Virus record (IMG/VR): IMGVR_UViG_3300035086_000100
Coordinates: 35,060 to 99,059 of that record
Length of the DNA stretch: 64,000 nt
Source of the DNA: a virus
Strand: one strand, 5' to 3'
In this document: positions 1 to 64,000 of the stretch, piece after piece
How positions within the stretch are numbered: the first letter of the stretch is position 1
How the letters are laid out: each line of letters begins with the position of its first letter
Program-made: the position numbers and the translations under genes
Notes under the pieces: model-generated
The model's input: the letters and a program-made list of their open reading frames with translations, nothing else
The model's database searches: none
What the model was told of the DNA's origin: nothing

Positions 1-907
1 AATCGCCTATGGCCCACGTGACCGCCTCGCGGTTGATGAGCCTGCGGGCGGCGAAGTCGTCGGCCTGCTCCATGTTGGCCTTGACCTGATCGGCTGACAA
101 GTCGTTGCCGATGTACCGACGCCCGGTCATTGCGGCCATGAGGCCACGCACGGAGCCGCCGGCGAACGGATCAATCACGGTACCCTCGCGCGGGCAGAAC
201 CAGCGGTAGGCGAGTTCGCATAGCACTGGATCGAAGATGCTTACCGTGCCGCCTTCGGTCGCATCTGTCTTCAGGCGGCTCGGCCCTCGATCGGCCGCCG
301 CGCTGAAGTCAATCAGGCTCCCGTCGCGGCCGACCTCAGACTTCAGCCCGAGATCAGCCCATGCCCTCTTGCGGTCTCGCCACCAGCCTTGCCGGGAGTC
401 GAGTACGTCGAAGGGCGGGATCAGGAAACGGTCGGCCAGGGACGGGCGATCCTCCGGGCCGTCACCATGACCCGAGCCCTCGCCGCCGCCGGATTCGTCC
501 CGGCCCAGCAGATCGGCAATGTCATCCAGATCATGGACCGAGTAGCCGGTGCCGTCTAGATCGCCGTCTAGCGCGGCAAGCAGTTCCGCGAGGGCCTGGG
601 TGTCATCCTCTGCCAAGTCCGCTAGGCGGTTGTCCGCTAGATTCACTCTTCGCGCTTCGTCATCGGTGCAGGTGATGACCTCGCACCGCACCGTCTCGTG
701 ACCTTCGGCCTGAAGCGCGTCAGCGGTGTGATTCCCGGCCAGGATCACCAGGCCCGAGCCGGTGTCGCGGACGACGATGGCGCGGTACTGGCCGAGGCGG
801 CGCACCGAGGAGCGGATCTCGCCGACGTTGCCGCGCCGGGCGTTGCCGGGGAACCGCGCCAGGTCCGCTACGGCTATGTCGCGTGTCCCCGCTGGAGTGA
901 CGGCCAC
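1..907 (-). CDS. ParB/Srx N-terminal domain + DNA methyltransferase fusion (3' end runs off window)
   Basis: Not in the ORF track; hand translation from GTG 907 (RBS GGGGAGG): FPGNARRGNV..ILAGNHT..NLADNR (ParB-like), then SIFDPVLCELAYRWFCP..IDPFAGGSVRG (SAM-binding motif). Confidence 0.85.
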   Translation of the reverse strand, partial: MAVTPAGTRDIAVADLARFPGNARRGNVGEIRSSVRRLGQYRAIVVRDTGSGLVILAGNHTADALQAEGHETVRCEVITCTDDEARRVNLADNRLADLAEDDTQALAELLAALDGDLDGTGYSVHDLDDIADLLGRDESGGGEGSGHGDGPEDRPSLADRFLIPPFDVLDSRQGWWRDRKRAWADLGLKSEVGRDGSLIDFSAAADRGPSRLKTDATEGGTVSIFDPVLCELAYRWFCPREGTVIDPFAGGSVRGLMAAMTGRRYIGNDLSADQVKANMEQADDFAARRLINREAVTWAIGD

Positions 908-957
908 GCAGCCTCCCCGCTTGCCGGCCGGTGGGCGATGCTGACTTGCCGCAGGTC

Positions 958-1013
958 AAAACGTTGAATGGATGACTTGACAACGTTTAGCTAGAAGCGT
1001 AGATTCAACCTTG
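958..1013 (+). promoter_or_regulatory. Sigma70-type promoter with overlapping operator repeats
   Basis: TTGACA 977-982, 17 bp, TAGATT 1000-1005; AAACGTTGAAT (958-968) has inverted partners CAACGTTT (981-988) and ATTCAACCTTG (1003-1013). Confidence 0.65.
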
Positions 1014-1045
1014 CAGGAACATCCCGACAACGAAAGTGGTCCCCG

Positions 1046-1351
1046 GTGAACATCACCCGCGAGCAGCTAGACGACATCCTCGACGCGGCCGAACTATACG
1101 AGGCCGACGACGACAGCTACGACAGCGACGGCCACGTCACCGTCACCAGTGACTATTCCGGTCGCGGCATGTACGGCGCGGCCTGCCTCGGTTTCACGGT
1201 TTCGCACCTTGCCGACGCATTCAAGATCGCCGTCGCGATGGGCGGCGTCCTCGGAGCCGACGAGGCCCGCGAGATCGCCGGCAAGGCCCGCAGCGACAGC
1301 ATGGGCCGCGACGTGATCGTCTACTTCCCCGGAGTCACCCTCGATGCCTGA
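1046..1351 (+). CDS. Hypothetical phage protein
   Basis: Acidic 101-aa ORF (YSGRGMYG motif) downstream of the promoter, high GC3. Confidence 0.75.
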   Translation: MNITREQLDDILDAAELYEADDDSYDSDGHVTVTSDYSGRGMYGAACLGFTVSHLADAFKIAVAMGGVLGADEAREIAGKARSDSMGRDVIVYFPGVTLDA

Positions 1352-1574
1352 GCCGGTCATCTACCACGGCGCCGCAGAACTTGCGGCGCTGTTCGGCGTG
1401 AAGCCCGGAACAATCGACACGTGGCGGAAACGCTACCCGGACTTCCCCGAGCCGGACGCCTTCACCGGGCGCGTAGCCGGGTGGCTGCCGTCCCGTGAGG
1501 CCGAGATGCGGGCGTGGCGCGCATCCCGGCCGGGGCGGGGCGCGGGCGGGGGCAGACCGCGCAGGGTGAGCTAG
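1344..1574 (+). CDS. AlpA/MerR-like HTH DNA-binding protein
   Basis: GAAELAALFGVKPGTIDTWRKR..FPEP..W; C-terminal GGRP hook. Confidence 0.8.
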   Translation: MPEPVIYHGAAELAALFGVKPGTIDTWRKRYPDFPEPDAFTGRVAGWLPSREAEMRAWRASRPGRGAGGGRPRRVS

Positions 1575-2101
1575 TTCGAGACGCCCGCGTTGCCTACCTG
1601 GGCGGGCGGGGCCGGGGGCACGAGTCCCTGAACCGCAGCCACGCCCGCAGTGACCGATGCGGCAGCGGCGACCAGGCCCGGCGTGGTCCCGTCCGGGGAG
1701 CCGTTCACCAGCGCGTCCAGGCCGGACAGGTCCAGGGTCGGGTTCTGCGCCTGAAGCGCCGCGATCTCCGCCGCTACCTGCTCCACCGCCGACGTGTTGG
1801 CTACCTCAGCGGCCTGGATGTCAGCGAGTGCCCCGCCGAGTGCCTGCACGTCAGCGTCAAGGTTTTCCTGCGTCATGATGATCTTCTCCAGTTTGGCGTC
1901 TATCGCTACGAGGGCGGCGAGGATTCCGGCCGCCGGGGACGGTACGGGCGGGGGGTCGGGGGCGCAGCGGGACAGGTGCTCGTCGAACGCCGACGCGGTG
2001 CGCAGCACGATCTCGGCGCCGTAGTCGCAGCCCGCGTACAGCTCGACGGCCAGCCGCAGCCCTTCCCGGGTCGGGGGGACGTGCCTGTCGGAATCGGTCA
2101 C
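1571..2101 (-). CDS. Hypothetical coiled-coil protein
   Basis: GTGA overlap with upstream gene; Ala-rich heptads. Confidence 0.6.
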   Translation of the reverse strand: MTDSDRHVPPTREGLRLAVELYAGCDYGAEIVLRTASAFDEHLSRCAPDPPPVPSPAAGILAALVAIDAKLEKIIMTQENLDADVQALGGALADIQAAEVANTSAVEQVAAEIAALQAQNPTLDLSGLDALVNGSPDGTTPGLVAAAASVTAGVAAVQGLVPPAPPAQVGNAGVSN

Positions 2102-2274
2102 GGGCGGGGCCGGCGCCACGGGTACCAGCCGGCGGCCTGGGACAAGGCCAGCAGGATCAGGCCCGCGAGCGTGAAGTCTGCGGTGAGGTCCGCGGTTCCG
2201 TGCCCGGCGACCTTGAGGATCAGGGCGATGGCGAAGGCCAGGGCTGCCGCTACGGCGACGGTGATGGCGAGCAC
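2098..2274 (-). CDS. Small membrane protein (58 aa, 2 TM)
   Basis: Hand translation VLAITVAVAAALAFAIALIL..FTLAGLILLALS; RBS AGGAG. Confidence 0.6.
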   Translation of the reverse strand: MLAITVAVAAALAFAIALILKVAGHGTADLTADFTLAGLILLALSQAAGWYPWRRPRP

Positions 2275-2283
2275 GGGAGCCTC

Positions 2284-2490
2284 CTACGCGGCGCGGGTCC
2301 GGCGCATCCGGGCGGCGACCTTCGCTATCTCGTTGTAGTCATAGGCCGGCCACCTGCCGAGCTGCCCGAGCGGCTCGATGCCGTTGCGGTCGATCCAGGT
2401 CCGCACCGTCGACGGGGGCACGCCCAGGATCCGGGCGGCGCGGGTGGGCGTGACCAGGTCATCGGGGTGCAGGGTGGCGCGGGGGGGCAT
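2284..2490 (-). CDS. MerR/excisionase-like HTH protein
   Basis: LVTPTRAARILGVPPSTVRTWIDR. Confidence 0.75.
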   Translation of the reverse strand: MPPRATLHPDDLVTPTRAARILGVPPSTVRTWIDRNGIEPLGQLGRWPAYDYNEIAKVAARMRRTRAA

Positions 2491-2610
2491 AGGCACCCCC
2501 AACGCCGCGAAGGCCCGCAGGCAAGCGCGGCGGCGGCATGCATGCGGGCACAACTGTGTTACGGGCGCTAGCGTCTCACTCTCTGTAGCGCAAGTCAACA
2601 CGGTCCGTGA

Positions 2611-3468
2611 TCAGGCGGCTTGGCGCTGCCTTCGGTGCTCGGCCTCCAGTGCCGCCATCTGAGCCTGGTACACACGCGCCATCAGGAGGGTGAACTGCTG
2701 GCCGGCGTAAGCCTGCGGGCACGCCGTGCACCTCACTATTTCCTCCCATCCGCCCTCCCGTGCCTCGTACTGCACCAGCGTCAGCGCATCGCAGCCGTAC
2801 CCGTCGCACGCCACTTCGGTGATGCGGCGGCGCTGCCGGTTCAGGCCCAGCATGCCCCGTGCTCTCCCGGCGATGGCCAGGAACTCAAGCCCCGCGTCGG
2901 TGCCGCCCATCTCGCGGAACTCCCACGCGTCCCCCGCCGAGTCGAAGAACAGCACCAGGCCCGGGTTCGTCTCCGCCAGTTCGGCCAGCCGCGACGGGGA
3001 GGCGTAGCGGGATTTCGGTTCCGGTTCCAGGGACAGCAGCGTGTCCAGGTGCCCGTCCGGCCCCAGGGTCCGGCACGCGTCCGATAGCGCTTTCCCGTCC
3101 CGGCGCTGGCCGGCAGGGTAGTCCGACAGCCGGGCGACCGCCCTGCTTTGCTCTTCCCACCCGACCGCGACCAGCACCATCTCCCGCATGAACGCCTCCA
3201 CGTCCGCCGCCACGGGGATGGGTGCCTCGCGTGACCCGGATACCCGTTCCCCTGCCTGGCCGGTCCTGGGCAGCATCAGGGCCAGGTTCGCGTACGCTTC
3301 GGGGAGCCAGCCGATCGTGCGGCCGATCCAGTCGCGGCAGGTCAGGCAGAACGCCCGGGGGCAGAGCGCGGCGTTGCCCTGGTAGTCGGCTTCCGCGCAT
3401 CTCCGTCCGTTCGCGCAGGGGGTTCCGGAGTCGTTTTCCCCGTCGATGTCCGGGCCGTACCGTGCCAT
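2611..3468 (-). CDS. Zn-finger protein, probable phage late-gene activator
   Basis: N- and C-terminal Cys clusters, ERVSGSREAPIP motif; size and position before late genes typical of actinophage late regulators. Confidence 0.6.
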   Translation of the reverse strand: MARYGPDIDGENDSGTPCANGRRCAEADYQGNAALCPRAFCLTCRDWIGRTIGWLPEAYANLALMLPRTGQAGERVSGSREAPIPVAADVEAFMREMVLVAVGWEEQSRAVARLSDYPAGQRRDGKALSDACRTLGPDGHLDTLLSLEPEPKSRYASPSRLAELAETNPGLVLFFDSAGDAWEFREMGGTDAGLEFLAIAGRARGMLGLNRQRRRITEVACDGYGCDALTLVQYEAREGGWEEIVRCTACPQAYAGQQFTLLMARVYQAQMAALEAEHRRQRQAA

Positions 3469-3632
3469 GGGCGATCACTCCCGGTGCGCATTGGATGCAC
3501 AGAGAGTAACGCGCCGAGAGGGCGGGGATCAGCGGCGGCGTAGTTCACGTGCAGCAGCAGACCGAGCTTGCAGCGCTGCTCAGGCGTCAGCGGCGGAGCC
3601 TTGTCGACCAGTGCGCGGATGTAGTCGTCCAT
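3342..3632 (-). CDS. Small hypothetical protein
   Basis: YIRALVDKAPPLTPEQR motif common in actinophage small ORFs; 3' part overlaps the next gene, so the end is doubtful. Confidence 0.4.
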   Translation of the reverse strand: MDDYIRALVDKAPPLTPEQRCKLGLLLHVNYAAADPRPLGALLSVHPMRTGSDRPWHGTARTSTGKTTPEPPARTDGDARKPTTRATPRSAPGRSA

Positions 3633-3648
3633 CGGCCAGCGGTGACAG

Positions 3649-4134
3649 TCAGACTTCCATGATCCTCGGCGCGTCCGGCGACTCGTCAGCCAGCATCGAG
3701 GCGAACTGGTCCAGCATCGCGGTCTCGGACGGCTTCAGCTCTCCCCGGCCCACCCGGGCTATCGCGTCCTTCCACCGCTCGGACATGTTCACCGGCTCTA
3801 CCGCCGTCGCCGCCAGCGCGTTCACGATCCGGGGATCGGTACCCTCAGGCACGCGGAACCGGAACGTGCAGTAGGTCGGGTCGAAGTCGTCGTCAGCATC
3901 GCAGATGCAGTCCGGGTGCGCCGCGAGCGCGTCATTGACGGCCTTGTAGTCCGCGCGGTTCGGCCCGCCGGTCCTGGTGTACACCGCGATCACCGGGCCG
4001 TCCTCGCCTCGCTCGGCCCACGCGTCCCGGAACCGGGCTACCTCCGGGTTGCCGAGCAGGCCCAGCAGCAGCGCTCCCCGCTCGGCCTGCTTCCCGTCAC
4101 CCAGCACCACGTCGTAGAGGCCCATGGGCGCCAT
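3649..4134 (-). CDS. Hypothetical phage protein
   Basis: High GC3; RFRD..VYTRTGGPNR..DDDFDPTY. Confidence 0.75.
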   Translation of the reverse strand: MAPMGLYDVVLGDGKQAERGALLLGLLGNPEVARFRDAWAERGEDGPVIAVYTRTGGPNRADYKAVNDALAAHPDCICDADDDFDPTYCTFRFRVPEGTDPRIVNALAATAVEPVNMSERWKDAIARVGRGELKPSETAMLDQFASMLADESPDAPRIMEV

Positions 4135-4315
4135 GATGCCGCAGGCGGGGAGCGGTTTTCAGCCGGCCGGCCTTACGTCCGGCACTCGCACGGAACAGCC
4201 CGGAGTAGCCCCTAGCGGTGCGTGGCGTACCTGACGGCGCACACAAGGAAGCGGCGGGGGGTGCCCATGACCTCGAGGCTCCCACCGCCGCCGGATTCGC
4301 GGAGTACGTCACGCA

Positions 4316-4609
4316 CTATGCGGCCCTTGCCCGCCGTTTCAGTCCCTTACGCTGATTCGGGCTCAACCCCCCGTAGACACCCCAGCGCTCGTCATGCTCC
4401 AGCGCGAACTCAAGGCAGGGTGTTCTCACGGGACAAGCCCGGCATACCTGCTTGGCTGCCCTGGTCCCGCCGCCCTTTTCCGGATAGAAAATTTCGGGAT
4501 CAGTCTCGGCGCACAGCGCGAGGTCTTGCCACGCCGGTCCCTGTGCGTTCACGTCCGGTCCGATGCCGGGATCGCCGGGCATGATCCTGATGATTTCGTC
4601 CATCGTCAT
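4316..4609 (-). CDS. whiB: WhiB family Fe-S transcription factor
   Basis: WQDLALC..DPEIFYP..AKQVCRACPVRTPCLEFAL..GVYGGLS; four conserved Cys. Confidence 0.95.
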   Translation of the reverse strand: MTMDEIIRIMPGDPGIGPDVNAQGPAWQDLALCAETDPEIFYPEKGGGTRAAKQVCRACPVRTPCLEFALEHDERWGVYGGLSPNQRKGLKRRARAA

Positions 4610-4621
4610 TCCTTAACTTGC

Positions 4622-5287
4622 CTAGCGGACCGCGCTGTACCCGAGGAACGCCAGCAGGATCACCAGCGCGGGCGTGACGACCAGCACCTCAGGGCGAGTT
4701 GCCGTAGTGAAAGCAAACGGCTCGGGCAGCAGCCTGAACCGGTACCGGGAGAACGGCAGCAGCAGCGGGCAGCCTGAGTCCGTGCACATGTCCCCGGTGA
4801 TGTGGGTGGCGCATCCCAGCCCCACCGCGAGCGCTACGAGGGACAGGCCGGTACCGGTGGCTGTCATCGCGACCGCCCCGCCGATAGCGAGAGCATCGGA
4901 CCAGTGGCCGCCGAGCCGCAGCGCGATCAGCGCCCCGGCCAGGATGAGCGTCAGCAGCACGCCGAGCCCGATGCGTCCGGCAGTGTCGTGCCGGTACTGC
5001 ACCGCCAGCCACGCCAGGACCGTGAACACCGCGACGCCGATGAGCGTGTGGGTGCCGTGCCGGTGCCCGCCGGAGACCTTGCCTACCAGCCAGGCGAACG
5101 AGTGCGTCGCGAAGCCGAACGAGCGGGCCAGGGTGGAGTTCGGGTGATCGATGTCCGGGAGTACCGCCGCGCCGGCAGTCAGGCCGGCCATGAGCGCGGC
5201 CTGCGGGAGCGGCAGGTGCAGGACGTAGATGCTCGCTGCCGAGCCCGTCACCGCGCCGGAGAGCGCATGGGTATGCCCGAGGCACAT
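4622..5287 (-). CDS. YdjM-like membrane metal-dependent hydrolase
   Basis: THALSG, LPDIDH, HRHGTH, HITGD..T..G motifs; several TM helices. Confidence 0.85.
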   Translation of the reverse strand: MCLGHTHALSGAVTGSAASIYVLHLPLPQAALMAGLTAGAAVLPDIDHPNSTLARSFGFATHSFAWLVGKVSGGHRHGTHTLIGVAVFTVLAWLAVQYRHDTAGRIGLGVLLTLILAGALIALRLGGHWSDALAIGGAVAMTATGTGLSLVALAVGLGCATHITGDMCTDSGCPLLLPFSRYRFRLLPEPFAFTTATRPEVLVVTPALVILLAFLGYSAVR

Positions 5288-5289
5288 GG

Positions 5290-5580
5290 CTAGCCGGCCG
5301 CGATAACGATTATGTCGGTCGGGTGGGCTGGCCAGCAGCCATCAGGGTCATCGTCGGCCACGATGTACACGGTCCGCTCGCCGTTCTCGCCGTGCTCCTG
5401 GTAGTCCGCTTCCGTGATCACCGGCCAGCGGCCTGACCTGTCGGGCATGACTCCCATCCGGTGGCCGCCGACCAGGATCATCCCGGGCTTGGCCTCCCCT
5501 GCCGTGATCCGCTTCACCGGGAAACCGGGCTTCCCTGTCATTCCGGCCGCCGTCCGCAGCCTGTTCGCGAGCCTGCTCAT
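5290..5580 (-). CDS. Hypothetical protein
   Basis: ATG 5580 with RBS GGGAGA; in operon. Confidence 0.55.
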   Translation of the reverse strand: MSRLANRLRTAAGMTGKPGFPVKRITAGEAKPGMILVGGHRMGVMPDRSGRWPVITEADYQEHGENGERTVYIVADDDPDGCWPAHPTDIIVIAAG

Positions 5581-5593
5581 CGGTTTCTCCCCT

Positions 5594-7819
5594 TCAGTTC
5601 TCTGCGTTGACGAGCGACCGGTACCGGCCACCGCCGAGGTCTTCGGCCACGCCGACCGCTACCAGGTTGCGGAGCGCCTGATCAGCGGAGAACGCGTCCG
5701 TGTCGGCCATCTGCGACACGTCATACAGATCCATCACGCCCCTGCTGGCCAGCCATGCGGCCAGCAGAGGGACGGTGACGGGCTTCGACTCCGGCGGCTG
5801 CGGCAGGTCACCCGAGTCGTGTCGACGGGGCGCGGGCGCATCCTGGGCGGGCGGCGACCAGCGCGGCCCGGCACCCGGTCCGCTGACGACACGGCGAAGC
5901 TCGGCGGTCACCGCGAACGGCAACTGGGAGTCCTTGACGCCATCCGGCAGCGCGGCTATCGCCTCGATCAACTGCGAGCCGTCCAGCACCGACAGCCGGC
6001 CGCCCCACCCGAGCGGCCTGATGACCGCCTCGATCTCGGGGCCGAGTTCCACCACGTCGAGGGAGATCTTCTCGGCCAGTTCCCGCACGTCCGGGCCGTC
6101 CTCGCCCGGCTTGACGTACTCGGGCAGGTGCTTGGTCCGCATCGTCGTAGACGGCCGGTTGTCCGTGCCGTGCAGAAAGCCAAGCCCGTGCACGCCGGGG
6201 GCCAGCGCCGACGTGTCGCCCTGCACGCCCAGCATGTGCTTGCTTAGCCCGTCCGTGCGGTGAGACAGGACATTGAACGCCTTCAGCAATTCGCGGATCG
6301 CCCGCAGGCCCAGTTCGGTGAGGTCCGGCATCTGGACGACCACCTTGACTTTCACGCCGACCTTGCGGCCCTCCATGATGATCGCGGCGACCAGCGGAAT
6401 CGCGATCTTCGACAGCACCGGGTCGCGGACGATCTTCGGCCACTCGTCGATCGTCACGTCGATGATCGGGTTCTCCGGGGTCGGGTCGAACGAGCCCTTG
6501 CCGGTGTTGACCCTGCCCAGGTGGTCGGTCCAGGTCTGGTCGCCGAACCGGGCGGCGCGGTCGCACATGAGAGCGTGCGCCATGATGATCATCTGCACGC
6601 ACGCCTCAAGGCCCCATGCCATCTGGTCGGCGAAGCCCTTCCAGACCGCGAGGGGCTGGCGCTGCGGGTCACCCATCCACAGGGCAATGATCCGCTTGCC
6701 GTCGACCTTCGCCTGGCCTTCCTCGCAGGCGATGACCAGCAGGGAGCCCGTCTTGCCGGATCCCTGCTGGCCGGCCAGGATCCCGGCGGCGACTCCCGAC
6801 CCGGGTATGTGCAGCAGCCAGTGAGCGTCCTCGCCGTCCGCGTACCGCCCGATCCTGACCTTCCCTGTCGCCGGGTCATACGTCGACTTGCCGTCCCACT
6901 TGTCAGCCCGGTTCCACGCGTTCTTGCGGGTCAGAACCGTCACGATCGCCCGCCGCTCCGACCGGTCCGCCGTGTACTCCACGGTGACCTGGTCCCTGCT
7001 CACGTCGAACTGGGCGGCGACCTTCGGGATCAGCGCGAACAAGTCGCCTGTCGTGGTTTCCGACCCGGCGGGCAGCTCGATTTCCAGCGCGAACCCGTCT
7101 TTCACGTCCCGCAGAGAATGGAACCGGGCGCCCTTGCACGGGCCTGACTGCCCGAACCTGGCACTGAACGCCGTCAGCCTCGGGTCAGGAGGAGGGGGAG
7201 CAGCCGGCGCGGGCGCGGGCGGCTCAGGCGGGGGCTCGGGCCGCTTGCGCGCCCGGTACAGGCCGGGAGCGGCGACGGCCAGGCCGCCGCCGAGCATCAC
7301 GAGCTGGCCCCAGCCGTTCAGGACACCCGCAGCGGTCCCTGCCGCCATGGCGGTGCAGCACGCCGCGCACGACGCCCAGGCGGCCTGCCTGCGCGCCCGT
7401 GCCCGGCCCAGCCTGCGCGCCGACGCGCCGTCAGCGGCGAGCCGGGCGGAGATCCTCGCGTGTCGCACCGCCACCCTGACCGCAGCGACCGTGCACGGGG
7501 CAGCGACCAGGGCGTAACCCCACGGCCAGCCGATCGCGTGGCCGCCGGCAACGAGGCCGTCCGCGCCGGCTACCGCGGACAGCGAGGCCAGCGCCCGGTG
7601 CTGGCGCAGGTAGGCGGCCGGGGCGCTGCCCGGCGGGGTGAACTCGGGCGGGTCCGGGTCCGGGCACGGCTTCGACACGGCGCTCTTGCCGCCGGCGGGC
7701 TTCTTCGCGGTCGGTGCCATGGTTCCGGGTCTCCTGCCGTCCTCTTGCGGTTCGGGCCTGATGGCTTCCGCGTCCCCCGCCCGGCTTCGATCCTGCCGGG
7801 CGGGGGACGCGCACGTCAC
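5594..7819 (-). CDS. traB: TraB-type FtsK/SpoIIIE conjugative DNA translocase (alternative start 7720)
   Basis: N-terminal TM helices, Walker A GQQGSGKT, Walker B VTIDE, EGRKVG arginine-finger motif, C-terminal winged helix. Confidence 0.85.
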   Translation of the reverse strand: MTCASPARQDRSRAGDAEAIRPEPQEDGRRPGTMAPTAKKPAGGKSAVSKPCPDPDPPEFTPPGSAPAAYLRQHRALASLSAVAGADGLVAGGHAIGWPWGYALVAAPCTVAAVRVAVRHARISARLAADGASARRLGRARARRQAAWASCAACCTAMAAGTAAGVLNGWGQLVMLGGGLAVAAPGLYRARKRPEPPPEPPAPAPAAPPPPDPRLTAFSARFGQSGPCKGARFHSLRDVKDGFALEIELPAGSETTTGDLFALIPKVAAQFDVSRDQVTVEYTADRSERRAIVTVLTRKNAWNRADKWDGKSTYDPATGKVRIGRYADGEDAHWLLHIPGSGVAAGILAGQQGSGKTGSLLVIACEEGQAKVDGKRIIALWMGDPQRQPLAVWKGFADQMAWGLEACVQMIIMAHALMCDRAARFGDQTWTDHLGRVNTGKGSFDPTPENPIIDVTIDEWPKIVRDPVLSKIAIPLVAAIIMEGRKVGVKVKVVVQMPDLTELGLRAIRELLKAFNVLSHRTDGLSKHMLGVQGDTSALAPGVHGLGFLHGTDNRPSTTMRTKHLPEYVKPGEDGPDVRELAEKISLDVVELGPEIEAVIRPLGWGGRLSVLDGSQLIEAIAALPDGVKDSQLPFAVTAELRRVVSGPGAGPRWSPPAQDAPAPRRHDSGDLPQPPESKPVTVPLLAAWLASRGVMDLYDVSQMADTDAFSADQALRNLVAVGVAEDLGGGRYRSLVNAEN

Positions 7820-8139
7820 CGGCCAGTGCGGGCCTCGTCGGCGTACTGCTTGTGCGGGGTGTTCTCCGGCCCTCCGGCCGCGGCGACAGCCTCGCCGACC
7901 GGGACCTGGGTGTCGTTGACGGTGTCGGTCATCCGGATCCCGGACGCGACAAGGTCGGTGATCTCGGCCTGGAACACGCGGATCGCGGCGGCCTGCGACA
8001 GGTCGCCGTTGTCGGCCTCCACCTGGGCGGCCATCGTGTCGAGCAGGTCACGCAACTGCTGAAGCCGGGTAATGCAGGCGCCGGCCCAGGCAAGCCAGGC
8101 GGCATGAGTGTTCGTCTCGCCGATCAGCGGGGCAGTCAT
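7816..8139 (-). CDS. 107-aa helical hairpin protein (TraA-like)
   Basis: RBS GAGGGAG; colinear paralogue of the C-terminus of the upstream gene. Confidence 0.75.
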   Translation of the reverse strand: MTAPLIGETNTHAAWLAWAGACITRLQQLRDLLDTMAAQVEADNGDLSQAAAIRVFQAEITDLVASGIRMTDTVNDTQVPVGEAVAAAGGPENTPHKQYADEARTGR

Positions 8140-8164
8140 TGGTTCTCCCTCAGGTAGTGGTCGT

Positions 8165-9595
8165 CTACATCTCGGCGTAGTAATCCGGGTCGGCCACCTC
8201 GTCGGAGCCGCCGGCGCCCTGGACCGCGTCCACGTACGGGTCCTGGTGCTGGTTGACTTCCTCGACCAGGTTCCGGCCGTGGGACATCACGGCGGTGACC
8301 TGGTCAAGCCAGGCGGTCACCGCCGCCATGTGCTCCCGGCCGGCGCTCTTCGCGCTCAGGCACTTCAGCGTGTTCTCCGCCGACTGGGCGATGCCTTCGA
8401 GCGCGGCGTCGATCGCGCTGGTCAGCCCTTCCCAGTCGGCCTGGGTGTGCAGTTCACCGTCAGGCGCGCACGTCATCGGGTCTCCTTGCGGTTGCGGCGG
8501 TGCAGCCTGACCGGGCTGCGTCGGCCCTGCCGGGGCATCCGGCGGGGAATTCTGGGCGGCAGCCTCCTGCGCGATCCGGCCGGCTTCGGCGGCCAGGAAC
8601 TCGGCGTCGCCAGCGGTCAGCGGCATCTCGTTGCCGTCCGCGTCCACGGGGGTTCCCGCGGCGGCCAGTTCGGCTGGCTGGCGTTCCCTGACTGCCCCGT
8701 CCGGGTAGCGGGCCGGGATGCGGGTGATGACGCCGTCCTTGCTGCTCGTGCCGCCGTACCCGCAGTACAGGCAGATGTCGGCGTTGGTGGCATTCACCAC
8801 GTACCAGGTGCTTCTGGGCATGAGCTGGCGGTTGCAGCCCGGCTCGGAGCAGATCCTGACCGGCAGTTTCCATCGGGCCGGGTCTGCGCCCTCGCGGCTG
8901 ACTGGCAGGCCCTGGTAGTCCGGGCACAGCAGGCAGCCCGGATTCACGCACGCGAAGCCGGCCAGCGGCTTGCCGCAGCGGACGCAGCGCGGCGCCGGGA
9001 CTGCCCCGGGTTCCGGGTCGCCCACGATCTCCGCGTCGGGAATCTCGTCGTCGGGGGGCAAGTCGCCGTCCCGCATGGCGGGCGGGGCTTCCTCCGCATG
9101 CTCTGCGACGGCCGGACGGCTGGCACCCGGACGGCATGAGCCGCACAGCCCGTCTTTCAGGGCCGTGACAGCGGCGATGCCGCCGCACTGGCCGCACACC
9201 CCGATCCGCAGCAGCCGGGGGCGCTCGCCGTCCCGCAGGCGCTTCCTGGCCTCGCCGTAGGCGTACTTCCCGCCCCGCCATGCCGCTCCGGCGATCCGGC
9301 GCACGATCCCGGCGCCGTTGCGGAACAGCCTGCGGCGGCGCATCGCCGCGCGAACGGCCCTGGCGGTCCTCATCGCCGCCCACGCCCAGAACGCCGGGTA
9401 GAAGGCGCCGCGCTTGCGGTCCTCTTCAAGCCGTTTCGCGAGCGCCGCGCCCGCCTTGGTTCCCTTGTCCTTCAGGGCCTGGAGTACCGCCGCGCGGACC
9501 GTGCGGCCCTCGGCCACGGCCTGCCAGATCCCGGCCTTGCCGGCGGCGTGCACGACCAGCCACGCCACCAGCATCGGCATGAGGACGACCATCAT
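8165..9595 (-). CDS. TraA-like protein: N-terminal TM/basic region, three Cys clusters, C-terminal helical hairpin (possible internal start 8476)
   Basis: RBS AAGGGAG; CxxC pairs; internal AAGGAGA-5nt-ATG. Confidence 0.7.
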   Translation of the reverse strand: MMVVLMPMLVAWLVVHAAGKAGIWQAVAEGRTVRAAVLQALKDKGTKAGAALAKRLEEDRKRGAFYPAFWAWAAMRTARAVRAAMRRRRLFRNGAGIVRRIAGAAWRGGKYAYGEARKRLRDGERPRLLRIGVCGQCGGIAAVTALKDGLCGSCRPGASRPAVAEHAEEAPPAMRDGDLPPDDEIPDAEIVGDPEPGAVPAPRCVRCGKPLAGFACVNPGCLLCPDYQGLPVSREGADPARWKLPVRICSEPGCNRQLMPRSTWYVVNATNADICLYCGYGGTSSKDGVITRIPARYPDGAVRERQPAELAAAGTPVDADGNEMPLTAGDAEFLAAEAGRIAQEAAAQNSPPDAPAGPTQPGQAAPPQPQGDPMTCAPDGELHTQADWEGLTSAIDAALEGIAQSAENTLKCLSAKSAGREHMAAVTAWLDQVTAVMSHGRNLVEEVNQHQDPYVDAVQGAGGSDEVADPDYYAEM

Positions 9596-9608
9596 CTGAA
9601 AGGCTCCC

Positions 9609-10046
9609 TTACTGGCCGGTGATACGGGACACGACCGCACCGGCAATGTGGTCGAAGAAGCCGAGCACCCCGGCGGCCTTGTGCCCGAGCGTCAGCAGCA
9701 GCAGCGCCGGGAGGAGCAGCCCGAACGTGGGCTGCAGGATCCGGTTCGGGGTTCCGCCGAACTTCTTCACGCCGTCGTGGATGAACTCGACGGTGATCAG
9801 GCCGGTGATGCCGATCTCGATCCAGTGCGCCACGCCGGTCAGGCCCGCGATGTAGCCGCCGAGCAGGCCGGCCAGGGGGATGCCCACGGCGAAGGCGAGC
9901 CAGCCGATGATCCGCGCCGACTTCTTCTTGCGGTGCATTCCGAGGGCGATGCCGCCGAGCAGGGCGGCCCCTCCGATTGACAGGCCGGCGATCTGGCCGC
10001 CGGTCAGGCCGGCCGGGGTGACCCCGGCGGCCAGGATGATGTTCAT
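9609..10046 (-). CDS. Spd-like membrane protein (3-4 TM)
   Basis: Hydrophobic Gly-rich helices; RBS AAAGGAA; in tra operon. Confidence 0.7.
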   Translation of the reverse strand: MNIILAAGVTPAGLTGGQIAGLSIGGAALLGGIALGMHRKKKSARIIGWLAFAVGIPLAGLLGGYIAGLTGVAHWIEIGITGLITVEFIHDGVKKFGGTPNRILQPTFGLLLPALLLLTLGHKAAGVLGFFDHIAGAVVSRITGQ

Positions 10047-10073
10047 TGCGATGGTTCCTTTCGGGGGGGATCG

Positions 10074-10643
10074 TTACCTGAGGTGGAAGGCCAGCCAGGC
10101 AATGCCGATGAAGGCCGCCGCCCCGCCGAGCCGGATCGGGCGGGCGAACAGCCACGCCAGCAGGTAGCCGGCGGTCACGCCGAGCCGTCCGACCGTCAGG
10201 TGGTAGCAGTTGCCGGCCGGGCCGGAGTACTTGCCGTGATGGGTGCACGCCCGGGCTGCGTTTCGGCACGGCTCGCAGCACGGCACCCAGGCCCGGGATT
10301 TGCGGTAGGCGTCATGGACGGCCAGTGACTCGGGCGAGGCGTGCCACGGGCCGCGCGGGTTGGTGACGGTCTTCCGCGCCGTCTGCCAGCACATGGCCGC
10401 CAGGTGCAGGGCGACCGTGCCGCCGCCGATCTTCAGGACCACGCCGTCAGGCACGTCAGCGTCAGGCAGCGCCAGTGCGGCGCCAGGGTCACCGTCAGGC
10501 GCACCGTCAGGCGGAGTGTCATGCCAGCCGTCAGGCGGAGCGTCATGCCGGCGGTGGTGCCCTGGCCCGCCGCAGGACCCGTCAGCCTCGCCCGGGTCAC
10601 GAAGGTCGAACTCGAAGTCAAGGTCGGGCAGCGAACTGGTCAT
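10074..10643 (-). CDS. Spd-like membrane protein with low-complexity PPDG N-terminus
   Basis: C-terminal TM; ATGA coupling. Confidence 0.65.
   Translation of the reverse strand: MTSSLPDLDFEFDLRDPGEADGSCGGPGHHRRHDAPPDGWHDTPPDGAPDGDPGAALALPDADVPDGVVLKIGGGTVALHLAAMCWQTARKTVTNPRGPWHASPESLAVHDAYRKSRAWVPCCEPCRNAARACTHHGKYSGPAGNCYHLTVGRLGVTAGYLLAWLFARPIRLGGAAAFIGIAWLAFHLR
10445..10587 (+). repeat. Array A of CGTCAG(GCG) motif, candidate clt/TraB recognition repeats
   Basis: 7 CGTCAG cores (10445, 10454, 10460, 10493, 10505, 10529, 10580) plus GTCATGCC variants. Confidence 0.75.
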
Positions 10644-10852
10644 GACACCCTCGCGAGTTTCTCGGCAAGCTGGGCTAGCTGGTCGGTGAGCTGGCGGACA
10701 AGGCCCGGTCCCCGGCGGGGGATCTTCATCGCGTCGGCGGCCACGGCGCGAGCCAGCGCGGTCGCCTCCGCCAGCGCCTTCATCTCCTCGCCGGCGGACT
10801 GCGCGGCGGTCATGCGCTCCCTGTACCGGGCGCGCGCGGCAGCGGTAGTCAC
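10640..10852 (-). CDS. Small helical protein
   Basis: GTG 10852; coupled to the downstream gene by ATGA. Confidence 0.55.
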   Translation of the reverse strand: MTTAAARARYRERMTAAQSAGEEMKALAEATALARAVAADAMKIPRRGPGLVRQLTDQLAQLAEKLARVS

Positions 10853-10946
10853 CGGGTACCGCCTCGCGCGCGCGGGCACGCGCAGGTGCATGCCTGCATG
10901 TGCATCCCCGCGTTGGGGGTTCCGGCAGGGCTCAGTTCCGGGCTGG

Positions 10947-11840
10947 TCACCTGTCCGCTCCTTCCGTCTCGCGTGCCGTCTCATCCAGTTCGGGCAGCCA
11001 CTTGGACCGCATCTGCCGGCCCAGGCTGCTGGACGCCGAGAGCCCGGCCGCGCGGACCAGGTCGGCACCGGACGGCGCGGGCCTGCCCGCCTGGATCTCG
11101 GTGTCCCAGTAGGTGCGCATCACCTGGGCGGCGCCGTTGTTGCTCCCGGGCGGACCCGGGGGGATGCACTGCCCGGCGGTGATCGCCAGCTCCCGCGCGT
11201 GGCCGCCGGCGACCGGCAGGCGGCTGACGGGGCTGACGGACTGGCTGGCGGCCCTGACGATTTCCGCCTGACGCTCCGCGATGGCGGCGCGACGCCCGGC
11301 CGCCTGACGCTGACGCTCTTCTTCCGCCTGACGGTCTTCTTCCGCCTGACGGTCGGCGGCCTGACGCTGACGCTCAAGCTCCGCCTGACGCTCGGCCTCC
11401 GCCGCTATCGCCTGACGCTCGGCCAGGCCCTTGCGGGCCGCCTCGGCTGCCCGCCGCTCCATGAGGGAGATCGCCAGCATGAGGAACAAGCCGGGGATCG
11501 CGGCCGTGATGTACCCCCACGCCGACGACTGCGCCCCGGCGAGGTTCCCGGCCAGGGTCAGGCCGATCCCGAAGATCATCACGATGGTGGGCCACGACAT
11601 CCAGCCGCGGCGCTTGCGCCCGGTCCTGATGTCGCGCTGCCGCTCGCGGGCAGCCATCAGCACCCCGAGGTCCACGCACACGGCGATCAGCGGCGCCAGG
11701 ACGCCGGGCTGGCCGTGGCCCGATGCCAGCCGCGTCCAGTGGTCGAACGAGCCGCCGAACGCGATCAGCGCGAGGGCGAGCGGGATGCCGTTGTCGGCGA
11801 CCGCCCGCCCGAAGCCGTTCCCGTCCCCGGCGGCGCTCAC
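10947..11840 (-). CDS. DUF2637/SpdA-like membrane protein with coiled coil and C-terminal HTH
   Basis: 4 TM (AFGGSFDH..PLIAVCVDLG..LTLAGNL..AAIP), RQA repeats, PSGADLVRAAGLS HTH. Confidence 0.8.
   Translation of the reverse strand: MSAAGDGNGFGRAVADNGIPLALALIAFGGSFDHWTRLASGHGQPGVLAPLIAVCVDLGVLMAARERQRDIRTGRKRRGWMSWPTIVMIFGIGLTLAGNLAGAQSSAWGYITAAIPGLFLMLAISLMERRAAEAARKGLAERQAIAAEAERQAELERQRQAADRQAEEDRQAEEERQRQAAGRRAAIAERQAEIVRAASQSVSPVSRLPVAGGHARELAITAGQCIPPGPPGSNNGAAQVMRTYWDTEIQAGRPAPSGADLVRAAGLSASSSLGRQMRSKWLPELDETARETEGADR
11224..11417 (-). repeat. Array B of CGTCAG(GCG) motif, inverted relative to array A
   Basis: 12 CTGACG cores on + strand; full CGCCTGACG at 11265, 11301, 11325, 11343, 11382, 11409. 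Confidence 0.8.
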
Positions 11841-12640
11841 GACGGCACCGCCCCGGGTGACCGGTCGCCTATGCGCCAGTTCTCGTCCCATGCCTTATCC
11901 ATCGCGGACGGGTCGTACGTCGTCCCGGCCGCGATCGAGTGCATCGCCGCAGAGGGCGCACGGCGCTGGTAGTACTCGTCGTCAAAGTCGTGGAAGTGCG
12001 ACCCGTGAATGATCCGGCCGTCGTCGGCGACGCCCAGCAGGTCATATTCGGCCTGCGGACCGCCGCACGCATCGCAGGCGGGCTCAAGTTCGGCGAGGCT
12101 GTCAGCCTCGGCAACTGCGGCAGCGAGCGCAGCCCGGCACTGGCGGCACAACGTCCCGGCACTGGCGGGCTCGCCGCACCAGCAGCAGTAGCGCCAGCGG
12201 TTCCGGATACGGGCGATGACGCTGAAGTCGCTGCGCCAGCGGCACTTCGGGCAGGCCAGCAGATCCAGGGGGTCAGGGTCGCCCGGCTCGGCGATCAGCG
12301 AGGCGCCGCACAGCGCGCGGGGGACCTTGATCCGCAGCCGGTCGAGCAGGCCCTGCCAGAAGCCGGCGACGTGGAGGAACGCGCTGTCCGGCGACTGCGC
12401 GAGCGGCTCGGTGGCTTCTACCTGCCAGCCCTGGTCGCAGATCCAGAAACGTGCATCATCCGGATCCGGGTAGGCATCGCCGAGCGGGGACAGTGTGGCC
12501 ATGCGCCAGGACGCCTGCACCCCGGACGGGGGCACGTGACGGGGGTCGGCGGCGATGATCCGCATCGTGCCGTCGCCCAGGATGCCCCAGATCACCGCGC
12601 CGGGCTCCATGTCCCGGGTGAGCATGTAGTAGCTGGTCAT
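11837..12640 (-). CDS. Hypothetical Cys-rich protein
   Basis: ATGA-coupled start with GGGAGG RBS; several CxxC. Confidence 0.6.
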   Translation of the reverse strand: MTSYYMLTRDMEPGAVIWGILGDGTMRIIAADPRHVPPSGVQASWRMATLSPLGDAYPDPDDARFWICDQGWQVEATEPLAQSPDSAFLHVAGFWQGLLDRLRIKVPRALCGASLIAEPGDPDPLDLLACPKCRWRSDFSVIARIRNRWRYCCWCGEPASAGTLCRQCRAALAAAVAEADSLAELEPACDACGGPQAEYDLLGVADDGRIIHGSHFHDFDDEYYQRRAPSAAMHSIAAGTTYDPSAMDKAWDENWRIGDRSPGAVPS

Positions 12641-12798
12641 GACGCCTCCCGGTTTTCGTCGCGCTTGGCGACCGCAGTGCCGGAGCAGGCGGGGCAGGCG
12701 GACAGGGTCAGTCCCCGCACGCCGGTCCACTCGCAGTCACCGCAGTTCCAGCGGGCAAGCGGCCTGCGCTTGGCGTTGCCGTAGGTCCGGGCGATCAT
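12637..12798 (-). CDS. Small Zn-ribbon protein
   Basis: CGDC..CPAC; ATGA coupling on both sides. Confidence 0.55.
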   Translation of the reverse strand: MIARTYGNAKRRPLARWNCGDCEWTGVRGLTLSACPACSGTAVAKRDENREAS

Positions 12799-12998
12799 GA
12801 CGCCTCCCGGCTGTCGCGCTGAGCGAGATGCGCGTCCCATGCGCGGTCCGTCTCGCGCATCCACTCAGCGGCCGAACCGTTCCTCGCGTGCCAGCCCTCC
12901 CAGTACTGGGAGCCGCCGTCCGCGTGGTCGGCGTGGCGCTGCTCCTCGTCGGCCAGGGCCTGCTCTATCTCGGCCTCGGTCGGCTCACGGGCGCTCAT
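12795..12998 (-). CDS. Hypothetical protein
   Basis: Coupled ORF in operon. Confidence 0.55.
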   Translation of the reverse strand: MSAREPTEAEIEQALADEEQRHADHADGGSQYWEGWHARNGSAAEWMRETDRAWDAHLAQRDSREAS

Positions 12999-13180
12999 CG
13001 GGAGCCTCCGTGGTCAGGGCAGTTGCCGTGCCAGTCGCACGACTCGTGGTCGGTCTTGACCTCGCCGAACGAGCCGGTCGTGCCTGCCCCTCCGTCGCGT
13101 GAGCCAAGCCGGTGGTTACCCTCCGACCAGCGCTCGCCTTCGCTGCTTTCCAGCCAGGCGATGACCTCGGGGTCGTTCAT
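12995..13180 (-). CDS. Hypothetical protein
   Basis: Coupled ORF in operon. Confidence 0.5.
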   Translation of the reverse strand: MNDPEVIAWLESSEGERWSEGNHRLGSRDGGAGTTGSFGEVKTDHESCDWHGNCPDHGGSR

Positions 13181-13401
13181 GACGCCACCCGCCCGTCATA
13201 GGCGGTCTCGCAGGCGGCTGCGTAAGCGGCGGCTGCGGCGCCGATGCCGTTCGGGCACTGGTCGTCGGTCGTGACGACCCTGACTTCGCCTAGGTAGCGC
13301 TCCACCAGTGCGAAGCGTGCGGCAGGCCGGTCAAGGCGCATCGCCTCGGTAGCCGGCTCGACCGTCAGGACCGGGACGGCGGGGAAGGCCCGGATGTTCA
13401 C
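13177..13401 (-). CDS. Hypothetical protein
   Basis: GTGA overlap at 13398-13401; 3' part of track ORF 13177..13896. Confidence 0.45.
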   Translation of the reverse strand: MNIRAFPAVPVLTVEPATEAMRLDRPAARFALVERYLGEVRVVTTDDQCPNGIGAAAAAYAAACETAYDGRVAS

Positions 13402-13583
13402 CGGACTAGCGACAGGATGCACTGCGAGCCGCTGGCGACCCGGTCCCGGTCCGCCAGCATCCTGCGTCCCATGATCCGGATGTCCCGCCGGAACGCCGCG
13501 ATCATCGCGTCCTGCTCGGAGATCACGGCCAGCAGTTGCGTCCTTGTCATCTTGGTGACGGGGACGGGGGGTACTATCTCCAC
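13398..13583 (-). CDS. Hypothetical protein
   Basis: RBS AAGGA; amphipathic helix. Confidence 0.5.
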   Translation of the reverse strand: MEIVPPVPVTKMTRTQLLAVISEQDAMIAAFRRDIRIMGRRMLADRDRVASGSQCILSLVR

Positions 13584-13805
13584 TTGAGTCAGTCCTTACT
13601 AGGGGATGCGGACTCGGATCAGCAGGGTCACCGTTTGCGGCGGTGGCCCTGCTTGCGTTCAGGGGGAAGTTCGCGGTCCCGCAGGAGTGGCCGTCAGCGG
13701 ACCAGTAGACGGTCCCGCAGTTGCCGCAGACCGAAGTCATGCTCAAGCCGGCCGACCGGGGGGCGCAGGAGCGGCAGAGCGGCGGGATGGCTATCGGGGA
13801 GAAGT

Positions 13806-14036
13806 TCATGACTGGCCGCCCTGAGGCCATGCCGTCATGGAAGTGACGAAAGCGCCCGGCACCCGCCACTGAACGCCGACCCGCTTGGCGGGCCACGCGT
13901 CCTTGTCGGCTAGGTGCAGGCGCTTGTAAGTGGCGACGGAGATCTTGAGCCGGTCACAGGCGATCTTGATCGGCAGCAACTCGCCATCGGTGCCCGTCAA
14001 CTTCCGGACATCCGCAGAGGTGCCGTTGGTGCTCAA
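13806..14036 (-). CDS. Excisionase-like HTH protein, first gene of the leftward operon
   Basis: LLPIKIACDRLKISVATYKR..PAKRVGVQWRVP; TTG start with GGGAG RBS. Confidence 0.7.
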   Translation of the reverse strand: MSTNGTSADVRKLTGTDGELLPIKIACDRLKISVATYKRLHLADKDAWPAKRVGVQWRVPGAFVTSMTAWPQGGQS

Positions 14037-14073
14037 CGCTGCTCCCTGTTGGCTGCAAGTACCATTCGGTTTC

Positions 14074-14114
14074 CTACCTAGGCCAATAGTAGGTAGTGCT
14101 AGCCAAGTCGTCAA
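14074..14114 (-). promoter_or_regulatory. Promoter of the leftward tra/late operon with dyad operator
   Basis: TTGACG (14114-14109), 17 bp, TACTAT (14091-14086); CTACCTA-N9-TAGGTAG inverted repeat 14074-14096. Confidence 0.75.
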
Positions 14115-14199
14115 GGCTTGTTCATCAGTGAAAACCGGTGAACTCGGGCGTAGCGGGTGGGGTTATGCCGCAGGAACGGAATCGGCCTAGGCAGATACC

Positions 14200-15096
14200 A
14201 TGATTCGCATGCAACCGATAGACCCCGACGACAAGCGGCATCCGCACGTCCAGATCGCGGCCTCGATCCGCGCGGCGATCCTCACGGGAGAACTTGAGCC
14301 AGGCTCGCAACTTGACACCGGACAGGAACTGGCGGCCTTCTTCGGCGTGTCCCGCATGACCGTGGCTTCGGCGATCCGCACGCTCCGCGACGAGGGCTTC
14401 GTCCGCTCCCGCATGGGCAGCGGCGTGTTCGTCCGCGACCTGGCCAGCCTCCCCGCACCCGAAGGCGAGGAGCATCCGCTGGCCGGGACCGCGATGTTCC
14501 TGTTCGAGATAGGCCAGCTCAAGCACCAGCCCCGGTCGGGCTGGCTGCTGCTGGGCATCCCGCACCCGGAGAGCGTCGCCGAGCACTCATTCCGGGTCGG
14601 CGTCATCGGCCTGATCCTCGCGGCGATGGACGGTGCCGACGTCGGGCGCACTGCCGCCCTGGGCCTGATGCACGACGCGCACGAAACCCGGATCGGCGAC
14701 GTTCCCTCAGTCGGCCGCGCCTACGTCACCACGGCGGACCCCGAAGCCATCACGGCCCACCAGGTCGCGAAGATGCCCGACGAGGCATCGAAGGCCGTGC
14801 AGGAACTCACCGCCGAGTACGAGGCGAACGTGACCCGCGAGGCGCGGCTGGCCCACGACGCGGACAAGATCGAGACGCTGCTGCAGGCCACCGAGTACCA
14901 GGCGCAGGGACATGACACCGAGACGTGGCGGGAGAACTCGGTAGCGGCACTGCGCACCGAACCAGGCCAGCGGCTGGCCCAGGCCATAGGCGCAGGCGAC
15001 TCGCGGTGGTGGGCGCCATTCAATGCGTCCTACCTCGAATTGCATGCCAGTGCGCGCAACCGCACTCAGGCAAGCCGGCCCGACGAGGAGGGATGA
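14200..15096 (+). CDS. GntR winged-HTH + HD-domain (YfbR/HDDC2-like 5'-nucleotidase) fusion; probable start 14209
   Basis: QIAASIRAAILTGEL..GVSRMTV..GSGVFV; RSGW..ESVAEHSF..MHDAHETRIGD..DADKIE. Confidence 0.9.
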   Translation: MIRMQPIDPDDKRHPHVQIAASIRAAILTGELEPGSQLDTGQELAAFFGVSRMTVASAIRTLRDEGFVRSRMGSGVFVRDLASLPAPEGEEHPLAGTAMFLFEIGQLKHQPRSGWLLLGIPHPESVAEHSFRVGVIGLILAAMDGADVGRTAALGLMHDAHETRIGDVPSVGRAYVTTADPEAITAHQVAKMPDEASKAVQELTAEYEANVTREARLAHDADKIETLLQATEYQAQGHDTETWRENSVAALRTEPGQRLAQAIGAGDSRWWAPFNASYLELHASARNRTQASRPDEEG

Positions 15097-15866
15097 TGCG
15101 CGCCGCGATGGCCACCGAGCCCGGCGACGCGGACGTCCCCAACGAGGACTGGTTCGGCATTGCCCCGGAAGCCGTCGTCGTGCTCGACGGCGTGACGGTA
15201 CGGGCAGGCATCGAGTCAGGCTGCGGCCACGGAACGCCCTGGTACGTCCGGCGGCTCGGCGGCATGCTCATGGACGGCATCATCGCGGGCGGGCTTCCGC
15301 TCGCCGATGCGCTCGCGGGCGGCATCAGCGCCGTAGCCGCGCAGCATGCCGGGACCTGTGACCTGGGGACAGTCGGCGCACCTTCAGCCGCCGTGGGCAT
15401 TGTGAGGCTCACGGGCGGCCGGGCCGACTGGCTGGTCCTTGCCGATATCAGCGTCGTTCTCGGCGAGCCCGGCGGGGTACGGGTGATCTCCGACAAGCGG
15501 GTAGACGACTCGGTGGCGGGGATCAGCGTCACCGGCCCGGCTGTTGGCCAGCGGATCGGCGAGGCCCGCACCGCGCACCGCAACCGGCCCGGCGGCTACT
15601 GGGTGGCCGCAGCCGATCCCGAGGCGGCGGCGCACGCGGTAACCGGGTCGGCGCCGCTGGGGGACCTGCACCGGCTCGCGGTGATGACGGACGGCGCCTC
15701 GCGGCTGGCCGACATGTTCGGGATGCCGTGGCCTGACGTGCTGGCAATAGACCCCGGCGACCTGATCGCGATGGTCCGCAAGCACGAGGCGGACGACGCC
15801 GGACGGGTGCGCTACCCGCGCTTCAAGGTCAGCGACGACGCGACCGCCGTAGCGGTTTCGCCCTGA
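15093..15866 (+). CDS. PP2C-family phosphatase
   Basis: NED, VLDG, LAD, MTDG, SDDAT motifs; ATGA coupling. Confidence 0.85.
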   Translation: MMRAAMATEPGDADVPNEDWFGIAPEAVVVLDGVTVRAGIESGCGHGTPWYVRRLGGMLMDGIIAGGLPLADALAGGISAVAAQHAGTCDLGTVGAPSAAVGIVRLTGGRADWLVLADISVVLGEPGGVRVISDKRVDDSVAGISVTGPAVGQRIGEARTAHRNRPGGYWVAAADPEAAAHAVTGSAPLGDLHRLAVMTDGASRLADMFGMPWPDVLAIDPGDLIAMVRKHEADDAGRVRYPRFKVSDDATAVAVSP

Positions 15867-15883
15867 GGGAATTGGGAGTCCGG

Positions 15884-16303
15884 ATGCCCAGAGCTGACCG
15901 TCCCGCCCCGCCGTACGTCCAGATCGCCGGCTACTACCGCGACGAGATCGCCAGCGGGCAGCGCCGGGCGGGCGAACGCCTTCCGTCTATCGCCGCGATA
16001 GCCGAAGGCTGGGCAGTGGCGGCGGCCACTGCGGCGAAGGCAATCGGCCTGCTCTGCGACGAGGGGCTGATCTCCACGTCGCCACAGGGAAGCTTCGTCC
16101 TGCCGCACGGCACGGAAGGCAAGATCGACGCCGCGATCACGGCGGCTGACGCGGCGCTGAGCGCTATCCGCCTCCTGGCAGACCCCCGGGAGAAAGCCGA
16201 AGCCGCCGGGCGGCTCGTGAGCGGACTGCGCGCCCGTTCAGATGAGGCCGACCGTATCCGGCATGCCGGCCGCGATGACGAGACCGGTGAAAACCCGGCC
16301 TGA
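15884..16303 (+). CDS. GntR family regulator
   Basis: PPYVQIA..GERLPSI..WAVAAATAAKA..G.FV. Confidence 0.85.
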   Translation: MPRADRPAPPYVQIAGYYRDEIASGQRRAGERLPSIAAIAEGWAVAAATAAKAIGLLCDEGLISTSPQGSFVLPHGTEGKIDAAITAADAALSAIRLLADPREKAEAAGRLVSGLRARSDEADRIRHAGRDDETGENPA

Positions 16304-16469
16304 CCGCTAGGCTGCCCTTCAGAACTGAAAATGCCCCGGCTCTGCCTCTGACAACAGAGCACGGGGCGCGTCAACACCGAACCCCTGAAAGAACACGGTG
16401 CGACATGCACACGGTACATCCCGGCACTGACATTCCGCGCACCCCGCTCGCGACAAGCCGCGCCGGCCG

Positions 16470-17168
16470 GTGATCGAGTCCTGGCTGAAAGCCATCCGCG
16501 ACCATCCTGACCGGCCGCCAGCCACAGAGCAGGTCGTGCTCGAACGCCTCGCGCTGCGGCTGGACTGGGTGACCGGCAAAGGGTTCTGCAGCGTCCAGCA
16601 GCTCATGGAGGACACCCCGGCGGGCAAGCGGACGGTACTCCGTGCCCTCGCGTGGGCGCAGTCCGAGCCCGTGGCGATCCTCGAACAGACCCGCCGCGGC
16701 GGGCGGCGGGGCGCCGGCTACACGCTGGCGTCGGAGTGGGCGCTGGCCGTGCCCGAAAGCCAAGGTGCCGCTGACGGCACCTTGAGGCTCGTTCCCAAGG
16801 TGCCAGATGAGGCACCCCAAGGTGCCAGCTCAGCACCACCATCAAGACCTGTACTACATCAAGACCTAAAAGAAGGTGATGACTCACTGGTCCCGCGACG
16901 CGCCCGACCTTCGGTCAGGCGAATTGACGCGATCAGATTCGTTCGCCTCGCTGCTGCCGAGGTTTACGGCCAGGACGAAGCCGACTACCTCACGGACAGC
17001 CAGTGCGCCGCGCTCTGGTACCACCTGATCGGCCGCAAGCGGCCGGGCAACCCGGTGAAGTACCTCAGCAAGCCGTTCCGCGACGCGCCGTACCTCGACA
17101 CCCACGTGGCCAACGCCGGCGACGAAGAAGACTGGGAGGCCGAGATGACAGGAGTGCTGGCCGCATGA
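16470..17168 (+). CDS. Winged-HTH replication initiator-like protein
   Basis: GFCSVQQLMEDTPAGKRTVLRAL wHTH, linker with iterons, C-terminal NPVKYL. Confidence 0.6.
   Translation: MIESWLKAIRDHPDRPPATEQVVLERLALRLDWVTGKGFCSVQQLMEDTPAGKRTVLRALAWAQSEPVAILEQTRRGGRRGAGYTLASEWALAVPESQGAADGTLRLVPKVPDEAPQGASSAPPSRPVLHQDLKEGDDSLVPRRARPSVRRIDAIRFVRLAAAEVYGQDEADYLTDSQCAALWYHLIGRKRPGNPVKYLSKPFRDAPYLDTHVANAGDEEDWEAEMTGVLAA
16761..16876 (+). repeat. Palindromic iterons + A-rich tract (candidate origin)
   Basis: CAAGGTGCC at 16761, 16796, 16818, each with a GCACC partner; perfect dyad 16761-16784; ATCAAGACCT at 16841 and 16858. Confidence 0.7.
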
Positions 17169-17479
17169 CGCCCGCCCATGAAGGTCCCCGGCTTGCGCGG
17201 CTGTGCGCGGTCAGGGACAACCGCACATTGTCAACGTCCGCCAAGCTCGCCTACGCCACGCTGGCGCTTTACGAGCCCGGCGAGCATCCGAGCGTCACGG
17301 ACATTGCCGCAGCCATGAGCGTGAGCCGCACCACGGCGCTGAAGGCACTCCGCGATCTGGAGGCAGCCCGCGCCATCAGGGTGACAGGGAGGCGCAAGGG
17401 GCGCGGCAGCCGTGAGGTGAACACCTACGAGCTTCTGTCGCTCGCTCATCTGGCGTCGGCGTCAGGCGAGGATTCGTGA
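17165..17479 (+). CDS. Winged-HTH protein (HTH_36-like)
   Basis: LSTSAKLAY..PSVTDIAAAMSVSRTTALKALRDLE..NTY. Confidence 0.8.
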   Translation: MTPAHEGPRLARLCAVRDNRTLSTSAKLAYATLALYEPGEHPSVTDIAAAMSVSRTTALKALRDLEAARAIRVTGRRKGRGSREVNTYELLSLAHLASASGEDS

Positions 17480-17553
17480 GTCCCGCATGTCCGCTCGGCG
17501 CGTTTTATCCCGGCACCGTGCCCGCTGGGACGCTGCGGGTTACCCTTGCTCCC

Positions 17554-17895
17554 ATGACCGCCGAGCCGCTCCCCGAACCGGATCTCGACACGCTGGCCCG
17601 CCATGTCCTGCCCGGCAAGATCGACGCCGTGGCCTACGGGCTGAGCGTCCTGCATGCCGACGTGCGGGCGATCCGGCTGACGCAGGGAGAGCACGGCCTG
17701 ATGCTCTCCGATCACGGCGAGATGCTGGCACGGCACGGCCTGCGGCTGGACTCGATCGATGCCACGCTCAGGCAGCACTCCGAGGCGCTGGGCGCGGCCG
17801 GGGAACGACTGGGAGCAATCGAGGCGAAGCTTGACGGGCACGGCGAGCTGCTGGCGGAGATCCTGCGGCGGCTCCCGGAGAAGCCTGAGGCGTGA
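17554..17895 (+). CDS. His-heptad coiled-coil protein
   Basis: HGLMLSD HGEMLAR HGLRLDS IDATLRQ HSEALGA..HGELLAE. Confidence 0.7.
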   Translation: MTAEPLPEPDLDTLARHVLPGKIDAVAYGLSVLHADVRAIRLTQGEHGLMLSDHGEMLARHGLRLDSIDATLRQHSEALGAAGERLGAIEAKLDGHGELLAEILRRLPEKPEA

Positions 17896-17933
17896 GGTAG
17901 AGCGCCGATGACGGTTTGATTCTGTCATTCCCT

Positions 17934-17973
17934 CAGCCCCGGTCCCCGGACGAGCCGGGAGTAGCCGGGGCTG
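17934..17973. terminator. GC-rich hairpin
   Basis: CAGCCCCGG..CCGGGGCTG after the operon end. Confidence 0.45.
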
Positions 17974-17997
17974 GCGCATCTCCGATGATCTCCCCTG

Positions 17998-18040
17998 TTG
18001 ACAGGTGCTAACCACCTATGCCAATATGGTGGTAAGCACC
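17998..18040 (+). promoter_or_regulatory. Promoter with palindromic operator
   Basis: TTGACA 17998-18003; GGTGCTAACCACC..GGTGGTAAGCACC dyad 18004-18040. Confidence 0.7.
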
Positions 18041-18057
18041 CAGGACAGGAGCAAGAG

Positions 18058-18360
18058 ATGCCAGCCATGTCAACACCAGTTATCGCGGCCAGCGAACTCA
18101 TCGACGAACTCGCCCGCCGCAGCTACGAGCCGCAGGAGGACGCGCCCGAGTTCATCCGCGCCGACCTGACATTCACCGTCCTGGATTCCGTGCTCGGCAC
18201 TGTCCGCGTGATCGTCGATGACGGGGTCGCGGTGATCGGTTTCGACCGGAACGGCGTCACGATGTGGTCGGCCCGCTTCGACAATGCCGCGCCGCTCGCT
18301 GCCATCGCCGGCGCGATCGACGCAGCCGAGGCCGATGCGAGAGTCGCGTTCGGTGCCTAA
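18058..18360 (+). CDS. Hypothetical protein
   Basis: RBS AGGAG; high GC3. Confidence 0.7.
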   Translation: MPAMSTPVIAASELIDELARRSYEPQEDAPEFIRADLTFTVLDSVLGTVRVIVDDGVAVIGFDRNGVTMWSARFDNAAPLAAIAGAIDAAEADARVAFGA

Positions 18361-18541
18361 CCAGCACAAGAACCCGATGCTCGCCTTCCACCCCGACGAC
18401 CCGAGCATCGGTGACTGGGCAAGGGCGGAAGCAGAACGGCGCGGAGTGGCGCTCAAGGTGGTCCTTGAGGAAGCCGTGACCGAGTACCGGGCATCACATG
18501 GCAACTCACCAGAGGGAACCCAGCAAGGAGAGCAGAAATGA
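18353..18541 (+). CDS. Ribbon-helix-helix protein
   Basis: PNQHKNPMLAFHP..WARAEAERRGVALKVVLEEAVTEY. Confidence 0.65.
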   Translation: MPNQHKNPMLAFHPDDPSIGDWARAEAERRGVALKVVLEEAVTEYRASHGNSPEGTQQGEQK

Positions 18542-18957
18542 CCGAGACGACCACCCGGACCGGACGCTTCCAGATCGGCACCGTGGAAATCACCCGGACG
18601 CGGATCTACCCGCTAGACCCGTGGCTGCCGGACCACGTCAAGGAGACCGCCGCTCAGGTGGTCGTCCAGCCCGGCACCTACCCGGTCTACCGGGACGGTC
18701 TGAGTTACTACTGGCGGATGACCGGGTTCCTGAACCACCGGCACTACCGCATGGGCGACGGCATGTTCGCCATCAACGCCGCCGACGTGCCCAGCGACGA
18801 TGACGTGGTGTTCTACTCGATGCGCTACGGCCCCGACGAGTGGGCCGAACTCCTCAACGGCTACGACACCGACCCGGACCCGAGGCTCATCTTCACGCTC
18901 AACCTGGGCGAGATGTGGCCGGTTCAGGGCGGCACCGAAGGAGAGCAGGAGCGATGA
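18538..18957 (+). CDS. Hypothetical protein
   Basis: RBS AAGGAG, ATGA coupling. Confidence 0.7.
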   Translation: MTETTTRTGRFQIGTVEITRTRIYPLDPWLPDHVKETAAQVVVQPGTYPVYRDGLSYYWRMTGFLNHRHYRMGDGMFAINAADVPSDDDVVFYSMRYGPDEWAELLNGYDTDPDPRLIFTLNLGEMWPVQGGTEGEQER

Positions 18958-19301
18958 CCGGGACGACTATTCAACTGCCGAGGCCGGCTAGCGGCGAGCA
19001 CCTGAACCGGATAGCGCGGGCGGCACCCGGCGCAAAAGACTCGGTCCTCGGCATGGCGATGGATGACGAATGGACTCCGGTCGCCGCCTACCCGGCACTG
19101 GAAGACGGCGCGGACGCGGCCGGCGCGGTCGTCTCGGTCATCCGCATGCCGGCGATGTTCTACCGGATCGCCAGCGAGGAAGCGGGCATCGACCTGACCA
19201 CCGGGACGGACATGCATGATCTCGCCCACGACATAGCCGAGGCGATCTGCGGCGGCATGCTCGGGGTGTCCGGGGATGACACAGGAGGCGAGCGGCCATG
19301 A
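18954..19301 (+). CDS. Hypothetical protein
   Basis: ATGA coupling. Confidence 0.6.
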   Translation: MTGTTIQLPRPASGEHLNRIARAAPGAKDSVLGMAMDDEWTPVAAYPALEDGADAAGAVVSVIRMPAMFYRIASEEAGIDLTTGTDMHDLAHDIAEAICGGMLGVSGDDTGGERP

Positions 19302-19555
19302 ATGCCTACGTGGACCGGGAGAGCTACTACGACCGGGAACTTGACGAACTGCACGCCCATGAGGCTAAGGAGGCTGCGATGGCAGGCCAGCCGAACACCA
19401 ACTACGACATTGCCGCAGACGCCCTGGACGGCCGGCTTGAGTATGACGCGGCACCCTGCGAGCGGGACCGGGAAGTCGCCGAAGCTCAGGCTTACGCGAC
19501 CCTGGCCCTGTGCGACGAAGTCCGGCGGCTGGCGGACGCGCTCGCCAGTCAGTAG
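19298..19555 (+). CDS. Hypothetical protein
   Basis: RBS AGGAGG, ATGA coupling. Confidence 0.6.
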   Translation: MNAYVDRESYYDRELDELHAHEAKEAAMAGQPNTNYDIAADALDGRLEYDAAPCERDREVAEAQAYATLALCDEVRRLADALASQ

Positions 19556-19578
19556 CGGGCGAAGCTGCCTAGCACGCG

Positions 19579-19650
19579 AAAAAGCACCCCCGGCCCCTCT
19601 GCGCCGTGCCCGCTGTTACCAGGCGCGGAACGAGGGAACCGGGGGTGCTT
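19579..19650. terminator. Long hairpin, probable terminator
   Basis: 12-bp perfect stem AAGCACCCCCGG 19582-93 / 19639-50 with flanking A-run. Confidence 0.6.
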
Positions 19651-19680
19651 CCGGTAGTGGTGCGGCGGTGGCAAATCGTC

Positions 19681-20028
19681 GCGCCAGCCAGCGTAGCAAG
19701 ACGGCGGATGACGGGAAGGGTGATCCGGTAGCCGCCCGGGACGCGGCTGGCGGGCGGGCGGCGCTCTTGCTACCGTGACCCTGCAGCGCAGCGAGAAAAG
19801 GATCAGCCCGCTACCGCGAACTCCCCGATCGCGGCGGCGGGCTGATCCGCTTCGCCGCCCCGGTGCAGGCCCGGAACCGGGGGATAAGGGGTTCCTGCCC
19901 CGCGGAGGGACGGCTTCCGCCCGGAGGACCGGAGCACGGGGGTGACTCCGCCTGGCCGGGCTGGATCCACTATCGCACGGCGTTGGCGGGCACGCAGCGA
20001 TTGGCGGGCGAAACGGCGTGGCTGGCGC
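19681..20028. ncRNA. Candidate structured non-coding element (~350 nt)
   Basis: Nested perfect helices 19681-90:20019-28, 19693-701:19765-73, 19800-11:19837-48 and shorter ones; no credible ORF. Confidence 0.35.
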
Positions 20029-20048
20029 CAGAATGTCCCGCGCTCAGG

Positions 20049-20100
20049 TACCTGTGCAAGGGCATCTGCCGACGTATCGGCAGAGATGCCTGCACAGATA
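20049..20100. other. Candidate attP for the serine integrase
   Basis: 52-bp imperfect dyad, 18/24 arm matches, centre GT at 20074-75, ends 10 bp before the integrase ATG. Confidence 0.7.
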
Positions 20101-20110
20101 CGATGCCGCG

Positions 20111-21499
20111 ATGAGTGAGGCACTGAGCGCCGCCGTGTACTGCCGCATGTCACTGGCCGTCATGGGCGACACGACGAAGGTCGAGGACCAGGAGCGGATC
20201 TGCCGGGAACTGTGCGAGCGGCTTGGCTGGCGGGTGCATGACGTGTACGCCGACAACAACAAGTCGGCGTGGCAGAAGAACCGCAAGCGCCCGGCCTGGG
20301 ACCGGATGCTCGCCGACGTCGACGCGGGCCTGATCGGCGCGATCGTGGTCTACCACGGCGACCGGCTGGTGCGGCGGCCTCAGGATCTCGCCAAACTCAT
20401 CGAGCTGGCCGACAGCAAGGGCCTGCGGCTGGCCTCGCCGACCGGCACGCGCAACCTCGACAACGGCGACGACCGGTTCATCGTGTGGATCGAGGCCGCC
20501 GCGCAGGAGCGCTCCTCCTATGACACGTCGCGGCGCAAGATCACCCAGTACGAGCGGATGCGGCGTGAAGGCAAGGTGCGCCCTGGCGGCAGGGGCGGCC
20601 GGTCCTACGGCTTCCGGGGCGACAACCTGACGATGATCGAGTCGGAGGCCGCGAACCTGCGGGAGGCCGCCGCCCGGATCCTGGGCGGGGAGGGCGCCGG
20701 GGCGGTCGCCGCCGACTTCACCGCGCGGGGCATCGTGACCCAGACCGGGATCCCGTTCACCTACGCCACCTTGCCGCAGCTCCTCAAGCGCCCGCGGTAC
20801 GCGGGCCTGATGCCGGACGGGGTACAGCAGGCGGCATGGGAGCCGGTGCTGGAGCGGTCGCAGTGGGAGGCGCTGCGCGCGGTGCTCGGAAACCGGTCGG
20901 CCGGGTACGGGTACGCGGTGAACTCGCGCCGCTACCTGCTGTCCGGGATCGCCGAGTGCGGGTTCGGGGACTGCGGGGCGCCGCTGCAGATCCGGCACAC
21001 CCGGGTCCGCGGCGACGGGCCGCCGAACGTCGGCTACGCCTGCATCAGGCCGGGCTGCCGCAAGACCTACCGGTCGCGGGTGATGCTCGACGCCTACGTG
21101 AGCCAGCGGGTGGTCTCGCTGCTGAACCAGGAAGGCAACCCGGAGCCGGCGGCGCCGCGGACGCCGGGGCTGGCCGAGCGGTACGCGGCGGCGGACGCGC
21201 AGCGCCGCGAGATCGAGGAGGTTCTCGCCGACCCGTCGCGGGGGTCGGTCCCGGCGCTGCTGAAGCGGCTGGACCGGGTGAACGCGACGCTGGCGGAACT
21301 GAGGGACCTGTCGGCGGGCGACGCCCGGTCCCGGCTCAGGACCCGGTACGCGGGCCTGACCCTGGAGGAGTTCAGGGGCCTGCCGCTGGCGGTGCGCCGC
21401 TCGCTGGTGGCCGCCTACTTCCGGGTCGTCGTCCTGCCGTCGTCGAAGAAAGGGCCGGGGTTCCGCACCGAGGACGTCCGGATGATCCCGCGCGGCTGA
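20111..21499 (+). CDS. int: Large serine recombinase (integrase)
   Basis: YCRMS catalytic Ser, DRLVR, recombinase domain (YG..RYAG), Zn ribbon LLSGIAECG..C..YAC..C, coiled coil. Confidence 0.95.
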   Translation: MSEALSAAVYCRMSLAVMGDTTKVEDQERICRELCERLGWRVHDVYADNNKSAWQKNRKRPAWDRMLADVDAGLIGAIVVYHGDRLVRRPQDLAKLIELADSKGLRLASPTGTRNLDNGDDRFIVWIEAAAQERSSYDTSRRKITQYERMRREGKVRPGGRGGRSYGFRGDNLTMIESEAANLREAAARILGGEGAGAVAADFTARGIVTQTGIPFTYATLPQLLKRPRYAGLMPDGVQQAAWEPVLERSQWEALRAVLGNRSAGYGYAVNSRRYLLSGIAECGFGDCGAPLQIRHTRVRGDGPPNVGYACIRPGCRKTYRSRVMLDAYVSQRVVSLLNQEGNPEPAAPRTPGLAERYAAADAQRREIEEVLADPSRGSVPALLKRLDRVNATLAELRDLSAGDARSRLRTRYAGLTLEEFRGLPLAVRRSLVAAYFRVVVLPSSKKGPGFRTEDVRMIPRG

Positions 21500-21671
21500 C
21501 CTGCCGTTTCCGGAATGGGCGGGTAATCGGTCCGGTGCTGCAAAGTAAGCCTTGCACATTGCGTGACGACCTGATTACATATCGTGAGCTTGCCTGAAGG
21601 GCGACTCCGGACCCCGGCCGCCCTGCTTGCAAACGGCGGGCACGTGCCGACCGGGGGAGGACACGCGCAAC

Positions 21672-21956
21672 ATGGGTTACAGGCTCGAAACGGGGATGAG
21701 AACGGCGCTCGGATGGGCGTCGGCCGCATTGTGGGTTGCCGCGGCGGGGGAGACCCTGGCCGGCGTGCGGGCGAACCTGGTGATCGCGACCGGGCTGATC
21801 GCGCTCGCGGCGAGGGAAAGGCCCGGGAGGCGGCTGCAGGACACGGGGCCGACCGAGCAGGACTACCGCAAGGTCATCCGTGCCTACGATGCCGCGACCC
21901 GCCCGGATCCGTCGCGTGCGGCCGGTCCTCAGGCTCAGCTTCGTTCCGTTCGATGA
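21672..21956 (+). CDS. Small membrane protein
   Basis: RBS GGAGG; two hydrophobic segments. Confidence 0.45.
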   Translation: MGYRLETGMRTALGWASAALWVAAAGETLAGVRANLVIATGLIALAARERPGRRLQDTGPTEQDYRKVIRAYDAATRPDPSRAAGPQAQLRSVR

Positions 21957-22233
21957 ACGCGATGGCCTGCGCCCCGCGTTCCGGCCCCAGCTCGTCCAGC
22001 AGGATCGCGCGGCCGGCGGGGCTCAGGCCCGCATCCCGCCTGTCGTCATCCAGGCTGATGCCGAGAACTTCCTCAAGCGCGCCGATGGAGGACTTCGGCT
22101 GAGAGCGCCCGTTCTCCCAGTCGTTCACCGTCCGCACCCCGACGCTCAGCTCGGCGGCTAGCCGCTGCTGGGTCCACCTTTTCCGCTCGCGGGCACGGCG
22201 GATTCGCTTGCCCAGCGTGGGCTCTGGTCGCAT
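21874..22233 (-). CDS. XRE-family immunity repressor
   Basis: LGKRIRRARERKRWTQQRLAAELSVGVRTVNDWENGRSQP. Confidence 0.9.
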   Translation of the reverse strand: MRPEPTLGKRIRRARERKRWTQQRLAAELSVGVRTVNDWENGRSQPKSSIGALEEVLGISLDDDRRDAGLSPAGRAILLDELGPERGAQAIAFIERNEAEPEDRPHATDPGGSRHRRHG

Positions 22234-22240
22234 GCGCCTA

Positions 22241-22372
22241 ATCATGGTGGCGCGTGTCTGGGCAGGTCAAGGCACTTGGCCGCACTTCACGGCGACATTT
22301 CCCGCTACGCGAACCTGCCGCGACCTGCCGGTTCCCGCTTGACTCTGTGCCCCAACATGCCTAGTCTCGCTC
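22241..22372. promoter_or_regulatory. Divergent repressor/cro promoters
   Basis: + strand TTGACT 22339-44, 17 bp, TAGTCT 22362-67; - strand TTGACC 22270-65, 18 bp, CATGAT; ACCTGCC repeats between. Confidence 0.7.
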
Positions 22373-22603
22373 ATGACAAGGCAGGAACCGGCAGCTACAG
22401 GAGCAGCGTTGGACACCTATCTGACCAGAGCGGAAGTCTGCGAGCGGCTCCAGATCTCCCGCGAGACATTCCGCAAGCTCGTCCTCAGGGGCGCCTTCCC
22501 CGTGACCCGGCTCGGTGCCTTCCCGCAAGGCCACCTCCGGGTCAGCGAGCGCGCACTGACGGACTACATGAGCGGCGGCAAGGCGCAGGTAAAGGCGTCA
22601 TGA
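22373..22603 (+). CDS. Cro/excisionase-like HTH_17 protein
   Basis: YLTRAEVCERLQISRETFRKLV..LRVSERALTDY. Confidence 0.85.
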   Translation: MTRQEPAATGAALDTYLTRAEVCERLQISRETFRKLVLRGAFPVTRLGAFPQGHLRVSERALTDYMSGGKAQVKAS

Positions 22604-23127
22604 CTCACCCCCTCACCGAATTCGCCCACTCGCGGCGGCGCGCACCGTACGTAAGCAGCGGGGTTCTGGTTTCCCCTGTGACGCTCAAGGCCGGGCTGGC
22701 CGTGGCGAGAGTTGGGGCGCTCGTCCATCACGTCGGCGCGGCGGCTTCCGTTCTCAACGGCGACCGCATCCAGTACGGCGCTCAGTGGCTGTGCAACTCG
22801 GGCGCGAACGACGTGATCTTGCTCGCGGACGTCAGCGCCCACAGCGGCCAAGCGTGCGTCCGGTGTGCCGACAAGGCCGCCGGGAGCTTCATCTACCGCT
22901 GCTTCGGCGAGGCTGACCTGCTGCTCTACATCGGCAGCACTGCCGGATATGCCGCACGGATGAAGCGGCACGCAGCGAAATCGGCTTGGTGGCCCGACGT
23001 CGCGCGCATCACGAAGGAGGGGTACGGGTCGATCTCGGAGGCTCGTGCCGCCGAACGGCGTGCCATCCGAGCCGAGGTACCGCAGCACAACAGCCATCGG
23101 TACGCGGCCGAGGCGGTGGCGTCATGA
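22600..23127 (+). CDS. Zn-binding N-terminus + GIY-YIG nuclease domain
   Basis: FIYRCF..LLYIGST..RMKRH..WW..AERRAI..P.HN. Confidence 0.75.
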   Translation: MTHPLTEFAHSRRRAPYVSSGVLVSPVTLKAGLAVARVGALVHHVGAAASVLNGDRIQYGAQWLCNSGANDVILLADVSAHSGQACVRCADKAAGSFIYRCFGEADLLLYIGSTAGYAARMKRHAAKSAWWPDVARITKEGYGSISEARAAERRAIRAEVPQHNSHRYAAEAVAS

Positions 23128-23300
23128 CCACCTGTAGGACCGTCGCAGAAGTCACCGAGGCCGCCAGGGAAGACGCGGCGAGGGAAGACCAGCCGCTCAC
23201 TCAGCCCCAGGCCGACTTCTGGGCCGCACTCACCGCCCCGCATCGCAAGCCGCCCGAGAGCGCTGACCAGCCGGGCGAAGCCGCCCCCGAGGCCGCCTAG
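23124..23300 (+). CDS. Small hypothetical protein
   Basis: ATGA coupling. Confidence 0.5.
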   Translation: MTTCRTVAEVTEAAREDAAREDQPLTQPQADFWAALTAPHRKPPESADQPGEAAPEAA

Positions 23301-23399
23301 GGCACGAAAAAAACCGGCCCGCCCTGCGGCAAACAGGACGGGACCGGGAGGGCTTCAGAGGCCCCAGGCAAGACAAACGGTAGCAGAGAGGACCAGGCA

Positions 23400-23921
23400 A
23401 TGCACGCACGATCGGCAGCGACGGTAGCTGCGCTAGAGGCCGAGGTCGGCCGTCAGCTGACCGGGCCCGAGGTCGGGGCCATGTTCCGGGTCGACCCCAA
23501 GACCGTGACCCGCTGGGCACGCCAGGGCAAGCTCACGGCGGGCAGGACCCCGGGCGGGCGGCGGCTGTACAGCGAGCGGGAGGTCGCGGATCTCCTGCGC
23601 AGGCAGACCTGCCATCCGGCGCCCGGTCAGCCCGTCCGGCCCGTCCTGCCCGTGAAGGCAGGCCCGACAGCCGAGACGCTGGCCGAGGTAGCGGCGCTGA
23701 ACGCCGACTACCCGGGCTGGCACGTGTGGCTGTCCGACGCCGGGATGGTGTACGCCACGTGCAACCGGCCCTCCGCCGTGGACCCGGGGCAGGCCGGGCT
23801 GACCGAGCACGCGGACGCGCCGTGGCGGATGCGGGCGGTCCTGGCCGGGTTCGAGACCGCTGACCGGGAGAAGGCGCGGCGGTCAAGCGCTGACGCGATG
23901 CTCGCCGCGTGGAGTGCCTGA
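23400..23921 (+). CDS. BldC-family MerR-like HTH fused to a second domain
   Basis: LTGPEVGAMFRVDPKTVTRWARQGKL..RTPGG, nearly identical to the BldC signature. Confidence 0.85.
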   Translation: MHARSAATVAALEAEVGRQLTGPEVGAMFRVDPKTVTRWARQGKLTAGRTPGGRRLYSEREVADLLRRQTCHPAPGQPVRPVLPVKAGPTAETLAEVAALNADYPGWHVWLSDAGMVYATCNRPSAVDPGQAGLTEHADAPWRMRAVLAGFETADREKARRSSADAMLAAWSA

Positions 23922-24885
23922 TGCCCGCCATCCACGTCGCCAGCGCCGCCGAGCCAGCAATCCGTGTTCTGAGCCTCGGTGCCGGAGTGCAGTCGACCAC
24001 GCTGCTGCTGATGTCGCTTGAGGGCATCCTGCCGAAGCTGGACTACGCGATCTTCGCCGACACCGACTGGGAGCCGAAGCGGGTCTACGACCACCTTGAC
24101 CTTGTAACCGAAGCGGCAGCAAGTGCGGGGCTTCCCGTGCTGCGCGTCAGTAGCGGCAACCTCCGGGCCGACACGATCGACCCAGTCCACCGATACGCGT
24201 CGATCCCGTACTTCATCAAGAACGCCGACGGCAGCCTCGGCATGGGGCGCCGGCAGTGCACCAGCGAATACAAGCTGGCCCCGATCCGCCGCAAGGTCCG
24301 CGAACTGCTCGGCGCTAACGCACCCGACTTCAGGCGAGTTCCGAGAGGCCGGGTAGCAGAGCAGTGGGTCGGCTTCAGCGCTGACGAGATCGGGCGCGTT
24401 AACGACAGCTACAGCGTCCTGTACCAGCGGGCCGCGTACCCGCTGCTTGACCTTGGCATGGACCGCAAGGCATGCGAGCGGTGGCTGCGGTCGCGCGGCT
24501 GGACCTCGGTAGCCAAGAGCGCATGCATCGGGTGCCCGTTCCACGGCAACAAGCAATGGCGCGACCTCCGCGACAACAATCCCGCCGAATGGGCGGACGC
24601 GGTGGAGTTTGACCGCGCCATCCGGAAAGGCGGCGGCAAGGGCATCCCGCTGAACGGCGAGGCATTCCTGCATTCGTCGCGCGTGCCGCTCGATATCGCG
24701 CCCATCGACCGGGTCACCTCGGCTGAGTGGAAATCCCGCCAGGGTGACCTCCTCGACATCATCGCCGATGAGGAGATGGCCGAGCAGGGCAACCCTGACG
24801 GCTGCTCGCCTTACGGCTGCCGCTCCGGTGCACGGCTGGGTGGTGCTGCCTGATGCCCGCCATCCACATCGCCAGCGCCGCCGAG
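23915..24885 (+). repeat. 39-bp direct repeat (23915-23953; 24847-24885)
   Basis: TGCCTGATGCCCGCCATCCAC(G/A)TCGCCAGCGCCGCCGAG, one mismatch. Confidence 0.9.
23921..24853 (+). CDS. PAPS-reductase/adenine-nucleotide alpha-hydrolase-like protein (putative DNA modification)
   Basis: SLGAGVQST, FADT.WE, RQCT..YK, YPL, KSACIGCPF. Confidence 0.8.
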   Translation: MPAIHVASAAEPAIRVLSLGAGVQSTTLLLMSLEGILPKLDYAIFADTDWEPKRVYDHLDLVTEAAASAGLPVLRVSSGNLRADTIDPVHRYASIPYFIKNADGSLGMGRRQCTSEYKLAPIRRKVRELLGANAPDFRRVPRGRVAEQWVGFSADEIGRVNDSYSVLYQRAAYPLLDLGMDRKACERWLRSRGWTSVAKSACIGCPFHGNKQWRDLRDNNPAEWADAVEFDRAIRKGGGKGIPLNGEAFLHSSRVPLDIAPIDRVTSAEWKSRQGDLLDIIADEEMAEQGNPDGCSPYGCRSGARLGGAA

Positions 24886-25101
24886 AGGCCGGATACCCGC
24901 CATGAGTGCCCGTGCTGCCGCAGGAACCTGCCCGCCCCGCTGTTCATGTGCTCGGGCTGCGAGCGGGCGGTTCCGAAGCGGACCAGGGACGCGATGGCCG
25001 CAGCCGTGGAGCGGGACGACCGCGAGGCGTGGACGGTCCTGCGATCTCAGGCCGTCACCGAAGTCACCGCCAAGCTCGCAGCAAGGAAGGCAGCAGCATG
25101 A
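24853..25101 (+). CDS. Small Zn-finger protein
   Basis: HECPCC..MCSGC. Confidence 0.55.
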   Translation: MPAIHIASAAERPDTRHECPCCRRNLPAPLFMCSGCERAVPKRTRDAMAAAVERDDREAWTVLRSQAVTEVTAKLAARKAAA

Positions 25102-25535
25102 CCACCACGACGCAGGTGTCCGATACCCCGGTCGCCGAGGAGACCCTGAAAGCGCTGGGCCTGACGGTCCTGTACGGGCCGCTGCCGGGGGAGCCGGGAG
25201 GCCCGCCGCTGCCGGAAGGGCGCCGTGTCCGGGGGGTGTGGGAGGCCATCGCGGTCTACGCGGCACGGCACGGCGGGCCGGTGATGCGCCCGGAAGTCAA
25301 GCCGGCGATCGTCGCGGAGCCCGAGACAGGCCCCTTGCCGCCCTCATGGCAGAGGCAACTGGGGGCGTACCGGCGGATGGCCGGTTCCGTGCCCGTAACG
25401 CCAGCCGATCCGGTGCTGCCCGGTGACGACCCGGAGCCAGCCCAGCCCGTGATGCCCGCCGGGCAAGAGGACGGCTGGGACTGCTCGATGACTGCCGTGC
25501 TGCCGCGCGTAACGGAGCAAGGGGGGACGCCGTGA
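25098..25535 (+). CDS. Hypothetical protein
   Basis: ATGA coupling. Confidence 0.55.
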   Translation: MTTTTQVSDTPVAEETLKALGLTVLYGPLPGEPGGPPLPEGRRVRGVWEAIAVYAARHGGPVMRPEVKPAIVAEPETGPLPPSWQRQLGAYRRMAGSVPVTPADPVLPGDDPEPAQPVMPAGQEDGWDCSMTAVLPRVTEQGGTP

Positions 25536-25750
25536 GCGCCGGGATGTTCCAGGGACCGAAGTTCGCCGGCCTCGGCGGGCTCAGGCACTTCGGGCAGCCC
25601 GACCCCGTGCCCGACCCGGTGTCATGGCGGGGATTCTCCCCGGTCCAGCGGAACGCCGCCTGGGACCGCCTCGCTGACGCGACCGCCAACGGCACTCCCG
25701 CCGAGATGGCCAGCGCCCGCGAGTACCTGATCAACGGGCCGGCGTCATGA
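25532..25750 (+). CDS. Hypothetical protein
   Basis: GTGA coupling. Confidence 0.55.
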   Translation: MSAGMFQGPKFAGLGGLRHFGQPDPVPDPVSWRGFSPVQRNAAWDRLADATANGTPAEMASAREYLINGPAS

Positions 25751-26061
25751 GCGCGGTCACCGTCCCGGCGATGCTCCGGGGCTTCGCGCGGGCCAACGAC
25801 GAGCGCTCCCGGTCGGCTGGGGAACGCGACCGGAACACCGCCCGCATCATCCTCGACGACGAGCGGCTGTGCGACGTGCCGGAGTCCTGGGTGGTCATCG
25901 CCCATGCGCGGGCGGAGCATCCCGAGACCGATTCGTGGGCTGAGATCGGCGAGGCCCTCGGATGGACCAAGGACCGCGCCCTCGCGTGCTGGCGGCGGCT
26001 CATCGTCTCGCTGGGCTACGCCGAACCGAAGCCGGCTTACCACGTTAAGGACCGCTCATGA
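25747..26061 (+). CDS. Stand-alone WhiA C-terminal HTH homologue
   Basis: F..AN..RS..A..VPE....A..R.EHP..S.AEIG....TKD.....RRL follows the WhiA HTH pattern. Confidence 0.7.
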   Translation: MSAVTVPAMLRGFARANDERSRSAGERDRNTARIILDDERLCDVPESWVVIAHARAEHPETDSWAEIGEALGWTKDRALACWRRLIVSLGYAEPKPAYHVKDRS

Positions 26062-26309
26062 GCACCGCCACGGCCAGCACCAGCGAAGAGACCCAGGCGG
26101 CCTGGGACCACCTCGCGGAATGCCTGCGCACGCTTAACGCTCTCGGTACCGGGGCCATGCACTGGTCGGAACGGTTCGCCGAGGAAGACCTCCCTCTGGG
26201 GTTGCCGCTTCAGGAAGCCGCCATCGAGGTAGCGGCGGGCGAGGCGGACGAGGCCCGCAGGGCGCTGCTGGCCAGGGGCGTGGACGTGCCGGATGAGGTC
26301 GGATCGTGA
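26058..26309 (+). CDS. Hypothetical protein
   Basis: ATGA coupling. Confidence 0.55.
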   Translation: MSTATASTSEETQAAWDHLAECLRTLNALGTGAMHWSERFAEEDLPLGLPLQEAAIEVAAGEADEARRALLARGVDVPDEVGS

Positions 26310-27523
26310 TGGCGATCGCAGAGCCGGCCAGCCTCGCGCCGGTCACTGACAAGAACTCCGGGGAGCGTTTTTATCCCTACCCCCGCAACGGGAAGCAGCT
26401 CGACTCGGTTACCTACCTGATCGGCGCCACGCAATCCAAGGCGTACCTGCGGGACTGGTACGCCGCGTCGGCCCTGGGCTGGGCAGCGGACAACCTTGAA
26501 CTGTTCCTGAAGACGCTCCGGGAGAAGGGCCGCAAGGACGCGATAGCGCTGGGGGCGGACGCCGCCGAGCAGGTCCGGCTGATCAAGGCGGACTGCGGCA
26601 CCTACGTTCACGACGTGGTCGAGGCGCTGACCTTGTGGGCCGCGTCGCCGCCCGGAACCGGTGCATCCGTCCCGCTCCCGCTGCTGCCCGATCACCTTGA
26701 GAACGCGCTCTACGACGGCGAGCCGCTGGCCGATATCGCGGCGTTCATGGTCGAGGGGTTCATCAACTTCATCGGCGCGTTCGGCTCCCCGAAGATCCTC
26801 GCGGCGGAGATGCAGGTCTACCACGAGCCGCTGGGGCTGGCCGGAACCCTGGACCTGATCATCGAGCTGGACGGGTACGCGATCAGCTTCGGGACCGGGC
26901 CGGACGGTGCCGACGAGATCGTGGCGTGCCCCGGCAACGTCCTGACGATCTGCATAGACGTCAAGACGGGCCGCGATCCGGACGCCACGTGGAAAGAGCA
27001 ACTGGCCGCTTACCGGCGGATGCTCGAATGCCTGGTCGGGCTGGGCGAGCTCCGGCCGATGCCGAAGACGGACTGCGGCGCGGTGCTGCACCTGAGGCCC
27101 GAGTACCCGGAGGGCTACCTGCTTCAGCTCGTGTCCGCGCGCGATGACGAGCCGGCGTGGCAGAGGTTCCTGGCGATGGCGAACGGGTGCAAGGAACGCC
27201 AGGCAGCCAAGGGCAAGCCGGGACCGTCGATCAGGGCACTGCGTCCCGATGGCACGATGCCCGGTCCCCGGATCTGCGACATGGCCGGGGAGGGCTACGG
27301 GCGGGCTCTGGCGCCGCTGGCTAGGGCGCTGGGCGCTGACGCCGAACTGGCCACCGTGGCGGGATTCACGGCTGAGGAACTGCTGGCCGTCAAGGGCATC
27401 GGGCTGGTGCTGCTCGGCCAGATCCGGACCATGCTCGCCGCACGGCGGATGTACCTCAAGGGCGAGGAACTGCTGCCCGTCCTCCATGCGGTTCGCGAAT
27501 CCATTCAGCGGGAGGTGGCCTGA
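26306..27523 (+). CDS. PD-(D/E)XK/Cas4-like exonuclease with C-terminal RNAP-alpha-CTD-like HhH
   Basis: SVT, GT.VH, AGTLD, IDVKTG, QLAAY; EELLAVKGIG. Confidence 0.85.
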   Translation: MMAIAEPASLAPVTDKNSGERFYPYPRNGKQLDSVTYLIGATQSKAYLRDWYAASALGWAADNLELFLKTLREKGRKDAIALGADAAEQVRLIKADCGTYVHDVVEALTLWAASPPGTGASVPLPLLPDHLENALYDGEPLADIAAFMVEGFINFIGAFGSPKILAAEMQVYHEPLGLAGTLDLIIELDGYAISFGTGPDGADEIVACPGNVLTICIDVKTGRDPDATWKEQLAAYRRMLECLVGLGELRPMPKTDCGAVLHLRPEYPEGYLLQLVSARDDEPAWQRFLAMANGCKERQAAKGKPGPSIRALRPDGTMPGPRICDMAGEGYGRALAPLARALGADAELATVAGFTAEELLAVKGIGLVLLGQIRTMLAARRMYLKGEELLPVLHAVRESIQREVA

Positions 27524-27524
27524 C

Positions 27525-28628
27525 ATGCCCGTACTCGACTTGCAAAGACGCGCCTACCAGTCCGGCCGGATCAGGCTCGGCCAGGCGGTGAAGACCGGCA
27601 AGCAGGACAAGGCCGGCAGGGACATCACCCGGCCGGTGAAGCTCGACACACTCCGTTTCACCTCGCCGTCCCGCTTCCAGGTGGAAGCGGCGGCACTGGC
27701 CTACGAAGGCGAGGTGTGCCCGTGGGACAACCGGGGCCGCAAGGAGTGGGAAGTGATCACGGCGGTCAGCGAGATCATGGTCGCCATCCCGCCCGCCGCT
27801 GACGCGATCTCCCAGTGGTACGAGATGTGGACCGGGGGCGGGTGCCAGAGACGTTGCGACTCCCAGCACGAGCAGAAGTCCGGCGGATCCTGCCTGTGCC
27901 CGCATGCGCAAGACCCGGATGACGAAGACGAAGTAGACCGGATGGCGCGGGAGCGCGCCCGGCTGTCCAAGCTGATGCCGCCTCAGGCGTGCGGGCTGAA
28001 GACCCGGGTTTCCCTTGTCCTGCCCGACCTGCCCGACGTCGGGGTGTGGCGGCTGGACACGGGCGGCTTCTACGCGGCCGGGGAGCTGATCGGCAAGGCC
28101 GAGCTGATGGCGCTGTGCCGTGACAGAAACTTGTTCCTTCCGGCCCGGCTGTGGATTGACCACCGGGTAGACGTCGTTAACGGCCAGACCAGGAAATACC
28201 CGGTCCCGGCGCTGGAGATCCTGAAGACGTTCCGCCAGGTAGCCACGGGAGAGCTTGAGGAAGCCGGGTGGGCCGCTCAGCTTCCGCCCGCGCCGGGCCA
28301 GCCGCTCGCAATCGCGGCTCCATCGCCAGGCGTGCCCCGGCCCGGTCCTGCATCGGCCGGCACGACAGGAGCAACCGGGCCGGGGTACCCCGAACCACCG
28401 GAACTAGCTGAGGACGAGCGGAAATACCAGCTAGCCCAGGCCATCGCCGACGAGTGCGCGGGCGAGATCGCGGGAGACCGGTTCAACTTCCTGTGCGCCG
28501 AGGCCCGGGGCAAGCACCTTGAAGGCGAGTACGTGTTCATCACCGCCGACCACGTGTCCGGCCCGGTCCTGCCGCTGAGCGAGCGCCTGACGGACCTGTG
28601 GGCACAGAAGGTCAAGGGGGCGGCATGA
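27525..28628 (+). CDS. Gp3-like recombination protein ('recombination directionality factor' family)
   Basis: GRIRLG, RPVKLDT.RFTS, YE.W..GG..RRCD, GVWRL.T; adjacent to the exonuclease. Confidence 0.75.
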   Translation: MPVLDLQRRAYQSGRIRLGQAVKTGKQDKAGRDITRPVKLDTLRFTSPSRFQVEAAALAYEGEVCPWDNRGRKEWEVITAVSEIMVAIPPAADAISQWYEMWTGGGCQRRCDSQHEQKSGGSCLCPHAQDPDDEDEVDRMARERARLSKLMPPQACGLKTRVSLVLPDLPDVGVWRLDTGGFYAAGELIGKAELMALCRDRNLFLPARLWIDHRVDVVNGQTRKYPVPALEILKTFRQVATGELEEAGWAAQLPPAPGQPLAIAAPSPGVPRPGPASAGTTGATGPGYPEPPELAEDERKYQLAQAIADECAGEIAGDRFNFLCAEARGKHLEGEYVFITADHVSGPVLPLSERLTDLWAQKVKGAA

Positions 28629-28831
28629 CGCTCGCCGAATGCGCCGATGCGCTTGCCGCCGGGTTCAGGGTCATCTACAGCCCGTTTAACCCCGACGACC
28701 CGGAAGAGGCCGGCGTCATCACCTCGGTAGGGGAGACGTTCGCCCATGTCCGGTACGGGGCCGATCTCGGCTCCCGGGCCACTAACCCGGAACGGCTGAG
28801 CCTGGCCGGCTATCCGGCGGTGACCGGATGA
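28625..28831 (+). CDS. Small SH3-like hypothetical protein
   Basis: RVIY..GVITSV..VRY..ATNPERL. Confidence 0.65.
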   Translation: MTLAECADALAAGFRVIYSPFNPDDPEEAGVITSVGETFAHVRYGADLGSRATNPERLSLAGYPAVTG

Positions 28832-29391
28832 ACCGTAACGGCAGGCTGAATCCCGGCTGCGGCCAGAGGAGATTCAGTAGCCAGCTAGCGGCAGAGAAGG
28901 CGCTGGCCAAGGCCCTGCTGCTGCCCGGCAACGCTGACGACGACCGCAGCGTGAAGCCGTGCAAGACGCGGGGCTGCGGAGGCTGGCACCTGTCCGAGTC
29001 CGACCACGAGACCGGGTTCAGCGCGACTGTGAGGCTTGCCGTACGCAAGCGAGCCGGTGGCGGGGACGTGAACGACGCCCGGTGCGAGTCCTGCAACATC
29101 TGGCTAGGCCGCTACGGCGGTCAGGTACAGCACATCGTGGCCCGGATGATCGGCGGCTCCCGCAAGCGGAACGGCATCACGAACGGCTGCCTGCTCTGCG
29201 GCAACTCGCTGACCGGCTGTCATGGCCTGTGCGAGGCCAGGAGCGAGCACATGCGCGCAAGAGGGTTCTGGCGCAAGTCGTCGGACCCGGTGATCCCGCT
29301 GATGCTCCACGGCGAGCAGTCAGGCGTCCTCGTTCACCTGACGCCAGAGGGCGGCTACGAGGTCGCGCGGCCAGGAGAGGAGGCAGCGTGA
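28828..29391 (+). CDS. HNH-like Zn-finger nuclease
   Basis: CESC..QH..R..GG..N...LCG..GCHG..E. Confidence 0.7.
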   Translation: MNRNGRLNPGCGQRRFSSQLAAEKALAKALLLPGNADDDRSVKPCKTRGCGGWHLSESDHETGFSATVRLAVRKRAGGGDVNDARCESCNIWLGRYGGQVQHIVARMIGGSRKRNGITNGCLLCGNSLTGCHGLCEARSEHMRARGFWRKSSDPVIPLMLHGEQSGVLVHLTPEGGYEVARPGEEAA

Positions 29392-29600
29392 CCTGGCTCC
29401 TGATCTACGTCGCGGCCATGCTCACGGCCCTCGTCGTCGTCAGCGCGGCATGCCGGCGCCTCGGTGACCTGCCCCGTGATGTCCCGCTGCACGGGGAACC
29501 GCTGACCGAAGCCGAACGCGCGGTCATCGCCGCCTGCGAGGCCGAATTCGCTGCGGATGCCGGTGACCGCGAGCCGGAAGACGAGCGGGGGCAGCGATGA
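29388..29600 (+). CDS. Small membrane protein
   Basis: N-terminal TM; GTGA coupling. Confidence 0.5.
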   Translation: MTWLLIYVAAMLTALVVVSAACRRLGDLPRDVPLHGEPLTEAERAVIAACEAEFAADAGDREPEDERGQR

Positions 29601-30355
29601 CTCCTGTCCCGTACTGGTCAGCACCTGACGTTGACCTGTTCCTCGGTGACTGCCGGGAAATCCTGCCCGCGCTCGGCGTGACCGCCGACTGCATTGTCGC
29701 CGATCCGCCCTATGGCGAAACATCGCTGCCGTGGGACCGGTGGCCTTCCGGCTGGCTCGATGCCGCCTCGCTCGTCACCAAGTCACTGTGGTGCTTCGGG
29801 TCGCTGCGGATGTTCCTTGACCAGCGCGATGAGTTCGCGCGATGGAAACTCAGCCAGGATCTCATCTGGGAGAAGCAGAACGGCTCGGGTTTCGATACCG
29901 ACCGCTTCAAGCGCGTTCACGAGGTAATTGCCCACTGGTACCGCGATGGCTGGGCGGCCATCCATCACGACGTACCTCGCGAGCAGGGTGCACCGCGTTC
30001 GGCGTCGATGTACAGGAGCAGGGCCGGCGGCGACCATCGCGGGCAGATCCACGCGTCAGAGGTGCAGCGGGATTCACTGCGACTCGCGCTCTCTGTTATC
30101 AGGATCAGGAACTTGCAGGGCCGGGCATTGCACCCCACCGAGAAGCCGGTCGGCATCCTTGACCCGCTCATCGCCTACGCCTGCCCGCCCGGCGGGCTGG
30201 TCATCGATCCGTTCGCCGGATCAGGCAGCACTCTTGACGCGGCCCGCTGTAGCGGCAGGCGCGCAATCGGCATCGAGGCGAACGAGAAATACATCGAACT
30301 AGCCGCCCGCCGCCTCTCGCAAGGGGACCTGTTCGGCGGACTGGAGGCGTCGTGA
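29597..30355 (+). CDS. N6-adenine/N4-cytosine DNA methyltransferase (beta class)
   Basis: DPPY, HPTEKP, DPFAGSGST. Confidence 0.95.
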   Translation: MTPVPYWSAPDVDLFLGDCREILPALGVTADCIVADPPYGETSLPWDRWPSGWLDAASLVTKSLWCFGSLRMFLDQRDEFARWKLSQDLIWEKQNGSGFDTDRFKRVHEVIAHWYRDGWAAIHHDVPREQGAPRSASMYRSRAGGDHRGQIHASEVQRDSLRLALSVIRIRNLQGRALHPTEKPVGILDPLIAYACPPGGLVIDPFAGSGSTLDAARCSGRRAIGIEANEKYIELAARRLSQGDLFGGLEAS

Positions 30356-30516
30356 TCGCCGCTATCGCTGTCCTGCTGGCCGCGCGAATCCTGCACGGCC
30401 TCATCTCCCGTAAGGACCGGACCCGTCCCCGGTACCCGCTCGGTGAGCTGCTTGACCTTTCCCGTACCGACCTAGACCACCCGTGCTGTGGAGTTCATCA
30501 GGAGAGAGCGCAATGA
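30352..30516 (+). CDS. Small hypothetical protein
   Basis: Hand-read 54-aa ORF coupled on both sides. Confidence 0.4.
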   Translation: MIAAIAVLLAARILHGLISRKDRTRPRYPLGELLDLSRTDLDHPCCGVHQERAQ

Positions 30517-31112
30517 GCAGGACCGTTTTCACGGATTGCGAAACCACTTCGCTGCGGCCGGATCGGCGCGCGTGGGAGATAGCCGCCATCGTCCGCGAGC
30601 CGGGGCAGCCGGACGCCGAGCATCACTGGTTCATCGACGCCGACGACCTGGACCTGGGCAACGCGGACCTGATCGCGCTGAACATCGGCCGGTTCTTCGA
30701 GCGGCACCCGCAGGCCCGGCTGGACCGCGAGCCCGAGGTCACCGAGTACTGCGACGAGAGCGATGCGATGCGCGAACTCGAAGCCATCACCCGGGGGGCG
30801 CACCTCATCGGGGCGGTGCCGAACTTCGACGCCGACGTCTACGCGGCCAGGATGCGGGCGCACGGCATCTGCCCGTCCTGGCATTACCACCTTTGCGACG
30901 CGGAAAACCTGATCGTCGGTTACCTCGCCGGTAAGGGGACGGTCCTGCTTCCGCCGTGGAAGTCCGATGACCTGGCCGCCGCGCTGGGACTGAAGGTGAG
31001 CGAGGACCAGCGGCATACCGCGATGGGTGACGCCCGGTTCGTGCGAGACATCTGGGACGCCATCATGGGCGGTCCCCACGCGGTCGCTGAGGCCCTGGCG
31101 GCAACAGCGTGA
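30513..31112 (+). CDS. DnaQ-like DEDDh 3'-5' exonuclease
   Basis: TDCETT, PNFD, HTAMGDA. Confidence 0.85.
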   Translation: MSRTVFTDCETTSLRPDRRAWEIAAIVREPGQPDAEHHWFIDADDLDLGNADLIALNIGRFFERHPQARLDREPEVTEYCDESDAMRELEAITRGAHLIGAVPNFDADVYAARMRAHGICPSWHYHLCDAENLIVGYLAGKGTVLLPPWKSDDLAAALGLKVSEDQRHTAMGDARFVRDIWDAIMGGPHAVAEALAATA

Positions 31113-31294
31113 AATCCCTCACCAACTCCCGTGAACTGGCCCGCGAGCGCCGAGCCGAGTACATCCGGCTGAGGCTCGCAGGGACCGGGAAGTACGAGGC
31201 GGCTACCGCCGTGGGCGTTGACGATCAGGTGACCCGCAGCCGCTATGAGCGGTGGTTCGAGGCCGAGCGCCCCGACCGGGCGGTGAGCGGCTGA
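31109..31294 (+). CDS. Small HTH-like protein
   Basis: YIRLRLAG..EAATAVGV..RYE. Confidence 0.5.
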   Translation: MKSLTNSRELARERRAEYIRLRLAGTGKYEAATAVGVDDQVTRSRYERWFEAERPDRAVSG

Positions 31295-31671
31295 TGGGCG
31301 GCACCCTGACCGAGACCGCCCTGTGCGAGTCGTGTGGCTCGGATGCCCGCTGCAAGGGCCTCAGCGCGTGCGTGCGCTGCCTTCCCGCCGTCTGCGGGTT
31401 CACCCACCGGCAGCTCTACTGGTGGGTGACACGCGGCTACGTGCGCCCCCGCAACCCCCTGCCCGGTTCGGGTCGCAGCCTGGAGTGGCCCGGGAGCGAG
31501 CTTGAGATAGCCCGCAGGATGGCCGTCCTCGTCAAGGCCGGGATCGCTGTCTCCGTCGCCGCGAAGTTCGCCCGTGACGGCTGGCCTTCCGGGGAGATAG
31601 CACCCGGCATACGGATACAGGCGGGCGAACTGTTGCCGGATGCAATGGCCGGCAGGGGGGCGGGAGAGTGA
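31294..31671 (+). CDS. MerR-like HTH with N-terminal Cys cluster
   Basis: GFTHRQLYWWVTRGYV.P..GSG. Confidence 0.7.
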   Translation: MGGTLTETALCESCGSDARCKGLSACVRCLPAVCGFTHRQLYWWVTRGYVRPRNPLPGSGRSLEWPGSELEIARRMAVLVKAGIAVSVAAKFARDGWPSGEIAPGIRIQAGELLPDAMAGRGAGE

Positions 31672-32444
31672 GCCCGGCCCCGTACTGGAGCGACGAGCGG
31701 TGCTCGCTGTATCTCGGTGACTGCCTCGAAGTGATGGCGACGCTCGCAAGCGAGTCCGTGGCAGCCGTCCTGACCGACCCCCCTTATAACTCTGGCGGCC
31801 GGCGGGAGAACGCCCGGAGCCTCCGCAAGTCCATGACGCGGTCGCAGCGCGACGACGAGTGGATTCACGGCGACGCGATGAGCACCCAGGGGTTCATCTG
31901 GCTCATGCGCCAGTGCGGCCTTCAGTGGCGCAGGCTCCTCGCGCCGGGCGGTCACGCGCTGACGTTCATCGACTGGCGGATGGCACCCAACCTGAGCGCC
32001 GCGCTGGAGTCAGCCGACCTGCGCCAGCACCCGATCGTGGTCTGGGACAAGGCGAAACTCGGCATGGGAACGATCTTCCGCAACCAGCACGAGTTCATCG
32101 TTCACATGACGGCCGGCAACCCGTCTGACCCGCAGCGGCGCGACGTCGGCAACGTGCTTCGGTTCGCCGCCGTGCGTGACGGCGTGCACCCGACCGAGAA
32201 GCCGCTGCCCCTGCTGCACGTGCTCCTGTCTGTCGTTGCCCCGCCGGGCGGGCTCGTGCTGGACCCGTTCGCAGGATCAGGATCGGTCCTGCTCGCGGCG
32301 CGCGACCTCGGCATGAGGGCTATCGGCATTGACTCCGATGAGCGGTGGTGCGAGCAGGCAGCGCGACGGCTCAGCCAGCCCCTGATGATCGCCCCCGCTG
32401 AACCTCCGGATACCGGATCGCAACTAGCGCTGGAGGCGTCATGA
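31668..32444 (+). CDS. N6-adenine/N4-cytosine DNA methyltransferase (beta class)
   Basis: TDPPY, HPTEKP, DPFAGSGS. Confidence 0.95.
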   Translation: MSPAPYWSDERCSLYLGDCLEVMATLASESVAAVLTDPPYNSGGRRENARSLRKSMTRSQRDDEWIHGDAMSTQGFIWLMRQCGLQWRRLLAPGGHALTFIDWRMAPNLSAALESADLRQHPIVVWDKAKLGMGTIFRNQHEFIVHMTAGNPSDPQRRDVGNVLRFAAVRDGVHPTEKPLPLLHVLLSVVAPPGGLVLDPFAGSGSVLLAARDLGMRAIGIDSDERWCEQAARRLSQPLMIAPAEPPDTGSQLALEAS

Positions 32445-32852
32445 CCGGGGGCAGTGATGGCTAGCCGCGCCGCCGACGTGCTCGCTAAGGCGATGCCGGA
32501 GAACGGCGGCAAGGGCAGCCTTGACTACGCGCTGCGGATGATGCTGGCCGGTGACTTCACGGGCCGGCTCCTGTGGCAGCACAACTCCGATTCGCGGCGC
32601 GCTCACGGCGGGTGGCCGGACTGGGTGATCGCGAGAGCAGTCCGTCCCGGGATGCCCGGTGCGGCGATGTTCCGCGAGCTGAAGCGGGAAGGCGAGAAGC
32701 CGACGCGCGGGCAGCGGGAATGGCTCTGCGCGCTTGAGGCGGCCGGATTCGACGCAGGCGTCTGGTACCCGCACGACTACTACGACGGGACCATCGCGAG
32801 GGAACTGGCGGCGCTGGCGGGACTCAGGATCGCGGGCGGTGAGAGCCGGTGA
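32441..32852 (+). CDS. VRR-NUC-like endonuclease (start uncertain, 32441-32457)
   Basis: DSRR..GWPD..FRELK..K...GQREWL. Confidence 0.75.
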
Positions 32853-33089
32853 TCAGGTCAGCGTCTCGTCCGGGTGCTTCTCTGCCCACTGGCGGTAAGC
32901 GGCCTCGTACGCGCGGACCTGCTGCAGGCCGACGCCCATCTGCTGGGCGATCGTCGCCTGTGACTCGCCGCCGGACTCGCGGGCCTCGATCATCGACAGG
33001 CCGAGCAGTGCCCGTTCCCTGTCGACCATCTCCCGGGCCTGGGCGCGGGCGTTGTCGAACGCCTTCCTCTGCTCCAGAACTTTCGTCAT
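32853..33089 (-). CDS. Small HTH protein, opposite to the operon
   Basis: ESQATIAQQMGVGLQQVRAYE; RBS GGAGG. Confidence 0.65.
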   Translation of the reverse strand: MTKVLEQRKAFDNARAQAREMVDRERALLGLSMIEARESGGESQATIAQQMGVGLQQVRAYEAAYRQWAEKHPDETLT

Positions 33090-33277
33090 GGCGTTGCTCA
33101 CGCCCTCCACTATCGCACGTCTGCACGTGTGCACGGCAGTACCTGGCACGCACCGCTATGCAGGACAGCGGCTTGGTTCCACTATAACACCGTAGGTGGT
33201 ATGGTCATGACCTACACAGATGTACAGTAGCTAAGTGTCCACCCTCGTTTACCACGAAGCTCAGGAGGGACCGCGGA

Positions 33278-34375
33278 ATGGCCGTGAGCAAGAGGCTCCG
33301 CTACGAAGTACTGAGGCGGGACAACTTCGCCTGCCGGTACTGCGGCGCGACCGCTCCGGAAGCCAGGCTCGTGGTCGATGCCGTAGTACCTGACGCCCTT
33401 GGCGGGAGTCATAAGGACCCGGCCAATCTCGTTACCGCTTGCGAGCCTTGCAATAACGGCAAGAGTGCCACGCCGCCCGATGCGGCCACGATCGCCGACG
33501 TGGCGCAGGATGCGCTTCGCTGGTCCCGGGCGATGGCCGCCGCCGCCGAGATCACGCTTGCCCGCGACGAGGAAGTGACCGGCGCGCAGGAGCGTTTCGC
33601 CGAGGTCTGGGACGCCTGGACGTACGGCGACGGCAAGTTGCCTGTGCCCAGGGATCCGGGCTGGCGCGAGTCGGTCAGCTCGCTCATGGCCGCCGGGCTC
33701 CCGATGCCAGTCCTTGAGGAATGCATCGGTATTGCGATGCGCCGCAGGCGCGTGACGCCTGATAACACCTTCCGCTACATGTGCGGTGTCGCGTGGAAGA
33801 AAGTCGGCGAACTGCAGGCACTGGCGCGGGATCTTCCCCCGCTGGCCGAAGCATCGGCGGGCGCGGCGGACAGCACCAGCGGACAGGCACGGGATGCCCT
33901 GGACAAGTGGTGTGGCGACATGCTCGGTGGCCGGGACGAGCGCGATGTGGAGATAGCGAGGCGCGACTGCCGGGACCGGTCGGGAGAAGATTTCCCCGCC
34001 GGAATCCTCTGGTTCGTAATTAACAATCTTGAGCGCGACCGGGCATCACTCCGCGAAACGCTCCGGGACCTGATGCTGGCGCTCCCCCCCGAGATCGGGC
34101 TGCGTTTCATCCGCCAGCATGAAAGGTATTACCGCGAGCGTTTCGGCGATTCGCTGCGCCCCGACACGGCGCTAGTCAGCGCAGCGCAATTCGCGACCGG
34201 AGAGATAGCTTTCGCCAGCGCACGCCAGCAGATGGCCATGCTGCCGCGACGCGACTACGACGAATGGGTTCAGCGGGCTAGGGATGAGAACGCCGAGTTC
34301 GCCGAGCATCTGAGCGACGACTATTACGTGACCGAGGCCGCGAGGCTCATGCGCGAAGAGGGCGAGGCGGCCTGA
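33278..34375 (+). CDS. HNH-fold (His-to-Ala) + helical domain protein upstream of the initiator
   Basis: LRYEVLRRDNFACRYCG..VDAVVP..GG..NLVTAC.PCN.GKS. Confidence 0.8.
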   Translation: MAVSKRLRYEVLRRDNFACRYCGATAPEARLVVDAVVPDALGGSHKDPANLVTACEPCNNGKSATPPDAATIADVAQDALRWSRAMAAAAEITLARDEEVTGAQERFAEVWDAWTYGDGKLPVPRDPGWRESVSSLMAAGLPMPVLEECIGIAMRRRRVTPDNTFRYMCGVAWKKVGELQALARDLPPLAEASAGAADSTSGQARDALDKWCGDMLGGRDERDVEIARRDCRDRSGEDFPAGILWFVINNLERDRASLRETLRDLMLALPPEIGLRFIRQHERYYRERFGDSLRPDTALVSAAQFATGEIAFASARQQMAMLPRRDYDEWVQRARDENAEFAEHLSDDYYVTEAARLMREEGEAA

Positions 34376-35355
34376 TGCCCCGCACCGAAGCGCGCATCTT
34401 CACGACCATCTGGCGCGATGAGGACTTCCTGGCACTGCCGGCGGGTGCCCAGCGGCTCTACATGTTCCTGCTGAGCCAGGACGACCTGTCCTACTGCGGG
34501 GTGATGCCGCTGCGCGAGCGGCGCTGGGCGGGCAAGGCCGCGGGCCTGTCGCTGCATGACGTGGAAACGGACCTCAAGGCGCTGGAGACGGCCGGGCGCA
34601 TGTTCGTCGTCACCGACGAGGACACCGGGGAGCTGCTGGTCCGCGCGATGATCCGGCGTGACGGCGCGTGGAAGCAGCCCAACTTGCTCAAGCAGGCCCG
34701 CGAGTCCGCCGAGCAGATCGAGTCATCCAAGATACGTGCCCACCTGCTGACTGAGCTGCAGCGCCTGCCCGTCTGCGAGTCACCATCAGAGCAGGTCAAG
34801 ACCCTGGTCGCTGATTTCATAATAGATCTTGAACAGGGTAAGCCGAAGGGTAAGGCTTACCCTGAGCCGGACCCAAGCGACGACCCTCCGGCCGACCCTA
34901 CGGGCGAGGGTTCGGCCAACGGCAGGGCCGAGGGTGCGGCTAAGGACAATGCGTGCGCGCGGGAGCTTGGAGTACGTAACGGTAGTAACCAACGTCTTCT
35001 CCAAGCTCCTACCTCCGAAGCTCCAAGTTCTTTGCCGGCGCGGGATCGAAAACTCGGCACGTACCTGCCTGAGCCCTTCGTCGTTACCGACGAAATGAAG
35101 ACCTGGTTCCGCCAGCACTGCGCCCACGTCAATGCCCGGTTCGAGCACGACAAGTTCCTCGACCACTGGCGCGGCAAGCCCGGCAAGGACGGCCGCAAGG
35201 TCGACTGGGTTGCCACCTGGCGGAACTGGATGCGCAACGCCGAGCAGCGTTCCGCCCCCCGCCACCGCGGCGGCAGCCAGCGCCAGGAAGCAACCGACGA
35301 ATGGACCGAGCGCGCGCTGAGCCGTGCTCAGGCACGGCAAGGAGAACCCGCATGA
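34375..35355 (+). CDS. Phage replication initiator
   Basis: IW.DEDF.AL..AQRLY..LLSQ N-terminus; KF.DHW..K.DW.ATWRNW C-terminus; iterons in linker. Confidence 0.85.
   Translation: MPRTEARIFTTIWRDEDFLALPAGAQRLYMFLLSQDDLSYCGVMPLRERRWAGKAAGLSLHDVETDLKALETAGRMFVVTDEDTGELLVRAMIRRDGAWKQPNLLKQARESAEQIESSKIRAHLLTELQRLPVCESPSEQVKTLVADFIIDLEQGKPKGKAYPEPDPSDDPPADPTGEGSANGRAEGAAKDNACARELGVRNGSNQRLLQAPTSEAPSSLPARDRKLGTYLPEPFVVTDEMKTWFRQHCAHVNARFEHDKFLDHWRGKPGKDGRKVDWVATWRNWMRNAEQRSAPRHRGGSQRQEATDEWTERALSRAQARQGEPA
34835..34936 (+). repeat. AGGGT/ACCCT iteron cluster (phage origin candidate)
   Basis: AGGGTAAG at 34835 and 34847, CTTACCCT at 34856, CGACCCT x2, GAGGGT x2. Confidence 0.55.
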
Positions 35356-35825
35356 CACCCACCGAAACGGTCCTGCTGGTGCGCTACGTCAGGGCGTGCT
35401 GCCCGCATCAGGCGATGGACGAGTACACCCCCGACGCATGGCATGACCTGCTCGGCGACCTGCCGCTGGCGGACTGCAAGCTAGCCGTCCAGGTGGTGGC
35501 GAAGCGGCAGCCGTTCATTGCCCCGGCCGAGATCCGCGCCGAGGTGCGCCGGGTCCGCAACGAGCGGATCGCGCACTCGGTGATCCCGGCGCCCGACCCG
35601 GAACTTGACCCGCCTGCCCACAGGGCCGCGCTCGCCGAGTCGGTACGCCGCGCCGCTGACGGCGAACTCCCGGCCGGCCCGGAGCCGCTGGCGATCACGG
35701 GCGGACCGAAGCGGGAGCGGCGGCACGGGCAGCCGGCGGCGCTGGCGGAACTGCTGACCGAGACGCGGGCCTCGCTGGCCGCGGGCAGGCGGCACGTCGA
35801 CGGCGAGACGGGGGACCGGTCATGA
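35352..35825 (+). CDS. G39P-like helicase loader/inhibitor
   Basis: MTP.E..LV..TPDAWHDLLGDL..F IAPAEIR; follows the initiator. Confidence 0.75.
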   Translation: MTPTETVLLVRYVRACCPHQAMDEYTPDAWHDLLGDLPLADCKLAVQVVAKRQPFIAPAEIRAEVRRVRNERIAHSVIPAPDPELDPPAHRAALAESVRRAADGELPAGPEPLAITGGPKRERRHGQPAALAELLTETRASLAAGRRHVDGETGDRS

Positions 35826-36142
35826 CCGAGATCCGCACCGCCACCCCGGAGCTAATCGACCTGGCCGCAGGGATGCGGCCCGACTGGGACCAACGGGACC
35901 TGACGGGGGCTCTCGCAGCCGCGGCGGGCAACGGCTGGCCGTTCCCGAGAACCTGCCTCGCCGCGGTCCGGTACATGTGCGACCCGAAGGCCACCCCGCG
36001 TGACCTGAGGGCCGAGGTGACGAAGCCGACCGCCCGCAAGCCGGAATCTCCCGCCGACCCGAAGGCCAGCCCGGAGGCGGCGGCGATGCTCGCGGACGCT
36101 CATGCGCGGATCGCGGAACGCAAGTCAGGCGTCCCGCAGTGA
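35822..36142 (+). CDS. Hypothetical protein
   Basis: RPDW motif; ATGA coupling. Confidence 0.6.
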   Translation: MTEIRTATPELIDLAAGMRPDWDQRDLTGALAAAAGNGWPFPRTCLAAVRYMCDPKATPRDLRAEVTKPTARKPESPADPKASPEAAAMLADAHARIAERKSGVPQ

Positions 36143-36423
36143 ACCGCCCGCAGCTTGAGGCAGCCGTCCGCCGGGCACTTTCCGCGGTCGCGCCCGCAGC
36201 CGCCACCGCGCACCTGAACGACGCGACCGACGTGATCCTGGCCGCAGCCGATGCCTACCGGCGCCCCCCGTCACGGCGGCCCAGCGTGACGGCACTGGCC
36301 GAGATGGAACGCCGCCGGGCCTGCTGGCTGAGCAGCGACACCGACGAGACGCGCGCAGTCCGGCGGGACGTGCTTTACGCCGAGGTCGGCGAGTTCGAGC
36401 GCGCGGCGAGAGTGGCTGCGTGA
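36139..36423 (+). CDS. Hypothetical protein
   Basis: GTGA coupling. Confidence 0.55.
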   Translation: MNRPQLEAAVRRALSAVAPAAATAHLNDATDVILAAADAYRRPPSRRPSVTALAEMERRRACWLSSDTDETRAVRRDVLYAEVGEFERAARVAA

Positions 36424-36563
36424 TGCTCCCCGAACTGATGCCCTCAGCCTCCGGCTTTCTATGTCCCGATCACGGGGACACCCTGGCGTGGCGGCAGTGC
36501 GGGGACTGGACTGCCCGGGCCGTGTGCGCGGTGCCTGGCTGCGGATACGAGGCGGCGGCATGA
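36423..36563 (+). CDS. Small Zn-ribbon protein (46 aa)
   Basis: Hand-read; CPDH..CAVPGC; coupled on both sides. Confidence 0.45.
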   Translation: MLPELMPSASGFLCPDHGDTLAWRQCGDWTARAVCAVPGCGYEAAA

Positions 36564-36841
36564 CCAGTCACAGGGCGCTGCCGCTGGAGCCTGCCATCGC
36601 CGCCGCGAGGGGCCTGACCCCGGCTGAGCGCGCCAGGGCGGTGGAGCGGGCCAAGGGCGTCGCGTTCCAGTTCGTCACCGCCGTCCGCAACGGCAGCGCG
36701 GCGGGGGTGCAGCGGGTCGCGAACGGCCTGGACTGGCACGAGATGGCGGCTCTTGCCGTGGTCCTGGCCGAGGCGGCGGACCCGGTGAAGCTCAAGGTCG
36801 TCAAGGAAGCGCGGGATCCGGCCCGGGAGCCGGCGGCATGA
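36560..36841 (+). CDS. Hypothetical protein
   Basis: ATGA coupling. Confidence 0.55.
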   Translation: MTSHRALPLEPAIAAARGLTPAERARAVERAKGVAFQFVTAVRNGSAAGVQRVANGLDWHEMAALAVVLAEAADPVKLKVVKEARDPAREPAA

Positions 36842-37014
36842 CCGCGCTGACTGACAGGGAAGCCCGGCTGGCCCGGGTCCTGGCCGAGATGGACCAGGCA
36901 CGCGCCGAGCGGCTGGCGGCCGAACTGAGGTACCAGCGGCTGACGGCAGAACTGATCGAGATCGGCGCCGAAAAGCGGGCCGAGATGACGCGAGACACGG
37001 AGGATGCACGATGA
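36838..37014 (+). CDS. Small coiled-coil protein (58 aa)
   Basis: Hand-read MTALTDREARLARVLAEM..; coupled on both sides. Confidence 0.5.
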   Translation: MTALTDREARLARVLAEMDQARAERLAAELRYQRLTAELIEIGAEKRAEMTRDTEDAR

Positions 37015-37613
37015 CAGAAGCGATCTCAGTCCCGGCCCACGAGCTGCGGCGGGCGCTGACAGCGGTCCTGCCGCACTGCGGGGAAGATGACACGCTACCC
37101 GCGCTGACGTGCGTGAACCTGGAAGCGAGCGGCGGCTGGCTGTACCTGGTCGCCACCGACCGGTACTCGATGGGCGTGGCCAGGGTGTTCGTGATGGGCG
37201 GCTGCGGCGACCAGGACGCGATGCTCCCGGCGAAGCACGCGAAGGCGCTGCGGCGGTTGCTCAGGGACGCCGGCAACGGCACGGCCGAGCTGAGGCTGGC
37301 GGACGGGAAGCTCACGGCAGCGGTCAGGGACCGGTCGGCGACGTGGCCCACAAGTGCCGCGAAGCACTCCGGCAGCTACCCCGGATGGCGGGGCATGCTC
37401 GGCAAGATGCTGGCCGCCGATCCGGTTCACCTCCCCGACGACTGCGGGGTGAACGGTGAACTGCTCGCGCCGGCCGGTGCTGTCACGGCTCCTCCCGCCG
37501 GGGCGGCGGCGACTGGGCCGTCGATCACCGAACTGGCCGCCAGGGCGCATGATGTCTGGGATTCCACATTGGGCGGTCCGGCTCACCCCGCTGAGGCGGT
37601 GAGCGCCAAGTGA
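37011..37613 (+). CDS. Single-domain DNA polymerase III beta-clamp-like protein
   Basis: ELRRAL..DDTLPALTCV..LVATDRY..YP.WR. Confidence 0.7.
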   Translation: MTEAISVPAHELRRALTAVLPHCGEDDTLPALTCVNLEASGGWLYLVATDRYSMGVARVFVMGGCGDQDAMLPAKHAKALRRLLRDAGNGTAELRLADGKLTAAVRDRSATWPTSAAKHSGSYPGWRGMLGKMLAADPVHLPDDCGVNGELLAPAGAVTAPPAGAAATGPSITELAARAHDVWDSTLGGPAHPAEAVSAK

Positions 37614-37867
37614 CCGCCACGATCACCCGCGAGCCCTTCACTGACCCGGTAAGCAAGCGGCGCTGCCTCCTGGTCATCCCTCCCGCCGGAAAGATCTTCC
37701 CCGCTGAAGGGGAGCCGAAGACCGGCGTAGCACATCCGGGATGCACTGAACTGGCGGACCTGAGCCTTGACCTGGACGCGTTCTTCTGCCCGGAGTGCAA
37801 GCTGAGCGGGCGGATCTCGGGTGCGTGGGCGCTGGACCGCATCAAGGCGGTGCGGGGCAATGGCTGA
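37610..37867 (+). CDS. Small Zn-binding protein
   Basis: HPGC..FFCPEC. Confidence 0.55.
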   Translation: MTATITREPFTDPVSKRRCLLVIPPAGKIFPAEGEPKTGVAHPGCTELADLSLDLDAFFCPECKLSGRISGAWALDRIKAVRGNG

Positions 37868-38615
37868 GCGCATCGCGTGGCCCGAATGGCTCGCCGGCCT
37901 GAACCCGGAGCAGATGCCCCGCCGCATCCTGAACGCGGTAGCGGCCTGCTATGGCGGAGACGACCACGACCAGCCGGCCACCCAGCACTGCACGGTCAGC
38001 GTGGCGGAGATGTTCCTGCTGAGGCTGCTGGACGAGGCACGCGCCGGATCCGCGCCGGAACTCGCCCGGCTGGCTGAACTTGAGAACGCGCTCAACTGGG
38101 GCACCACGTGCACGTCCTGCGCTGCGGTCCTCGATTCGGCCATCAGGGAGACGAACCGGGCCGAGACAGCCGAAGTCCAGCTGGCCCAGGCCGTGGCGGC
38201 ACTGACCCGGCTGGCACTCGATGAGCGGATGACCGAACCGGGCGTCGCGGACCTGCACGACGAGATCGCGGCGATGCGGGAACATGCGGCAGGAGCGCTG
38301 GACACGGTCCGGCAACTCGGCGGGATGGCCCCTGCGCAGCCCCCAGGACGCCCAGGAGCCGCGAACGCCCCCGGTCCCGTACTGGATGACCCGGCAAACG
38401 CACACGGTGGCTCTCAGGCCCGTCTGGACGTACCCGGGTTCCTTGCCGGAGACCAGCGCCGCAAGTTCCAGTCCGTCGTCGCCGCGAATGAGCGGGCATC
38501 GATCATCTGCCTGCTGCGGGACAAGGCCGCCGGGCTGAGCGGGTCCGACCCGGCGCAGTCCGTCGCCTACTCCGATGCGGCCGACCTGATCGAAGGCGAA
38601 GGCGACCTGCGGTGA
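37860..38615 (+). CDS. Hypothetical coiled-coil protein
   Basis: Long ORF in operon. Confidence 0.6.
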   Translation: MAERIAWPEWLAGLNPEQMPRRILNAVAACYGGDDHDQPATQHCTVSVAEMFLLRLLDEARAGSAPELARLAELENALNWGTTCTSCAAVLDSAIRETNRAETAEVQLAQAVAALTRLALDERMTEPGVADLHDEIAAMREHAAGALDTVRQLGGMAPAQPPGRPGAANAPGPVLDDPANAHGGSQARLDVPGFLAGDQRRKFQSVVAANERASIICLLRDKAAGLSGSDPAQSVAYSDAADLIEGEGDLR

Positions 38616-38655
38616 CCGCCCTGACAGACAAGAACTCACCGAAGGAGGCAAGGAC

Positions 38656-39312
38656 ATGACAGCCAGCGCCGATCTGATGCCCGGCCGGATAGCGGCACTG
38701 CCGGTGAACAAGGCCGGCTATCCGGTGCCATGGTTCGTGGCGACCATCGGCGGAAAGCCCGATTTCCGGGTGATCGGCCATGACGCCATCAACTGCGCGA
38801 TGCAGCAGAAACGCTGCTGGGTCTGCGGAATGCCGTTCGATCGCGGCGAGGACCGGGCGTTCGTGATCGGGCCGATGTGTGCCGTGAACCGCGTCACGGC
38901 TGAGCCGCCGGCACACCGCGACTGCGCCGAGTACAGCGCAACGCACTGCCCCTTCCTGATCACGCCGAACATGACCCGCCGCGATAAGCACCAGCCTGAC
39001 GGCGTGGTCGTCCCGGCCGGGATCTCCATCTCGCGCAATCCCGGCGTGGCGCTGGTCTGGGTCGCGCCCGACCGGTCATGGACCGTGGAGCGCCAGCCAC
39101 GGGAGTCCGGCGGGGGAGTGCTGTTCAGGCTGGGTGAGCCGGCTGAGTGCCTGTGGTACGCCCGGGGCCGGACAGCGACCCGCGCCGAAGTGCTGGAGTC
39201 GATCGACTCGGGCCTGCCGGTCCTGCGGCAGATGGCGGAGGAAGACGGCGCGCTTGACGAGCTTGAGGCCATGCACGCGAAGGCGCTTGCCTACGTTCCG
39301 GCCGCGCCATGA
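38656..39312 (+). CDS. Cys/His-rich hypothetical phage protein
   Basis: GYPVPWFV..CWVCG..EPPAH.DC..CPFL; RBS AAGGA. Confidence 0.75.
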   Translation: MTASADLMPGRIAALPVNKAGYPVPWFVATIGGKPDFRVIGHDAINCAMQQKRCWVCGMPFDRGEDRAFVIGPMCAVNRVTAEPPAHRDCAEYSATHCPFLITPNMTRRDKHQPDGVVVPAGISISRNPGVALVWVAPDRSWTVERQPRESGGGVLFRLGEPAECLWYARGRTATRAEVLESIDSGLPVLRQMAEEDGALDELEAMHAKALAYVPAAP

Positions 39313-39599
39313 CCGCCATCCTCGGCACAGCCGCCGAAATCCTTGCCCTGGCCAGCGCTGTCCTCTGGGTCACCCGGATCTTCCGGCCCCGGGTCCCGGA
39401 GACCGCCGCGGCCGGAACGGGGCTTGCCGCGTCGTCATGCTGGCTGGCTGCGAGCATCCTGATGGGCGACGTGCCGCTCGTTGCCGCCGAGGCGGTGTTC
39501 ACCGGGTTCTGCGCGTGGACGCTGCACCAGGCGGTCCTTGACGCCCATAAGCGCCGTGCCCGCGAAACGGCGCGGCAGGGCACGGGAGGCACCCGGTGA
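39309..39599 (+). CDS. Small membrane protein
   Basis: Three hydrophobic segments. Confidence 0.55.
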   Translation: MTAILGTAAEILALASAVLWVTRIFRPRVPETAAAGTGLAASSCWLAASILMGDVPLVAAEAVFTGFCAWTLHQAVLDAHKRRARETARQGTGGTR

Positions 39600-40153
39600 C
39601 ATCCGGCCAGGAAGCGCTCATCGGCGACGCGGATTGCATGGCGCTGCAACTCGCGGAAGTGCCGGGCGACGAGGTACCCCGCGCAACTGAGCGGACGATG
39701 CTGGACGCCCTGCACTTCCGTTACCGGGCGGTACTCGGCAACGGCCGGCGCTACGTCGCCGCCGAGCATGTCCGGTCCCATGCCAGTTTCGACGCCCGCC
39801 GCACTGCCGATTTCATCGCGGTCGACACGTGGAAGTCGGGCCGGTTCGACCTGCACGGCCACGAGGTCAAGGTGTCCCGGTCGGACTGGCTGCGCGAACT
39901 GAAAGACCCGGAGAAGGCCGCCGAGTTCACGCCGTACATGAACCGCTGGTGGGTTGTCGTGCCTGACTCATCGATCGTGAAGCCGGGGGAACTTCCTGCC
40001 GCATGGGGGCTTCTGGTGCTGGCCGGCGGGTTGCTCGAAGTCGCCCGGCATGCGCCTCGCCAGGACGCCGAGCCGATTCCGCAGACGAGGCTCGTGGCGC
40101 TGATGCGCGCCGTGCAGTCAACCGCCGCAAGCAGAGCGGGAGCGGACCGGTGA
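39596..40153 (+). CDS. PD-(D/E)XK (MmcB-like) nuclease
   Basis: RTADFIAV..GHEVKVSRSDWLREL..WGLL. Confidence 0.75.
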   Translation: MTSGQEALIGDADCMALQLAEVPGDEVPRATERTMLDALHFRYRAVLGNGRRYVAAEHVRSHASFDARRTADFIAVDTWKSGRFDLHGHEVKVSRSDWLRELKDPEKAAEFTPYMNRWWVVVPDSSIVKPGELPAAWGLLVLAGGLLEVARHAPRQDAEPIPQTRLVALMRAVQSTAASRAGADR

Positions 40154-40326
40154 CCAGCGCCGAACTCCGGGCCGCGATCAGGGCGCTCTGCCCGTCCGCA
40201 ACCCGGTCCCAGGTGCTTGCCCTTGAGGGCCTGATCGCACGGAGCGCAGAAGCGATCGCCCACCCTCCGTACCGGGTTCCCTGGGGGATGGGGCCGTATG
40301 CGAAGCGGGAGAAGTCAGGTGAGTGA
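40150..40326 (+). CDS. Small hypothetical protein
   Basis: GTGA coupling. Confidence 0.4.
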   Translation: MTSAELRAAIRALCPSATRSQVLALEGLIARSAEAIAHPPYRVPWGMGPYAKREKSGE

Positions 40327-41893
40327 CGGCGTCGTGCTGGAGTTGTTCGGCGGTCCGGGCGGGCTCTCCGAGGGCATGCGCATGCTCGGAATCCGTAACC
40401 ACGTCGGGCTGGAACTCGACAAGTGGGCTTGCGCTACCAGGGCCGCAGCCGGCCACCGGACGGTCAGGTGCGACGTGGCCCAGTTCGGCCTGAGCCGCAT
40501 CGGCTGCAAGGTCTGCGCCGTGGTCGGCTCGCCGGTCTGCATTTCGTTCAGCGCCGCGGGCAAGCGCGGGGGCGTCGCGCTGCTGGGCGTCCTTGAGGTC
40601 TTGATCCGCGAGTTGCTGGCCGGCCGGGCCACGCGGGCGGTGCGCCGCCGCGAGATGGCCCGGCTGCTGCGCGCGTCGTCATGGGCGGCCGACGCACCGC
40701 CCCGGCTGGACGCCTACGCCTGGCAGCGTGACTATCAGTCCGCGTTCAAGCGCAGGCTGCTCGCACGGAAAGGCAGCCCGAGGGCACTGGAGCGCGGCAT
40801 CACCGCGACCGCGACGCCTGGCAGGCTCACCCGCGCTGAGCGGTCCGCGGCCATCTGGCAGACAGTCCGGTCAGCGTCCCTGGTAGCCGAGCCAGCCCGG
40901 TACATCGCCGCGTGCCGTCCCGAGTGGGTAGCGCTGGAGCAGGTGCCCGCGGTGCTGCCGCTGTGGCAGGTGTACGCCGAGGAACTGCGGAAGATGGGCT
41001 ACAGCGCGTGGTGCGGGCTGCTGAATTCCGCGGACTATGGCGTCCCGCAAACGCGCATCCGGGCCATCCTGATCGCTTCCCGCGTCCGCCAGGTCTCCCG
41101 CCCGGTCCCGACCCACTACGACCCCCGCAAAGGGATGCAGTTGTTCGGCTCGCCGTGGGTCTCGATGGCCGAGGCGCTGGGATGGGGAGCGGACGGCAGG
41201 CCGAGCCCGGCAGTGACCGCGGGCGGTACGAGCACCGGGGGAGCCGAGCCGTTCGGTCACCGTGACCGCCAGGCGCTCGAGTCGGAGCGCGACTCGGGCC
41301 GGTGGGCGCTGAGGATCGACGCGCAGGCGAACGCCAGCGTCCGTGACGTGACAGCGCCAGCGCCAGCGCTGAAGTTTGGCCACTCGGCGGCGAATATGCA
41401 ATGGGTTCTGCACACCAACCGCGGCCAGGATAAGGCCGGCAACCGGCAGACCGCGGACCCGCAGACCGCGCCCGCGCCCGCGCCCGCGCTAACAGCTAAA
41501 TCCGGTAACCAGTGGATCTTGCGTAACAACAACAACAACAACGCATGCTCCCGGAGCCTTGACGAGCCGGCTGGAACCCTGTTCTTCGGTGGCCGGTCCA
41601 ACTGGGCGGCATGGGTTCACGAGCGCCCTGCTACCTCAGTCATGGGCGACCCGCGGCTAGGCTGGCCAGGGCACAAGGGGCGGGGGAGTGGCGGCGAGTC
41701 CCATTTCGCGGTCGACTCGGTGCGGATCACGCCCGAGGAGGCCGCAGCGTTGCAGTCCTTCCCGCCCGGCTATCCGTTTAAAGGTACGAAAACAGCCATT
41801 TTCACCCAGATTGGCAACGCGGTTCCCCCCTTGCTGGCCGCTCACGTCCTGGCCATGGCTACCGGCATCTCAGCAGAGTCGATAGCCGCATGA
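40319..41893 (+). CDS. C5-cytosine DNA methyltransferase
   Basis: ELFGGPGG, SPVC.SFS.AG, EQV, YGVPQTRIR, LQSFP, QIGNAVPP. Confidence 0.9.
   Translation: MSDGVVLELFGGPGGLSEGMRMLGIRNHVGLELDKWACATRAAAGHRTVRCDVAQFGLSRIGCKVCAVVGSPVCISFSAAGKRGGVALLGVLEVLIRELLAGRATRAVRRREMARLLRASSWAADAPPRLDAYAWQRDYQSAFKRRLLARKGSPRALERGITATATPGRLTRAERSAAIWQTVRSASLVAEPARYIAACRPEWVALEQVPAVLPLWQVYAEELRKMGYSAWCGLLNSADYGVPQTRIRAILIASRVRQVSRPVPTHYDPRKGMQLFGSPWVSMAEALGWGADGRPSPAVTAGGTSTGGAEPFGHRDRQALESERDSGRWALRIDAQANASVRDVTAPAPALKFGHSAANMQWVLHTNRGQDKAGNRQTADPQTAPAPAPALTAKSGNQWILRNNNNNNACSRSLDEPAGTLFFGGRSNWAAWVHERPATSVMGDPRLGWPGHKGRGSGGESHFAVDSVRITPEEAAALQSFPPGYPFKGTKTAIFTQIGNAVPPLLAAHVLAMATGISAESIAA
41525..41542 (+). repeat. 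(AAC)6 microsatellite inside the methyltransferase
   Basis: Encodes NNNNNN. Confidence 0.85.
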
Positions 41894-41971
41894 CCCCCTC
41901 TCCTGTCCCGCTGCCGGTACTGCCGGAGGGTTGAGGGCGGTTCAGGTATCCGGCGATGTGCCGTGAACGGG

Positions 41972-42220
41972 TTAACCGCTTTTGCGCGGCCTGCCGCCCT
42001 TGTTGGCCCTGTTGGCGGCCATCTCGGCTTCGCCCCGCGCAAGGTCGGCCTTGTCCTGGTCGTCGCCGTGCCGCCGGATGGTGCGCCTCATGTGGCCGAG
42101 CACATCCTCGGTGCGGTTGCGCCCGAGCCGCTTGCACACCCGGTCGTAGGCGTCCCAGATGCCGTCCGGTACCCGGAGCACGCGGTTAGTCGTATGAGTC
42201 TCCTGGGCGCGGCTCGGCAT
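41972..42220 (-). CDS. Ribbon-helix-helix regulator
   Basis: TNRVLRVPDGIWDAY..GRNRTEDV. Confidence 0.7.
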   Translation of the reverse strand: MPSRAQETHTTNRVLRVPDGIWDAYDRVCKRLGRNRTEDVLGHMRRTIRRHGDDQDKADLARGEAEMAANRANKGGRPRKSG

Positions 42221-42237
42221 GCCGCCAACGGTATCGG

Positions 42238-42307
42238 ATGCATATGCACGAGGTCTATCGGAGGGGTTGCGGTTCATGGTCCCAAGGGTATAGCATGCAT
42301 ATGCACG
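42238..42307. promoter_or_regulatory. Two copies of palindromic operator ATGCATATGCACG
   Basis: 42238-50 and 42295-307, between divergent genes. Confidence 0.7.
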
Positions 42308-42330
42308 GTTCAAGTACCGGGAGGCACTGA

Positions 42331-42525
42331 ATGGCCAGAATTGTCCGCAGCAAGAAGGTCACCCCCACCAGGGCTGACCGCGTGATCCTGGCCATCGCCG
42401 CCCTGATCGAGTGCGACGACTTCCAGGCGGTAGCCAGCGCGGCTGGTCTGGGCTCCACGGCACTGCGGGACCTCGACCGCGCCGCTGACGCTGCCCGCGC
42501 GATGCGAGAGCAGGCCGGGCGATGA
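42331..42525 (+). CDS. Hypothetical protein
   Basis: RBS GGAGG. Confidence 0.6.
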   Translation: MARIVRSKKVTPTRADRVILAIAALIECDDFQAVASAAGLGSTALRDLDRAADAARAMREQAGR

Positions 42526-42881
42526 AGTGCGGCAGATGCCACCGCTCCCTGCGATCAGCCGCCAGCATCGCCGCCGGAATGGGCTGGCGCTGCCAGAGAC
42601 TCGACCGCGCCGACCGGAAGCGGGAAGCCCTTGAGTCCGCGCTGCGCATCGCCGCCGCGCCCTACTCGGGCAAGCAGGTCGATGACGCCAACGCCCTCAT
42701 CGCGGCGGGCAAGCAGGAGCGCGCCAGCCGCCCGGGCCTGTGGGCAACGGAGAGCAGCGACGGGACGACCGTCTACACGACGACCGCACTGAACTGCACA
42801 TGCCGCGCAAACGGACCTTGCAAACATATGTGCGCTGTTGCCCAGCGCGAGATCTACGAGACATTCCAGGAGGTGGCGTGA
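42522..42881 (+). CDS. DUF6011-like Zn finger + SWIM Zn finger
   Basis: C.RC.R.L..SIAAG.G..C; CTC....PCKH. Confidence 0.75.
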   Translation: MKCGRCHRSLRSAASIAAGMGWRCQRLDRADRKREALESALRIAAAPYSGKQVDDANALIAAGKQERASRPGLWATESSDGTTVYTTTALNCTCRANGPCKHMCAVAQREIYETFQEVA

Positions 42882-43201
42882 TGGATCACCGGATGATGCC
42901 GGCCGAGGTCAAGCGGATGGTCAACTACAAGCTACTCGGGCTGCCGTTCCACTCGCAGGCCCATGCCCGCGTCACGCCGAAGGACCAGCGCGGCCGGAAA
43001 TGCGCCGCGTGGTGCGCGAGCTACTACGAGGTTTTCGCCTTCCCGATCAGCATGAGCGCGGACCTTGAGCCCATCGCCGGCGTGCTGCGCAAACTGCCCG
43101 GGGCGAGTGATATCAGGTTCAGGACAGCCGCCGAGGCCACGGGCCTGCTCAGGCCGGGCGTGTTCTGCCGCCTGCCGGTCACCGGTCAGGAGGTGGCCTG
43201 A
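42881..43201 (+). CDS. Hypothetical protein
   Basis: RBS GGAGG. Confidence 0.55.
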   Translation: MDHRMMPAEVKRMVNYKLLGLPFHSQAHARVTPKDQRGRKCAAWCASYYEVFAFPISMSADLEPIAGVLRKLPGASDIRFRTAAEATGLLRPGVFCRLPVTGQEVA

Positions 43202-43202
43202 G

Positions 43203-43457
43203 ATGGCCGACAAGTTCCAGGAGCGCGCGATCAAGAACGTCCGCAAGCGCCACGAGAGTCAGATCCGGGAGAACGCGGAGCGCATCCGGGATCACGTCGG
43301 CTACGTGCTCGCGCGGCTGGACGCCGGCCGCAGCGACTCCGTTGGCCTCTATGCGGACGACATCAGTGCCAGTGCCCGGCGAATCGCGTCCTGCGTCACT
43401 GCGCTTGAGGCGGTCGCAGAGGTCACGGCCATCTACGAGACCACGGACGCCGAGTGA
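43203..43457 (+). CDS. Hypothetical protein
   Basis: RBS GGAGG. Confidence 0.6.
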   Translation: MADKFQERAIKNVRKRHESQIRENAERIRDHVGYVLARLDAGRSDSVGLYADDISASARRIASCVTALEAVAEVTAIYETTDAE

Positions 43458-43717
43458 TGACTACCTCCCCCCTCGAAGACCTCCGCATCGACCCCGAGCG
43501 CTCCTGCCGTTCATGCGCTCACCCGAAGTGGATGGAATGCGGCTGTTTCTGCTGCGCCGCCGATGAGGAAGCCGAGTTCGCTGAGGTCCTCGAAGCACTG
43601 GCTCTCGCCGCTCTGGCTGACGACGACAAGGCCGCCGCAGGGTGGTTCTGGACTGCCTCAGGCGAACACGGCAAGTACCGCGCCGAACTGCTGGAACTAA
43701 CGGAAGGGGCTGAGTAA
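43454..43717 (+). CDS. Cys-rich hypothetical protein
   Basis: Coupled ORF. Confidence 0.55.
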   Translation: MMTTSPLEDLRIDPERSCRSCAHPKWMECGCFCCAADEEAEFAEVLEALALAALADDDKAAAGWFWTASGEHGKYRAELLELTEGAE

Positions 43718-43947
43718 TGGCTAAGTACACCGTCTACCTGACGGCAACTGCGAGCACGTCGGTTGAGGTCGATGCGGAAGACCGCGACGACGCGATCGAG
43801 AAGGCGCTCAGTGCGAACATGCCCACGATCTGCGCCCAGTGCTCTGGCTGGGGTCGTGAGTACAGCCTTGAGATCGCCGACAACTGGGACTTCAGCGAAG
43901 TCGAGGACCAGAACGGAAACATCGTCGGTCCCGAGGACGAAGGCTGA
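43717..43947 (+). CDS. Hypothetical protein
   Basis: KY.V.L..V.V.AE..DAIE.A; CAQC. Confidence 0.65.
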   Translation: MAKYTVYLTATASTSVEVDAEDRDDAIEKALSANMPTICAQCSGWGREYSLEIADNWDFSEVEDQNGNIVGPEDEG

Positions 43948-43950
43948 CCC

Positions 43951-44169
43951 ATGCAACTCACCACCACCACCTACCTGGACCAGGTCAGCGCTGTCTCCTG
44001 GCAGTCACCTGACGGGGCATTCAAGGTCCGCAAGATCACCGCCGGGCATGGCGGGACGGCTTACGAGGTCACCCCGGAGTCCGGCCGGGCATTCCTTGTC
44101 TCGTCTCTGGGTGAGGCGCTGGAAGCCGTTGAGAAGGCCGCTCAGTCGCTCCAGGACGGTGCCCTGTGA
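43951..44169 (+). CDS. Hypothetical protein
   Basis: In operon. Confidence 0.55.
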   Translation: MQLTTTTYLDQVSAVSWQSPDGAFKVRKITAGHGGTAYEVTPESGRAFLVSSLGEALEAVEKAAQSLQDGAL

Positions 44170-44516
44170 CCGACCTGATCCGCTGGGAGGACAACAGCTT
44201 CGAGGGGCTCGGCGGCTACGTTCTCGGCACGAGTACCCCGTTCTTCGCGATCGTGGACCGGGGCAACGGCACTCCGCTGATGCTCCTGTCGTCATTGCCG
44301 GGACCGCGCGAGCGCCTCTCCAGTGACGAGCACGACCCCGTGCCGCTGAAGGCTGAGGCCGAGAGGCTGCTGCGCGAGTTCGCGGTTTCGGTCCTGGCCG
44401 CTGACGGCCCTCCCTGCGCCGCGTGTGCCGCGCTCCGGATCTGGCTCGGCTCGCTGCATTTCGCATGGACCCGCGACGTGCTGGCCAAGATGACGGAACT
44501 GGAGGCCGGGCCGTGA
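44166..44516 (+). CDS. Hypothetical protein
   Basis: GTGA coupling. Confidence 0.55.
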   Translation: MTDLIRWEDNSFEGLGGYVLGTSTPFFAIVDRGNGTPLMLLSSLPGPRERLSSDEHDPVPLKAEAERLLREFAVSVLAADGPPCAACAALRIWLGSLHFAWTRDVLAKMTELEAGP

Positions 44517-45367
44517 GCGCCGGCACGGCAGCCGGGCACGGAACGCGGGGTTGCTACCTGCGGGACTGCGACCGCCCCGAATGCGCCGAAGCGCATCACG
44601 ACTACCTCGCTGGCCGGAAGCGGCAGATCGCCTACGGACGGTGGGACCCGTACGCGGACGCCGAGCCGGTGCGGCTGCACCTGAAGGAGCTGGAGGCAGC
44701 CGCCGGGGTCACGGCGTCGCAGGCCGCCGCCGTAGCCGGCGTCAGTCACACGCGGGTCATCGAGCTGATGCAGGGGAAAGTGAAGCGCATCCGCCACGAC
44801 AAGGCCGAGAAACTCCTCGCCATGACCGTCGAGTCGGCCCGGCAGCGTGACTGCCTGCTTGCCGACGCCACGGGAACGGTCCGCAGGCTCCAGTCGCTGA
44901 TGGCGTACGGGTGGACAAGGCCGATGCTGGCGGCGGCGCTGGGCATCTCCAAGCAGTGCCTCGCCGAACTGCTGACCCGCAGGCGGGTGCAGGAGAAGAC
45001 CCGCCGGGCGGTACGCGAACTGTACGACCGCGACATCCGCCCTCCCGTCGTCACGGCACGGGACCGGACCGAATCGGAGCGGACGAGACGGGACGCGCTT
45101 GCCGCCGGCTGGGCACCGCCGCTTGCCTGGGACGACGAGGAGATCGACGATCCGGCGGCACAGTCGCACGGCGTGATCATCCCGGGCCGCCGCAAGGGCA
45201 GCGTCGTGCTGGCCCAGGTAGCGGACCTCGCCGTGATCGGGGTCACTGACCGCGCCGAGGTAGCGGACCGGCTGAGCATCAGCAAGGACGCCCTGGACAA
45301 GGCACTGAGCCGGGCAGCACGGCGAGCGGCAGGGCAGTGCGAGGCTGCGGAGAGGCTGGCGTCATGA
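44513..45367 (+). CDS. Multi-HTH DNA-binding protein with N-terminal Zn motif
   Basis: HGT..Y..C..C; DA.GT.RRLQ.L..GW; W.PPLAWDD..IDDP; C-terminal HTH. Confidence 0.8.
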   Translation: MSAGTAAGHGTRGCYLRDCDRPECAEAHHDYLAGRKRQIAYGRWDPYADAEPVRLHLKELEAAAGVTASQAAAVAGVSHTRVIELMQGKVKRIRHDKAEKLLAMTVESARQRDCLLADATGTVRRLQSLMAYGWTRPMLAAALGISKQCLAELLTRRRVQEKTRRAVRELYDRDIRPPVVTARDRTESERTRRDALAAGWAPPLAWDDEEIDDPAAQSHGVIIPGRRKGSVVLAQVADLAVIGVTDRAEVADRLSISKDALDKALSRAARRAAGQCEAAERLAS

Positions 45368-45867
45368 AGTGCCTGAGCATCCGCCAGCCGTGGCTGTGGG
45401 CCATTGAGCGGATGGACTGGAAGCGAGTAGAGAACCGCACCTGGGCCTGCCCGCCCGATGTGATCGGCACCGTGATCGCGCTGCATGCCTCGAAGCGCTT
45501 CGACCGGGACGCTGAGTTCCCGCCCGATTTCGACTGGCACGGAGAGCCGCCCCTGACCGAGCCGGAGTTCCACCTCGGCGCGATCGGCTCGGTAGCGCGG
45601 ATCACTGGCTGCCATCACGTCAGCGGCTGCCGCCACATCTGCCCGGAACCCGAGGACTGGGACGGGGTTGACCTGCCGTGCACCGAATACGACGGAGCAT
45701 GCGTCAACCTCTGCTCGCCGTGGTCGGCGCATGACCAGTACCACTGGCTGCTGACCGAGGTTCAGGTCCTGCCCGAGCCGGTTCCGCACAAGGGAACGCT
45801 CGGCTTGCGGCCCCTCCCCGATGACGTTGAGAGCGCCGTTAGAGCCCAGCTAGCTAGGAGAGCCTGA
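45364..45867 (+). CDS. ASCH-domain protein
   Basis: LSIRQPW..K.VENRTW..ALHAS..G.LGL. Confidence 0.85.
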   Translation: MKCLSIRQPWLWAIERMDWKRVENRTWACPPDVIGTVIALHASKRFDRDAEFPPDFDWHGEPPLTEPEFHLGAIGSVARITGCHHVSGCRHICPEPEDWDGVDLPCTEYDGACVNLCSPWSAHDQYHWLLTEVQVLPEPVPHKGTLGLRPLPDDVESAVRAQLARRA

Positions 45868-46133
45868 TGCCTGACACCGAAACCACCGAGCCGGCCGAAT
45901 CCGCGCAGCCGCTAACTGGAGCCGAGCATCTGGCGTGGTGCAAGGAACGCGCCCTTGAGTACGCCGACCAGCGGGACACGGCCAGTGCCATCTCCTCGCT
46001 GGTGCAGGATCTCGGCTTGCACCCCGAAACCGCCGGCTCGGTTGACGTGGTGATTCACCTGATGACCCCGCTGGCCATGACGGGCGAGTTTGAGCGGCCG
46101 GGCGAACTTCGCAAGTTCATCGAGGGGTTCTGA
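45867..46133 (+). CDS. Hypothetical protein
   Basis: EHL.WCKERALEY..FIEGF. Confidence 0.7.
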   Translation: MPDTETTEPAESAQPLTGAEHLAWCKERALEYADQRDTASAISSLVQDLGLHPETAGSVDVVIHLMTPLAMTGEFERPGELRKFIEGF

Positions 46134-46134
46134 C

Positions 46135-46632
46135 ATGCCAGCTAGCGAAGCTCCCTCATCCGTACTCCGCCGCGCCGCTGAGCGAATGCGGGCCGAAGCG
46201 ACCGCCGCTAAGGAACTGACCGGCGACGGCAACGGCAAGTGGTTCCCCTGGGGAGTCGTCCAGCAGACGGAATGGCGCGAGTTCCCCGAGCCGCGTCCCG
46301 TCCCGGTGCCGTTCGCCTTCGACGACAGCACCGAGATGGCGACCGGGCAGCACGAGCCGACCGGGCAGGCGTTCGTCGCCCATTCCGTCTATGTCCACGA
46401 CCAGCACGAGGACTGGCACGAGGCCGAGTTCATCGGCAGCGCGATACCTGAGCCTCTGGCCAGGTACATGGCGTCAATGGGACCGCACGTCGGGCTGATG
46501 CTCGCTGACTGGCTTGACGCCCTGGCCGAGCAGGCAGAGCAGTCCGGAGTCTGGGCCCTGCACGCACTTAGCCCCGGCCCGCTGACGCTTGCCCGCGCCT
46601 ACCTGAACGAGGAGAACCCCGATGACCACTGA
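46135..46632 (+). CDS. Hypothetical phage protein
   Basis: ASM.P.VG..LADWL..L.LARAYL. Confidence 0.7.
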   Translation: MPASEAPSSVLRRAAERMRAEATAAKELTGDGNGKWFPWGVVQQTEWREFPEPRPVPVPFAFDDSTEMATGQHEPTGQAFVAHSVYVHDQHEDWHEAEFIGSAIPEPLARYMASMGPHVGLMLADWLDALAEQAEQSGVWALHALSPGPLTLARAYLNEENPDDH

Positions 46633-46708
46633 CACCCCGGCTGAGCCCGCTAGCGGCTGCAATCGCGGCTGCCCTGCCGGCGAGTGCTACTGCGGCGAGG
46701 AGTGAACG

Positions 46709-47125
46709 ATGCCTGACAACAACCTGACAGCCAGCCAGATAGCTGACCCCGTAGTCACCTATCTGGCAGAGGCAGAGCAGCGCTGGGACGCGGCGGGGAA
46801 CTTCAGGAACTCCAGCTACCCGACAGCGCTGGAACATCTCGGCAAGGCTCTCAGGTCACTGGCCGACATACCCCTCCTGCTCAGGGCAGTACGGGCAGGG
46901 CTGGCGCACCACCAGGACGACAGCTACGGCCGGTGCATTACCTGCCGCGAGTTCTGTACCTGCGTGGAAGATGCCTACGGCGCGCTCCCGAGCCCGGTGC
47001 CGCAGGCGACCGGTTACGCGGTCATGGCCCGCGCCTGGGAGAACTGCCCCCACGACTTCGAGCCCTTCCCCTGCAAGGAACGGCGGGACATCACGGCCGC
47101 GCTGACCGGAGAGAACGATGCCTGA
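46709..47125 (+). CDS. Hypothetical protein
   Basis: RBS GAGGAG. Confidence 0.6.
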   Translation: MPDNNLTASQIADPVVTYLAEAEQRWDAAGNFRNSSYPTALEHLGKALRSLADIPLLLRAVRAGLAHHQDDSYGRCITCREFCTCVEDAYGALPSPVPQATGYAVMARAWENCPHDFEPFPCKERRDITAALTGENDA

Positions 47126-47525
47126 GACCAAGGTGACCGACCTGTCCGCCGAACTGGGCACCATCCGCGAGATGGCTGCCCAGATCACCGACGACCACAC
47201 TGAGGCCGACTGCGCAGCCGACCTGGGTGTCCGGTGCACGGGCCACGACGCAGAGCGGATGGCGGACGCGCTGGACGCGGTACTGGAACGCCACCGTCCG
47301 GGCCGCTACGTCGTCCTGGGCGGCACCTGCCTGGTACACGAGAACCACCGGCACTTCTCGATCACCGCCATTGAGGCTGCGAGCGTTGACAACTGCCAGG
47401 ACTGCGAGGCCACTACCTACCTGTCCTGCGCTGTCTGCGGTGATCACGTCCCGCTGGTGCGGTGCCCTGACCGGGCAGCCATCACTGAGGCACTAACTGC
47501 GAAGGAGAACCCCGATGGCACCTGA
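47118..47525 (+). CDS. Cys-rich hypothetical protein
   Basis: In operon. Confidence 0.6.
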   Translation: MPETKVTDLSAELGTIREMAAQITDDHTEADCAADLGVRCTGHDAERMADALDAVLERHRPGRYVVLGGTCLVHENHRHFSITAIEAASVDNCQDCEATTYLSCAVCGDHVPLVRCPDRAAITEALTAKENPDGT

Positions 47526-47910
47526 ATTCAGCAACGACGGACCCCACAGCCCGGACCTGACCAGGGCGGCAGCCGACCAGATAGCCGAGCTGATCCGGTT
47601 TTTGAACTATGCCACGCTCGGTGACGCGCCCGGCCTTAAGTATCCGGCCGACGTAGATTCCGTCGCCGCCGCGCTCTATTCCGGAACGGGCCGGATGCCG
47701 CAGCTATTCGACCAGCTCGTCATGTTCCTCGCCGGCCAGAACGAGGCCGGCATCCTGAGTGACGCTCAGGGCCGGGACGTTGACGAGCAGGTCGCGATGG
47801 CCTGTTACCACCTTGGCGACGCCCGCGGGTACGCCATGCAACTGACCTCAGCGCTGCAAGCCGTCCAGAACGCCATATCAGGGCTGCACGTGCGGGGGGA
47901 GCGACGGTGA
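47515..47910 (+). CDS. Hypothetical helical protein
   Basis: RBS AAGGAG; IR.LNYAT..L.YP.D. Confidence 0.65.
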   Translation: MAPEFSNDGPHSPDLTRAAADQIAELIRFLNYATLGDAPGLKYPADVDSVAAALYSGTGRMPQLFDQLVMFLAGQNEAGILSDAQGRDVDEQVAMACYHLGDARGYAMQLTSALQAVQNAISGLHVRGERR

Positions 47911-48374
47911 CTGACTCCCTGCCCGTACCGCCAGAGATCACCGACGAGATGATCCTGGCCGCCCAGAACTACGACCTCGCGCACCGAGGCGAGACCATCT
48001 CCTGCCTGTGGACCGCCGTGCCTGACAAGCAGGTCGCGAGGCTCATAGCGGGAGTGATGCCGGCTATCCGGGCAGACGAGCGCAAGCGCTGGCTAGCCGC
48101 GATCAAGTGCCCGTCGCCGTGCGACGACGACTGCGAGCTTCGCCCGGACGGCTGCCACGAAGAGCACGACGTGCCATCGCACTGGGCGCATAACCCGTTC
48201 CAATGCTCAGAGATCCGGCTGGCCATAGCGGCAGCCGTCGTGGCCGAGCGGGCATCCATCGTCAAGATGATGCGAGAGGCGTCCACCGGCCTTAACCAGG
48301 TCGGCACTGACGATGCCCTGGAGATAGCGGGAACGCTCGGCGACTTCGCGGACATGCTGGCAGGTGACTCATGA
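47907..48374 (+). CDS. Hypothetical protein
   Basis: GTGA coupling. Confidence 0.6.
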   Translation: MTDSLPVPPEITDEMILAAQNYDLAHRGETISCLWTAVPDKQVARLIAGVMPAIRADERKRWLAAIKCPSPCDDDCELRPDGCHEEHDVPSHWAHNPFQCSEIRLAIAAAVVAERASIVKMMREASTGLNQVGTDDALEIAGTLGDFADMLAGDS

Positions 48375-48730
48375 CGCTGGCCGGGGAGATCGCCGCCATG
48401 CTGGTCCAGATCGAGCGCAACTACGACCGCGAAGGGTCAGGACCGGGGAGCCGCTTCGAGGGCAGGACGCGGGAAGCGGTGCAGGCTGAGGCAGTGCTGC
48501 GGCGCTTCGCCGAGCGGCTGAAAGACGAAGTCGCCGACGAGATGACCGCCATCACCGCCGAGACGGTCCTTGAGGCAGTCGCCATGTCAACGGCCCGGAT
48601 AGCCGAGCTTGAGCAGCTAGCAGGGGACATGCTCGGCCGCTTCCGCACCCACGACGGATTCGCCGTCTCGTTCTGCCCGTCGCTAGCGCAGTTTGACCGC
48701 TGGCAGGCAACCCTGAAGGGCACGCCGTGA
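48371..48730 (+). CDS. Hypothetical protein
   Basis: ATGA coupling. Confidence 0.6.
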   Translation: MTLAGEIAAMLVQIERNYDREGSGPGSRFEGRTREAVQAEAVLRRFAERLKDEVADEMTAITAETVLEAVAMSTARIAELEQLAGDMLGRFRTHDGFAVSFCPSLAQFDRWQATLKGTP

Positions 48731-49077
48731 CTGATCCCTCACCGCAATCCCTTACGCCGGTAGGTGACTACCTCAGAAGGCGCTACCCGGCTGATGACGG
48801 AACTACGCACTGGACCGGCATCGGCGATGATCCCGGATGCTGCGCGGGGCCGCACGCGACCTGCACCTACGGCGCGGCGTTCCGCGAGGGCGCGGCGACT
48901 GAGCGAGGCCGCATCTGGTCCCTCCCGGTAACCCAGCGCCTTGAGTTGTCCCCGGACAACGCCGTCTGGCACTGCGCGGGATGCCTCGCCGAGCTGAGCG
49001 AGAGCACGATCACGCACCTTCCCCGGTGCGGCGAGATGGGACTGGCCAGCCTGACCGGGAACGGCTCGGGCTCATGA
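48727..49077 (+). CDS. Hypothetical protein
   Basis: GTGA coupling. Confidence 0.55.
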   Translation: MTDPSPQSLTPVGDYLRRRYPADDGTTHWTGIGDDPGCCAGPHATCTYGAAFREGAATERGRIWSLPVTQRLELSPDNAVWHCAGCLAELSESTITHLPRCGEMGLASLTGNGSGS

Positions 49078-49562
49078 GCACCCAGCAGTTGCGGCCGAGC
49101 TACCTGGCTGGTGATCCCGGCTGGTACTGCGATGGCTGCGGCGCGACCCTGACCGGCGGAGCGCTGCGGCACGGCCCTAAGTGCGGCGCGCTCGCGACCC
49201 TCGCCGATGCAGCCGCCCAGGCGCGCATCAAGGACCTGCGGCGGATCGTCACCCAGCTTGAGTACGACCTGGCCCGCAAGAACCGGGAGCTTGACACCAT
49301 GCACTACGTCTGGTGCGACGGAGGGTGCAGCGGCGGCGTGCACCGATGGTCAGACGCGCTGGTCACGCGCGAACTGGTCGAGTCGGCCGAGCGGAACGCG
49401 AGACGGCTTCGCCGCTGGTACCGGGCCGTGCAGTTCAGGCTGAGTATGCCCGGAGCGTCGGCGTGGCAGCGGGAGCGGCAAGAGCGGCTGGCGGCGAAGA
49501 CGGACCTTCAGGTAACCGCCCCGGAACCTGAACCAGAGCAAGGAAGGCCCAAGGATGGCTGA
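49074..49562 (+). CDS. Hypothetical protein
   Basis: ATGA coupling; HYVWCDGGC. Confidence 0.6.
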   Translation: MSTQQLRPSYLAGDPGWYCDGCGATLTGGALRHGPKCGALATLADAAAQARIKDLRRIVTQLEYDLARKNRELDTMHYVWCDGGCSGGVHRWSDALVTRELVESAERNARRLRRWYRAVQFRLSMPGASAWQRERQERLAAKTDLQVTAPEPEPEQGRPKDG

Positions 49563-49989
49563 ACTGACCGGCCTGCTGAAGTCCATCCCCCGAGGCGCGC
49601 TTCCCCTCGCCGCCGACGCGGTCAGCTTCGAGCTGATGTCCGGCCGCGACGTATCAACCTGGCTGGACTCAGACGAAGCGCTGGCCCGGGCCGCACTGAA
49701 GGCGGCACTGCCGGTGATCGAGAAGGCCGCGCTGAGGGCAGCGGCGCGGCACATCCTGCTCCTTGATGATTTCGAGAGCAACCGCCTTTGCCCGGCCTGC
49801 TGGGGTCCCACGACGCGGCGTCCAGCGAATCACCTGGACCCGGACCCGTTCTACCGGTGCGGCGACGGCCACGAGTGGAAGGCGCACCCGGTGCAAGGCC
49901 CGTACACCGACACGCGGACCGTGCTGCGCAAGCTGTCCAGGGGAGAGCCACTGCCAGACCTGCCGGCGAAAGAGAACGACGATGCCTGA
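49555..49989 (+). CDS. Hypothetical protein with Zn ribbon
   Basis: CPAC..RCGDGH. Confidence 0.55.
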   Translation: MAELTGLLKSIPRGALPLAADAVSFELMSGRDVSTWLDSDEALARAALKAALPVIEKAALRAAARHILLLDDFESNRLCPACWGPTTRRPANHLDPDPFYRCGDGHEWKAHPVQGPYTDTRTVLRKLSRGEPLPDLPAKENDDA

Positions 49990-50176
49990 CCGCTGCCACC
50001 AGGAACTATGCCCCAACCGGCCCGGTGAGGGATGCCTGCGGGGCGTAGCGGACTGCCCGGACGAAGCTGACGACGACACGCGGGCGTACGTCTCGCGGCA
50101 GTGGGCCGACGCCTGGGACAGCCCGGAAGACGCGGCCTACGACGAACCAGAGCAAGGGAGGCTTGAGGATGCCTGA
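49982..50176 (+). CDS. Small hypothetical protein
   Basis: WDSPEDAAYD motif. Confidence 0.5.
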   Translation: MPDRCHQELCPNRPGEGCLRGVADCPDEADDDTRAYVSRQWADAWDSPEDAAYDEPEQGRLEDA

Positions 50177-50373
50177 CCGCACGCTGGGGGGCCGGCGCGG
50201 AGATCGACCAGGACGAGGTCGCGGCGTTCGCCCGGTGGCAGCGAGGAGGCGAACTGCGGTGACCGAACCCTGCTTCGGCGGCAGCGATCTTCCTCTTCTT
50301 GAGCCTCAGATGAGGTGCCATAAGAGGAAGATCGCTCGGCTATGGGTGATCAGGGAACTGGAGGAGACCGCCG

Positions 50374-50868
50374 ATGCCGGTTAGGCAGCTCACCGAGAAG
50401 TGCTGGCTGGCAAGCTGGGCCGGCGATACCCGCACCGACAAGGAGGCCGGCTACAGCGGCCACTGGGGCAAGCCTGACTGCGAGTCGCTGACCGGCCGGG
50501 GCTGGTTCCACCTGGGCTGCGACGGCCTGGTCACGGAGGGCTTCTGCCTCTCCTGCGAGACGGCGCACCTGGGCGTCTTCGACAAGCCGCGCACGATCGT
50601 GCTCCGGTCCATCGTCCCCCGCCCGCTCCTGGGCTGCTGGGAGGTCACCTGCGACACGTGCGCGACAGAGCTTGAGGACGATGACACCGGGTGCGTGCAC
50701 GTCAGTTCATTTGACGCTGCGGCTCAGGCTGCGGTTGCCTACGGCTGGTCGGTCTACGCCGATGGCCGGGCGTACTGCGACGCCGACGCGCCGCCGCCAG
50801 GATCAGGACAGCCGGTCATTCTGCCGGACGCTGACCAGCCGGCCCTGTTCGGAGGCGAACTGCAGTGA
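50374..50868 (+). CDS. Cys-rich hypothetical protein
   Basis: RBS GGAGGAG. Confidence 0.6.
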   Translation: MPVRQLTEKCWLASWAGDTRTDKEAGYSGHWGKPDCESLTGRGWFHLGCDGLVTEGFCLSCETAHLGVFDKPRTIVLRSIVPRPLLGCWEVTCDTCATELEDDDTGCVHVSSFDAAAQAAVAYGWSVYADGRAYCDADAPPPGSGQPVILPDADQPALFGGELQ

Positions 50869-51092
50869 CCATCTACGACCGGATCTTCGACCTAGAGGGC
50901 AAGCTGGACAAGCCTGACCTTGACTTCCTGAGCCGCCGCCTGACGCTGCGGAGAATGCTGGAAGAGGTCCGCGCCGAAGGGTTCAGCGAAGGTCACCGCG
51001 AGGGGATGAGGGACGCGCGGGACGCCGAATCCGCTGAGCGCGAGAAGGCCGAAGCGGCGGCTGTCGTTCCCCTTGAGGACGGCCAGGGATGA
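50865..51092 (+). CDS. Hypothetical protein
   Basis: GTGA coupling. Confidence 0.55.
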   Translation: MTIYDRIFDLEGKLDKPDLDFLSRRLTLRRMLEEVRAEGFSEGHREGMRDARDAESAEREKAEAAAVVPLEDGQG

Positions 51093-51355
51093 GTGAGACC
51101 GTCAGGATCGCCGGACCTATCACCGGGCCGCACCAGATCAGCCTGTGCTACGCCTCGCCGCTCCACTGCCACATGCACGAGGTAGACGAACCCTGCATCC
51201 CGGGTTACCGCTGGTGCATGGAGTGCGGCCATGCCTTCGCGACGGCGGCGGAGCTGCTGGCCGGCCACAACGGGCACCTGGCCGTGTACGGCATCGAGCC
51301 CGAGACCGACCCGGGCAAGGTGTTCTGCTGTCCGCTCTGCACCCATTCATGGTGA
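51089..51355 (+). CDS. Zn-finger hypothetical protein
   Basis: CH.H..C.ECGH..CPLC.H. Confidence 0.6.
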   Translation: MSETVRIAGPITGPHQISLCYASPLHCHMHEVDEPCIPGYRWCMECGHAFATAAELLAGHNGHLAVYGIEPETDPGKVFCCPLCTHSW

Positions 51356-51424
51356 TGCCAATGACCGAACGCGCATTCGCCTTTGGTCGGTAGGCGCGGT
51401 AATCCTCGCCGGGCATCCGGCTGA

Positions 51425-52417
51425 TCACGTTTGCTCCCTCGCTAGCCGGCGCCGCTCGGAAAGGACGGTCCCGGATCGCTTGTTGCGGCGGAACCTGGCC
51501 CGGTCATACCGCTGCGTTGTTCGGCCGTCCTTGTGCCCTGCCGTGTCCTGAACGATCTCCATCGCCACGCCGGCATCGCGGGCGTGCGTGATGTGGGAGT
51601 GCCTCAGTGAGTGCGGGTTCAACTTCGGCCACGACCTGATCCCGGCCTGCCGCGCTAGCCGACGCACGAGCCGCCACACGTCCTGCTCTATCAGAGCGAC
51701 CCCGGTGCGAGTCGTGAACAGCGGCTCATGCGGACCCGGTTCGCCGCGAGTCGCCAGGTAGGCGCCAAGCGCGTCGCTGGCCTCAGTCTCGATGACGTAC
51801 CGCCGTTCGGTGCCGCCCTTGAGTATGAGCCGCAGGCTGCGCTCACCCTGATCCCAGCCGAGATCGCCGATCGTGGCACCGAGGACCGACCCGACCCGGA
51901 ACGCTCCGAAGTACAGGACCGAGATCAGCGCGAGCGCCCGCGGGCTGTCGGCTCCGGCCTGGTCGAGCAGCGCGTCTATCTCGTCGACGCTGAGGCCGGT
52001 AGCCGGGGACACATCGCGGTCTATGTTCGGCCGCCCGGTGGCCTTGGCCGGGTTCCGCTCGGTAACTTCCTCGCCGATGAGGTAGTCGTACCAGCTGCTG
52101 ATCGCAGAGAGTTTCCGCGCCCTGGTGCCAGGGGAGTGGCCGTCCGCTTCGAGCAACTTGGCGTAGACGGCTACATGCCGCTTGCGCGCGGTGAGCGGGT
52201 CGAGACTGTTACTGGCGCACCACGGCAGCCACGCGGGAGTCTGCATCTTCGCGGGCTTGCCGTTCGTGCCGACCCCGATCAGGTCGCGCCGGTACGCGTT
52301 CAGGGTGTGGACGCTCTTGAGCCCGGCCAGCCAGCCGAAGGTAGCGCCCGCGAAGTCTTCCGCCGGGTTTTCGAGGACGGCAGGCAGCGCGTTGCCGGCG
52401 AGGGCGATCTCGGTCAT
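51425..52417 (-). CDS. Tyrosine recombinase (XerC/D-like resolvase)
   Basis: T..AY.RDL, RKLSAISSWY, catalytic R (AFRVG), KGG, HSLRH, AGH, T..Y. Confidence 0.92.
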   Translation of the reverse strand: MTEIALAGNALPAVLENPAEDFAGATFGWLAGLKSVHTLNAYRRDLIGVGTNGKPAKMQTPAWLPWCASNSLDPLTARKRHVAVYAKLLEADGHSPGTRARKLSAISSWYDYLIGEEVTERNPAKATGRPNIDRDVSPATGLSVDEIDALLDQAGADSPRALALISVLYFGAFRVGSVLGATIGDLGWDQGERSLRLILKGGTERRYVIETEASDALGAYLATRGEPGPHEPLFTTRTGVALIEQDVWRLVRRLARQAGIRSWPKLNPHSLRHSHITHARDAGVAMEIVQDTAGHKDGRTTQRYDRARFRRNKRSGTVLSERRRLAREQT

Positions 52418-52626
52418 GCCGCGCCGCCCTGCATGAGCCGGGGCGTCCAGCCGTATTGCGGCTCGGGCGCATCGAGCAACCGCCCCGCCTCCGCATGGTC
52501 GCAGTCGGCGCTTCCGGCGATCAGGTCAATGGCGTCTTCGCGTGACAGCCAGCCGATGCCGTAGCCGTCGCGTACGCCTTCGAGTACCTCGGGGAGGTCT
52601 GCGTCCATAGATCCCATGAGGCTCAT
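52414..52626 (-). CDS. Hypothetical protein
   Basis: ATGA-coupled to the recombinase. Confidence 0.5.
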   Translation of the reverse strand: MSLMGSMDADLPEVLEGVRDGYGIGWLSREDAIDLIAGSADCDHAEAGRLLDAPEPQYGWTPRLMQGGAA

Positions 52627-52654
52627 TGTATAGATAATCTGAATTATCCCCGCG
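52627..52654. other. dif/res-like recombination site candidate
   Basis: TGTATAGATAA-TCTGAA-TTATCCCCGCG (11-6-11; GATAA-N6-TTATC). Confidence 0.55.
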
Positions 52655-52722
52655 CCTGAATTGCCCTGCCTGACGATTAATTGACGCTGAACTGACGGGC
52701 CGCTGACCGCTAAGATGATCTT

Positions 52723-52950
52723 GTGCGCCCAGCCGACTACGCCCTAGCCGCACTCATCCGCGCGGATCTGAAGTCAGGCCGGGCACGGGAGGCAAGGAAA
52801 GCAGCGGGCCTGTCCGGTGCCGAGGCAGCGAGGGCTCTGGGAGTTTCAAGGCAGTCAGTGTCGGACTGGGAGACCGGAGGGGGAGTGACAGCAGAACATG
52901 CGCTGGCTTACGGGAGGCTGCTGGCGAAGCTGGCGAGGGGGGCGGCGTAA
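52723..52950 (+). CDS. XRE-family HTH protein
   Basis: ARKAAGLSGAEAARALGVSRQSVSDWETG. Confidence 0.85.
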   Translation: MRPADYALAALIRADLKSGRAREARKAAGLSGAEAARALGVSRQSVSDWETGGGVTAEHALAYGRLLAKLARGAA

Positions 52951-53085
52951 ATGACGGAAGCGACCCCGGCGCCGTCGATCACCTGCCCGGTCTGCGGCAT
53001 GACGAGCTTCAACCCGAATGACATCGCAGAGGGGTACTGCGGCAACTGCCATGACTGGACAGCCGAACCGCCCCGCCACCCCTGA
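52951..53085 (+). CDS. 44-aa Zn-finger protein
   Basis: Hand-read SITCPVCGMTSFNPNDIAEGYCGNCH. Confidence 0.65.
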   Translation: MTEATPAPSITCPVCGMTSFNPNDIAEGYCGNCHDWTAEPPRHP

Positions 53086-53102
53086 GGGCGACGGGGCGGT
53101 TC
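53065..53102. terminator. Hairpin between convergent genes
   Basis: GAACCGCCCCG / CGGGGCGGTTC 11-bp stem. Confidence 0.6.
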
Positions 53103-53237
53103 TATCGGTGTCGGGAGAACAAGAGACCACTTTCAGGCTGTAGCCGCCCGCCGGTCACATGCCCCGCCGTAGCGAGGGGGTACCGGACATCCCGCCCTTG
53201 AGCGTTCTCCCTGCGGGAATCCTGGAGTTGATCTTAC

Positions 53238-53489
53238 CTAGCCGGCCTGCTCGCGCACCGCGACGTAGCTTCCCCGCCCCGGGACCGTGACCACGATCCC
53301 TTCATCGCGCAGCAGGCGGACGGCCCGGCGTACTGTCGTGGCGGCGCAGTCTGTTGCCTTCATGAGTTCGGTCTCGGTCGGCATCTGCTGGCCGGGCGCG
53401 AACCCGCCTGACTCGATTTCTTTCCGCAGCCACGCGGCTATCTGGCGGCACGGGGAGTTGAGTACTTCGCGGGTGACAGGGATGTCCAC
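53238..53489 (-). CDS. Stand-alone GntR wHTH
   Basis: RQIAAWLR..PTE.EL..TVRRAV..TVPGRGSYV. Confidence 0.85.
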   Translation of the reverse strand: MDIPVTREVLNSPCRQIAAWLRKEIESGGFAPGQQMPTETELMKATDCAATTVRRAVRLLRDEGIVVTVPGRGSYVAVREQAG

Positions 53490-53565
53490 GGGCGTCTCCC
53501 TTGATGTGCGGAGGCATCCCCCGAATGGTATCGCTCGCGAGCGCTCGGTGTCGTACCGTAGTCAT

Positions 53566-53841
53566 GTGGACACGGACAGGGAATCGCTCTCGGAGACGCA
53601 GAACGACCGCTCACCGGACACGCGGGCCGTCTACGCGTGGCTGGGCCGGGACAAGGTCGGCATCGAGGGGTTCATCGCGATGCCGACCGCCTACGGGATC
53701 ATGCCGCTGCTGGCGGCCGACGAGCAGCGCGCGCGGGGCATGGAACCGGACGCGCTGCTGGCGGCGAGGCTGAGGGACTGCGGCCCGGCCCGGCTGGTGA
53801 AGTTCACCCGGTGCGAGACGCTGGCGGAGACCGGGCCTTGA
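53566..53841 (+). CDS. Hypothetical protein
   Basis: TACCGT -10 then GTG; VYAWL..G.EG..MPLL.AD..LVKFT. Confidence 0.65.
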   Translation: MDTDRESLSETQNDRSPDTRAVYAWLGRDKVGIEGFIAMPTAYGIMPLLAADEQRARGMEPDALLAARLRDCGPARLVKFTRCETLAETGP

Positions 53842-54128
53842 ACGGCGGCGCGCTCCTGCTGGTGCCGTGCGACGGCGGCTACCGCATCAAGGAGACGGCA
53901 ACCCACTACGTCGACGTGATCCGCATGATCTACAACTGGCGGATAGCCCGGGTGCCGAAGGCGTGCCCGATGACGTATGACCGGGGCTGGTGCTATGCCG
54001 GCAAAGGACCGGACTCGTTCGCGCGGGCCGTACTCGCTGCCGCCGCATGGGATGGTGCCGACGATACCGAACCGGGAGGCTGGAACAAGAACACCCAGAC
54101 TGGGGAATGGCGGGAGCCGGACGCGTGA
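53838..54128 (+). CDS. Hypothetical protein
   Basis: YDRGWCY..A..WDG..EP.GW. Confidence 0.65.
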   Translation: MNGGALLLVPCDGGYRIKETATHYVDVIRMIYNWRIARVPKACPMTYDRGWCYAGKGPDSFARAVLAAAAWDGADDTEPGGWNKNTQTGEWREPDA

Positions 54129-54535
54129 TGTATCCGCACTGGGGCGACCCGCTGTGGTTCGACCGCAAGGGCAAGCCGATCGACGCCGCGACGTATGACC
54201 GCCTGAAGCACGACGACGCCTACAAGGTGGTCGCCCAGGACTGGGTGGAGGACTGGTGGATCTCCACGGTCTGGCTCGGTGACAATTACGACTTCGATTC
54301 CGGTTCCGGGCCCCTGATCTTCGAGACGATGATTTTCCTGCCGGGCGAAGGCGGCGATCTGCTGCTCGGCGGCAGGTACCCCACCGAGGAAGTGGCAAGA
54401 GCGGGCCACAGTCAGGCGCTGGATGCCTTGCAGGACGAGCGGGTGCGCAACATCCTGGCCGCGCATCTCGCCGCCATCAATGACGACTTCCGGGATCAGC
54501 CGGCCGACGGTGACTGCGCGACGAAGGATCCGTGA
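54128..54535 (+). CDS. Hypothetical phage protein
   Basis: ISTVWLG..PLIFETMIF..RY.T...A..GH. Confidence 0.7.
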   Translation: MYPHWGDPLWFDRKGKPIDAATYDRLKHDDAYKVVAQDWVEDWWISTVWLGDNYDFDSGSGPLIFETMIFLPGEGGDLLLGGRYPTEEVARAGHSQALDALQDERVRNILAAHLAAINDDFRDQPADGDCATKDP

Positions 54536-54741
54536 CCGGGCACCGTGGTCACCCGGCCCTCGTCGCGCAGCAGTTTCACCGCCCGCCGGATCGTGGTCCG
54601 CGCCGACCCTGTTTCCGCCTGGAGCGCGGCCTCGGACGGGAGCCGGCGTCCCGGCGTCAGGGTTCCGTCCTCGATGCGTCCCCTGATCCACCCGGCTATC
54701 TGCTGGCTGGGACGTTCCGGCGAGTCATAGTCGATGTCCAT
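54496..54741 (-). CDS. Stand-alone GntR wHTH
   Basis: QQIAGWIR..LPSE..TIRRAV..TVPGHGSFV. Confidence 0.85.
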   Translation of the reverse strand: MDIDYDSPERPSQQIAGWIRGRIEDGTLTPGRRLPSEAALQAETGSARTTIRRAVKLLRDEGRVTTVPGHGSFVAQSPSAG

Positions 54742-54828
54742 GCCTCACAGTAACTCCGGTAGCGCTCCGTGCGCGACCCGGTACGGACGGGTAGCGCCGG
54801 AGCGGCCCGGAGCGGTACCGTGGACGGC

Positions 54829-55014
54829 ATGACCAGTGATGCGCCGGCGTCCCCGGCATTAGGCCCCGCGGCCCCGGGCGGCTTCTCGTGGTCCTGCGCG
54901 GACTGCGGGACCGTGACGACGGCGTCCGGCCCCCGGATGACCGCCATCGCTGCCCGGCAGGCCCGGGAGTGCGCCGACGCCGGCCACCTGGTCACCGTTC
55001 CGGCGGGGGGATGA
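54829..55014 (+). CDS. Small Zn-binding protein
   Basis: TACCGT -10 then ATG; WSCADCG..C..GH. Confidence 0.5.
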   Translation: MTSDAPASPALGPAAPGGFSWSCADCGTVTTASGPRMTAIAARQARECADAGHLVTVPAGG

Positions 55015-55298
55015 CTGTGGCTGCTGATACTGCCATCACCGCGTTCGTCGCGGCCCGGATCGCCGAGCCGCCCGGGGAGGGCCTGGACTGGGCTGATTCG
55101 CGGCGCCACGCGGCGGAGATGGCGCTGCTGGGACGGATCATGGCCGCGGCGACGGGTATTCCCGACGCCTCGATGCTGGGGTGGCTGACCGCCGGGGAGT
55201 GGCGGCGGCTGTGCGCGGCCCGCTGGGACGATCACCCGGATTACGATCAGGGCTGGGCGTTCGGCCCGGCGGTGACAGGCCCGGAGGCGGTCCGGTGA
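55011..55298 (+). CDS. Hypothetical protein (DUF6221-like)
   Basis: ITAFV.ARIAE..W.DHPDY...W. Confidence 0.65.
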   Translation: MTVAADTAITAFVAARIAEPPGEGLDWADSRRHAAEMALLGRIMAAATGIPDASMLGWLTAGEWRRLCAARWDDHPDYDQGWAFGPAVTGPEAVR

Positions 55299-55606
55299 GC
55301 GACGGCAGCAGGGTCATGGTCAGGTACCGGGGCGCCGTAGCGGAGGTGACCGCCGTGGCGGAACGGCCCGGCGAGCCTGACCTGTGCGCGCTGCGGCTGG
55401 CGGACGGCACGGAGACGCGGGCCGGGGCCGATGAGCTGACGGCGGTGACGAGCGCCGGGATACCGTACGGCGCCGGGATACCGTTCGTCTACGCCAGCGC
55501 GGACCCGCCGCCGCCCCGGCCCGGGACCGGGAGGCCGTTAGTGGACGTGACGGTGGCCGTGCTGGTGCTGGCCGCGCTGCGGCCTGTCCCCGGCGGTGCC
55601 CGGTGA
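55295..55606 (+). CDS. Hypothetical protein
   Basis: GTGA coupling. Confidence 0.5.
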   Translation: MSDGSRVMVRYRGAVAEVTAVAERPGEPDLCALRLADGTETRAGADELTAVTSAGIPYGAGIPFVYASADPPPPRPGTGRPLVDVTVAVLVLAALRPVPGGAR

Positions 55607-55996
55607 CGCCCGGCGAGGAAGCGCCGGGCGGTCGAGGCCAGGTGCCCCGGCTGGGTGGTGACGTACGGGTGGTACACGCGCCGTTTCTGGGCGTTCGGGG
55701 CAGCGGACGGGCAGCCGGTGGCAGCACAGACGGCCGGGGAACTGCTCGGGCTCCTCCGGGCACCGCCGGTTCGTCATGACGAGCGCGAGCCTCCTCCGGT
55801 GCCGGGATGGCCTCCCCCGGTTCCGGGGGCTTTAGCCGCAGGACCCGCGCGGCCCCCGGGACGCCTCCCCCTCCGGGCGTGTCCCGGGGCCGGGCCTCCC
55901 GCCGTTTCCGGCAGGCGGCAGGGAGGGGTCCTGCCCCGGAGGCGGGACCGGCCCGGGAATTGGCAGCGGCCCCGGTGCCGGTTCCGCCTCGCCTGA
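55603..55996 (+). pseudogene. Frameshifted small gene (PGWVV.YG.Y.RRFWAF domain)
   Basis: Coupled GTG 55603 is one base out of frame with the motif; removing one C near 55624 restores MTPGEEARAVEARCPGW. Confidence 0.45.
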
Positions 55997-56343
55997 ACGG
56001 AACGTCCCCCGCGAAAGGAACCCCCCGTGTCCCCGAGACCAGCACGACGGACCGCGCCGGCCCGGCCCGTGTTCGACCCTGACGCCCCTTACAGCCGTGA
56101 CCTGGCGGAGGGGATCAGGAACGCCGGGATTCCGGCGCGGGACCGTTTCTGCCTCCACGACAACGGCACCGGCCGCTTGTGCTGCCGGCCATCATCTCCC
56201 GCCGACCCGAACGGCGGGTGCGCGGATCACCCGACCCGGTTGATGCCGAACCCTGCGTGAACGACGATGGAACGCCCCCGTCCCCCCGGCCGCTAAGGGC
56301 TCAGGGGAACGGGGACGCAGTCTTCAGGCGGCGAAGGGCGGGT

Positions 56344-57591
56344 TCAGGTGGCAGGTTCCGGCGGCCGTGCGGGCGATACGTGCATCCGCGCCAGAAGGGC
56401 CACCAGCAAGGCCGCTGCCGGGATTTCCATCCCCAGAATCTCAGGTGACAGGTGCACCCCGAACGTGGCCGCGGCGGTCGCCAGGGTGCCCAGGACCGTC
56501 GTGATTGCCCCTACCGTGACCCGGCGGGTTCCTGTCGTCCTTGTCGTGACCGTGGCCACGACCCCGCTGATGCCGACGATGGCGGTCAGGGTGGCGTGCA
56601 GTTCGGTGGCGGTCAGGTGCAGCCCGAACCGGTTCCGGGCGAACGCCGCCGCGGCGGCGAGGACTGCGGCAGTCCCGGCTGAGGTGAGCAGCGGCTCGGC
56701 GGCGACCGCCCGGGATACTGAGCGGGTCACTGCCGACGTCCTGCCCGCGGCGACGTGGCTGCGGGGCGGCGGAACGTAGCCGGCGGGGAGCATCAGCGAG
56801 ATCCCGGCGGGCATCGGCGCGGACAGGTCCCCGGCGTTGATATAGGCCGTCAGGTCCCCGGCGTAGGTGCCTTCCCTGACCGCTGTCTTGCGCAGGATCG
56901 TGGACGGCAGCGTCCCGGCCGAGCGGGCTATCGCCATCAGGGACTGGCCGCCGGGGGTCTTGTGCATCACCCAGCCGGCGGCGTGCTTCCCCATGGCGCT
57001 GGTCATCGCGCCCATGTCCGGGTAGTTCGCGGCGTTCCGGTCAACGGGCCCGCTGGTGGAGTACTGGTGGACGGACCACAGCGACCACGGCGGGGGGACG
57101 CGCGGGTGCCCTTCGCGGCTCGACGGGTCGGAGATCCACAGCGGGTAGGCGCCCAGGCCCGCGCAGTTGCCGTCCTGCGCGAACGACAGGTAGGTGTACA
57201 GGAACGGCCGGCGGTCCAGCTGCTTCTCAAGTTCCGCCATGACCCCGGCGGCCCAGGCGGCGACGTGAGCGGGCGCCAGGCCGTCAGCCTGCTCCAGGTC
57301 CAGCATGATGCCGTCCGCGTCCCGCAGCCCCAGTTTCCGCAGTTCGGTGACGAACAGCGAGACCGTGACGCTGACGCTGACGGACGGATGGCCGAACAGG
57401 TAGGCGATCCGGGCTTTCCTGTTCGCGGCAAGATACGCCCAGTCGGCGGCTGCGTCCGGGTTCACGTACAGGGAACCGCCGGGGCCGGCTTCGGTGAGCT
57501 TGACCGCAGCCCACGCGATGTTCCCCGCCGCGCCGCGCCACTGGCCCGGGGTGCCCTGGAATGAGGCCACGTCTACGCCGTAGATGAGCAT
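56344..57591 (-). CDS. Endolysin: GH25 muramidase + LysM-like domain + C-terminal 4-TM holin-like domain
   Basis: GVDVASFQG, KLTE, AYLF, LDLE, PLWI, HQYS, VDRN; SLMAIAR LysM; EP..FGLHLT..FGVHLS..R.HVSP. Confidence 0.88.
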   Translation of the reverse strand: MLIYGVDVASFQGTPGQWRGAAGNIAWAAVKLTEAGPGGSLYVNPDAAADWAYLAANRKARIAYLFGHPSVSVSVTVSLFVTELRKLGLRDADGIMLDLEQADGLAPAHVAAWAAGVMAELEKQLDRRPFLYTYLSFAQDGNCAGLGAYPLWISDPSSREGHPRVPPPWSLWSVHQYSTSGPVDRNAANYPDMGAMTSAMGKHAAGWVMHKTPGGQSLMAIARSAGTLPSTILRKTAVREGTYAGDLTAYINAGDLSAPMPAGISLMLPAGYVPPPRSHVAAGRTSAVTRSVSRAVAAEPLLTSAGTAAVLAAAAAFARNRFGLHLTATELHATLTAIVGISGVVATVTTRTTGTRRVTVGAITTVLGTLATAAATFGVHLSPEILGMEIPAAALLVALLARMHVSPARPPEPAT

Positions 57592-57659
57592 CCCGCGGCC
57601 TTCCCTTCCTAGCGGCTGGCCGGCGGGTTCAGGTGCCCGGCCGCCCCGGTGCATCCCGG

Positions 57660-57818
57660 TCACTGGCCGTCTTCCGGGCCGAGCCGGGAGTGAATCTCGG
57701 CGAACCGCCGGTCGTCCTCGAGGCGGTGCCGCCATTGCAGGACCCCGTTCACCGATGCGATGAGAGCGGCTGCGGCAGCTAGGATCGCCGCGACTGCGCT
57801 CACCCCGTTCGCTGTCAC
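57660..57818 (-). CDS. Small single-TM lysis-cassette protein
   Basis: AVAAILAAAAALIASV; EDDRRF. Confidence 0.6.
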   Translation of the reverse strand: MTANGVSAVAAILAAAAALIASVNGVLQWRHRLEDDRRFAEIHSRLGPEDGQ

Positions 57819-57843
57819 CGCCCCGCCTTCCCCCGCGTCCCGG

Positions 57844-58263
57844 TCACTTCCGGTAGAGCCTCGCGCAGTCAACCGGCCTGAACACGCCGTGCACGTACAC
57901 CCGGAACGCGCGCACGGTCGCCAGCCGTCTCGCCCGTTCCGCCGGGGTCTCGCGCGGCGGCGGCACTGACACGCTGATGACGTGGTCCCACAGCCGGACC
58001 TGGGCGGTGCGGTAGCCGTTGCCGAGCGCGCAGCCGTTGACCTGGGTCCTGCGGATGGAGTCGGACACGCTGATCTGGCCGGCCGCGAGGAAGATCGTCA
58101 CGATCGACAGGGTGACGTCCAGGGCGACGGACACGGCGAGCCAGCGGGTTACCTTCTTGCTCCTGGCCTGCTGCTTCACGATCGCGGCCTGCGTTGCGGC
58201 AGCTTTCCCGGCGATGCTGATGGCCCGCTCGGCGAGTTCGGCTACCGGGTCCGGGCTAGGCAC
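57844..58263 (-). CDS. Single-TM protein with C-terminal Cys pair
   Basis: Coiled coil, TM WLAVSVALDVTLSIV, C..N..R..W..P.DC. Confidence 0.7.
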   Translation of the reverse strand: MPSPDPVAELAERAISIAGKAAATQAAIVKQQARSKKVTRWLAVSVALDVTLSIVTIFLAAGQISVSDSIRRTQVNGCALGNGYRTAQVRLWDHVISVSVPPPRETPAERARRLATVRAFRVYVHGVFRPVDCARLYRK

Positions 58264-58765
58264 TGGCGACCTTGCGGCGGATCGATGCCCCGGTGAACAT
58301 GCCGAGACTGGTGACGAACGGGGCAAGCCGGATGTCGACGGCTACCTCTTCCCCGGTGCGGCGCCGCATCCTCAGGTCCAGCGCGGCGCCCATGGCCCGG
58401 GTGCGGGGCTCGGACATGAACAGGGGCCGGTTCCGTTCCGCGTGCTGGTCGCGGAGCCGTTCGGGCAGGAGCACCTCGACGGGCTGGCCCCGCAGTACCG
58501 ACCGGGGGTAGCCGGTGAGCAGCTCGGCTTCGGAGTTGATCAGCGCGATCAGGCCGTCTTCCCCGACCACGACGACGGCATCGAGGGCATGGAACAAGGC
58601 GATGGCGATCTCGGAGATCAGCAGGTCCTCGGCGGACGGCCCCGAGCTTTCCCGCAGCGCCGCCGTCTCCCCGGACAGCCGGTCCATCGCTGCGGCGAGG
58701 AGCCGTGACGCGCCCGCGAGCTGCTCACCGGTCGCGGTCAGCGCCGCCACGTCCGGATCGGTCAC
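58256..58765 (-). CDS. Coiled coil + PAS domain protein (FixL-like)
   Basis: DAVVVVGEDGLI.LINSEAELLTGY....GQPVEVLLPERLRDQH..RRRTGEE..V.I.L.P. Confidence 0.9.
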   Translation of the reverse strand: MTDPDVAALTATGEQLAGASRLLAAAMDRLSGETAALRESSGPSAEDLLISEIAIALFHALDAVVVVGEDGLIALINSEAELLTGYPRSVLRGQPVEVLLPERLRDQHAERNRPLFMSEPRTRAMGAALDLRMRRRTGEEVAVDIRLAPFVTSLGMFTGASIRRKVASA

Positions 58766-58950
58766 GCAGGCTCCCCTTCCGCGCTGATCTGCTTCTGCCG
58801 TTCCACGTTCGCCTGCGCCGCCGCGAGTATCCGCCGCATGTCCGCCACCGTGGCATTCAGGTCGCTCACCAGGGCCTCGGCCTGCGCCACCAGGTCGTCG
58901 ATCCGCCGGTCTTTCGCGAGCAACTCGGCGGCGGGGTCAGTCCGGGCCAT
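58762..58950 (-). CDS. Small coiled-coil protein (62 aa)
   Basis: RBS GGAGG; MARTDPAAELLAKDRRIDDL. Confidence 0.65.
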   Translation of the reverse strand: MARTDPAAELLAKDRRIDDLVAQAEALVSDLNATVADMRRILAAAQANVERQKQISAEGEPA

Positions 58951-59245
58951 TGCCTGCCTCCAGCCGTCCGAGGCTCTCGGTGATCTGCCGCAGCGACGTC
59001 GAGATGGCGGACAGCGACGGCAGCACTTCCCCGACCTGGGATTCGATGAGCCGGTCCCGCTGCTCGATGGCCTTGTCCCGCGCGGCGACCAGTTCGGCGC
59101 GCATGGACTGAGCCTGGTCCCACAGCACCGACGCCTCAGAGGTGGACACCTTGCCGCTCGAGGCACGGCGCGTGGTCAGCCACGTCAGCAGGGCGCCGGC
59201 GATCAGGGCCGCAGCGGAGATGCCCGCGGTGATCAGGGCGCTCAC
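58937..59245 (-). CDS. Holin-like N-terminal TM + coiled coil
   Basis: LITAGISAAALIAGALLTWL, SGKV.TSEA..LW. Confidence 0.75.
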   Translation of the reverse strand: MSALITAGISAAALIAGALLTWLTTRRASSGKVSTSEASVLWDQAQSMRAELVAARDKAIEQRDRLIESQVGEVLPSLSAISTSLRQITESLGRLEAGNGPD

Positions 59246-59278
59246 CGGGCCCTCCCGCCTCTGCCGGGATCACGCCGG

Positions 59279-59854
59279 TCACTTCTTCGCCGCGTACGCC
59301 AGCAGCAGCCCGAGCACGGCGACCGCCAGCACGGCGATGCCGACGACCGCGCCCAGGTTCAGCCTGGTCTCGCCGCGCACCTCGCGGGTTTCGGTGACCT
59401 GTTCCTTGCCGCCCTGCCCGCGCGACTGCGCGTCCCGCAGGTCCCTGATGTCTTTCTGAATCGGCTCAAGGGCTGCGGAGAGGGAGGTGACTGCGGCCGA
59501 CGCGGCGGCGGCGACCTGGACGCGGGACGCCTCGGCGGTGGCGATGAGCTGGTTGGCCAGGGCGCTCGCCTGCGTGGCCGCGACTTCGGCGGCACGGTTC
59601 ACCGCGCCCACGTCAACGGCGCGGATGGCGTCGATCCGGGCCGTCTCGGCCTGCCGCAGCTCGGAGTCCTTCACATCGCGGAGCCTGGCCATCTCGGCGG
59701 CGTGCTCGCGGGCGAGGCGCGTTACCTCGGCTGCGTGCGAGGCAACCAGGTCGCGCATGTCGTCCTGGCGCTGCATCGCGGACTTGACCAGCGCGACCAC
59801 GTTTTCGGTCGGGTCGACGTAGGGGACGCCGCCCGGCGGCTGCGGCGCGGTCAC
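59279..59854 (-). CDS. Coiled-coil protein with C-terminal TM
   Basis: DPT.NV..RQDD.R..R.DAIR.VD; TM LGAVVGIAVLAVAVLGLLL. Confidence 0.75.
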   Translation of the reverse strand: MTAPQPPGGVPYVDPTENVVALVKSAMQRQDDMRDLVASHAAEVTRLAREHAAEMARLRDVKDSELRQAETARIDAIRAVDVGAVNRAAEVAATQASALANQLIATAEASRVQVAAAASAAVTSLSAALEPIQKDIRDLRDAQSRGQGGKEQVTETREVRGETRLNLGAVVGIAVLAVAVLGLLLAYAAKK

Positions 59855-59856
59855 GG

Positions 59857-60192
59857 TTAGTAGCTTTCGAGCACGTCAGCGGCCGGAACGGTGATGGTCT
59901 GCCCGCCCGTGACGACCCGGACGAACGGCTGATACTGCCCCGGCGCGAGCACCCCGGTTGCCCCTGACCCGATCTGGCACCGGACCCGGTACGTGCCGTC
60001 AGCGGCGATCAGCCAGTTCGCGGCGAGGAACACGGCAGCGTCGGGACTCTGGCCGACCGGGACGAACGCGACCGTCACCGGAAGCGCGAGCGTGACCGGG
60101 TTGAGCGGGTTCCCGGCGTCGTCTTCGAGTGCCTGCATGCTGATGAGCACGTTGCGCACCGGGTCGGTGGAGACGATGCGGGCAAGGCCCAT
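59857..60192 (-). CDS. Ig-like/BppU-like virion adaptor protein
   Basis: Beta-rich; L.PG.Y. Confidence 0.6.
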   Translation of the reverse strand: MGLARIVSTDPVRNVLISMQALEDDAGNPLNPVTLALPVTVAFVPVGQSPDAAVFLAANWLIAADGTYRVRCQIGSGATGVLAPGQYQPFVRVVTGGQTITVPAADVLESY

Positions 60193-62418
60193 CTAGGTCA
60201 CCGCCCCTGCCGTAATCTCTCCGCGGACAGGACCGGCTCTGGCTTGCTGCACCACGTGACCGGCGGCGAACGCCGTCACGATGCCGCCGGCCCTGACCAG
60301 GGCGGTGAAGGTGAGGGTGAACGACCCGCTGGCGGCCGAGACGGTGACCGCGGCGCCGACGAGGAAGATGCCGGACAGGATGTCCGCGGCGGTCACGCTG
60401 ACCGTGACCGACGTGCCGGCGAGAGTGACCGCGACCGTCAGCGCGGCAGCGGTGCCCGAATGGCCCGAAGCGGTGCCGGCCAGGGCGGCGGTCCAGGCGA
60501 GAGCCCCGGCCGACCCGGAGACGGTGACGGCAGGCCCGGTCAGCGCGGCGATCTGCGCGAGCGCCCCCGACGCGATTCCCGCCGATGCCGCTGTTCCCGC
60601 CAGGGCTTCAAGCCCGGACAGGGCGGCAGTGCTGGAAGACGACGCCGATGCTGTTCCCGCGATGACGGCGGTCCAGGCGAGAGCGCCCGAAGCGGACGGG
60701 GACGAGGCAGCGGACCCGCTGATAGCGGCAGTCCATGCCAGCGAGCCCGAAGCCGCGGCGGCCGAAGCGCTCAAGCCAGCCAGGACGGCAAGCCATGCTA
60801 GCGACCCGGCCGAGGTGCTGGCCGTTGCACACGAACCCGCGAGGCTCAGCGCCTGCGTGAAGTCGCCGGCGGACGTGCCCGGGGTTGCGGCGGTCCCGGC
60901 CAGGACCATCGCCTGGGCGAGCGAGCCCGTTGCGGTTGCAGCGGTTGCGGCTGTACCGGCGAGCGATCCGGGTGTTCCGAAATCGCCTGCGGCACTGCTG
61001 GCGGTCGAGCCCGTTCCCGAGATGACGGTCAGCCATGCGAGGCTGCCCGCCGCGGCAGACGTGCACGGCGCGGTGCCGCTGAGGCTCATCTGCTGCGCGA
61101 GAGCCCCGGCCGACGACGACGCTGACGACGCCGTCCCGGCCAGGACCGCGGTCCAGGCGAAGGCGCCAGCCGACGACGAAACGGAGGCAGCCGACCCGGC
61201 GATGACCGCAGACCACGCGAGGCTGCCCGATGCGGAACCGGCGCTGGAAGCGGTGCCGGACAGCGCGGCGGCCCACGCGAGTGACCCGGCCGCGGACGAT
61301 GCCGAAGCCGACGCGCCGGCGATCGCGACCAGCGGGAGCGCCCCGGCCGCAGATGAAGCCGTTGAGGCGGTACCCGCTACGACTGCGGTCCAGGCAAGCG
61401 AGCCCGCGGCGGAAGACGACGGAGCCGCGGTGCCCGAGAGAGCGGCCTGCCACGCCAGCGCCCCCGACGCCGTGCTGACCGGTGACGCCGTGCCCGCGAG
61501 CGCCGCAGTCCACGCGAGGGCACCAGTGGCGGCAGGGGAGTTTGCCGCAGTACCCGAGATGACCGCAGACCAGGCCAGCGAACCGGACGACGACGAAGAT
61601 TGCGACGCGGTTCCGGCGAGGGCGGCCCGCCACGCCAGCGACCCCGCAGCCGAGCTGGAAGCCGGCGCCGTGCCGGCGAGGACGGCGGTCCAGGCCAGTG
61701 CCCCGGCGGACGTGCAGGTCGTCGTGCCGGTCCCGGCCAGCGTCCAGGCGGTCGCCCCGGACGCCAGCTGGAACGCGACGAGGATGGTTTCCCAGCCGTC
61801 GACCGCGGAGCCGGACAGGGACCACGACGCCGACTCGGCTGCGCTGGTGCTGTTCTTGTAGGAGCAGAACAGGGTCGCGGAGCCGTTGGCGTTGACGTTG
61901 GCGGCGTCCGCGGTGTACCCGGTGGCGTTGGTGACGGTGACGCCGTCGCCGGGGTCGCCGTAGACGCCGAGCAGGTACTCGTTCGCGGCGGCGGTGGTGT
62001 AGGCGCCGGAGGTGGCCGGGCTGGCGGTGCCGTGGTTCTTCCCGCCGGTCCCGTCGATCATCGCCGTGGTGTTGCCGGCCAGGAGCCCGGAGACTTCCTG
62101 GGCCAGCATGGTCACGCCGAAGTTCGTGCTGACCGTCGCGGTGATCGTCGGCTTGGTCCCGACGTCGCCGGAGGGGGTGTCCATCGCCCAGACTTCGACG
62201 AAAACGGCACCGGACAGGACTACCGAGACGAGCTTGGTCAGCGCGTTATTCGAGCCGTCCTTGACCGCGGTGACGGGCTCGACCCCGCCGGAGGAGTTGG
62301 ACACGCAGATCGCGCAGATGATCTTGCTGCCTGATGACAGGTTCGCTGCAGTGAAGGTGACGGTGCCGTTGCCGGAGGTGACGGTGTGGGAGGCGGACTG
62401 CAGGCGTGACCAGGCCAC
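60193..62418 (-). CDS. Fibre-like virion protein: beta-rich N-domain + 24 x 20-aa repeats
   Basis: Consensus xAxLAGTAxxxSxAxGxLAW. Confidence 0.75.
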   Translation of the reverse strand: MAWSRLQSASHTVTSGNGTVTFTAANLSSGSKIICAICVSNSSGGVEPVTAVKDGSNNALTKLVSVVLSGAVFVEVWAMDTPSGDVGTKPTITATVSTNFGVTMLAQEVSGLLAGNTTAMIDGTGGKNHGTASPATSGAYTTAAANEYLLGVYGDPGDGVTVTNATGYTADAANVNANGSATLFCSYKNSTSAAESASWSLSGSAVDGWETILVAFQLASGATAWTLAGTGTTTCTSAGALAWTAVLAGTAPASSSAAGSLAWRAALAGTASQSSSSSGSLAWSAVISGTAANSPAATGALAWTAALAGTASPVSTASGALAWQAALSGTAAPSSSAAGSLAWTAVVAGTASTASSAAGALPLVAIAGASASASSAAGSLAWAAALSGTASSAGSASGSLAWSAVIAGSAASVSSSAGAFAWTAVLAGTASSASSSAGALAQQMSLSGTAPCTSAAAGSLAWLTVISGTGSTASSAAGDFGTPGSLAGTAATAATATGSLAQAMVLAGTAATPGTSAGDFTQALSLAGSCATASTSAGSLAWLAVLAGLSASAAAASGSLAWTAAISGSAASSPSASGALAWTAVIAGTASASSSSTAALSGLEALAGTAASAGIASGALAQIAALTGPAVTVSGSAGALAWTAALAGTASGHSGTAAALTVAVTLAGTSVTVSVTAADILSGIFLVGAAVTVSAASGSFTLTFTALVRAGGIVTAFAAGHVVQQARAGPVRGEITAGAVT
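60315..61750 (-). repeat. ~60-bp degenerate coding tandem repeat, 24 units
   Basis: 20-aa periodicity in the translation. Confidence 0.85.
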
Positions 62419-62442
62419 CCGGTTACCTCCCGGCGATTCCGG

Positions 62443-62745
62443 TCAGCGGGCGGCCCGGATCAGGCCGGGAACTTCGGGGAGCAGCACCAGCGCGACCGGG
62501 CAGCGGTGCGGGTGCGTCCGGTCCCCTGAGCAGTCCGCGCACGCGGCCATGAGGCTGCCTGCTGACTGCTCATGGGGGCGGCACAGGTACAGGTCCCGGG
62601 CGTGCCCGTGCAGGCAGATACGCCTGTACAGGAGCGCGGGGGTGGCGCCGCAGAGGGCCTGGAGATGGTCGGTGATCGCGCCGCACGGCCAGGCGCGGGG
62701 AATGTTCAGGCTGGGCGAGACCGGCTCGATCAGGTGGACGGCCAT
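62443..62745 (-). CDS. Cys/His-rich Zn-binding protein
   Basis: C..C..CLHGH..C..H..CADC..H.C. Confidence 0.55.
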   Translation of the reverse strand: MAVHLIEPVSPSLNIPRAWPCGAITDHLQALCGATPALLYRRICLHGHARDLYLCRPHEQSAGSLMAACADCSGDRTHPHRCPVALVLLPEVPGLIRAAR

Positions 62746-62761
62746 AATGGCATAAACCGGC

Positions 62762-63190
62762 TCAAAGCGTGCAAGTGAAGGCGGCTGCGGCGGCGGTCAA
62801 ACTATCCCCAACGAGCGGGGTTCGGGCATTGGCCAGCAGGAACGCCGCCAGGATGAGGCTGGTCGTACCCGACACGGCGTCAGTCAGCACCGCCCACGTG
62901 GTCGTGCCCGGCCCGGCGGTGGTGATCGGCCCGTAGGTCAGGGTGCCCGCGTTGGAGATCACCGAGGGGGAAGCGGCCGACGCGGCGCCGGGGCCGAACA
63001 CCTGCCGGGCGTACCCGTCGGACGTGGAGAACTCGGTCAGCGCCGCCATCGTCAAGTCGGTGGCGTTCGGCGCGGCGGTGATCAGCGCCAGCCAGATCGA
63101 GCCCGCCGCGGCCGACTGGGTTTTGCGGAAGACGGCTTCGAGGGCTATCTGCTCGCCGTGCTCGACAAGCTGGCCTGCTGCGAGCGGCAT
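62762..63190 (-). CDS. Small virion fibre subunit-like protein (142 aa)
   Basis: WLALITAAP..E...GYARQ..ISN....Y..W..L.DA.SG..GDSLT. Confidence 0.7.
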   Translation of the reverse strand: MPLAAGQLVEHGEQIALEAVFRKTQSAAAGSIWLALITAAPNATDLTMAALTEFSTSDGYARQVFGPGAASAASPSVISNAGTLTYGPITTAGPGTTTWAVLTDAVSGTTSLILAAFLLANARTPLVGDSLTAAAAAFTCTL

Positions 63191-63445
63191 CTAGACCGCC
63201 TCCCCTTCGGTGAAGTGAGCGGCGAAGAACTCCGGCGACACCGCCGAGTTGCGGGGCGTGCCGGTCCGGTCGGTCCAGGCAAGGATCACCGCGCCCGTGT
63301 CCTCGTCGGTGGCGATGTGGTCCGCCTCCGTGCCGGGCGGAAGGTCGAGGTCCCGCATCTCGGCGGGCAGTTCCCTTCCGTGCTCGCCGGCGTGATGTTC
63401 CCCGAGCCCCTTGCCTTCGGGGTGGGCGTAGACGTGACTAGTCAC
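63191..63445 (-). CDS. Hypothetical protein
   Basis: RBS AAAGGA; abuts the next gene. Confidence 0.6.
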   Translation of the reverse strand: MTSHVYAHPEGKGLGEHHAGEHGRELPAEMRDLDLPPGTEADHIATDEDTGAVILAWTDRTGTPRNSAVSPEFFAAHFTEGEAV

Positions 63446-63610
63446 CAGATGTCCTTTGCGTCAGGGGAATTTCCGGCCAGCCGCACAATCCGGCTACGGG
63501 CAGTAAGCGAACGGTGCCTGTCCGCACTTAAGATGGCGGGGCAAAATAAGCGGCCCGGCCGCGTGTGTCAGCATCGCGACCGGGCCTGACCGCAATCGAG
63601 GTGCGGGCTA

Positions 63611-63976
63611 ATGCCGATTTTGCCAGCAGATCCGGGTGTCCTGAAGATGACGGCCCGGACGGACGGCGAGGTGACCGTGATCGGGGTCGTCGGGGAACTG
63701 GACGCGTGGACAGCGCCCCTGTTCCGGGAGCGGGTCGGCACAGTTCTCGGGTCGGGGAACATCCGGATCGTGATCGACTTGTCGGGCTGCGAGTTCCTGG
63801 ATTCCACGGGCCTGGGCCTGATCGTCGGCGCGCTGAAACGGGCGGTCGCGGCAGGCGGCGGGCTGGCGGTCGCCTGCGACTGCGAGCGGCTCCTGAAAAC
63901 GTTCCGGATCACCGGCCTGGACAAGGTGCTCGCGATCCGCGGCACCGCCGCCGAGGCGGCCCTGGCGGTCGCCTAG
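63611..63976 (+). CDS. STAS anti-sigma-factor antagonist (RsbV/BldG-like)
   Basis: V.GELD..TAP..IDLSG.EFLDSTGLG.IV..F.ITGL. Confidence 0.92.
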   Translation: MPILPADPGVLKMTARTDGEVTVIGVVGELDAWTAPLFRERVGTVLGSGNIRIVIDLSGCEFLDSTGLGLIVGALKRAVAAGGGLAVACDCERLLKTFRITGLDKVLAIRGTAAEAALAVA

Positions 63977-64000
63977 CCGGTCCGCTCCGGCTAGGCGACC

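Follow-up and report, generated by a model that had tools for sequence, protein, structure and literature searches.

A TraB-type transfer module in the genome of an uncultured tailed phage from soil

A 99-kb IMG/VR metagenome record of an uncultured soil tailed phage (genome about 100 kb) contains a module of plasmid-type DNA transfer genes that includes a TraB-like dsDNA translocase. The explanation that best accounts for the whole of the data, with a probability of about 60%, is that the element is a temperate tailed actinophage, its host probably one of the Streptosporangiales, which carries a transfer cassette captured from an actinomycete integrative or plasmid element, and that it may also spread without virus particles, via plasmid-type dsDNA transfer between hyphae. 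The host would be a filamentous high-GC actinomycete, a mycelial habit being deduced from that of relatives.

Phages with a plasmid-type transfer module have precedents among Streptomyces plasmid-phages such as pZL12. Zhong et al. in 2010 (J Bacteriol 192:3747) reportedly described pZL12/phiZL12 as a Streptomyces plasmid-phage. The first-pass annotation of this DNA had presented it as a candidate conjugative phage/AICE hybrid; as a kind this is not new, pZL12/phiZL12, pSLE1 and PhiNon1 being similar. All coordinates below refer to the window, the 64-kb stretch of the record that was analysed; related elements are denoted by L numbers.

Phage context and assembly

Genes for terminase, portal, minor head protein and tape measure are found in the first 35 kb of the record, which is a genuine tailed phage with virion genes. 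Three recombination genes lie to the right of the module:

20018–21499, plus strand: large serine recombinase (phage integrase; family match), 6 kb right of the module
Within 27144–28628: Gp3-like RDF (family match)
51425–52417, minus strand: tyrosine recombinase (family match)

The serine integrase and the Gp3-like RDF are the phage's own integration system, and their presence points to integration. The resolvase that had earlier been taken to fit a plasmid-like state is this large serine integrase, and such a state is not supported. The integrases next to TraB in L004 and L031 share 27–30% identity with the tyrosine recombinase, and one on pSLE1 shares 36%. In a scan for plasmid-maintenance functions (RepA/ori, ParA/ParB) that took in about half of the early genes, only a ParB-MTase fusion was seen.

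The source is a metagenome assembly of a single run, and misassembly, which the first-pass annotation had named as a concern, could have produced a chimeric contig fusing a phage with a plasmid or AICE. An independent Logan assembly of the same run gave one contig of 101,606 bp that is identical over window positions 1–20000 and has the same join; phage genes flank the module on both sides; and a contig from another sample (L002) shows the same TraB-to-terminase order, all of which makes a chimera scarcely credible. A single replicon, contiguous in two assemblies, combines a complete set of virion genes with a Tra locus, the property that marks elements of the pZL12 type.

Organisation of the module

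The module (4316–15866, some 11 to 11.5 kb) consists of a leftward operon and a divergent GntR-family regulator. Minus-strand genes are tightly packed or overlapping from about 14036 down to 1571. The features, from right to left, are:

15872–16303, plus strand: second, short GntR-family HTH protein (GntR 1.5e-8; paralogous DNA repeats D8 and D9)
14925–15866, plus strand: PP2C-like protein, start uncertain (weak PP2C_2 match)
14200–15096, plus strand: divergent regulator, a GntR winged helix fused to an HD_3 (YfbR-like) domain (GntR 1.3e-17, HD_3 2.2e-31)
14086–14114, minus strand: sigma70-like promoter candidate TTGACG-17-TACTAT (9/12 positions), heading the leftward operon
13806–14036, minus strand: first small operon gene, about 76 aa, may be DNA-binding
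11837–13809, minus strand: four genes of about 210, 61, 67 and 297 aa, without functional assignment
10947–11891, minus strand: DUF2637 membrane protein (E 7.6e-7) with 3–4 TM segments and a C-terminal charged coiled coil
10074–10643, minus strand: conserved module protein, 189 aa, with a C-terminal TM segment; hosts the second repeat array
9609–10046, minus strand: conserved 3-TM membrane protein
8165–9646, minus strand: conserved Cys-rich protein with an N-terminal TM segment
7816–8139, minus strand: conserved 107-aa protein directly upstream of TraB (54–66% identity in five relatives)
5594–7819, minus strand: TraB-like dsDNA translocase, a 741-aa P-loop protein with an FtsK-fold motor
5290–5631, minus strand: 113-aa protein, without functional assignment
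4622–5287, minus strand: YdjM-family membrane protein (family match)
4316–4609, minus strand: WhiB-family regulator (family match)

The leftward promoter proposed in the first-pass annotation was confirmed as a sigma70-like match, and is one of only two such sites in 17.5 kb. Its -10 element is overlapped by a candidate operator, the 7-bp inverted repeat CTACCTA ... TAGGTAG at 14074–14097. Family matches likewise bore out the DUF2637, YdjM, WhiB and ParB-MTase assignments, but the first operon gene, previously called an HTH gene, gave no HTH or other match in the family search; over 57 aa it shares 35% identity with the first gene of element L031 from Spirillospora. A divergent GntR of the KorSA/TraR kind had also been proposed. 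The divergent GntR is indeed there, with 65% identity to the divergent gene of L004, but it carries HD_3 and not the UTRA domain of the KorA/TraR type. The proposed TraA-like pair and late activator were not confirmed.

The DUF2637 protein is a candidate Spd-like protein, with homologues of 36–54% identity in the same position in L003, L004, L005, L010, L011 and L030; similarity to pIJ101 SpdB was not found. The C-terminal ~100 aa of the Cys-rich protein are paralogous to the 107-aa protein, and both match the same place in L018. YdjM is a module member in L002, L003 and L030, while WhiB occurs in five related elements at varying positions. No match to the 113-aa protein was found in Pfam, PHROGs or NCBIfam, and the four genes of 11837–13809 gave neither a family match nor a tblastn match in relatives.

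The TraB-like ATPase

The database form of the TraB-like protein is 708 aa long, with its start at 7720. It has a Walker A motif (GSGKT) and the invariant DE of Walker B, and retains all 68 of the columns that are invariant across 24 homologues. In Foldseek searches with the AF2 model (pLDDT 75.5) the top matches were FtsK motor structures (E 1e-12, TM 0.60–0.65 on the target), with TcpA and EccC ranking next. Long N-terminal helices with hydrophobic segments are present in the model, and its residues 650–702 have an H-E-H-H-E-E topology; an N-terminal membrane anchor and, from the model topology, a C-terminal winged helix are predicted. Longer homologues carry an extra FtsK_gamma domain.

The only NCBIfam match, and the sole curated family match, was plasmid_TraB (NF041214), at 44.2 bits against a cut-off of 800 (E 9e-12). 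PF01580 (FtsK_SpoIIIE) gave no match to the protein even at E<=1; pIJ101 Tra scores 38.8 bits. Identity to Streptomyces and Kitasatospora plasmid 'transfer proteins' is about 29%, and hhalign against pSLE1 Tra gave a probability of 96.7%. The fold and the family match agree with the original call of a TraB FtsK ATPase, and the latter, although below cut-off, with its attribution to the actinomycete plasmid/AICE type. In the phylogeny that had been suggested as a check on this attribution, the phage TraB nests with 99% support in a clade of AICE-like elements flanked by integrase and prim-pol genes. Its terminal branch is long (0.75 vs 0.1–0.35 for its neighbours), which could reflect changed or relaxed function.

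Origin of the cassette

The gene order DUF2637, 10074 gene, 9609 gene, 8165 gene, 7816 gene and TraB (in some cases followed by YdjM) is conserved in at least six elements. The closest module relatives have this order and a TraB of 48–58% identity. Their flanks contain tyrosine Phage_integrase, GntR+UTRA, Prim-Pol and ParA/ParB genes, and no virion families were found in those flanks. The divergent GntR is also present in L003, L004 and L018. A tyrosine integrase and a tRNA-like gene come after the module on a Spirillospora chromosome. The phage shares with AICEs the TraB-type transfer gene and the GntR regulator. Family searches of 2284–17479 detected no recombinase there, and the flanks of the module yielded neither att-like direct repeats nor a tRNA. 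Searches of Pfam, PHROGs and NCBIfam gave no RepSA, RepAM or prim-pol family among the module genes; four of these are unassigned, and a novel Rep may be among them. Because the module is without its own integrase, Rep or att repeats and its relatives reside in non-phage elements, we favour a captured transfer cassette over an inserted AICE. The earlier statement that integrase, att and Rep are missing is thus correct within the module, but recombinases occur elsewhere in the phage (20018–21499 and 51425–52417).

An autonomous AICE, integrated in the phage genome as a passenger, would explain why the relatives are AICE-like and why the phage has a tyrosine recombinase related to theirs. That recombinase is, however, 37 kb distant, between early and lysis genes, and the left edge of the module merges into the conserved phage genes for phrog_1568 and an HTH protein; together with the missing Rep/prim-pol genes and the flanks devoid of att-like repeats or tRNA, this makes a passenger very unlikely.

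In two actinomycete chromosomes (G001/G151 and Spirillospora G004) an AICE-like element with this TraB is found about 10 kb from a related prophage, providing an obvious route for capture. The same proximity would suit a decaying, non-functional remnant left when a prophage once recombined with an AICE next to it, as would the absence of int and rep from the phage copy and the long TraB branch. Against decay, no reading frame is broken and the genes are tightly packed, TraB keeps each residue that is invariant in its family, the rare-codon repeat arrays are exact, and two other phage-type elements (L002 and pSLE1) retain a TraB module in the same place, so that a remnant is quite unlikely.

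Repeat arrays within coding sequences

Two arrays of an 8-mer with a TGACG core are embedded in genes of the captured cassette:

11266–11417, plus strand: seven exact GCCTGACG (CGTCAGGC on the coding strand), inside the DUF2637 gene
10445–10536, minus strand: five exact GCCTGACG on the coding strand, inside gene 10074–10643

The arrays are inverted relative to each other and about 830 bp apart, and 12 of the 20 copies of GCCTGACG in the window fall in these two 150-nt clusters of opposite orientation. The first array encodes Arg-Gln-Ala using the rare Arg codon CGT. The second has eight TGACG cores, most of them spaced at 12 nt or a multiple of it, with the T always at codon position 3. At homologous places in six elements the core is enriched 25–30 times, and is always in codon phase 2, after codons for different amino acids; the array codons make up 6–9% of their class. 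The arrays are under DNA-level constraint, conserved in six elements, but none were seen in pSLE1. Clustered 8-bp repeats are a feature of Streptomyces TraB/clt systems (PMC4447253), and the GCCTGACG arrays are a good clt candidate. They might instead be iterons, a centromere or an operator for some other DNA-binding protein.

Junction with the virion genes

To the left of the module the following features lead towards the terminase:

2611–3468, minus strand: Cys-rich DNA-binding protein, a conserved pre-terminase gene of the wider phage clade (sole match phrog_1568, 'DNA binding protein')
2284–2601, minus strand: HTH_17/HTH_23 protein, conserved partner of phrog_1568
977–1574, plus strand: rightward cassette, with a promoter-like site (977–1005, 10/12), a 101-aa acidic protein (1046–1351) and a 76-aa MerR/Xis-like HTH protein (1344–1574)
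2–907, minus strand: ParB-MTase fusion, 470 aa, extending left beyond the window; first gene of the arm leading to terminase

The first-pass annotation had the transfer genes wired into the late operon and sharing a single switch with the virion genes. This holds only in part. The leftward run does extend from about 14036 to 1571, but the rightward cassette, two genes convergent with the run and with a promoter-like site of their own, separates it from the ParB-MTase gene and terminase, as does a divergent promoter region, and a single shared switch is not supported. Synteny of TraB with terminase, suggested at that stage as a check, was found in pSLE1 and in the unrelated viral contig L002, where it runs TraB, YdjM, phrog_1568, HTH, terminase.

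Proposed function

For the captured cassette, we infer the following course of events. Relief of repression by the GntR-HD protein would allow the operon to be expressed. TraB would then assemble in the membrane as a hexameric pump and load on the 8-mer arrays, acting as clt. With the help of the membrane proteins, it would pump the circular dsDNA genome of the phage through septal cross-walls or into the next hypha, and the phage would spread without virions, like the plasmid-phage pZL12.

FtsK/SpoIIIE-type pumps act in DNA segregation at septa. Since the TraB model matches this fold, the pump and its membrane partners may have been repurposed for a role other than conjugation, such as moving genomes into prespore compartments (phage in spores), superinfection exclusion or septation control. 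Other points in favour are the WhiB gene of the phage, the long terminal branch of its TraB, which fits a functional shift, and the position of the module beside conserved pre-terminase regulators. Yet the whole cassette, with divergent regulator and arrays, keeps the layout of the non-phage elements, and in pZL12, the sole phage in which a locus of this sort has been characterised, it serves conjugal transfer; repurposing is accordingly a minor possibility.

Conjugal transfer could also be elaborated by a two-part proposal, which in its joint form is unlikely. The inverted, coding-embedded arrays would be polar loading signals of the KOPS type for the TraB winged helix, fixing one start point for pumping the whole 100-kb genome, and the placement of the cassette just upstream of pre-terminase regulators would have arisen independently in this phage, L002 and pSLE1/pZL12, and would couple the decision whether the same replicated DNA is packaged in virions or pumped from hypha to hypha.

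Relationship to known transfer systems and plasmid-phages

Like pSVH1, pIJ101 and pSAM2, the phage module has a predicted membrane-anchored FtsK-like pump with a C-terminal winged helix, a translationally coupled membrane-protein operon with a divergent GntR-family regulator, and clustered 8-bp repeats. It differs from them in that its TraB is far below family cut-offs, its membrane proteins have no detectable SpdB similarity, its regulator has HD_3 rather than UTRA, its repeats form two inverted arrays inside coding sequence, and the cassette, carried by a phage, has no Rep or Int of its own. SpdB2 homologues are known on actinophages, with a proposed role in spreading phage DNA (PMC4447253).

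The element pZL12 is a conjugative plasmid-phage whose transfer requires the major tra gene and two neighbours (PMC3583192). Both pZL12 and its syntenic relative pSLE1 (S. leeuwenhoekii, NZ_LN831788) are tailed-phage genomes of about 86–90 kb that include a pump locus of the Tra/TraB type. The pSLE1 layout matches that of the present phage: a divergent GntR, same-strand small genes and a 774-aa Tra with a homologous motor, then directly terminase, portal and capsid. The architecture is common to pSLE1 and this phage but close kinship is not: only about 8 of 143 phage proteins match pSLE1 by tblastn (25–50% identity), the shared genes being a C5-MTase, the tyrosine recombinase, an exonuclease, WhiB and part of TerL. 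In addition, pZL12 and pSLE1 persist as plasmids with ParA/ParB, whereas this phage has the large serine integrase with its RDF, and GntR-HD as regulator.

PhiNon1, a phage-plasmid element of Nonomuraea gerenzanensis (NZ_LT559120), exists both as a circle and integrated; its TraB module is not discussed in the paper describing it (PMC5431353). It belongs to the Streptosporangiales and has a full virion set together with small genes, a gene for a DUF2637 protein and a TraB-like gene of 654 aa (27% identity over 482 aa). Divergent from its module is a PP2C gene, 37% identical over 283 aa to the PP2C-like protein of the phage. PhiNon1 is, however, 59 kb in size, and its module converges on lysis and tail genes rather than heading the arm that leads to terminase.

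Genome organisation of the phage

The IMG/VR virus record is a single sequence of 99,059 bp, and the window forms its final 64 kb (G+C about 69%). Gene calls, which were based on third-position GC, place a minus-strand virion arm in the first 35 kb of the record and a plus-strand early-gene arm from window position 14200 to about 51 kb.

Phage genes (window positions unless marked)
Record 30423–33257 (left of the window), minus strand: large terminase, 944 aa, virion arm
First 35 kb of the record, minus strand: portal, virion arm
First 35 kb of the record, minus strand: minor head protein, virion arm
First 35 kb of the record, minus strand: tape measure, 1267 aa, virion arm
2–907, minus strand: 5′ part of the ParB-MTase fusion gene, which starts the virion arm
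20018–21499, plus strand: large serine recombinase, early arm
Early arm, plus strand: Gp3-like RDF
Early arm, plus strand: HNH endonuclease
Early arm, plus strand: C5 methyltransferase
51425–52417: tyrosine recombinase

The virion arm, the early arm with its serine recombinase and RDF, and the tyrosine recombinase identify the element as a temperate tailed phage; the 'resolvase' of the first-pass annotation is the large serine integrase. The stretch carrying the TraB module is flanked by phage genes at both ends. The host of this uncultured, integrating phage of about 100 kb is probably a member of the Streptosporangiales. A megablast search of window 1–25000 against phages turned up nothing but an unrelated PAPS-reductase match. 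Residues 1 to about 130 of the terminase show weak DnaC-like and primase-like PHROG matches, and an extra domain or insertion at this end is possible.

The transfer operon and its regulators

Features of the module and adjoining region
14200–15096, plus strand: divergent GntR-HD gene
14114–14086: leftward promoter-like site, 9/12 positions matched
10947–11891, minus strand: DUF2637 gene
10074–10643, 9609–10046, 8165–9646 and 7816–8139, minus strand: conserved module genes
5594–7819, minus strand: TraB-like gene
4622–5287, minus strand: YdjM gene
4316–4609, minus strand: WhiB gene
2611–3468, minus strand: Cys-rich phrog_1568 'DNA binding protein'
2284–2601, minus strand: HTH_17/23 protein (family match)
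1344–1574, plus strand: rightward cassette gene 2, good coding statistics, weak MerR/HTH matches
1046–1351, plus strand: rightward cassette gene 1, good coding statistics
977–1005: promoter-like site ahead of the rightward cassette, 10/12 positions, the best in the region

The promoter-like site proposed to head the operon is present, and family matches bear out the DUF2637, YdjM and WhiB assignments. From about 14036 to 1571 all genes lie on the minus strand, most of them overlapping or only a few bases apart, and six operon proteins have predicted membrane segments. The intergenic gaps at 3469–3648 and 4135–4315 contain no terminator-like fold that beats shuffled sequence. The run was thought to continue unbroken into the virion genes, but two plus-strand genes separate its last gene (1571–2119) from the ParB-MTase gene. 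The idea of a switch shared with the late genes has only partial support: the module stands at the head of the arm that also holds the conserved pre-terminase regulators, but the convergent cassette and a separate promoter region intervene before the ParB-MTase and terminase genes. The region between the ParB-MTase gene and the rightward cassette (908–1045) is A+T-richer and divergent, with an inverted repeat (AAACGTTG ... CAACGTTT), and is a likely control region of the virion arm.

The label 'late activator' for gene 2611–3468 is unproven; this phrog_1568 gene and the adjoining HTH gene are found as a conserved pair ahead of the terminase in many viral contigs. The divergent GntR gene exists as described, but carries an HD_3 domain in place of UTRA. 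To its right lie two more winged-helix genes of GntR/HTH_36 type (15872–16303 and 17003–17479), the first of which has DNA-level repeats in common with the GntR-HD gene (14242–14396 versus 15911–16065). The 107-aa protein of gene 7816–8139 matches the same site in L018, a more distant TraB locus, as do the last ~100 aa of the 493-aa, Cys-rich protein of gene 8165–9646; the two are paralogues.

Identity of the TraB-like protein

The TraB-like protein (741 aa; 708 aa in its database form) has a Walker A motif and shares about 29% identity with plasmid-encoded 'transfer proteins' from Streptomyces and Kitasatospora. It had no match in Pfam, PHROG or a PDB sequence search, and its sole NCBIfam match, plasmid_TraB (E 9e-12), is far under the cut-off. 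In an AlphaFold model based on 24 homologues (pLDDT 75.5), the N terminus forms long helices and the C terminus a helix-strand-helix-helix-strand-strand unit; an FtsK_gamma domain is added in some of the longer homologues. Foldseek ranked FtsK motor structures best (E 1e-12), followed by the conjugative coupling protein TcpA and EccC, and hhalign linked the family to pIJ101 Tra (E 5e-4) and to Tra of the Streptomyces leeuwenhoekii element pSLE1 (probability 96.7%). Taken together, the identity to plasmid transfer proteins, the FtsK-like predicted fold and the profile matches justify the name 'TraB-like', in the sense of homology and fold, for a protein outside the curated equivalog. No similarity was found between pIJ101 SpdB and the DUF2637 protein.

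Association of the module with phages

Chimeric assembly, which would make the union of module and phage an artefact, was checked against the Logan assembly, where a 101,606-bp contig, identical over window 1–20000, also joins the module to phage genes. The run behind it, the only one containing the sequence, is probably the source run, so that the contig adds a further assembly but no further sample; the comparison shows contiguity, not independent occurrence or local coverage. Independent support for the TraB-phage link comes from a 19.7-kb IMG/VR contig of a different sample (L002). Its TraB is 36% identical to that of the phage, and the genes after it on this strand are YdjM (51%), phrog_1568 (33%), a MerR-like HTH gene and a large terminase (phrog_979, E 2e-38). 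As this TraB falls in another clade, the association seems either to have arisen more than once or to be old.

A plasmid-phage element with a similar layout has been described. pSLE1 is a syntenic relative (PMC4487206) of pZL12, a conjugative Streptomyces plasmid-phage, and has a divergent GntR gene, small genes on the same strand and a 'conjugative DNA transfer' protein of 774 aa, after which terminase, portal and capsid follow; this is the arrangement considered unusual in the first-pass annotation. Otherwise pSLE1 and the phage have few genes in common. A Tra/TraB-like pump lies upstream of the terminase gene, on its strand, in the phage (by about 7.4 kb, an interval containing other genes and the rightward cassette), L002 (7.3 kb) and pSLE1 (1.1 kb). 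The recurrence of this arrangement in pumps of only 26–36% identity hints at selection for it.

A tblastn search of 50,697 phage records with TraB gave no match, even at E<=1, and scanning viral contigs with TraB or ParB-MTase as single proteins was likewise negative. No empty-site relative of the phage was found. Two phages (L047 and L049) carry phrog_1568 and the HTH gene with no module upstream, but at only about 35% identity they are uninformative on the insertion site.

Relatives and origin of the module

A protein search with TraB returned 32 homologues (39–58% identity), and related loci (L001–L020, L030 and L031) were taken from scans of viral, metagenome and genome collections. The gene order from DUF2637 through the four conserved module genes to TraB recurs in L003, L004, L005, L010, L011 and L030, often with YdjM next. 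A divergent GntR gene is also found in L003 and L018 (GntR+UTRA), while that of L004 is a GntR-HD gene, 65% identical to the phage version. TraB modules of three clades come with an HD_3 (YfbR-like 5′-deoxynucleotidase) domain, which is fused to GntR in the phage and L004 (1107–2087) and stands alone in the actinomycete genomes G001/G151 (G001 13459–14100; 46% identical).

None of the other phage genes was found in the flanks of module-bearing relatives. When 44 ORFs flanking the module in six relatives were pooled and scanned against Pfam, the matches were Phage_integrase (2), GntR+UTRA (2), Prim-Pol, ParA, ParB and an IS4 transposase; terminase, portal, capsid and tail families were absent. 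On a Spirillospora chromosome a tyrosine integrase and a tRNA-like gene come after the module, and other relatives adjoin chromosomal genes (true ftsK, an aminotransferase). Of 151 genomes sampled from the Streptosporangiales, 4 have the family, a tally that includes one unpublished genome (G006) on which no other claim depends. In a maximum-likelihood tree, the phage TraB lies within a clade of 19 sequences from such relatives (99% support), and its branch exceeds those of its neighbours two- to fivefold in length. These relatives, the nearest of which reside in integrase-bearing, non-phage elements, reveal the source of the cassette.

As the first-pass annotation had it, 2284–17479 contains no recombinase or recognisable Rep, and neither bounding repeats nor a tRNA were found around the module; the cassette thus derives from an AICE or plasmid without being an AICE itself. 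Two chromosomes (G001/G151 and the Spirillospora genome G004) have an AICE-like element with a TraB of this family some 10 kb away from a prophage that has several early genes and phrog_1568 in common with the phage, and capture from such a neighbour is a possible route. G001, an IMG/VR 'provirus', was considered as a third phage with an internal module; tyrosine integrase, TROVE and methyltransferase genes separate its module from the prophage, so two neighbouring elements are more likely. Between the AICE-like element and the prophage, ARAGORN predicts a tRNA-Asn (L031 15633–15705, Spirillospora element) directly beside the TROVE (Ro60-like) gene (L031 15631–17436; G001 36156–37892), a prediction that may reflect either a genuine tRNA att site or the tRNA-like portion of a Y RNA. 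On the 50-kb contig of L019, the region downstream (14760–20482) of a TraB of 34% identity encodes two proteins with ParB domains and includes a DUF5131 (phage Gp37/Gp68-like) gene; this context could be phage or plasmid.

Probable function and comparison with known elements

Most likely, with a probability of roughly 0.6, the module serves to let TraB move the double-stranded phage genome from one hypha or hyphal compartment to another without virions. The main rival is that the pump has been repurposed for septal or spore DNA pumping. Thoma et al. proposed that SpdB2 homologues on actinophages may aid the spread of phage DNA (PMC4447253). PhiNon1 of Nonomuraea, a plasmid-phage element observed in circular and integrated forms (PMC5431353), resembles the phage in its DUF2637 gene, a TraB-like gene at 27% identity and a divergent PP2C gene at 37%. 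UTRA is the domain of the classic TraR/KorA regulators; the phage regulator has HD_3 in its place. The phage is a real and well-formed case of a kind that is known but still little studied: uncultured and integrating, it joins a small set of actinomycete phages with plasmid-type genes for double-stranded DNA transfer, and adds a member, not a new class. If transfer by TraB does operate, virions would not be the sole basis of phage spread, of lysogen dynamics or of gene flow among mycelial bacteria in soil.

Repeat arrays as candidate clt loci

The sequence GCCTGACG occurs 20 times in the 64-kb window, against about 6.4 expected, and 12 of the copies fall in two clusters.

Array 1: 11266–11417, plus strand, seven copies, within the DUF2637 gene
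Array 2: 10445–10536, minus strand, five copies, within gene 10074–10643

On the coding strand, array 1 reads CGT-CAG-GCG (Arg-Gln-Ala) and array 2 CCT-GAC-G (Pro-Asp-Gly), using codons that are rare in this genome (CGT, 5.7% of Arg codons; CCT, 8.7% of Pro codons; third-position T, 7.5% overall). Paired inverted arrays are also present in L003, L004, L005, L010 and L030, with 5–10 CGTCA per 150 nt in the DUF2637 gene and 6–9 TGACG per 150 nt in the next conserved gene, against a background of about 0.3 per 150 nt. Repeats of array 2 are mostly spaced at 12 nt, and their T always occupies codon position 3 while the codon, depending on the element, specifies Pro, Thr, Gly, Ile, Val or Ala, so the constraint acts on the DNA. 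In Streptomyces, clt loci consist of clustered 8-bp direct repeats to which the cognate TraB binds (PMC4447253); the two rare-codon arrays are read as the probable clt, a concrete candidate that is open to testing.

Different 8-mers cluster in two less closely related TraB elements, GTCCCGGA (six copies) at 5240–5372 of L018 and GTCTCGGA (five copies) at 5081–5272 of L001, in each case within the 3′ portion of a large gene that lies upstream, so that each TraB clade may have its own recognition repeat.

Follow-up and report, generated by a model that had tools for sequence, protein, structure and literature searches.

The window, by which we mean the whole stretch of 64,000 nucleotides that was analysed and to which all coordinates below refer, belongs to the 99,059-bp genome of a tailed actinomycete phage. 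A single gene run on the minus strand includes the gene encoding a TraB-like (FtsK-type) ATPase of 741 aa (5594..7819, minus strand) and two arrays of a short DNA word. The ATPase carries a Walker A motif (GSGKT) and, at about residues 665-741, a C-terminal winged-helix-like domain with faint similarity to TrmB (E 0.15). It matches the NCBIfam model plasmid_TraB (NF041214) with an E value of 1e-11 and 44 bits, far under the 800-bit cutoff, and has no gamma domain, a gamma-like tail being found only in the related locus L018. The gene run that holds both arrays is headed by a sigma-70-like promoter match (14086..14114, minus strand, TTGACG-17-TACTAT), the only one in 10000-14600. A divergent gene, encoding a GntR-family regulator fused to an HD domain (14200..15096, plus strand; GntR E 1.3e-17, HD_3 E 2.2e-31), occupies the position of the TraR/KorA-like regulator in plasmid modules, and in locus L004 a divergent GntR+UTRA is found at the equivalent place. 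The gene order, namely DUF2637-HTH protein, small helical protein, P0001-like protein, three more proteins and TraB-like protein, is conserved in the relatives, and YdjM lies downstream of the module in four loci. The NF041214 match, the regulator and this conserved order uphold the TraB-type transfer module that a preliminary description of this DNA had proposed.

The two genes that contain the arrays are both placed on the minus strand, as had been described. The first, P0001 (10074..10643), encodes a protein of 189 aa with a conserved M-x-L-P-x-V-S-L N-terminus, repeats, a conserved domain and a C-terminal membrane helix, for which no Pfam, PHROG or NCBIfam family match was obtained. The second, P0002 (10947..11891), encodes a protein of 314 aa that matches PF10935 (DUF2637, E 7.6e-07). 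According to an AlphaFold2 model and an alignment, this protein is composed of the DUF2637 membrane domain, a long helix (residues 124-213), a disordered linker (216-251) and a three-helix HTH (252-313) containing the invariant residues SSLGRQ...W. The isolated HTH tail gave no match in Pfam, and a Foldseek search of the whole model against the PDB returned nothing at E <= 0.001.

Between the arrays there is a small gene (10640..10852, minus strand, GTG at 10852) encoding a helical protein of about 70 aa, which has homologues in L002, L012 and L014 and, judged by eye, a similar protein in L027. It is preceded by a conserved intergenic element (10851..10920, minus strand), in which CCCAAC..GGGG is followed by about 40 nt of alternating purine/pyrimidine (TG/CG/CA), by GCGCGCGAGG, which looks like a ribosome-binding site, and by the GTG start of the small helical gene. 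The element was found in eight of the ten CGTCA-type loci scanned, L003 and L004 giving no clear match, and also in the distant loci L027 and L028; it has no counterpart in Rfam.

Array A (10445..10585, plus strand) consists of seven copies of CGTCAG and one of CGTCAT, which correspond to TGACG on the coding (minus) strand. Array B (11224..11417, minus strand) consists of 12 copies of CGTCAG on the coding strand. Recounting gave the same seven and 12 CGTCAG copies as reported before, at 10445, 10454, 10460, 10493, 10505, 10529 and 10580 on the plus strand, and at 11224, 11233, 11254, 11268, 11304, 11310, 11328, 11346, 11361, 11367, 11385 and 11412 on the minus strand. The arrays face each other, head to head, as had been stated, and CGTCAGCGTCAGGC at 10454-10467 is indeed the exact reverse complement of 11302-11315. 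These are the sole such clusters in the 99-kb genome: when CGTCAG was counted in 200-bp windows over its whole length, the arrays reached 12 and 7 and the next densest window reached 3. The longer word CGTCAGGCG has 13 matches in the window, compared with 2.45 +/- 1.48 in shuffled sequences, and nine of the 13 fall inside arrays A and B.

In the first gene the word lies in the N-terminal low-complexity x-D-G/A repeats of the membrane protein and is read as CCT or GCT followed by GAC G (P-D, A-D). In the second, nine of the 12 copies are read as CGT CAG (R-Q) within the long charged helix, and the other three (11224, 11233 and 11254) are in the frame xxC GTC AGx, encoding V-S or V-R, in the disordered linker that precedes the HTH. 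These three out-of-frame copies are an addition to the earlier reading of the motif as P-P-D-G in one protein and R-Q-A in the other. The codons used are disfavoured, as had been noted for CCT and CGT, with genome-wide shares of 7.6% of Pro for CCT, 7.5% of Ala for GCT and 4.5% of Arg for CGT.

Every related locus that is long enough to show them (L001-L007, L010, L016 and L018) has both arrays in this convergent order, and the DUF2637 identities among these loci are 39-67%. The IMG/VR database contributed a single relative, L001, which is one metagenomic viral contig (identical to the contig of L022), and the DNA of the protein matches P0005-P0008 was obtained from a metagenome scan. A match in one unpublished genome (G002) was left out of account. 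No useful relative was found in the public phage and plasmid collections queried with the DNA and with the TraB-like and DUF2637 proteins; the sole match there, in a Nonomuraea chromosome (L019), is limited to the DUF2637 membrane domain and is not accompanied by arrays. The logo common to both arrays is R-S-CGTCA-S, so that the motif, which had been given as CGTCAG(GCG), has to be corrected to a CGTCA/TGACG core within the 8-mer RSCGTCAS. This 8-mer occurs eight times in array A and 12 times in array B of the window, forming clusters of short direct repeats.

The copies of array A in the relatives follow a 12-bp phase (57 of 79 spacings) with the pattern NNT GAC GSY NNN. Array B has four to nine frame-0 copies in the relatives, its spacings are mostly multiples of 6 bp, and six to 12 copies are found per array. 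A trio of array B copies in frames 2, 1 and 2, spaced 10-11 bp, was observed in six of the ten loci examined, and in the remaining loci, among them the window, the out-of-frame copies are spaced differently. Depending on the locus, about 0.6 to 1.5 kb separate the two arrays, and therefore no complex of fixed geometry is implied.

The preliminary description had claimed that the constraint lies on the DNA, and the codon statistics, which were taken without pre-selecting sites, agree with this. Among 12 non-redundant P0001-like genes, the N-terminal segment with array A contains 120 Asp codons in total, of which 88 are preceded by a codon ending in T, against a genome-wide background of 201/1413 (14%; binomial P about 3e-48), and these T-ending codons encode 14 different amino acids. 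The codon following Asp is GCY or GGY in 81 cases and GCG or GGG in six. In the DUF2637 linker, Arg ahead of Gln or His is encoded by CGT in 49/58 cases, compared with 4/102 for the remaining Arg codons of the same linker and 9/163 for Arg outside it. The word appears as CGT CAx, xxC GTC Axx and xCG TCA, and on the opposite strand as xxT GAC Gxx. The homologues were also inspected for a peptide kept without its codons, and the reverse was seen: the DNA word is retained while the peptide shifts from P-D-G to A-D-A, T-D-G, G-D-A or I-D-A. Selection acts on the DNA word and not on the peptide.

These observations bear directly on the possibility that the arrays have no function at the DNA level and are peptide repeats made by replication slippage, with codons that resemble one another through common descent or gene conversion among the repeats. 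Both segments do encode low-complexity peptides, and Tandem Repeats Finder detected periodic units of 12, 18 and 24 bp in both arrays. Nevertheless lineages with only 34-55% protein identity have retained the wobble T and the CGT codon while their first and second codon positions and residues changed, and one word is found in three reading frames, on both strands and in two unrelated proteins. Slippage is already disfavoured by the codon statistics, and we find it hardly credible.

An analogy with KOPS had also been suggested. KOPS and SRS are polarity words read by the gamma domain of FtsK and SpoIIIE, and the present arrays resemble them in that an oriented word of 8 bp occurs close to a motor of the FtsK family and converges at one point. 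However, the words are clustered here and not dispersed, the TraB-like protein of the window has no gamma domain, and the analogy did not survive a genome-wide check of strand bias. The CGTCAG bias goes with gene orientation, through CTG ACG codons, and changes sign near 14 kb instead of at the locus, and CTGACG on coding strands exceeds synonymous shuffles by a modest margin (z 2.8-3.9). A KOPS-like role over the whole genome was consequently rejected, as the skew tracks gene orientation.

Repeated sites in the coding sequence of a DNA-binding protein are also known from phage replication origins, the iterons of the lambda-type ori being located inside the initiator gene O. By analogy, an initiator would bind the arrays and the intervening element would melt. 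In favour of this, the genome is that of a phage, the putative sites run through the flexible-linker codons of a gene for a DNA-binding protein as they do in lambda, and the arrays flank a distinctive intergenic element. This element, however, is GC-rich and of alternating purine/pyrimidine composition and is not an AT-rich unwinding region, and homology to initiators or helicase loaders was not found among the module proteins tested. In addition, the sites are distributed over two genes as inverted arrays linked to a transfer module, and they accompany a TraB/Spd-type module in every locus, so a replication origin appears very unlikely to us.

As the arrays are complementary and located on one transcript, they might alternatively act as RNA, by forming a long-range duplex through which translation or processing of the intervening and following genes would be regulated. 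The arrays do pair in the minimum-free-energy and centroid folds of the minus strand of 10436-11425 (z-score -4.6 against 20 shuffles), and exact inverted matches of 10-18 nt exist between the arrays in each locus. Yet pairing is to be expected in the fold of any two arrays that carry one word in inverted orientation, and duplexes between arrays of the same locus (-167.6 kcal/mol) were no better than those of the cross-locus control (-157.8 +/- 28.6 kcal/mol), and the diagonal ranks were spread between 1 and 10; locus-specific pairing was rejected on this comparison. Moreover the spacings of array B do not mirror the 12-nt phase of array A, distant modules have a single palindromic array, and Rfam gave no match. 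An RNA duplex as the function of the arrays is in our opinion highly improbable.

Because the word is retained in the relatives in spite of changes in the amino acids that it encodes, the arrays are most likely a site for protein docking. On balance we think it probable that they constitute the cis-acting, clt-like docking locus of a phage-borne TraB-type module for the transfer of double-stranded DNA. The docking unit would be the 8-bp 5'-RSCGTCAS-3', arrayed and overlaid on the codons of structurally tolerant segments of two membrane proteins, that is, the charged single helix and disordered linker of one and the acidic disordered N-terminus of the other. A DNA-binding protein of the module would coat both arrays, which point at each other across the conserved purine/pyrimidine element, and the coated DNA might be held at the membrane next to the TraB pore, a role analogous to that of clt on Streptomyces plasmids. 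What we infer from the locus and its relatives is that a protein binds, which protein this may be, and that the arrays serve in transfer. The absence of array A from the P0001-like gene of L013 and L014 counts against this reading.

The clt loci of plasmids such as pSVH1, pJV1 and pWTY27 are clusters of direct repeats of 5-9 bp that are bound by TraB/TraA (PMC4447253, PMC3583192). Like those of TraB-type conjugative plasmids and AICEs, the present locus is a cluster of direct repeats of about 8 bp that is unique in its element, is linked to the gene of a TraB/FtsK-like translocase, within one gene run, and to a divergent GntR regulator, and has a repeat word that varies between related elements. 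It differs in having two arrays of opposite orientation, each of them entirely within the coding sequence of a further gene, at distances of 2.6-3.6 kb from the gene for the TraB-like protein. Furthermore, its host is a tailed phage of 99 kb and its TraB-like protein is distant from the plasmid proteins, as the 44 bits against a cutoff of 800 indicate.

A strictly classical clt would require the C-terminal winged helix of the TraB-like protein to read the arrays, with hexamers loading and pumping and the opposite orientations setting the direction. The linkage of 8-bp direct-repeat arrays to the TraB-like gene speaks for it, and so do the winged-helix-like C-terminus with its conserved GRYR wing and the fact that this domain also differs where a module uses another word. 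Against it, both arrays are retained in L001, whose TraB-like protein ends short of the winged-helix domain, and this makes TraB a weaker candidate reader. In TraB the putative recognition helix (helix 3) is acidic and differs between loci whose word is invariant, genome-wide polarity is no more than gene orientation explains, and the arrays are located at a distance, within other genes. We therefore consider reading by TraB in this manner unlikely.

For the docking locus proposed above, the same observation on L001, although made on a single contig, leads us to favour as candidate reader the C-terminal HTH of the DUF2637 membrane protein, which would bind in and beside its own gene, with the TraB winged helix as second candidate. 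The putative recognition helix of this HTH opens with six invariant residues, SSLGRQ. A comparable arrangement is provided by pIJ101, in which SpdA2 binds the sps sites within the coding sequence of its own gene, spdA2, where these sites impose a peptide motif (PMC4170104). In both systems the putative sites of a spread-module gene impose a conserved peptide motif, and array B is placed in the coding region of the DUF2637-HTH gene, whose product is here a candidate reader only. The sps of pIJ101 is a 12-bp palindrome in one to three copies, and was tested by synonymous recoding (PMC4170104), whereas an asymmetric 8-mer is found here, in arrays of six to 12 copies and in two genes. The candidate reader also differs, being a DUF2637 (PF10935) membrane protein with an HTH, of another Pfam family than SpdA.

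Tailed phages of Streptosporangiales-type hosts carry a TraB-type module that had not been characterised before, and the arrays offer a concrete candidate for its cis site. They point to the DUF2637 membrane-HTH protein as a DNA-selecting factor, instead of or alongside TraB. They are moreover a clean case in which the code for a protein also carries a regulatory or docking code, using three frames and both strands, and this matters for annotation, for codon-usage analyses and for the recoding of such genes. If docking is confirmed, it would help to explain how TraB chooses its substrate and whether some phages move as conjugative DNA. We are tempted to speculate on a general design of actinomycete TraB/Spd modules, tailed phages included, in which a membrane-anchored HTH protein has arrays of its docking word in the codons of its own flexible linker and in those of a neighbour gene. 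The nascent protein, while inserting in the membrane, would capture its DNA and tether it by the TraB pore, and the facing arrays with the purine/pyrimidine element would be the entry point through which the phage genome reaches the pump. Such a design is possible but rather doubtful; if true, a tailed phage could spread through the mycelium as conjugative DNA.

Two more distant modules, L027 and L028, have TraB proteins that are 44-46% identical and lack CGTCA arrays. They contain instead a dense array of a GACC/GGTC palindrome in the linker codons of an analogous membrane+HTH protein, whose HTH differs from that of the DUF2637 protein. Word and HTH thus differ together in these modules; the preliminary description had proposed to check such a joint change for the wHTH. 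Since both candidate domains, the DUF2637 HTH and the TraB winged helix, differ in these modules and are conserved alike overall (62% and 61%, respectively), this covariation does not separate the two readers. Other DNA-binding proteins of the module that may be the reader are a ParB-like protein in L018, the GntR regulator and, in the window, a phrog_1568 DNA-binding protein (2611-3468) and a small HTH protein (2284-2601).

The densest 200-bp clusters of CGTCAG in the 99,059-bp genome, which has a G+C content of 68.9%, are two arrays holding 12 and 7 copies, while the next densest window holds only 3. The sequence at 10300-11600 and a pattern search gave the same counts as the preliminary description, with seven copies on the + strand (array A, 10445-10585) and twelve on the - strand (array B, 11224-11417). 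The 14-mer at 10454-10467 is, as had been stated there, the exact reverse complement of 11302-11315, and the minus strand is the coding strand of both genes that carry the arrays. In the window CGTCAGGCG has 13 matches, of which nine lie within the arrays, compared to 2.45 +/- 1.48 in shuffles. Array A is located in the gene of a 189-aa protein that matches no family (P0001, 10074-10643, - strand) and array B in the gene of a 314-aa protein containing a DUF2637 domain (P0002, 10947-11891, - strand; PF10935, E 7.6e-07). The same logo, R-S-C-G-T-C-A-S, was obtained for both arrays.

The genome is that of a tailed phage, with genes encoding a tape-measure protein, a portal, a large terminase, a minor head protein, an endolysin and a methyltransferase. 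It also encodes a large serine recombinase (20018-21499, + strand; phrog_95, E 1e-63) and a tyrosine integrase (51425-52417, - strand; phrog_1, E 1e-34). At 5594-7819 there is a gene for a distant TraB protein of 741 aa with a winged-helix-like C-terminus (NCBIfam plasmid_TraB, E 1e-11, 44 bits, far under the equivalog cutoff). Divergent from the gene run is a regulator (14200-15096, + strand) in which a GntR HTH is fused to an HD-domain phosphohydrolase; at the same place the related locus L004 has a GntR protein with a UTRA effector domain. The sole promoter-like site of the gene run is at 14114-14086.

Eighteen related loci were gathered, one from IMG/VR (L001), sixteen from metagenomes (L002-L017) and one from a Streptosporangiaceae MAG (L018), and all of them share a common gene order. 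A hit in one unpublished genome (G002) underlies none of the conclusions. L001 is also phage-like, having YdjM after the TraB-like gene and, farther downstream, an ORF that has a Walker-A motif and, by eye, resembles a terminase. In L018 the TraB-like protein (10267-13164) bears, after the module's own winged helix, an extra C-terminal tail resembling the FtsK gamma domain (containing SMLQRKLRTGFGHACQLMDQLEHAGIVG). The convergence of the arrays is constant, CGTCA being found on the coding strand of the DUF2637 gene and TGACG on that of the downstream P0001-like gene. They lie about 0.6 to 1.5 kb apart, depending on which genes intervene; L003, for example, has an inserted gene between the hosts of arrays A and B (3639-4601), whose 320-aa product contains a histidine-kinase-like ATPase domain (HATPase_c_2, E 7.6e-12). 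Two short contigs, L013 and L014, do not include the upstream DUF2637 region; their P0001-like genes encode a Pro/Ala-rich N-terminus and have no TGACG array, so that array A can be missing from members of the family.

Codons in the genome strongly tend to end in G or C. Those ending in T amount to 6.8% of the total, and CGT accounts for 4.5% of Arg, CCT for 7.6% of Pro, GCT for 7.5% of Ala and GGT for 7.1% of Gly codons. Array A of the relatives follows the pattern NNT GAC GSY NNN, its period being 12 bp (57 of 79 spacings), and the residue preceding Asp can be any of 14 different amino acids, its codon being nonetheless T-ending. When all Asp codons of the N-terminal segment were counted over 12 non-redundant loci, a T-ending codon preceded Asp in 88 of 120 cases, compared to 201 of 1413 genome-wide (P about 3e-48). 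The next codon was GCY or GGY in 81 cases and GCG or GGG in 6. In the linker that carries array B, Arg before Gln or His is encoded by CGT in 49 of 58 cases, whereas CGT is used for only 4 of the 102 other Arg codons of the same linker and for 9 of 163 outside it. Moreover, in six of the ten loci examined the CGT CAG run is followed by three extra CGTCA copies, 10-11 bp apart and in frames 2, 1 and 2 (ATC GTC Axx CCA xCG TCA Gxx AxC GTC Axx), and the remaining four, the window included, have out-of-frame copies at other spacings. In these copies Val is usually followed by Thr, Asn, Ser (AGC) or Arg (AGG), each of which has a codon starting with A. A single word is thus preserved in three frames, on both strands and in two unrelated proteins, and this, along with the excess of T-ending and CGT codons, upholds the earlier proposal that the constraint acts on the DNA. 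Selection on the peptide and homogenisation of repeats were considered and rejected, since neither can explain such a distribution. On the coding strands of the whole 99-kb genome, counted outside both array host genes, CTGACGSY occurs 31 times compared to 16.3 +/- 3.8 in synonymous-codon shuffles, an about twofold excess. It could stem either from a general codon-context effect or from the word being weakly preferred throughout the genome.

An AlphaFold2 model of P0002 (9-sequence alignment, mean pLDDT 68) predicts membrane helices at residues 26-119 and a single long helix at 124-213 (pLDDT 96-98 at 160-200), which bears the in-frame CGT CAG copies. The out-of-frame copies fall in a predicted disordered stretch (216-251), followed by a three-helix HTH (252-313) whose third helix begins at the invariant residues SSLGRQ. 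In P0001, array A lies in an acidic low-complexity N-terminal segment, preceded by the start of the protein, where M-x-L-P-x-V-S-L is conserved, and followed by a conserved domain that has a membrane helix at its C-terminus.

The locus is most likely a putative docking site of the clt or sps type, by analogy with the published systems. It differs from these in having two convergent arrays, in that the arrays are wholly within two coding sequences and in being carried by a tailed phage; our literature search found no paper describing convergent in-gene arrays of this kind on such a phage. The KOPS-like character suggested in the preliminary description did not hold as a genome-wide polarity, since CTG ACG are common codons and the strand bias of CGTCAG consequently tracks gene orientation, flipping near 14 kb, with a modest excess over synonymous shuffles. 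The opposed arrays might instead act through RNA pairing, and they do pair together in the fold (z = -4.6), but same-locus duplexes were no better than cross-locus ones. Regarding iterons of an origin, neither an AT-rich element at the locus nor initiator homology among the module proteins tested was found.

Two candidate readers of such a docking site can be proposed. In published clt loci the reader is the winged helix of TraB (PMC4447253, PMC3583192), a precedent that would favour this domain, whose overall conservation (61%) is close to that of the DUF2637 HTH (62%). The latter is favoured by sps sites, which lie inside the gene of their own binder, SpdA2 (PMC4170104). Helix 3 of the DUF2637 HTH opens with six invariant residues and that of TraB is acidic and variable, which also points to the DUF2637 HTH. 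In addition, the TraB-like protein of L001 (13341-15206) ends right after the motor domain, without the C-terminal winged-helix region of roughly 130 residues seen in the other loci; despite this, both CGTCA arrays are intact, as might be expected if the DUF2637 HTH were the reader. Other DNA-binding proteins of the module may also be considered.

Of 401 Streptosporangiales genomes searched with an HMM, four had a P0001-like gene, and two of these contain the more distant modules L027 and L028 (TraB 44-46% and P0001-like protein 29-37% identical). Neither CGTCA arrays nor the x-D-A repeat were found in these two. In L027 an analogous membrane and HTH protein (7138-8766) has in its linker codons a dense array of another, palindromic word, of the type GACC(N)GGTC / GGTCYCGGACC, with CGGACC occurring nine times and TCTCGGAC six times within 250 bp, and GGACC is seen by eye in more than one codon frame. 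On the two chromosomes the dense GACC/GGTC palindromes (GGTCYCGGACC, GACCAGGTC, GACCGGTC) span 8226-8560 in L027 and 8526-8800 in L028, in the linker codons of the 542-aa protein. The HTH of this protein is unlike the DUF2637 HTH of the window, and helix 3 of the distant TraB winged helix differs too. These arrays give independent support to the generality of the arrangement.

Between the two arrays there is a conserved intergenic element (10851-10920, - strand), to which Rfam gave no match. Directly 3' of the DUF2637 stop codon it comprises CCCAAC..GGGG, a ~40-nt alternating purine/pyrimidine tract, GCGCGCGAGG and finally the initiation codon of a small helical protein. It is present in eight of the ten CGTCA-type loci scanned, not clearly in L003 or L004, including L001 (10938-11027), L002 (1941-2030), L016 (5373-5462) and L018 (6906-6995), and in both distant modules (L027 9391-9480; L028 9249-9338). 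The element is retained even where the array word differs, and its purine/pyrimidine tract is Z-DNA-prone.

Follow-up and report, generated by a model that had tools for sequence, protein, structure and literature searches.

A predicted heme-type PAS protein encoded at a variable position within a conserved membrane module of phages

The window analysed here, a stretch of viral DNA of 64,000 nucleotides, contains six tightly coupled genes on the minus strand (57660–59854), which lie between fibre genes and a GH25 endolysin gene. The earlier note had described such a tightly packed block, and all six genes were located. The source is described as an uncultured actinobacterial phage from soil. 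On the fibre side, a gene for a Gp80-type fibre protein with a Gp80 fibre domain (62762–63190) lies upstream of an open reading frame for a fibre-like protein of 741 residues with many Ala/Ser/Gly-rich repeats in the ORF list (60193–62418, minus strand). This is followed by a conserved protein of 111 residues (59857–60192, minus strand), which ends the fibre block and forms the upstream edge of a variable region. GC3 is 0.80–0.92 for all six genes of the block, and no promoter-like sites were found inside it.

The first gene on the minus strand, A (59279–59854), encodes 191 residues with a helical N-terminal domain and, by hydropathy, a C-terminal transmembrane (TM) segment. B (58937–59245) encodes 102 residues with an N-terminal TM segment of predicted N-out/C-in orientation, a basic patch (TTRRASSGK) and a helical cytoplasmic domain. 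C (58762–58950) is a soluble helical protein of 62 residues, whose ATG start lies within a longer open reading frame and has the ribosome-binding site GGAGG. The PAS gene (58256–58765) codes for a stand-alone PAS protein of 169 residues. It shares 4 nt (GTGA) with C and 8 nt with E. The GTGA overlap suggests that C is translationally coupled to the PAS gene. E (57844–58263) comprises 139 residues, a length also given by public gene callers, with a cytoplasmic N-terminal helix, one TM segment and an extracytoplasmic C-terminal domain of 75 residues. The two Cys of this domain are both invariant in an alignment of E homologues. For E, a TTG start at 58326 was dropped and the GTG at 58263 taken instead. 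The last gene of the block, F (57660–57818), which has the ribosome-binding site GGGGGAAGG, encodes 52 residues with an N-terminal TM segment and a tail in which 45% of the residues are charged. Judged from its sequence, F is probably a holin-like small membrane protein, located immediately upstream of the endolysin. Hydropathy thus assigns one TM segment each to four of the six genes, the number given in the earlier note. The note's further statement that most of them carry coiled coils is not supported. The proteins look helical and Ala-rich, but C alone scored above its shuffled versions (1/200) in a rough test for heptads.

The endolysin gene (56344–57591, minus strand) matches Pfam Glyco_hydro_25 at 2.5e-18 and the PHROG endolysin family at 6e-20. 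It encodes about 415 residues, counted from the ATG at 57591, and its C-terminal tail is hydrophobic and rich in Ala, Thr and Gly. This ATG is probably the true start, as it has a ribosome-binding site and matches the Met at which the L013 endolysin, a relative with 61% identity, begins. An alternative ATG at 57735 was rejected because it overlaps F. For A, B, C, E and F, Pfam and PHROG gave no informative match, and a protein atlas placed E among viral hypothetical clusters only. A tblastn search of 50,697 cultured-phage records (INPHARED) with the PAS protein, A, the endolysin, E and B gave no match. A search of sequencing runs returned one DNA match, from a rhizosphere metagenome that could be the sample of origin, and listed no RNA runs.

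In the PAS protein, two Pfam models exceed their gathering scores: PF00989 with 31.8 bits (cut-off 22.6) and PF13426 with 29.4 (cut-off 27). Pfam finds no output domain, including the HisKA and HATPase domains of FixL kinases. The description of a PAS protein that lacks a kinase or other output domain and overlaps both neighbouring genes is therefore confirmed. The AF2 model (pLDDT 84) consists of a five-stranded PAS core (residues 63–164), preceded by 57 helical residues (helices 4–40 and 45–57), and the chain ends five residues past the last PAS strand. The FG loop is modelled with less confidence (block-mean pLDDT about 66–79). The protein has no true TM segment, and its hydropathy peak at residues 49–67 coincides with a buried N-cap helix and the first strand.

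The fold is very probably a genuine heme-type PAS fold. Among PDB sequences, the 14 best phmmer matches are without exception heme-PAS proteins (FG214, FixL and EcDOS/DosP). FG214 (PDB 10jx) is the best of these, at 8e-12 over about 104 aligned residues, and FixL and EcDOS follow at 6e-5 to 2e-3. In Foldseek, about 33 top matches are heme-PAS structures, ranking ahead of any other PAS type and again led by FG214; BjFixLH superimposes on the model with a TM score of 0.88 and an rmsd of 2.0 Å. The earlier note had singled out the segment LLPERLRDQH for its FixL-like ligand His, and the alignment bears this out. His108 of this segment aligns with the His of BjFixL PEPDRSRH, EcDOS RPAHPE and FG214 REVHQE, which places it in the F-alpha helix column of BjFixL His200, EcDOS His77 and FG214 His156. 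In every cellular relative of the protein, the PAS is one domain of a histidine kinase or a GGDEF protein. Many sensor kinases carry the same PAS subtype as 3–6 tandem copies. A search of representative proteins returned mostly multi-PAS kinases and little on stand-alone forms.

Comparison with related phages identifies the PAS protein as a putative accessory subunit of a conserved phage membrane module, in which its gene occupies a slot of variable content. The genes B, C and E are found together in three other phage contigs (L094–L096), which were detected in IMG/VR with an alignment of E homologues; a scan with E alone returned none. P0271–P0273 are further homologues of E. Homologues of B match at 64–67% in L094 and L095, and homologues of C at 58% in L094 and 44% in L095. 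A has no homologue in the three contigs and lies outside the conserved module. No PAS protein is present in the available sequence of L094–L096, and a PAS profile found no match in the records G001–G004, three of which are fragments. Between C and E, one contig has no gene in the slot, and L095 has an unrelated gene of 142 residues there. The presence of B, C and E without PAS in L094 and L096, together with the unrelated gene in L095, suggests that PAS is dispensable for the module. A joint insertion of C and PAS as a two-gene unit was rejected, as L094 has C without PAS.

Eight stand-alone PAS proteins, including that of the window, form one group in the tree (support 98/94). The genomic context was read for members other than P0002, P0168, P0003, on a contig of 25.6 kb, and P0174, on a contig of 135 kb. 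The members read are encoded by phages and adjoin genes of membrane proteins. In L014 and L015, the PAS protein itself has an N-terminal TM segment, and its gene lies between those of a 4-TM protein and an overlapping helical protein with an N-terminal TM segment. In L016, two successive PAS genes are followed by the gene of an N-terminal-TM helical protein. Relatives with 53–57% identity are found after the major capsid gene (L014, L016), with no endolysin adjoining. The partners of different group members show no detectable sequence similarity to each other and have their architecture in common. BLAST of the small proteins of the window against the PAS neighbours in L013–L016 gave nothing significant, and IMG/VR scans with PAS alignments and narrow patterns gave no confirmed match.

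We tentatively propose that the locus encodes a heme-type PAS sensor that modulates a membrane module located before the endolysin, a reading to which we give slightly less than even weight. Its parts differ in strength. Whether the PAS protein acts through the neighbouring membrane proteins is close to an even call, and lysis timing as its output is plausible but less likely than not. Still a little less probable is the most specific version, in which an exchangeable heme-based gas or redox sensor in a lysis-control module of phages of filamentous actinobacteria gates bursting by oxygen, NO/CO or redox state. The lysis reading is partly supported. In the window, the small one-TM protein F and the GH25 endolysin come directly after the module. 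In addition, the 4-TM and N-terminal-TM helical neighbours of the PAS relatives resemble holin-like sets of actinophages, which still speaks in favour of a link to lysis. Genetic work on mycobacteriophages has shown that holin-like pairs of this architecture control lysis (PMC13056207).

A conserved linkage to lysis genes, whose absence the earlier note had listed among the signs against its proposal, is not borne out. B, C and E occur without PAS, the PAS relatives follow a capsid gene, and the endolysin is 13–20 kb away from the module in two of the three module records (G001, G003). In G003, a complete relative, a separate holin-like gene with two TM segments adjoins the GH25 endolysin; a close homologue of the 111-residue protein is followed there by different genes and then by the endolysin. 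These observations, and the varied content of the slot between C and E, favour a second reading, which we judge somewhat unlikely. Here, the sensor is real, for heme or another ligand, but the module is no lysis device. It could instead serve superinfection exclusion, envelope remodelling or the TraB-type DNA transfer of the phage, and would have come to lie next to the endolysin by accident, through shuffling into the variable region. Alternatively, the PAS protein may be a decoy that pairs with the PAS domains of host sensor kinases. The kinase and GGDEF domains found as its cellular relatives would be possible heterodimer partners. Several points argue against this reading: the translation of the PAS gene is closely linked to that of C and E, its relatives are membrane-anchored or lie beside N-terminal-TM and 4-TM proteins of the type involved in actinophage lysis (PMC13056207), and the module was found in a late operon in every case read.

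The proposal of a heme-type sensor depends further on the ligand residues, from which we predict, with moderate confidence, that the PAS protein binds heme. Besides His108, Arg113 and Arg121 align with BjFixL Arg206 and His214, which we take to be binders of the heme propionates, and Met125 aligns with FG214 Met172. At other positions the pocket deviates. Ala128 occupies the column of the distal FG214 His175, Arg/Asn that of FG214 His159 and Ala127 that of FixL Arg220, and there is no Met in the EcDOS Met95 column, the Met of the PAS protein lying two residues earlier. In FG214, His156 is the proximal ligand, His175 the distal and Met172 the alternative distal ligand. Heme is nearly lost in the H156I mutant and is still bound by M172I, and partial binding remained in all four single mutants (PMC13060918). 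The missing equivalents of FG214 His159 and His175 and FixL Arg220 suggest that heme affinity or chemistry may differ; the partial binding by the FG214 single mutants indicates that losing two residues need not abolish it. Within the phage group, the candidate ligand His and Met are kept in all eight members, and the full FG214 set, with the distal His (MGxH) and also the second His, in four of them.

Under a third reading, the PAS protein does not bind heme; it either binds another small molecule or simply serves the membrane module as a subunit for dimerisation or as an adaptor. Of the four FG214 pocket residues two have been lost, and this, the Ala in the column of FixL Arg220 and the lower confidence of the FG loop all point in this direction, as does the repetition of the subtype within single kinases. 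To our knowledge, many PAS repeats per protein are unusual among heme sensors. We nevertheless consider a heme-free protein rather improbable, as no member of the phage group has replaced the proximal His or the Met, although identity within it has dropped to about 50%, FG214 M172I and the other single mutants keep at least partial heme binding, and a single His suffices in FixL (PMC13060918). Finally, the absence of PAS from relatives with the B-C-E module might suggest a decaying, non-functional remnant of a captured kinase domain, which is very improbable given an intact frame, a GC3 of 0.89 as in the neighbouring genes, a good ribosome-binding site, a confidently predicted fold (AF2) and 45 invariant positions among five group members.

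Returning to the reading of a heme-type sensor that modulates the membrane module, the PAS protein would be a cytoplasmic stand-alone sensor of the heme-b-binding FixL/DosP/FG214 class. Based on the alignment, the heme would be held by His108 as the proximal ligand, and the distal site would either be open or be filled by Met125 as the sixth ligand. A redox change of the heme or the ligation of a gas would then alter PAS dimerisation or the exposure of the N-terminal helix, as happens in FG214 upon reduction or ligand binding, and thereby the binding to the cytoplasmic helices of B, C or E. In this way, the late action of the module at the membrane, which would most probably be the timing of lysis, could respond to oxygen or redox conditions in the host hypha.

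The closest known protein, FG214, is an HTH-PAS one-component regulator of Fimbriimonas ginsengisoli (PDB 10jx/10jy), with which the window protein has the proximal His and the alternative distal Met in common. FG214 changes from monomer to dimer upon redox change or ligand binding (PMC13060918), which provides a model for signalling without an enzymatic output. Besides its differences at His175 and His159, the window protein has no HTH domain and has a helical N-terminus of 57 residues, and its gene belongs to a phage and lies amid genes of membrane proteins. The oxygen sensors FixL (Bradyrhizobium/Sinorhizobium) and EcDOS/DosP have the same PAS subtype, the aligned F-alpha His and a basic residue at FixL Arg206. 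The window protein differs from them by the absence of a kinase or phosphodiesterase output, by the Ala at FixL Arg220 and by the lack of a Met in the EcDOS Met95 column. This places it in the class of the FixL/DosP sensor domains and in neither of the two families.

In its proposed role, the PAS protein is similar to antiholins and lysis-inhibition proteins, such as RI and RIII of T4, which act with the holin T. RIII is cytoplasmic, as the PAS protein is predicted to be. LydB of phage P1, with LydA (PMC9025707), and the lysis inhibition of ICP1 (PMC7182436) provide further cases of small accessory proteins that tune lysis to a signal. None of these antiholins is related to the PAS protein in sequence or fold, and none of them is known to have a cofactor-type sensor domain.

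The holin-like pair LysF1a/LysF1b of F1-cluster mycobacteriophages offers a parallel for the membrane partners (PMC13056207). LysF1b-type proteins have 92–150 residues, one N-terminal TM domain of predicted N-out/C-in topology followed by basic residues, and a helical cytoplasmic domain; they pair with 2- or 4-TM-domain proteins, the latter in about 30% of M. smegmatis phages (PMC13056207). B and the partners in L014–L016 have the LysF1b architecture, with no detectable sequence similarity to LysF1b, and those in L014 and L015 pair with a 4-TM protein, as some LysF1b-type proteins do. B, with its 102 residues, has its best hydrophobic stretch at residues 3–21, followed by the TTRRASSGK patch, and its helicity was deduced from composition. 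In contrast to LysF1b-type proteins, with 30–50% charged residues, its cytoplasmic domain contains 27%, and no 2- or 4-TM gene is adjacent to B in the window, where its neighbours have at most one TM segment. LysF1 cassettes, unlike the block described here, contain no PAS protein.

Another PAS protein encoded by a phage is VqmA of vibriophage VP882, a receptor by which the phage reads a chemical cue to decide on the killing of the host (PMC8284805). Its ligand is the autoinducer DPO, and its output is DNA binding. VqmA is of a different PAS subtype and switches from lysogeny to lysis through transcription, with no late membrane module involved. In the literature on PAS and heme sensors in phage lysis we found no characterised example, in agreement with the earlier note.

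The timing of lysis is a central trait in the life history of phages. The inputs to it that we know of are the accumulation of holin, the energisation of the membrane and, in a few phages, superinfection signals. Even if its output is not lysis, the protein described here belongs to a phage-specific group of stand-alone heme-type PAS proteins with membrane partners, of which no description was found in the literature searched. Heme binding via His108 is readily testable, as the protein is small and soluble and has a close relative of solved structure, and the variable slot of the B-C-E module allows phages with and without PAS to be compared directly. A heme-PAS wired to late membrane proteins would, if true, add the direct sensing of oxygen or redox state to the inputs of lysis; no cofactor-based sensor of the environment would have been found in a phage lysis pathway before. 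Such control would matter in soil and mycelial pellets, with their patchy supply of oxygen.

The window makes up the final 64 kb of a 99-kb IMG/VR virus record, has a G+C content of about 70%, and was found in a rhizosphere metagenome run by sequencing-run search. Six small genes (A, B, C, PAS, E and F; 57660-59854) follow a fibre block on the minus strand, which encodes a Gp80-type fibre protein (62762-63190), a 741-aa protein with repeats and a conserved 111-aa protein. This strand has a single promoter-like site, which precedes the fibre block. As read from the sequence, B has the ribosome-binding site GGGAGG, while the start of C is an ATG (58950) inside a longer ORF, preceded by GGAGG, and its first 14 nt lie within B. 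The PAS gene (58256-58765) starts with GTG, and the GTGA is common to its start and the stop of C. E (139 aa, as in public gene callers) most likely starts at GTG 58263, 8 nt ahead of the PAS stop, and F starts at GTG 57818. GC3 is 0.80-0.92 in all six genes, and A, B, E and F each encode one strongly hydrophobic segment by hydropathy, the basis of all TM calls used here. The tightly packed cassette described in the earlier note is thus borne out by the coupled starts, GC3 and hydrophobic segments. Its statement that most of the proteins contain coiled coils is supported, in a crude heptad test, for C only.

The coupled genes C, PAS and E (58950, 58765 and 58263) encode similar N-terminal peptides (MARTDPAAELL, MTDPDVAAL and MPSPDPVAELA). 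BLAST among the three gives no significant similarity, and the likeness could stem from the constraints of overlapping stop/start regions. The 741-aa fibre-like protein (60193-62418, minus) consists mostly of ~20-residue repeats (GSLAWTAVLAGTAS...SSAAG), of which Tandem Repeats Finder detects almost nothing at the DNA level. A 526-aa ORF on the opposite strand (60281-61861, plus; GC3 0.83) is probably a shadow of these repeats. The record closes with an ORF (63611-63976, plus) that runs opposite to the fibre operon and, by eye only, resembles a STAS-type anti-sigma-factor antagonist; it may belong to the phage as cargo or to flanking host DNA.

The 169-aa PAS protein contains a PAS fold above the Pfam threshold and no other Pfam domain. 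In a search against all PDB sequences its best match is 10jx (8e-12), the heme-b PAS regulator FG214 (PMC13060918), and matches 2-14 are EcDOS/DosP and FixL heme domains. An AlphaFold2 model built from 27 sequences (pLDDT 84) shows two helices (4-40 and 45-57) and a PAS core (63-164). Its ~33 best Foldseek PDB matches are all heme-PAS structures, with BjFixLH superposing at a TM score of 0.88 and an rmsd of 2.0 Å. The FixL-like reading of the earlier note is therefore well founded, and by sequence and fold the protein is a member of the heme-PAS sensor-domain class. Unlike FixL or DosP, it has no output domain, and so is neither.

His108 aligns with the proximal ligand His156 of FG214, whose H156I mutant nearly loses heme (PMC13060918), as well as with BjFixL His200 and EcDOS His77. 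Met125 aligns with FG214 Met172, the alternative to the distal ligand His175 that is seen as a His-Met pair in the reduced crystal (PMC13060918). The protein departs from FG214 at the other two of the four pocket residues: the His175 column holds Ala128, and the column of His159, which affects heme coordination (PMC13060918), holds Arg111/Asn112. Arg113 and Arg121 align with FixL Arg206 and His214, and the FixL Arg220 column holds Ala127. Judged from the alignment, the protein probably binds heme.

This PAS subtype is very common in cellular proteins, frequently in 3-6 tandem copies, and every cellular relative (30-46% identity) is part of a histidine kinase or a GGDEF protein. Closer are short proteins at 48-57% identity (P0003, P0168, P0174, P0175/L016, L014 and L015) and the near-copy P0002. 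The eight short PAS proteins form one group in a maximum-likelihood tree (support 98/94), in which all members have the proximal His and the Met, six the second His and four the FG214-type distal His (MGxH). Among 80 metagenome loci, only in L014-L016 does a short protein end in the PAS. L014 (15.9 kb) encodes a major capsid protein (Pfam Phage_cap_E), a 4-TM protein, a PAS protein with its own N-terminal TM and, overlapping the PAS gene, an N-terminal-TM helical protein, followed by further late genes (by eye connector and tail). L015 repeats this trio, and L016 has the order capsid, PAS, second PAS, N-terminal-TM helical protein. In these three loci, then, the PAS always adjoins or is fused to membrane anchors. 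The L016 tandem (2856-3989, plus), directly after the major capsid gene, comprises a 134-aa heme-type PAS and a 141-aa protein matching PAS_4, ahead of a 99-aa helical protein. The anchored PAS proteins of L014 (6859-7551, plus) and L015 (621-1280, plus) keep all four FG214 heme-pocket residues and may be better first heme-binding targets than the window protein.

Of the E homologues, three lie on IMG/VR contigs. L094 encodes B (67% identity), C (58%) and E (53%), with C and E overlapping directly and no gene between them, while L095 has B, C, an unrelated 142-aa gene and E. L096, a locus in the complete 103.5-kb record G003, encodes a 4-TM protein, an N-terminal-TM helical protein, a 3-TM protein, a C-like helix and two E paralogues, placed between the tail-tube and tape-measure genes. 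The PAS profile matches nothing in the sequence available for the records carrying L094-L096, some of which are fragments. From the gene content of these loci, L013 and G003, B-C-E is a membrane module that is both conserved and movable, and the PAS gene sits in a variable slot inside it. Accessory genes seem to replace one another in this slot. The L095 occupant (7453-7881, plus) is Cys/His/Trp-rich, overlaps E by 4 nt and has no Pfam match. The E paralogues of L096 (7968-8915, plus) are diverged and in tandem, and the cluster of membrane proteins to which they belong has an unusual location.

B and the L014-L016 partners, which have no detectable sequence similarity among one another, share the architecture of LysF1b, a likeness of architecture and not homology; the charge of the B cytoplasmic domain is slightly lower. 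LysF1b is a helical 1-TMD protein (N-out/C-in) that deletion evidence shows to be needed for timely lysis in F1-cluster mycobacteriophages, and LysF1b-like proteins, with 2- or 4-TMD proteins as partners, occur in ~80% of M. smegmatis phages (PMC13056207). FG214 in turn passes from monomer to dimer upon heme reduction or ligand binding (PMC13060918). Put together, these suggest that the PAS protein would sense through heme, that the heme state would set its engagement with the cytoplasmic helices of the module, and that altered engagement would tune a late membrane event, most probably lysis. Lysis timing itself is a tentative assignment.

The linkage to lysis genes, which the earlier note proposed to survey, is not conserved in the relatives covered here. 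The window endolysin (GH25) most likely starts at ATG 57591, equivalently to its 61% identical L013 relative. The L013 slot ahead of the endolysin has no PAS gene; it encodes a helical protein with an N-terminal TM, a mid-TM protein and a 118-aa protein. In two of the records with the module an endolysin was found, at a distance from it of ~13 kb in the virus record G001 (Amidase_2) and ~20 kb in G003 (GH25). In G003, three opposite-strand genes, the endolysin and an 80-aa 2-TM holin-like protein come after a close homologue of the 111-aa protein. No endolysin adjoins the PAS in the L014-L016 contigs. The PAS position ahead of the endolysin is thus specific to the window phage. The C-terminal ~120 aa of the window endolysin (56344-56720, minus) form an Ala/Thr/Gly-rich tail with 2-3 moderately hydrophobic segments (19-residue Kyte-Doolittle means 1.6-1.8), which may anchor the protein in the membrane or act as a fused holin-like part; a separate 2-TM holin gene is absent after it, whereas G003 has the 80-aa protein there.

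With the endolysin so placed, and the cellular relatives all in signalling proteins, it is possible that the PAS protein is a sensor for a non-lysis membrane function, or that it acts as a decoy towards host kinases. A PAS domain without heme is less probable: the two pocket positions that differ from FG214 speak for it, and the proximal His and Met kept in the whole short-protein group speak against it. A decaying remnant is very improbable for this gene, with its intact frame and a GC3 like that of its neighbours. Nearest in function to the proposed sensor are the antiholins T4 RI/RIII and P1 LydB and phage VqmA, all unrelated to the PAS protein and without a cofactor sensor; the literature searched contained no description of a phage heme-PAS or of a PAS protein in a lysis cassette. 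On balance, and with less than even confidence, we consider the most likely reading to be that of a heme sensor that would tune a late membrane event of the module, most probably lysis.
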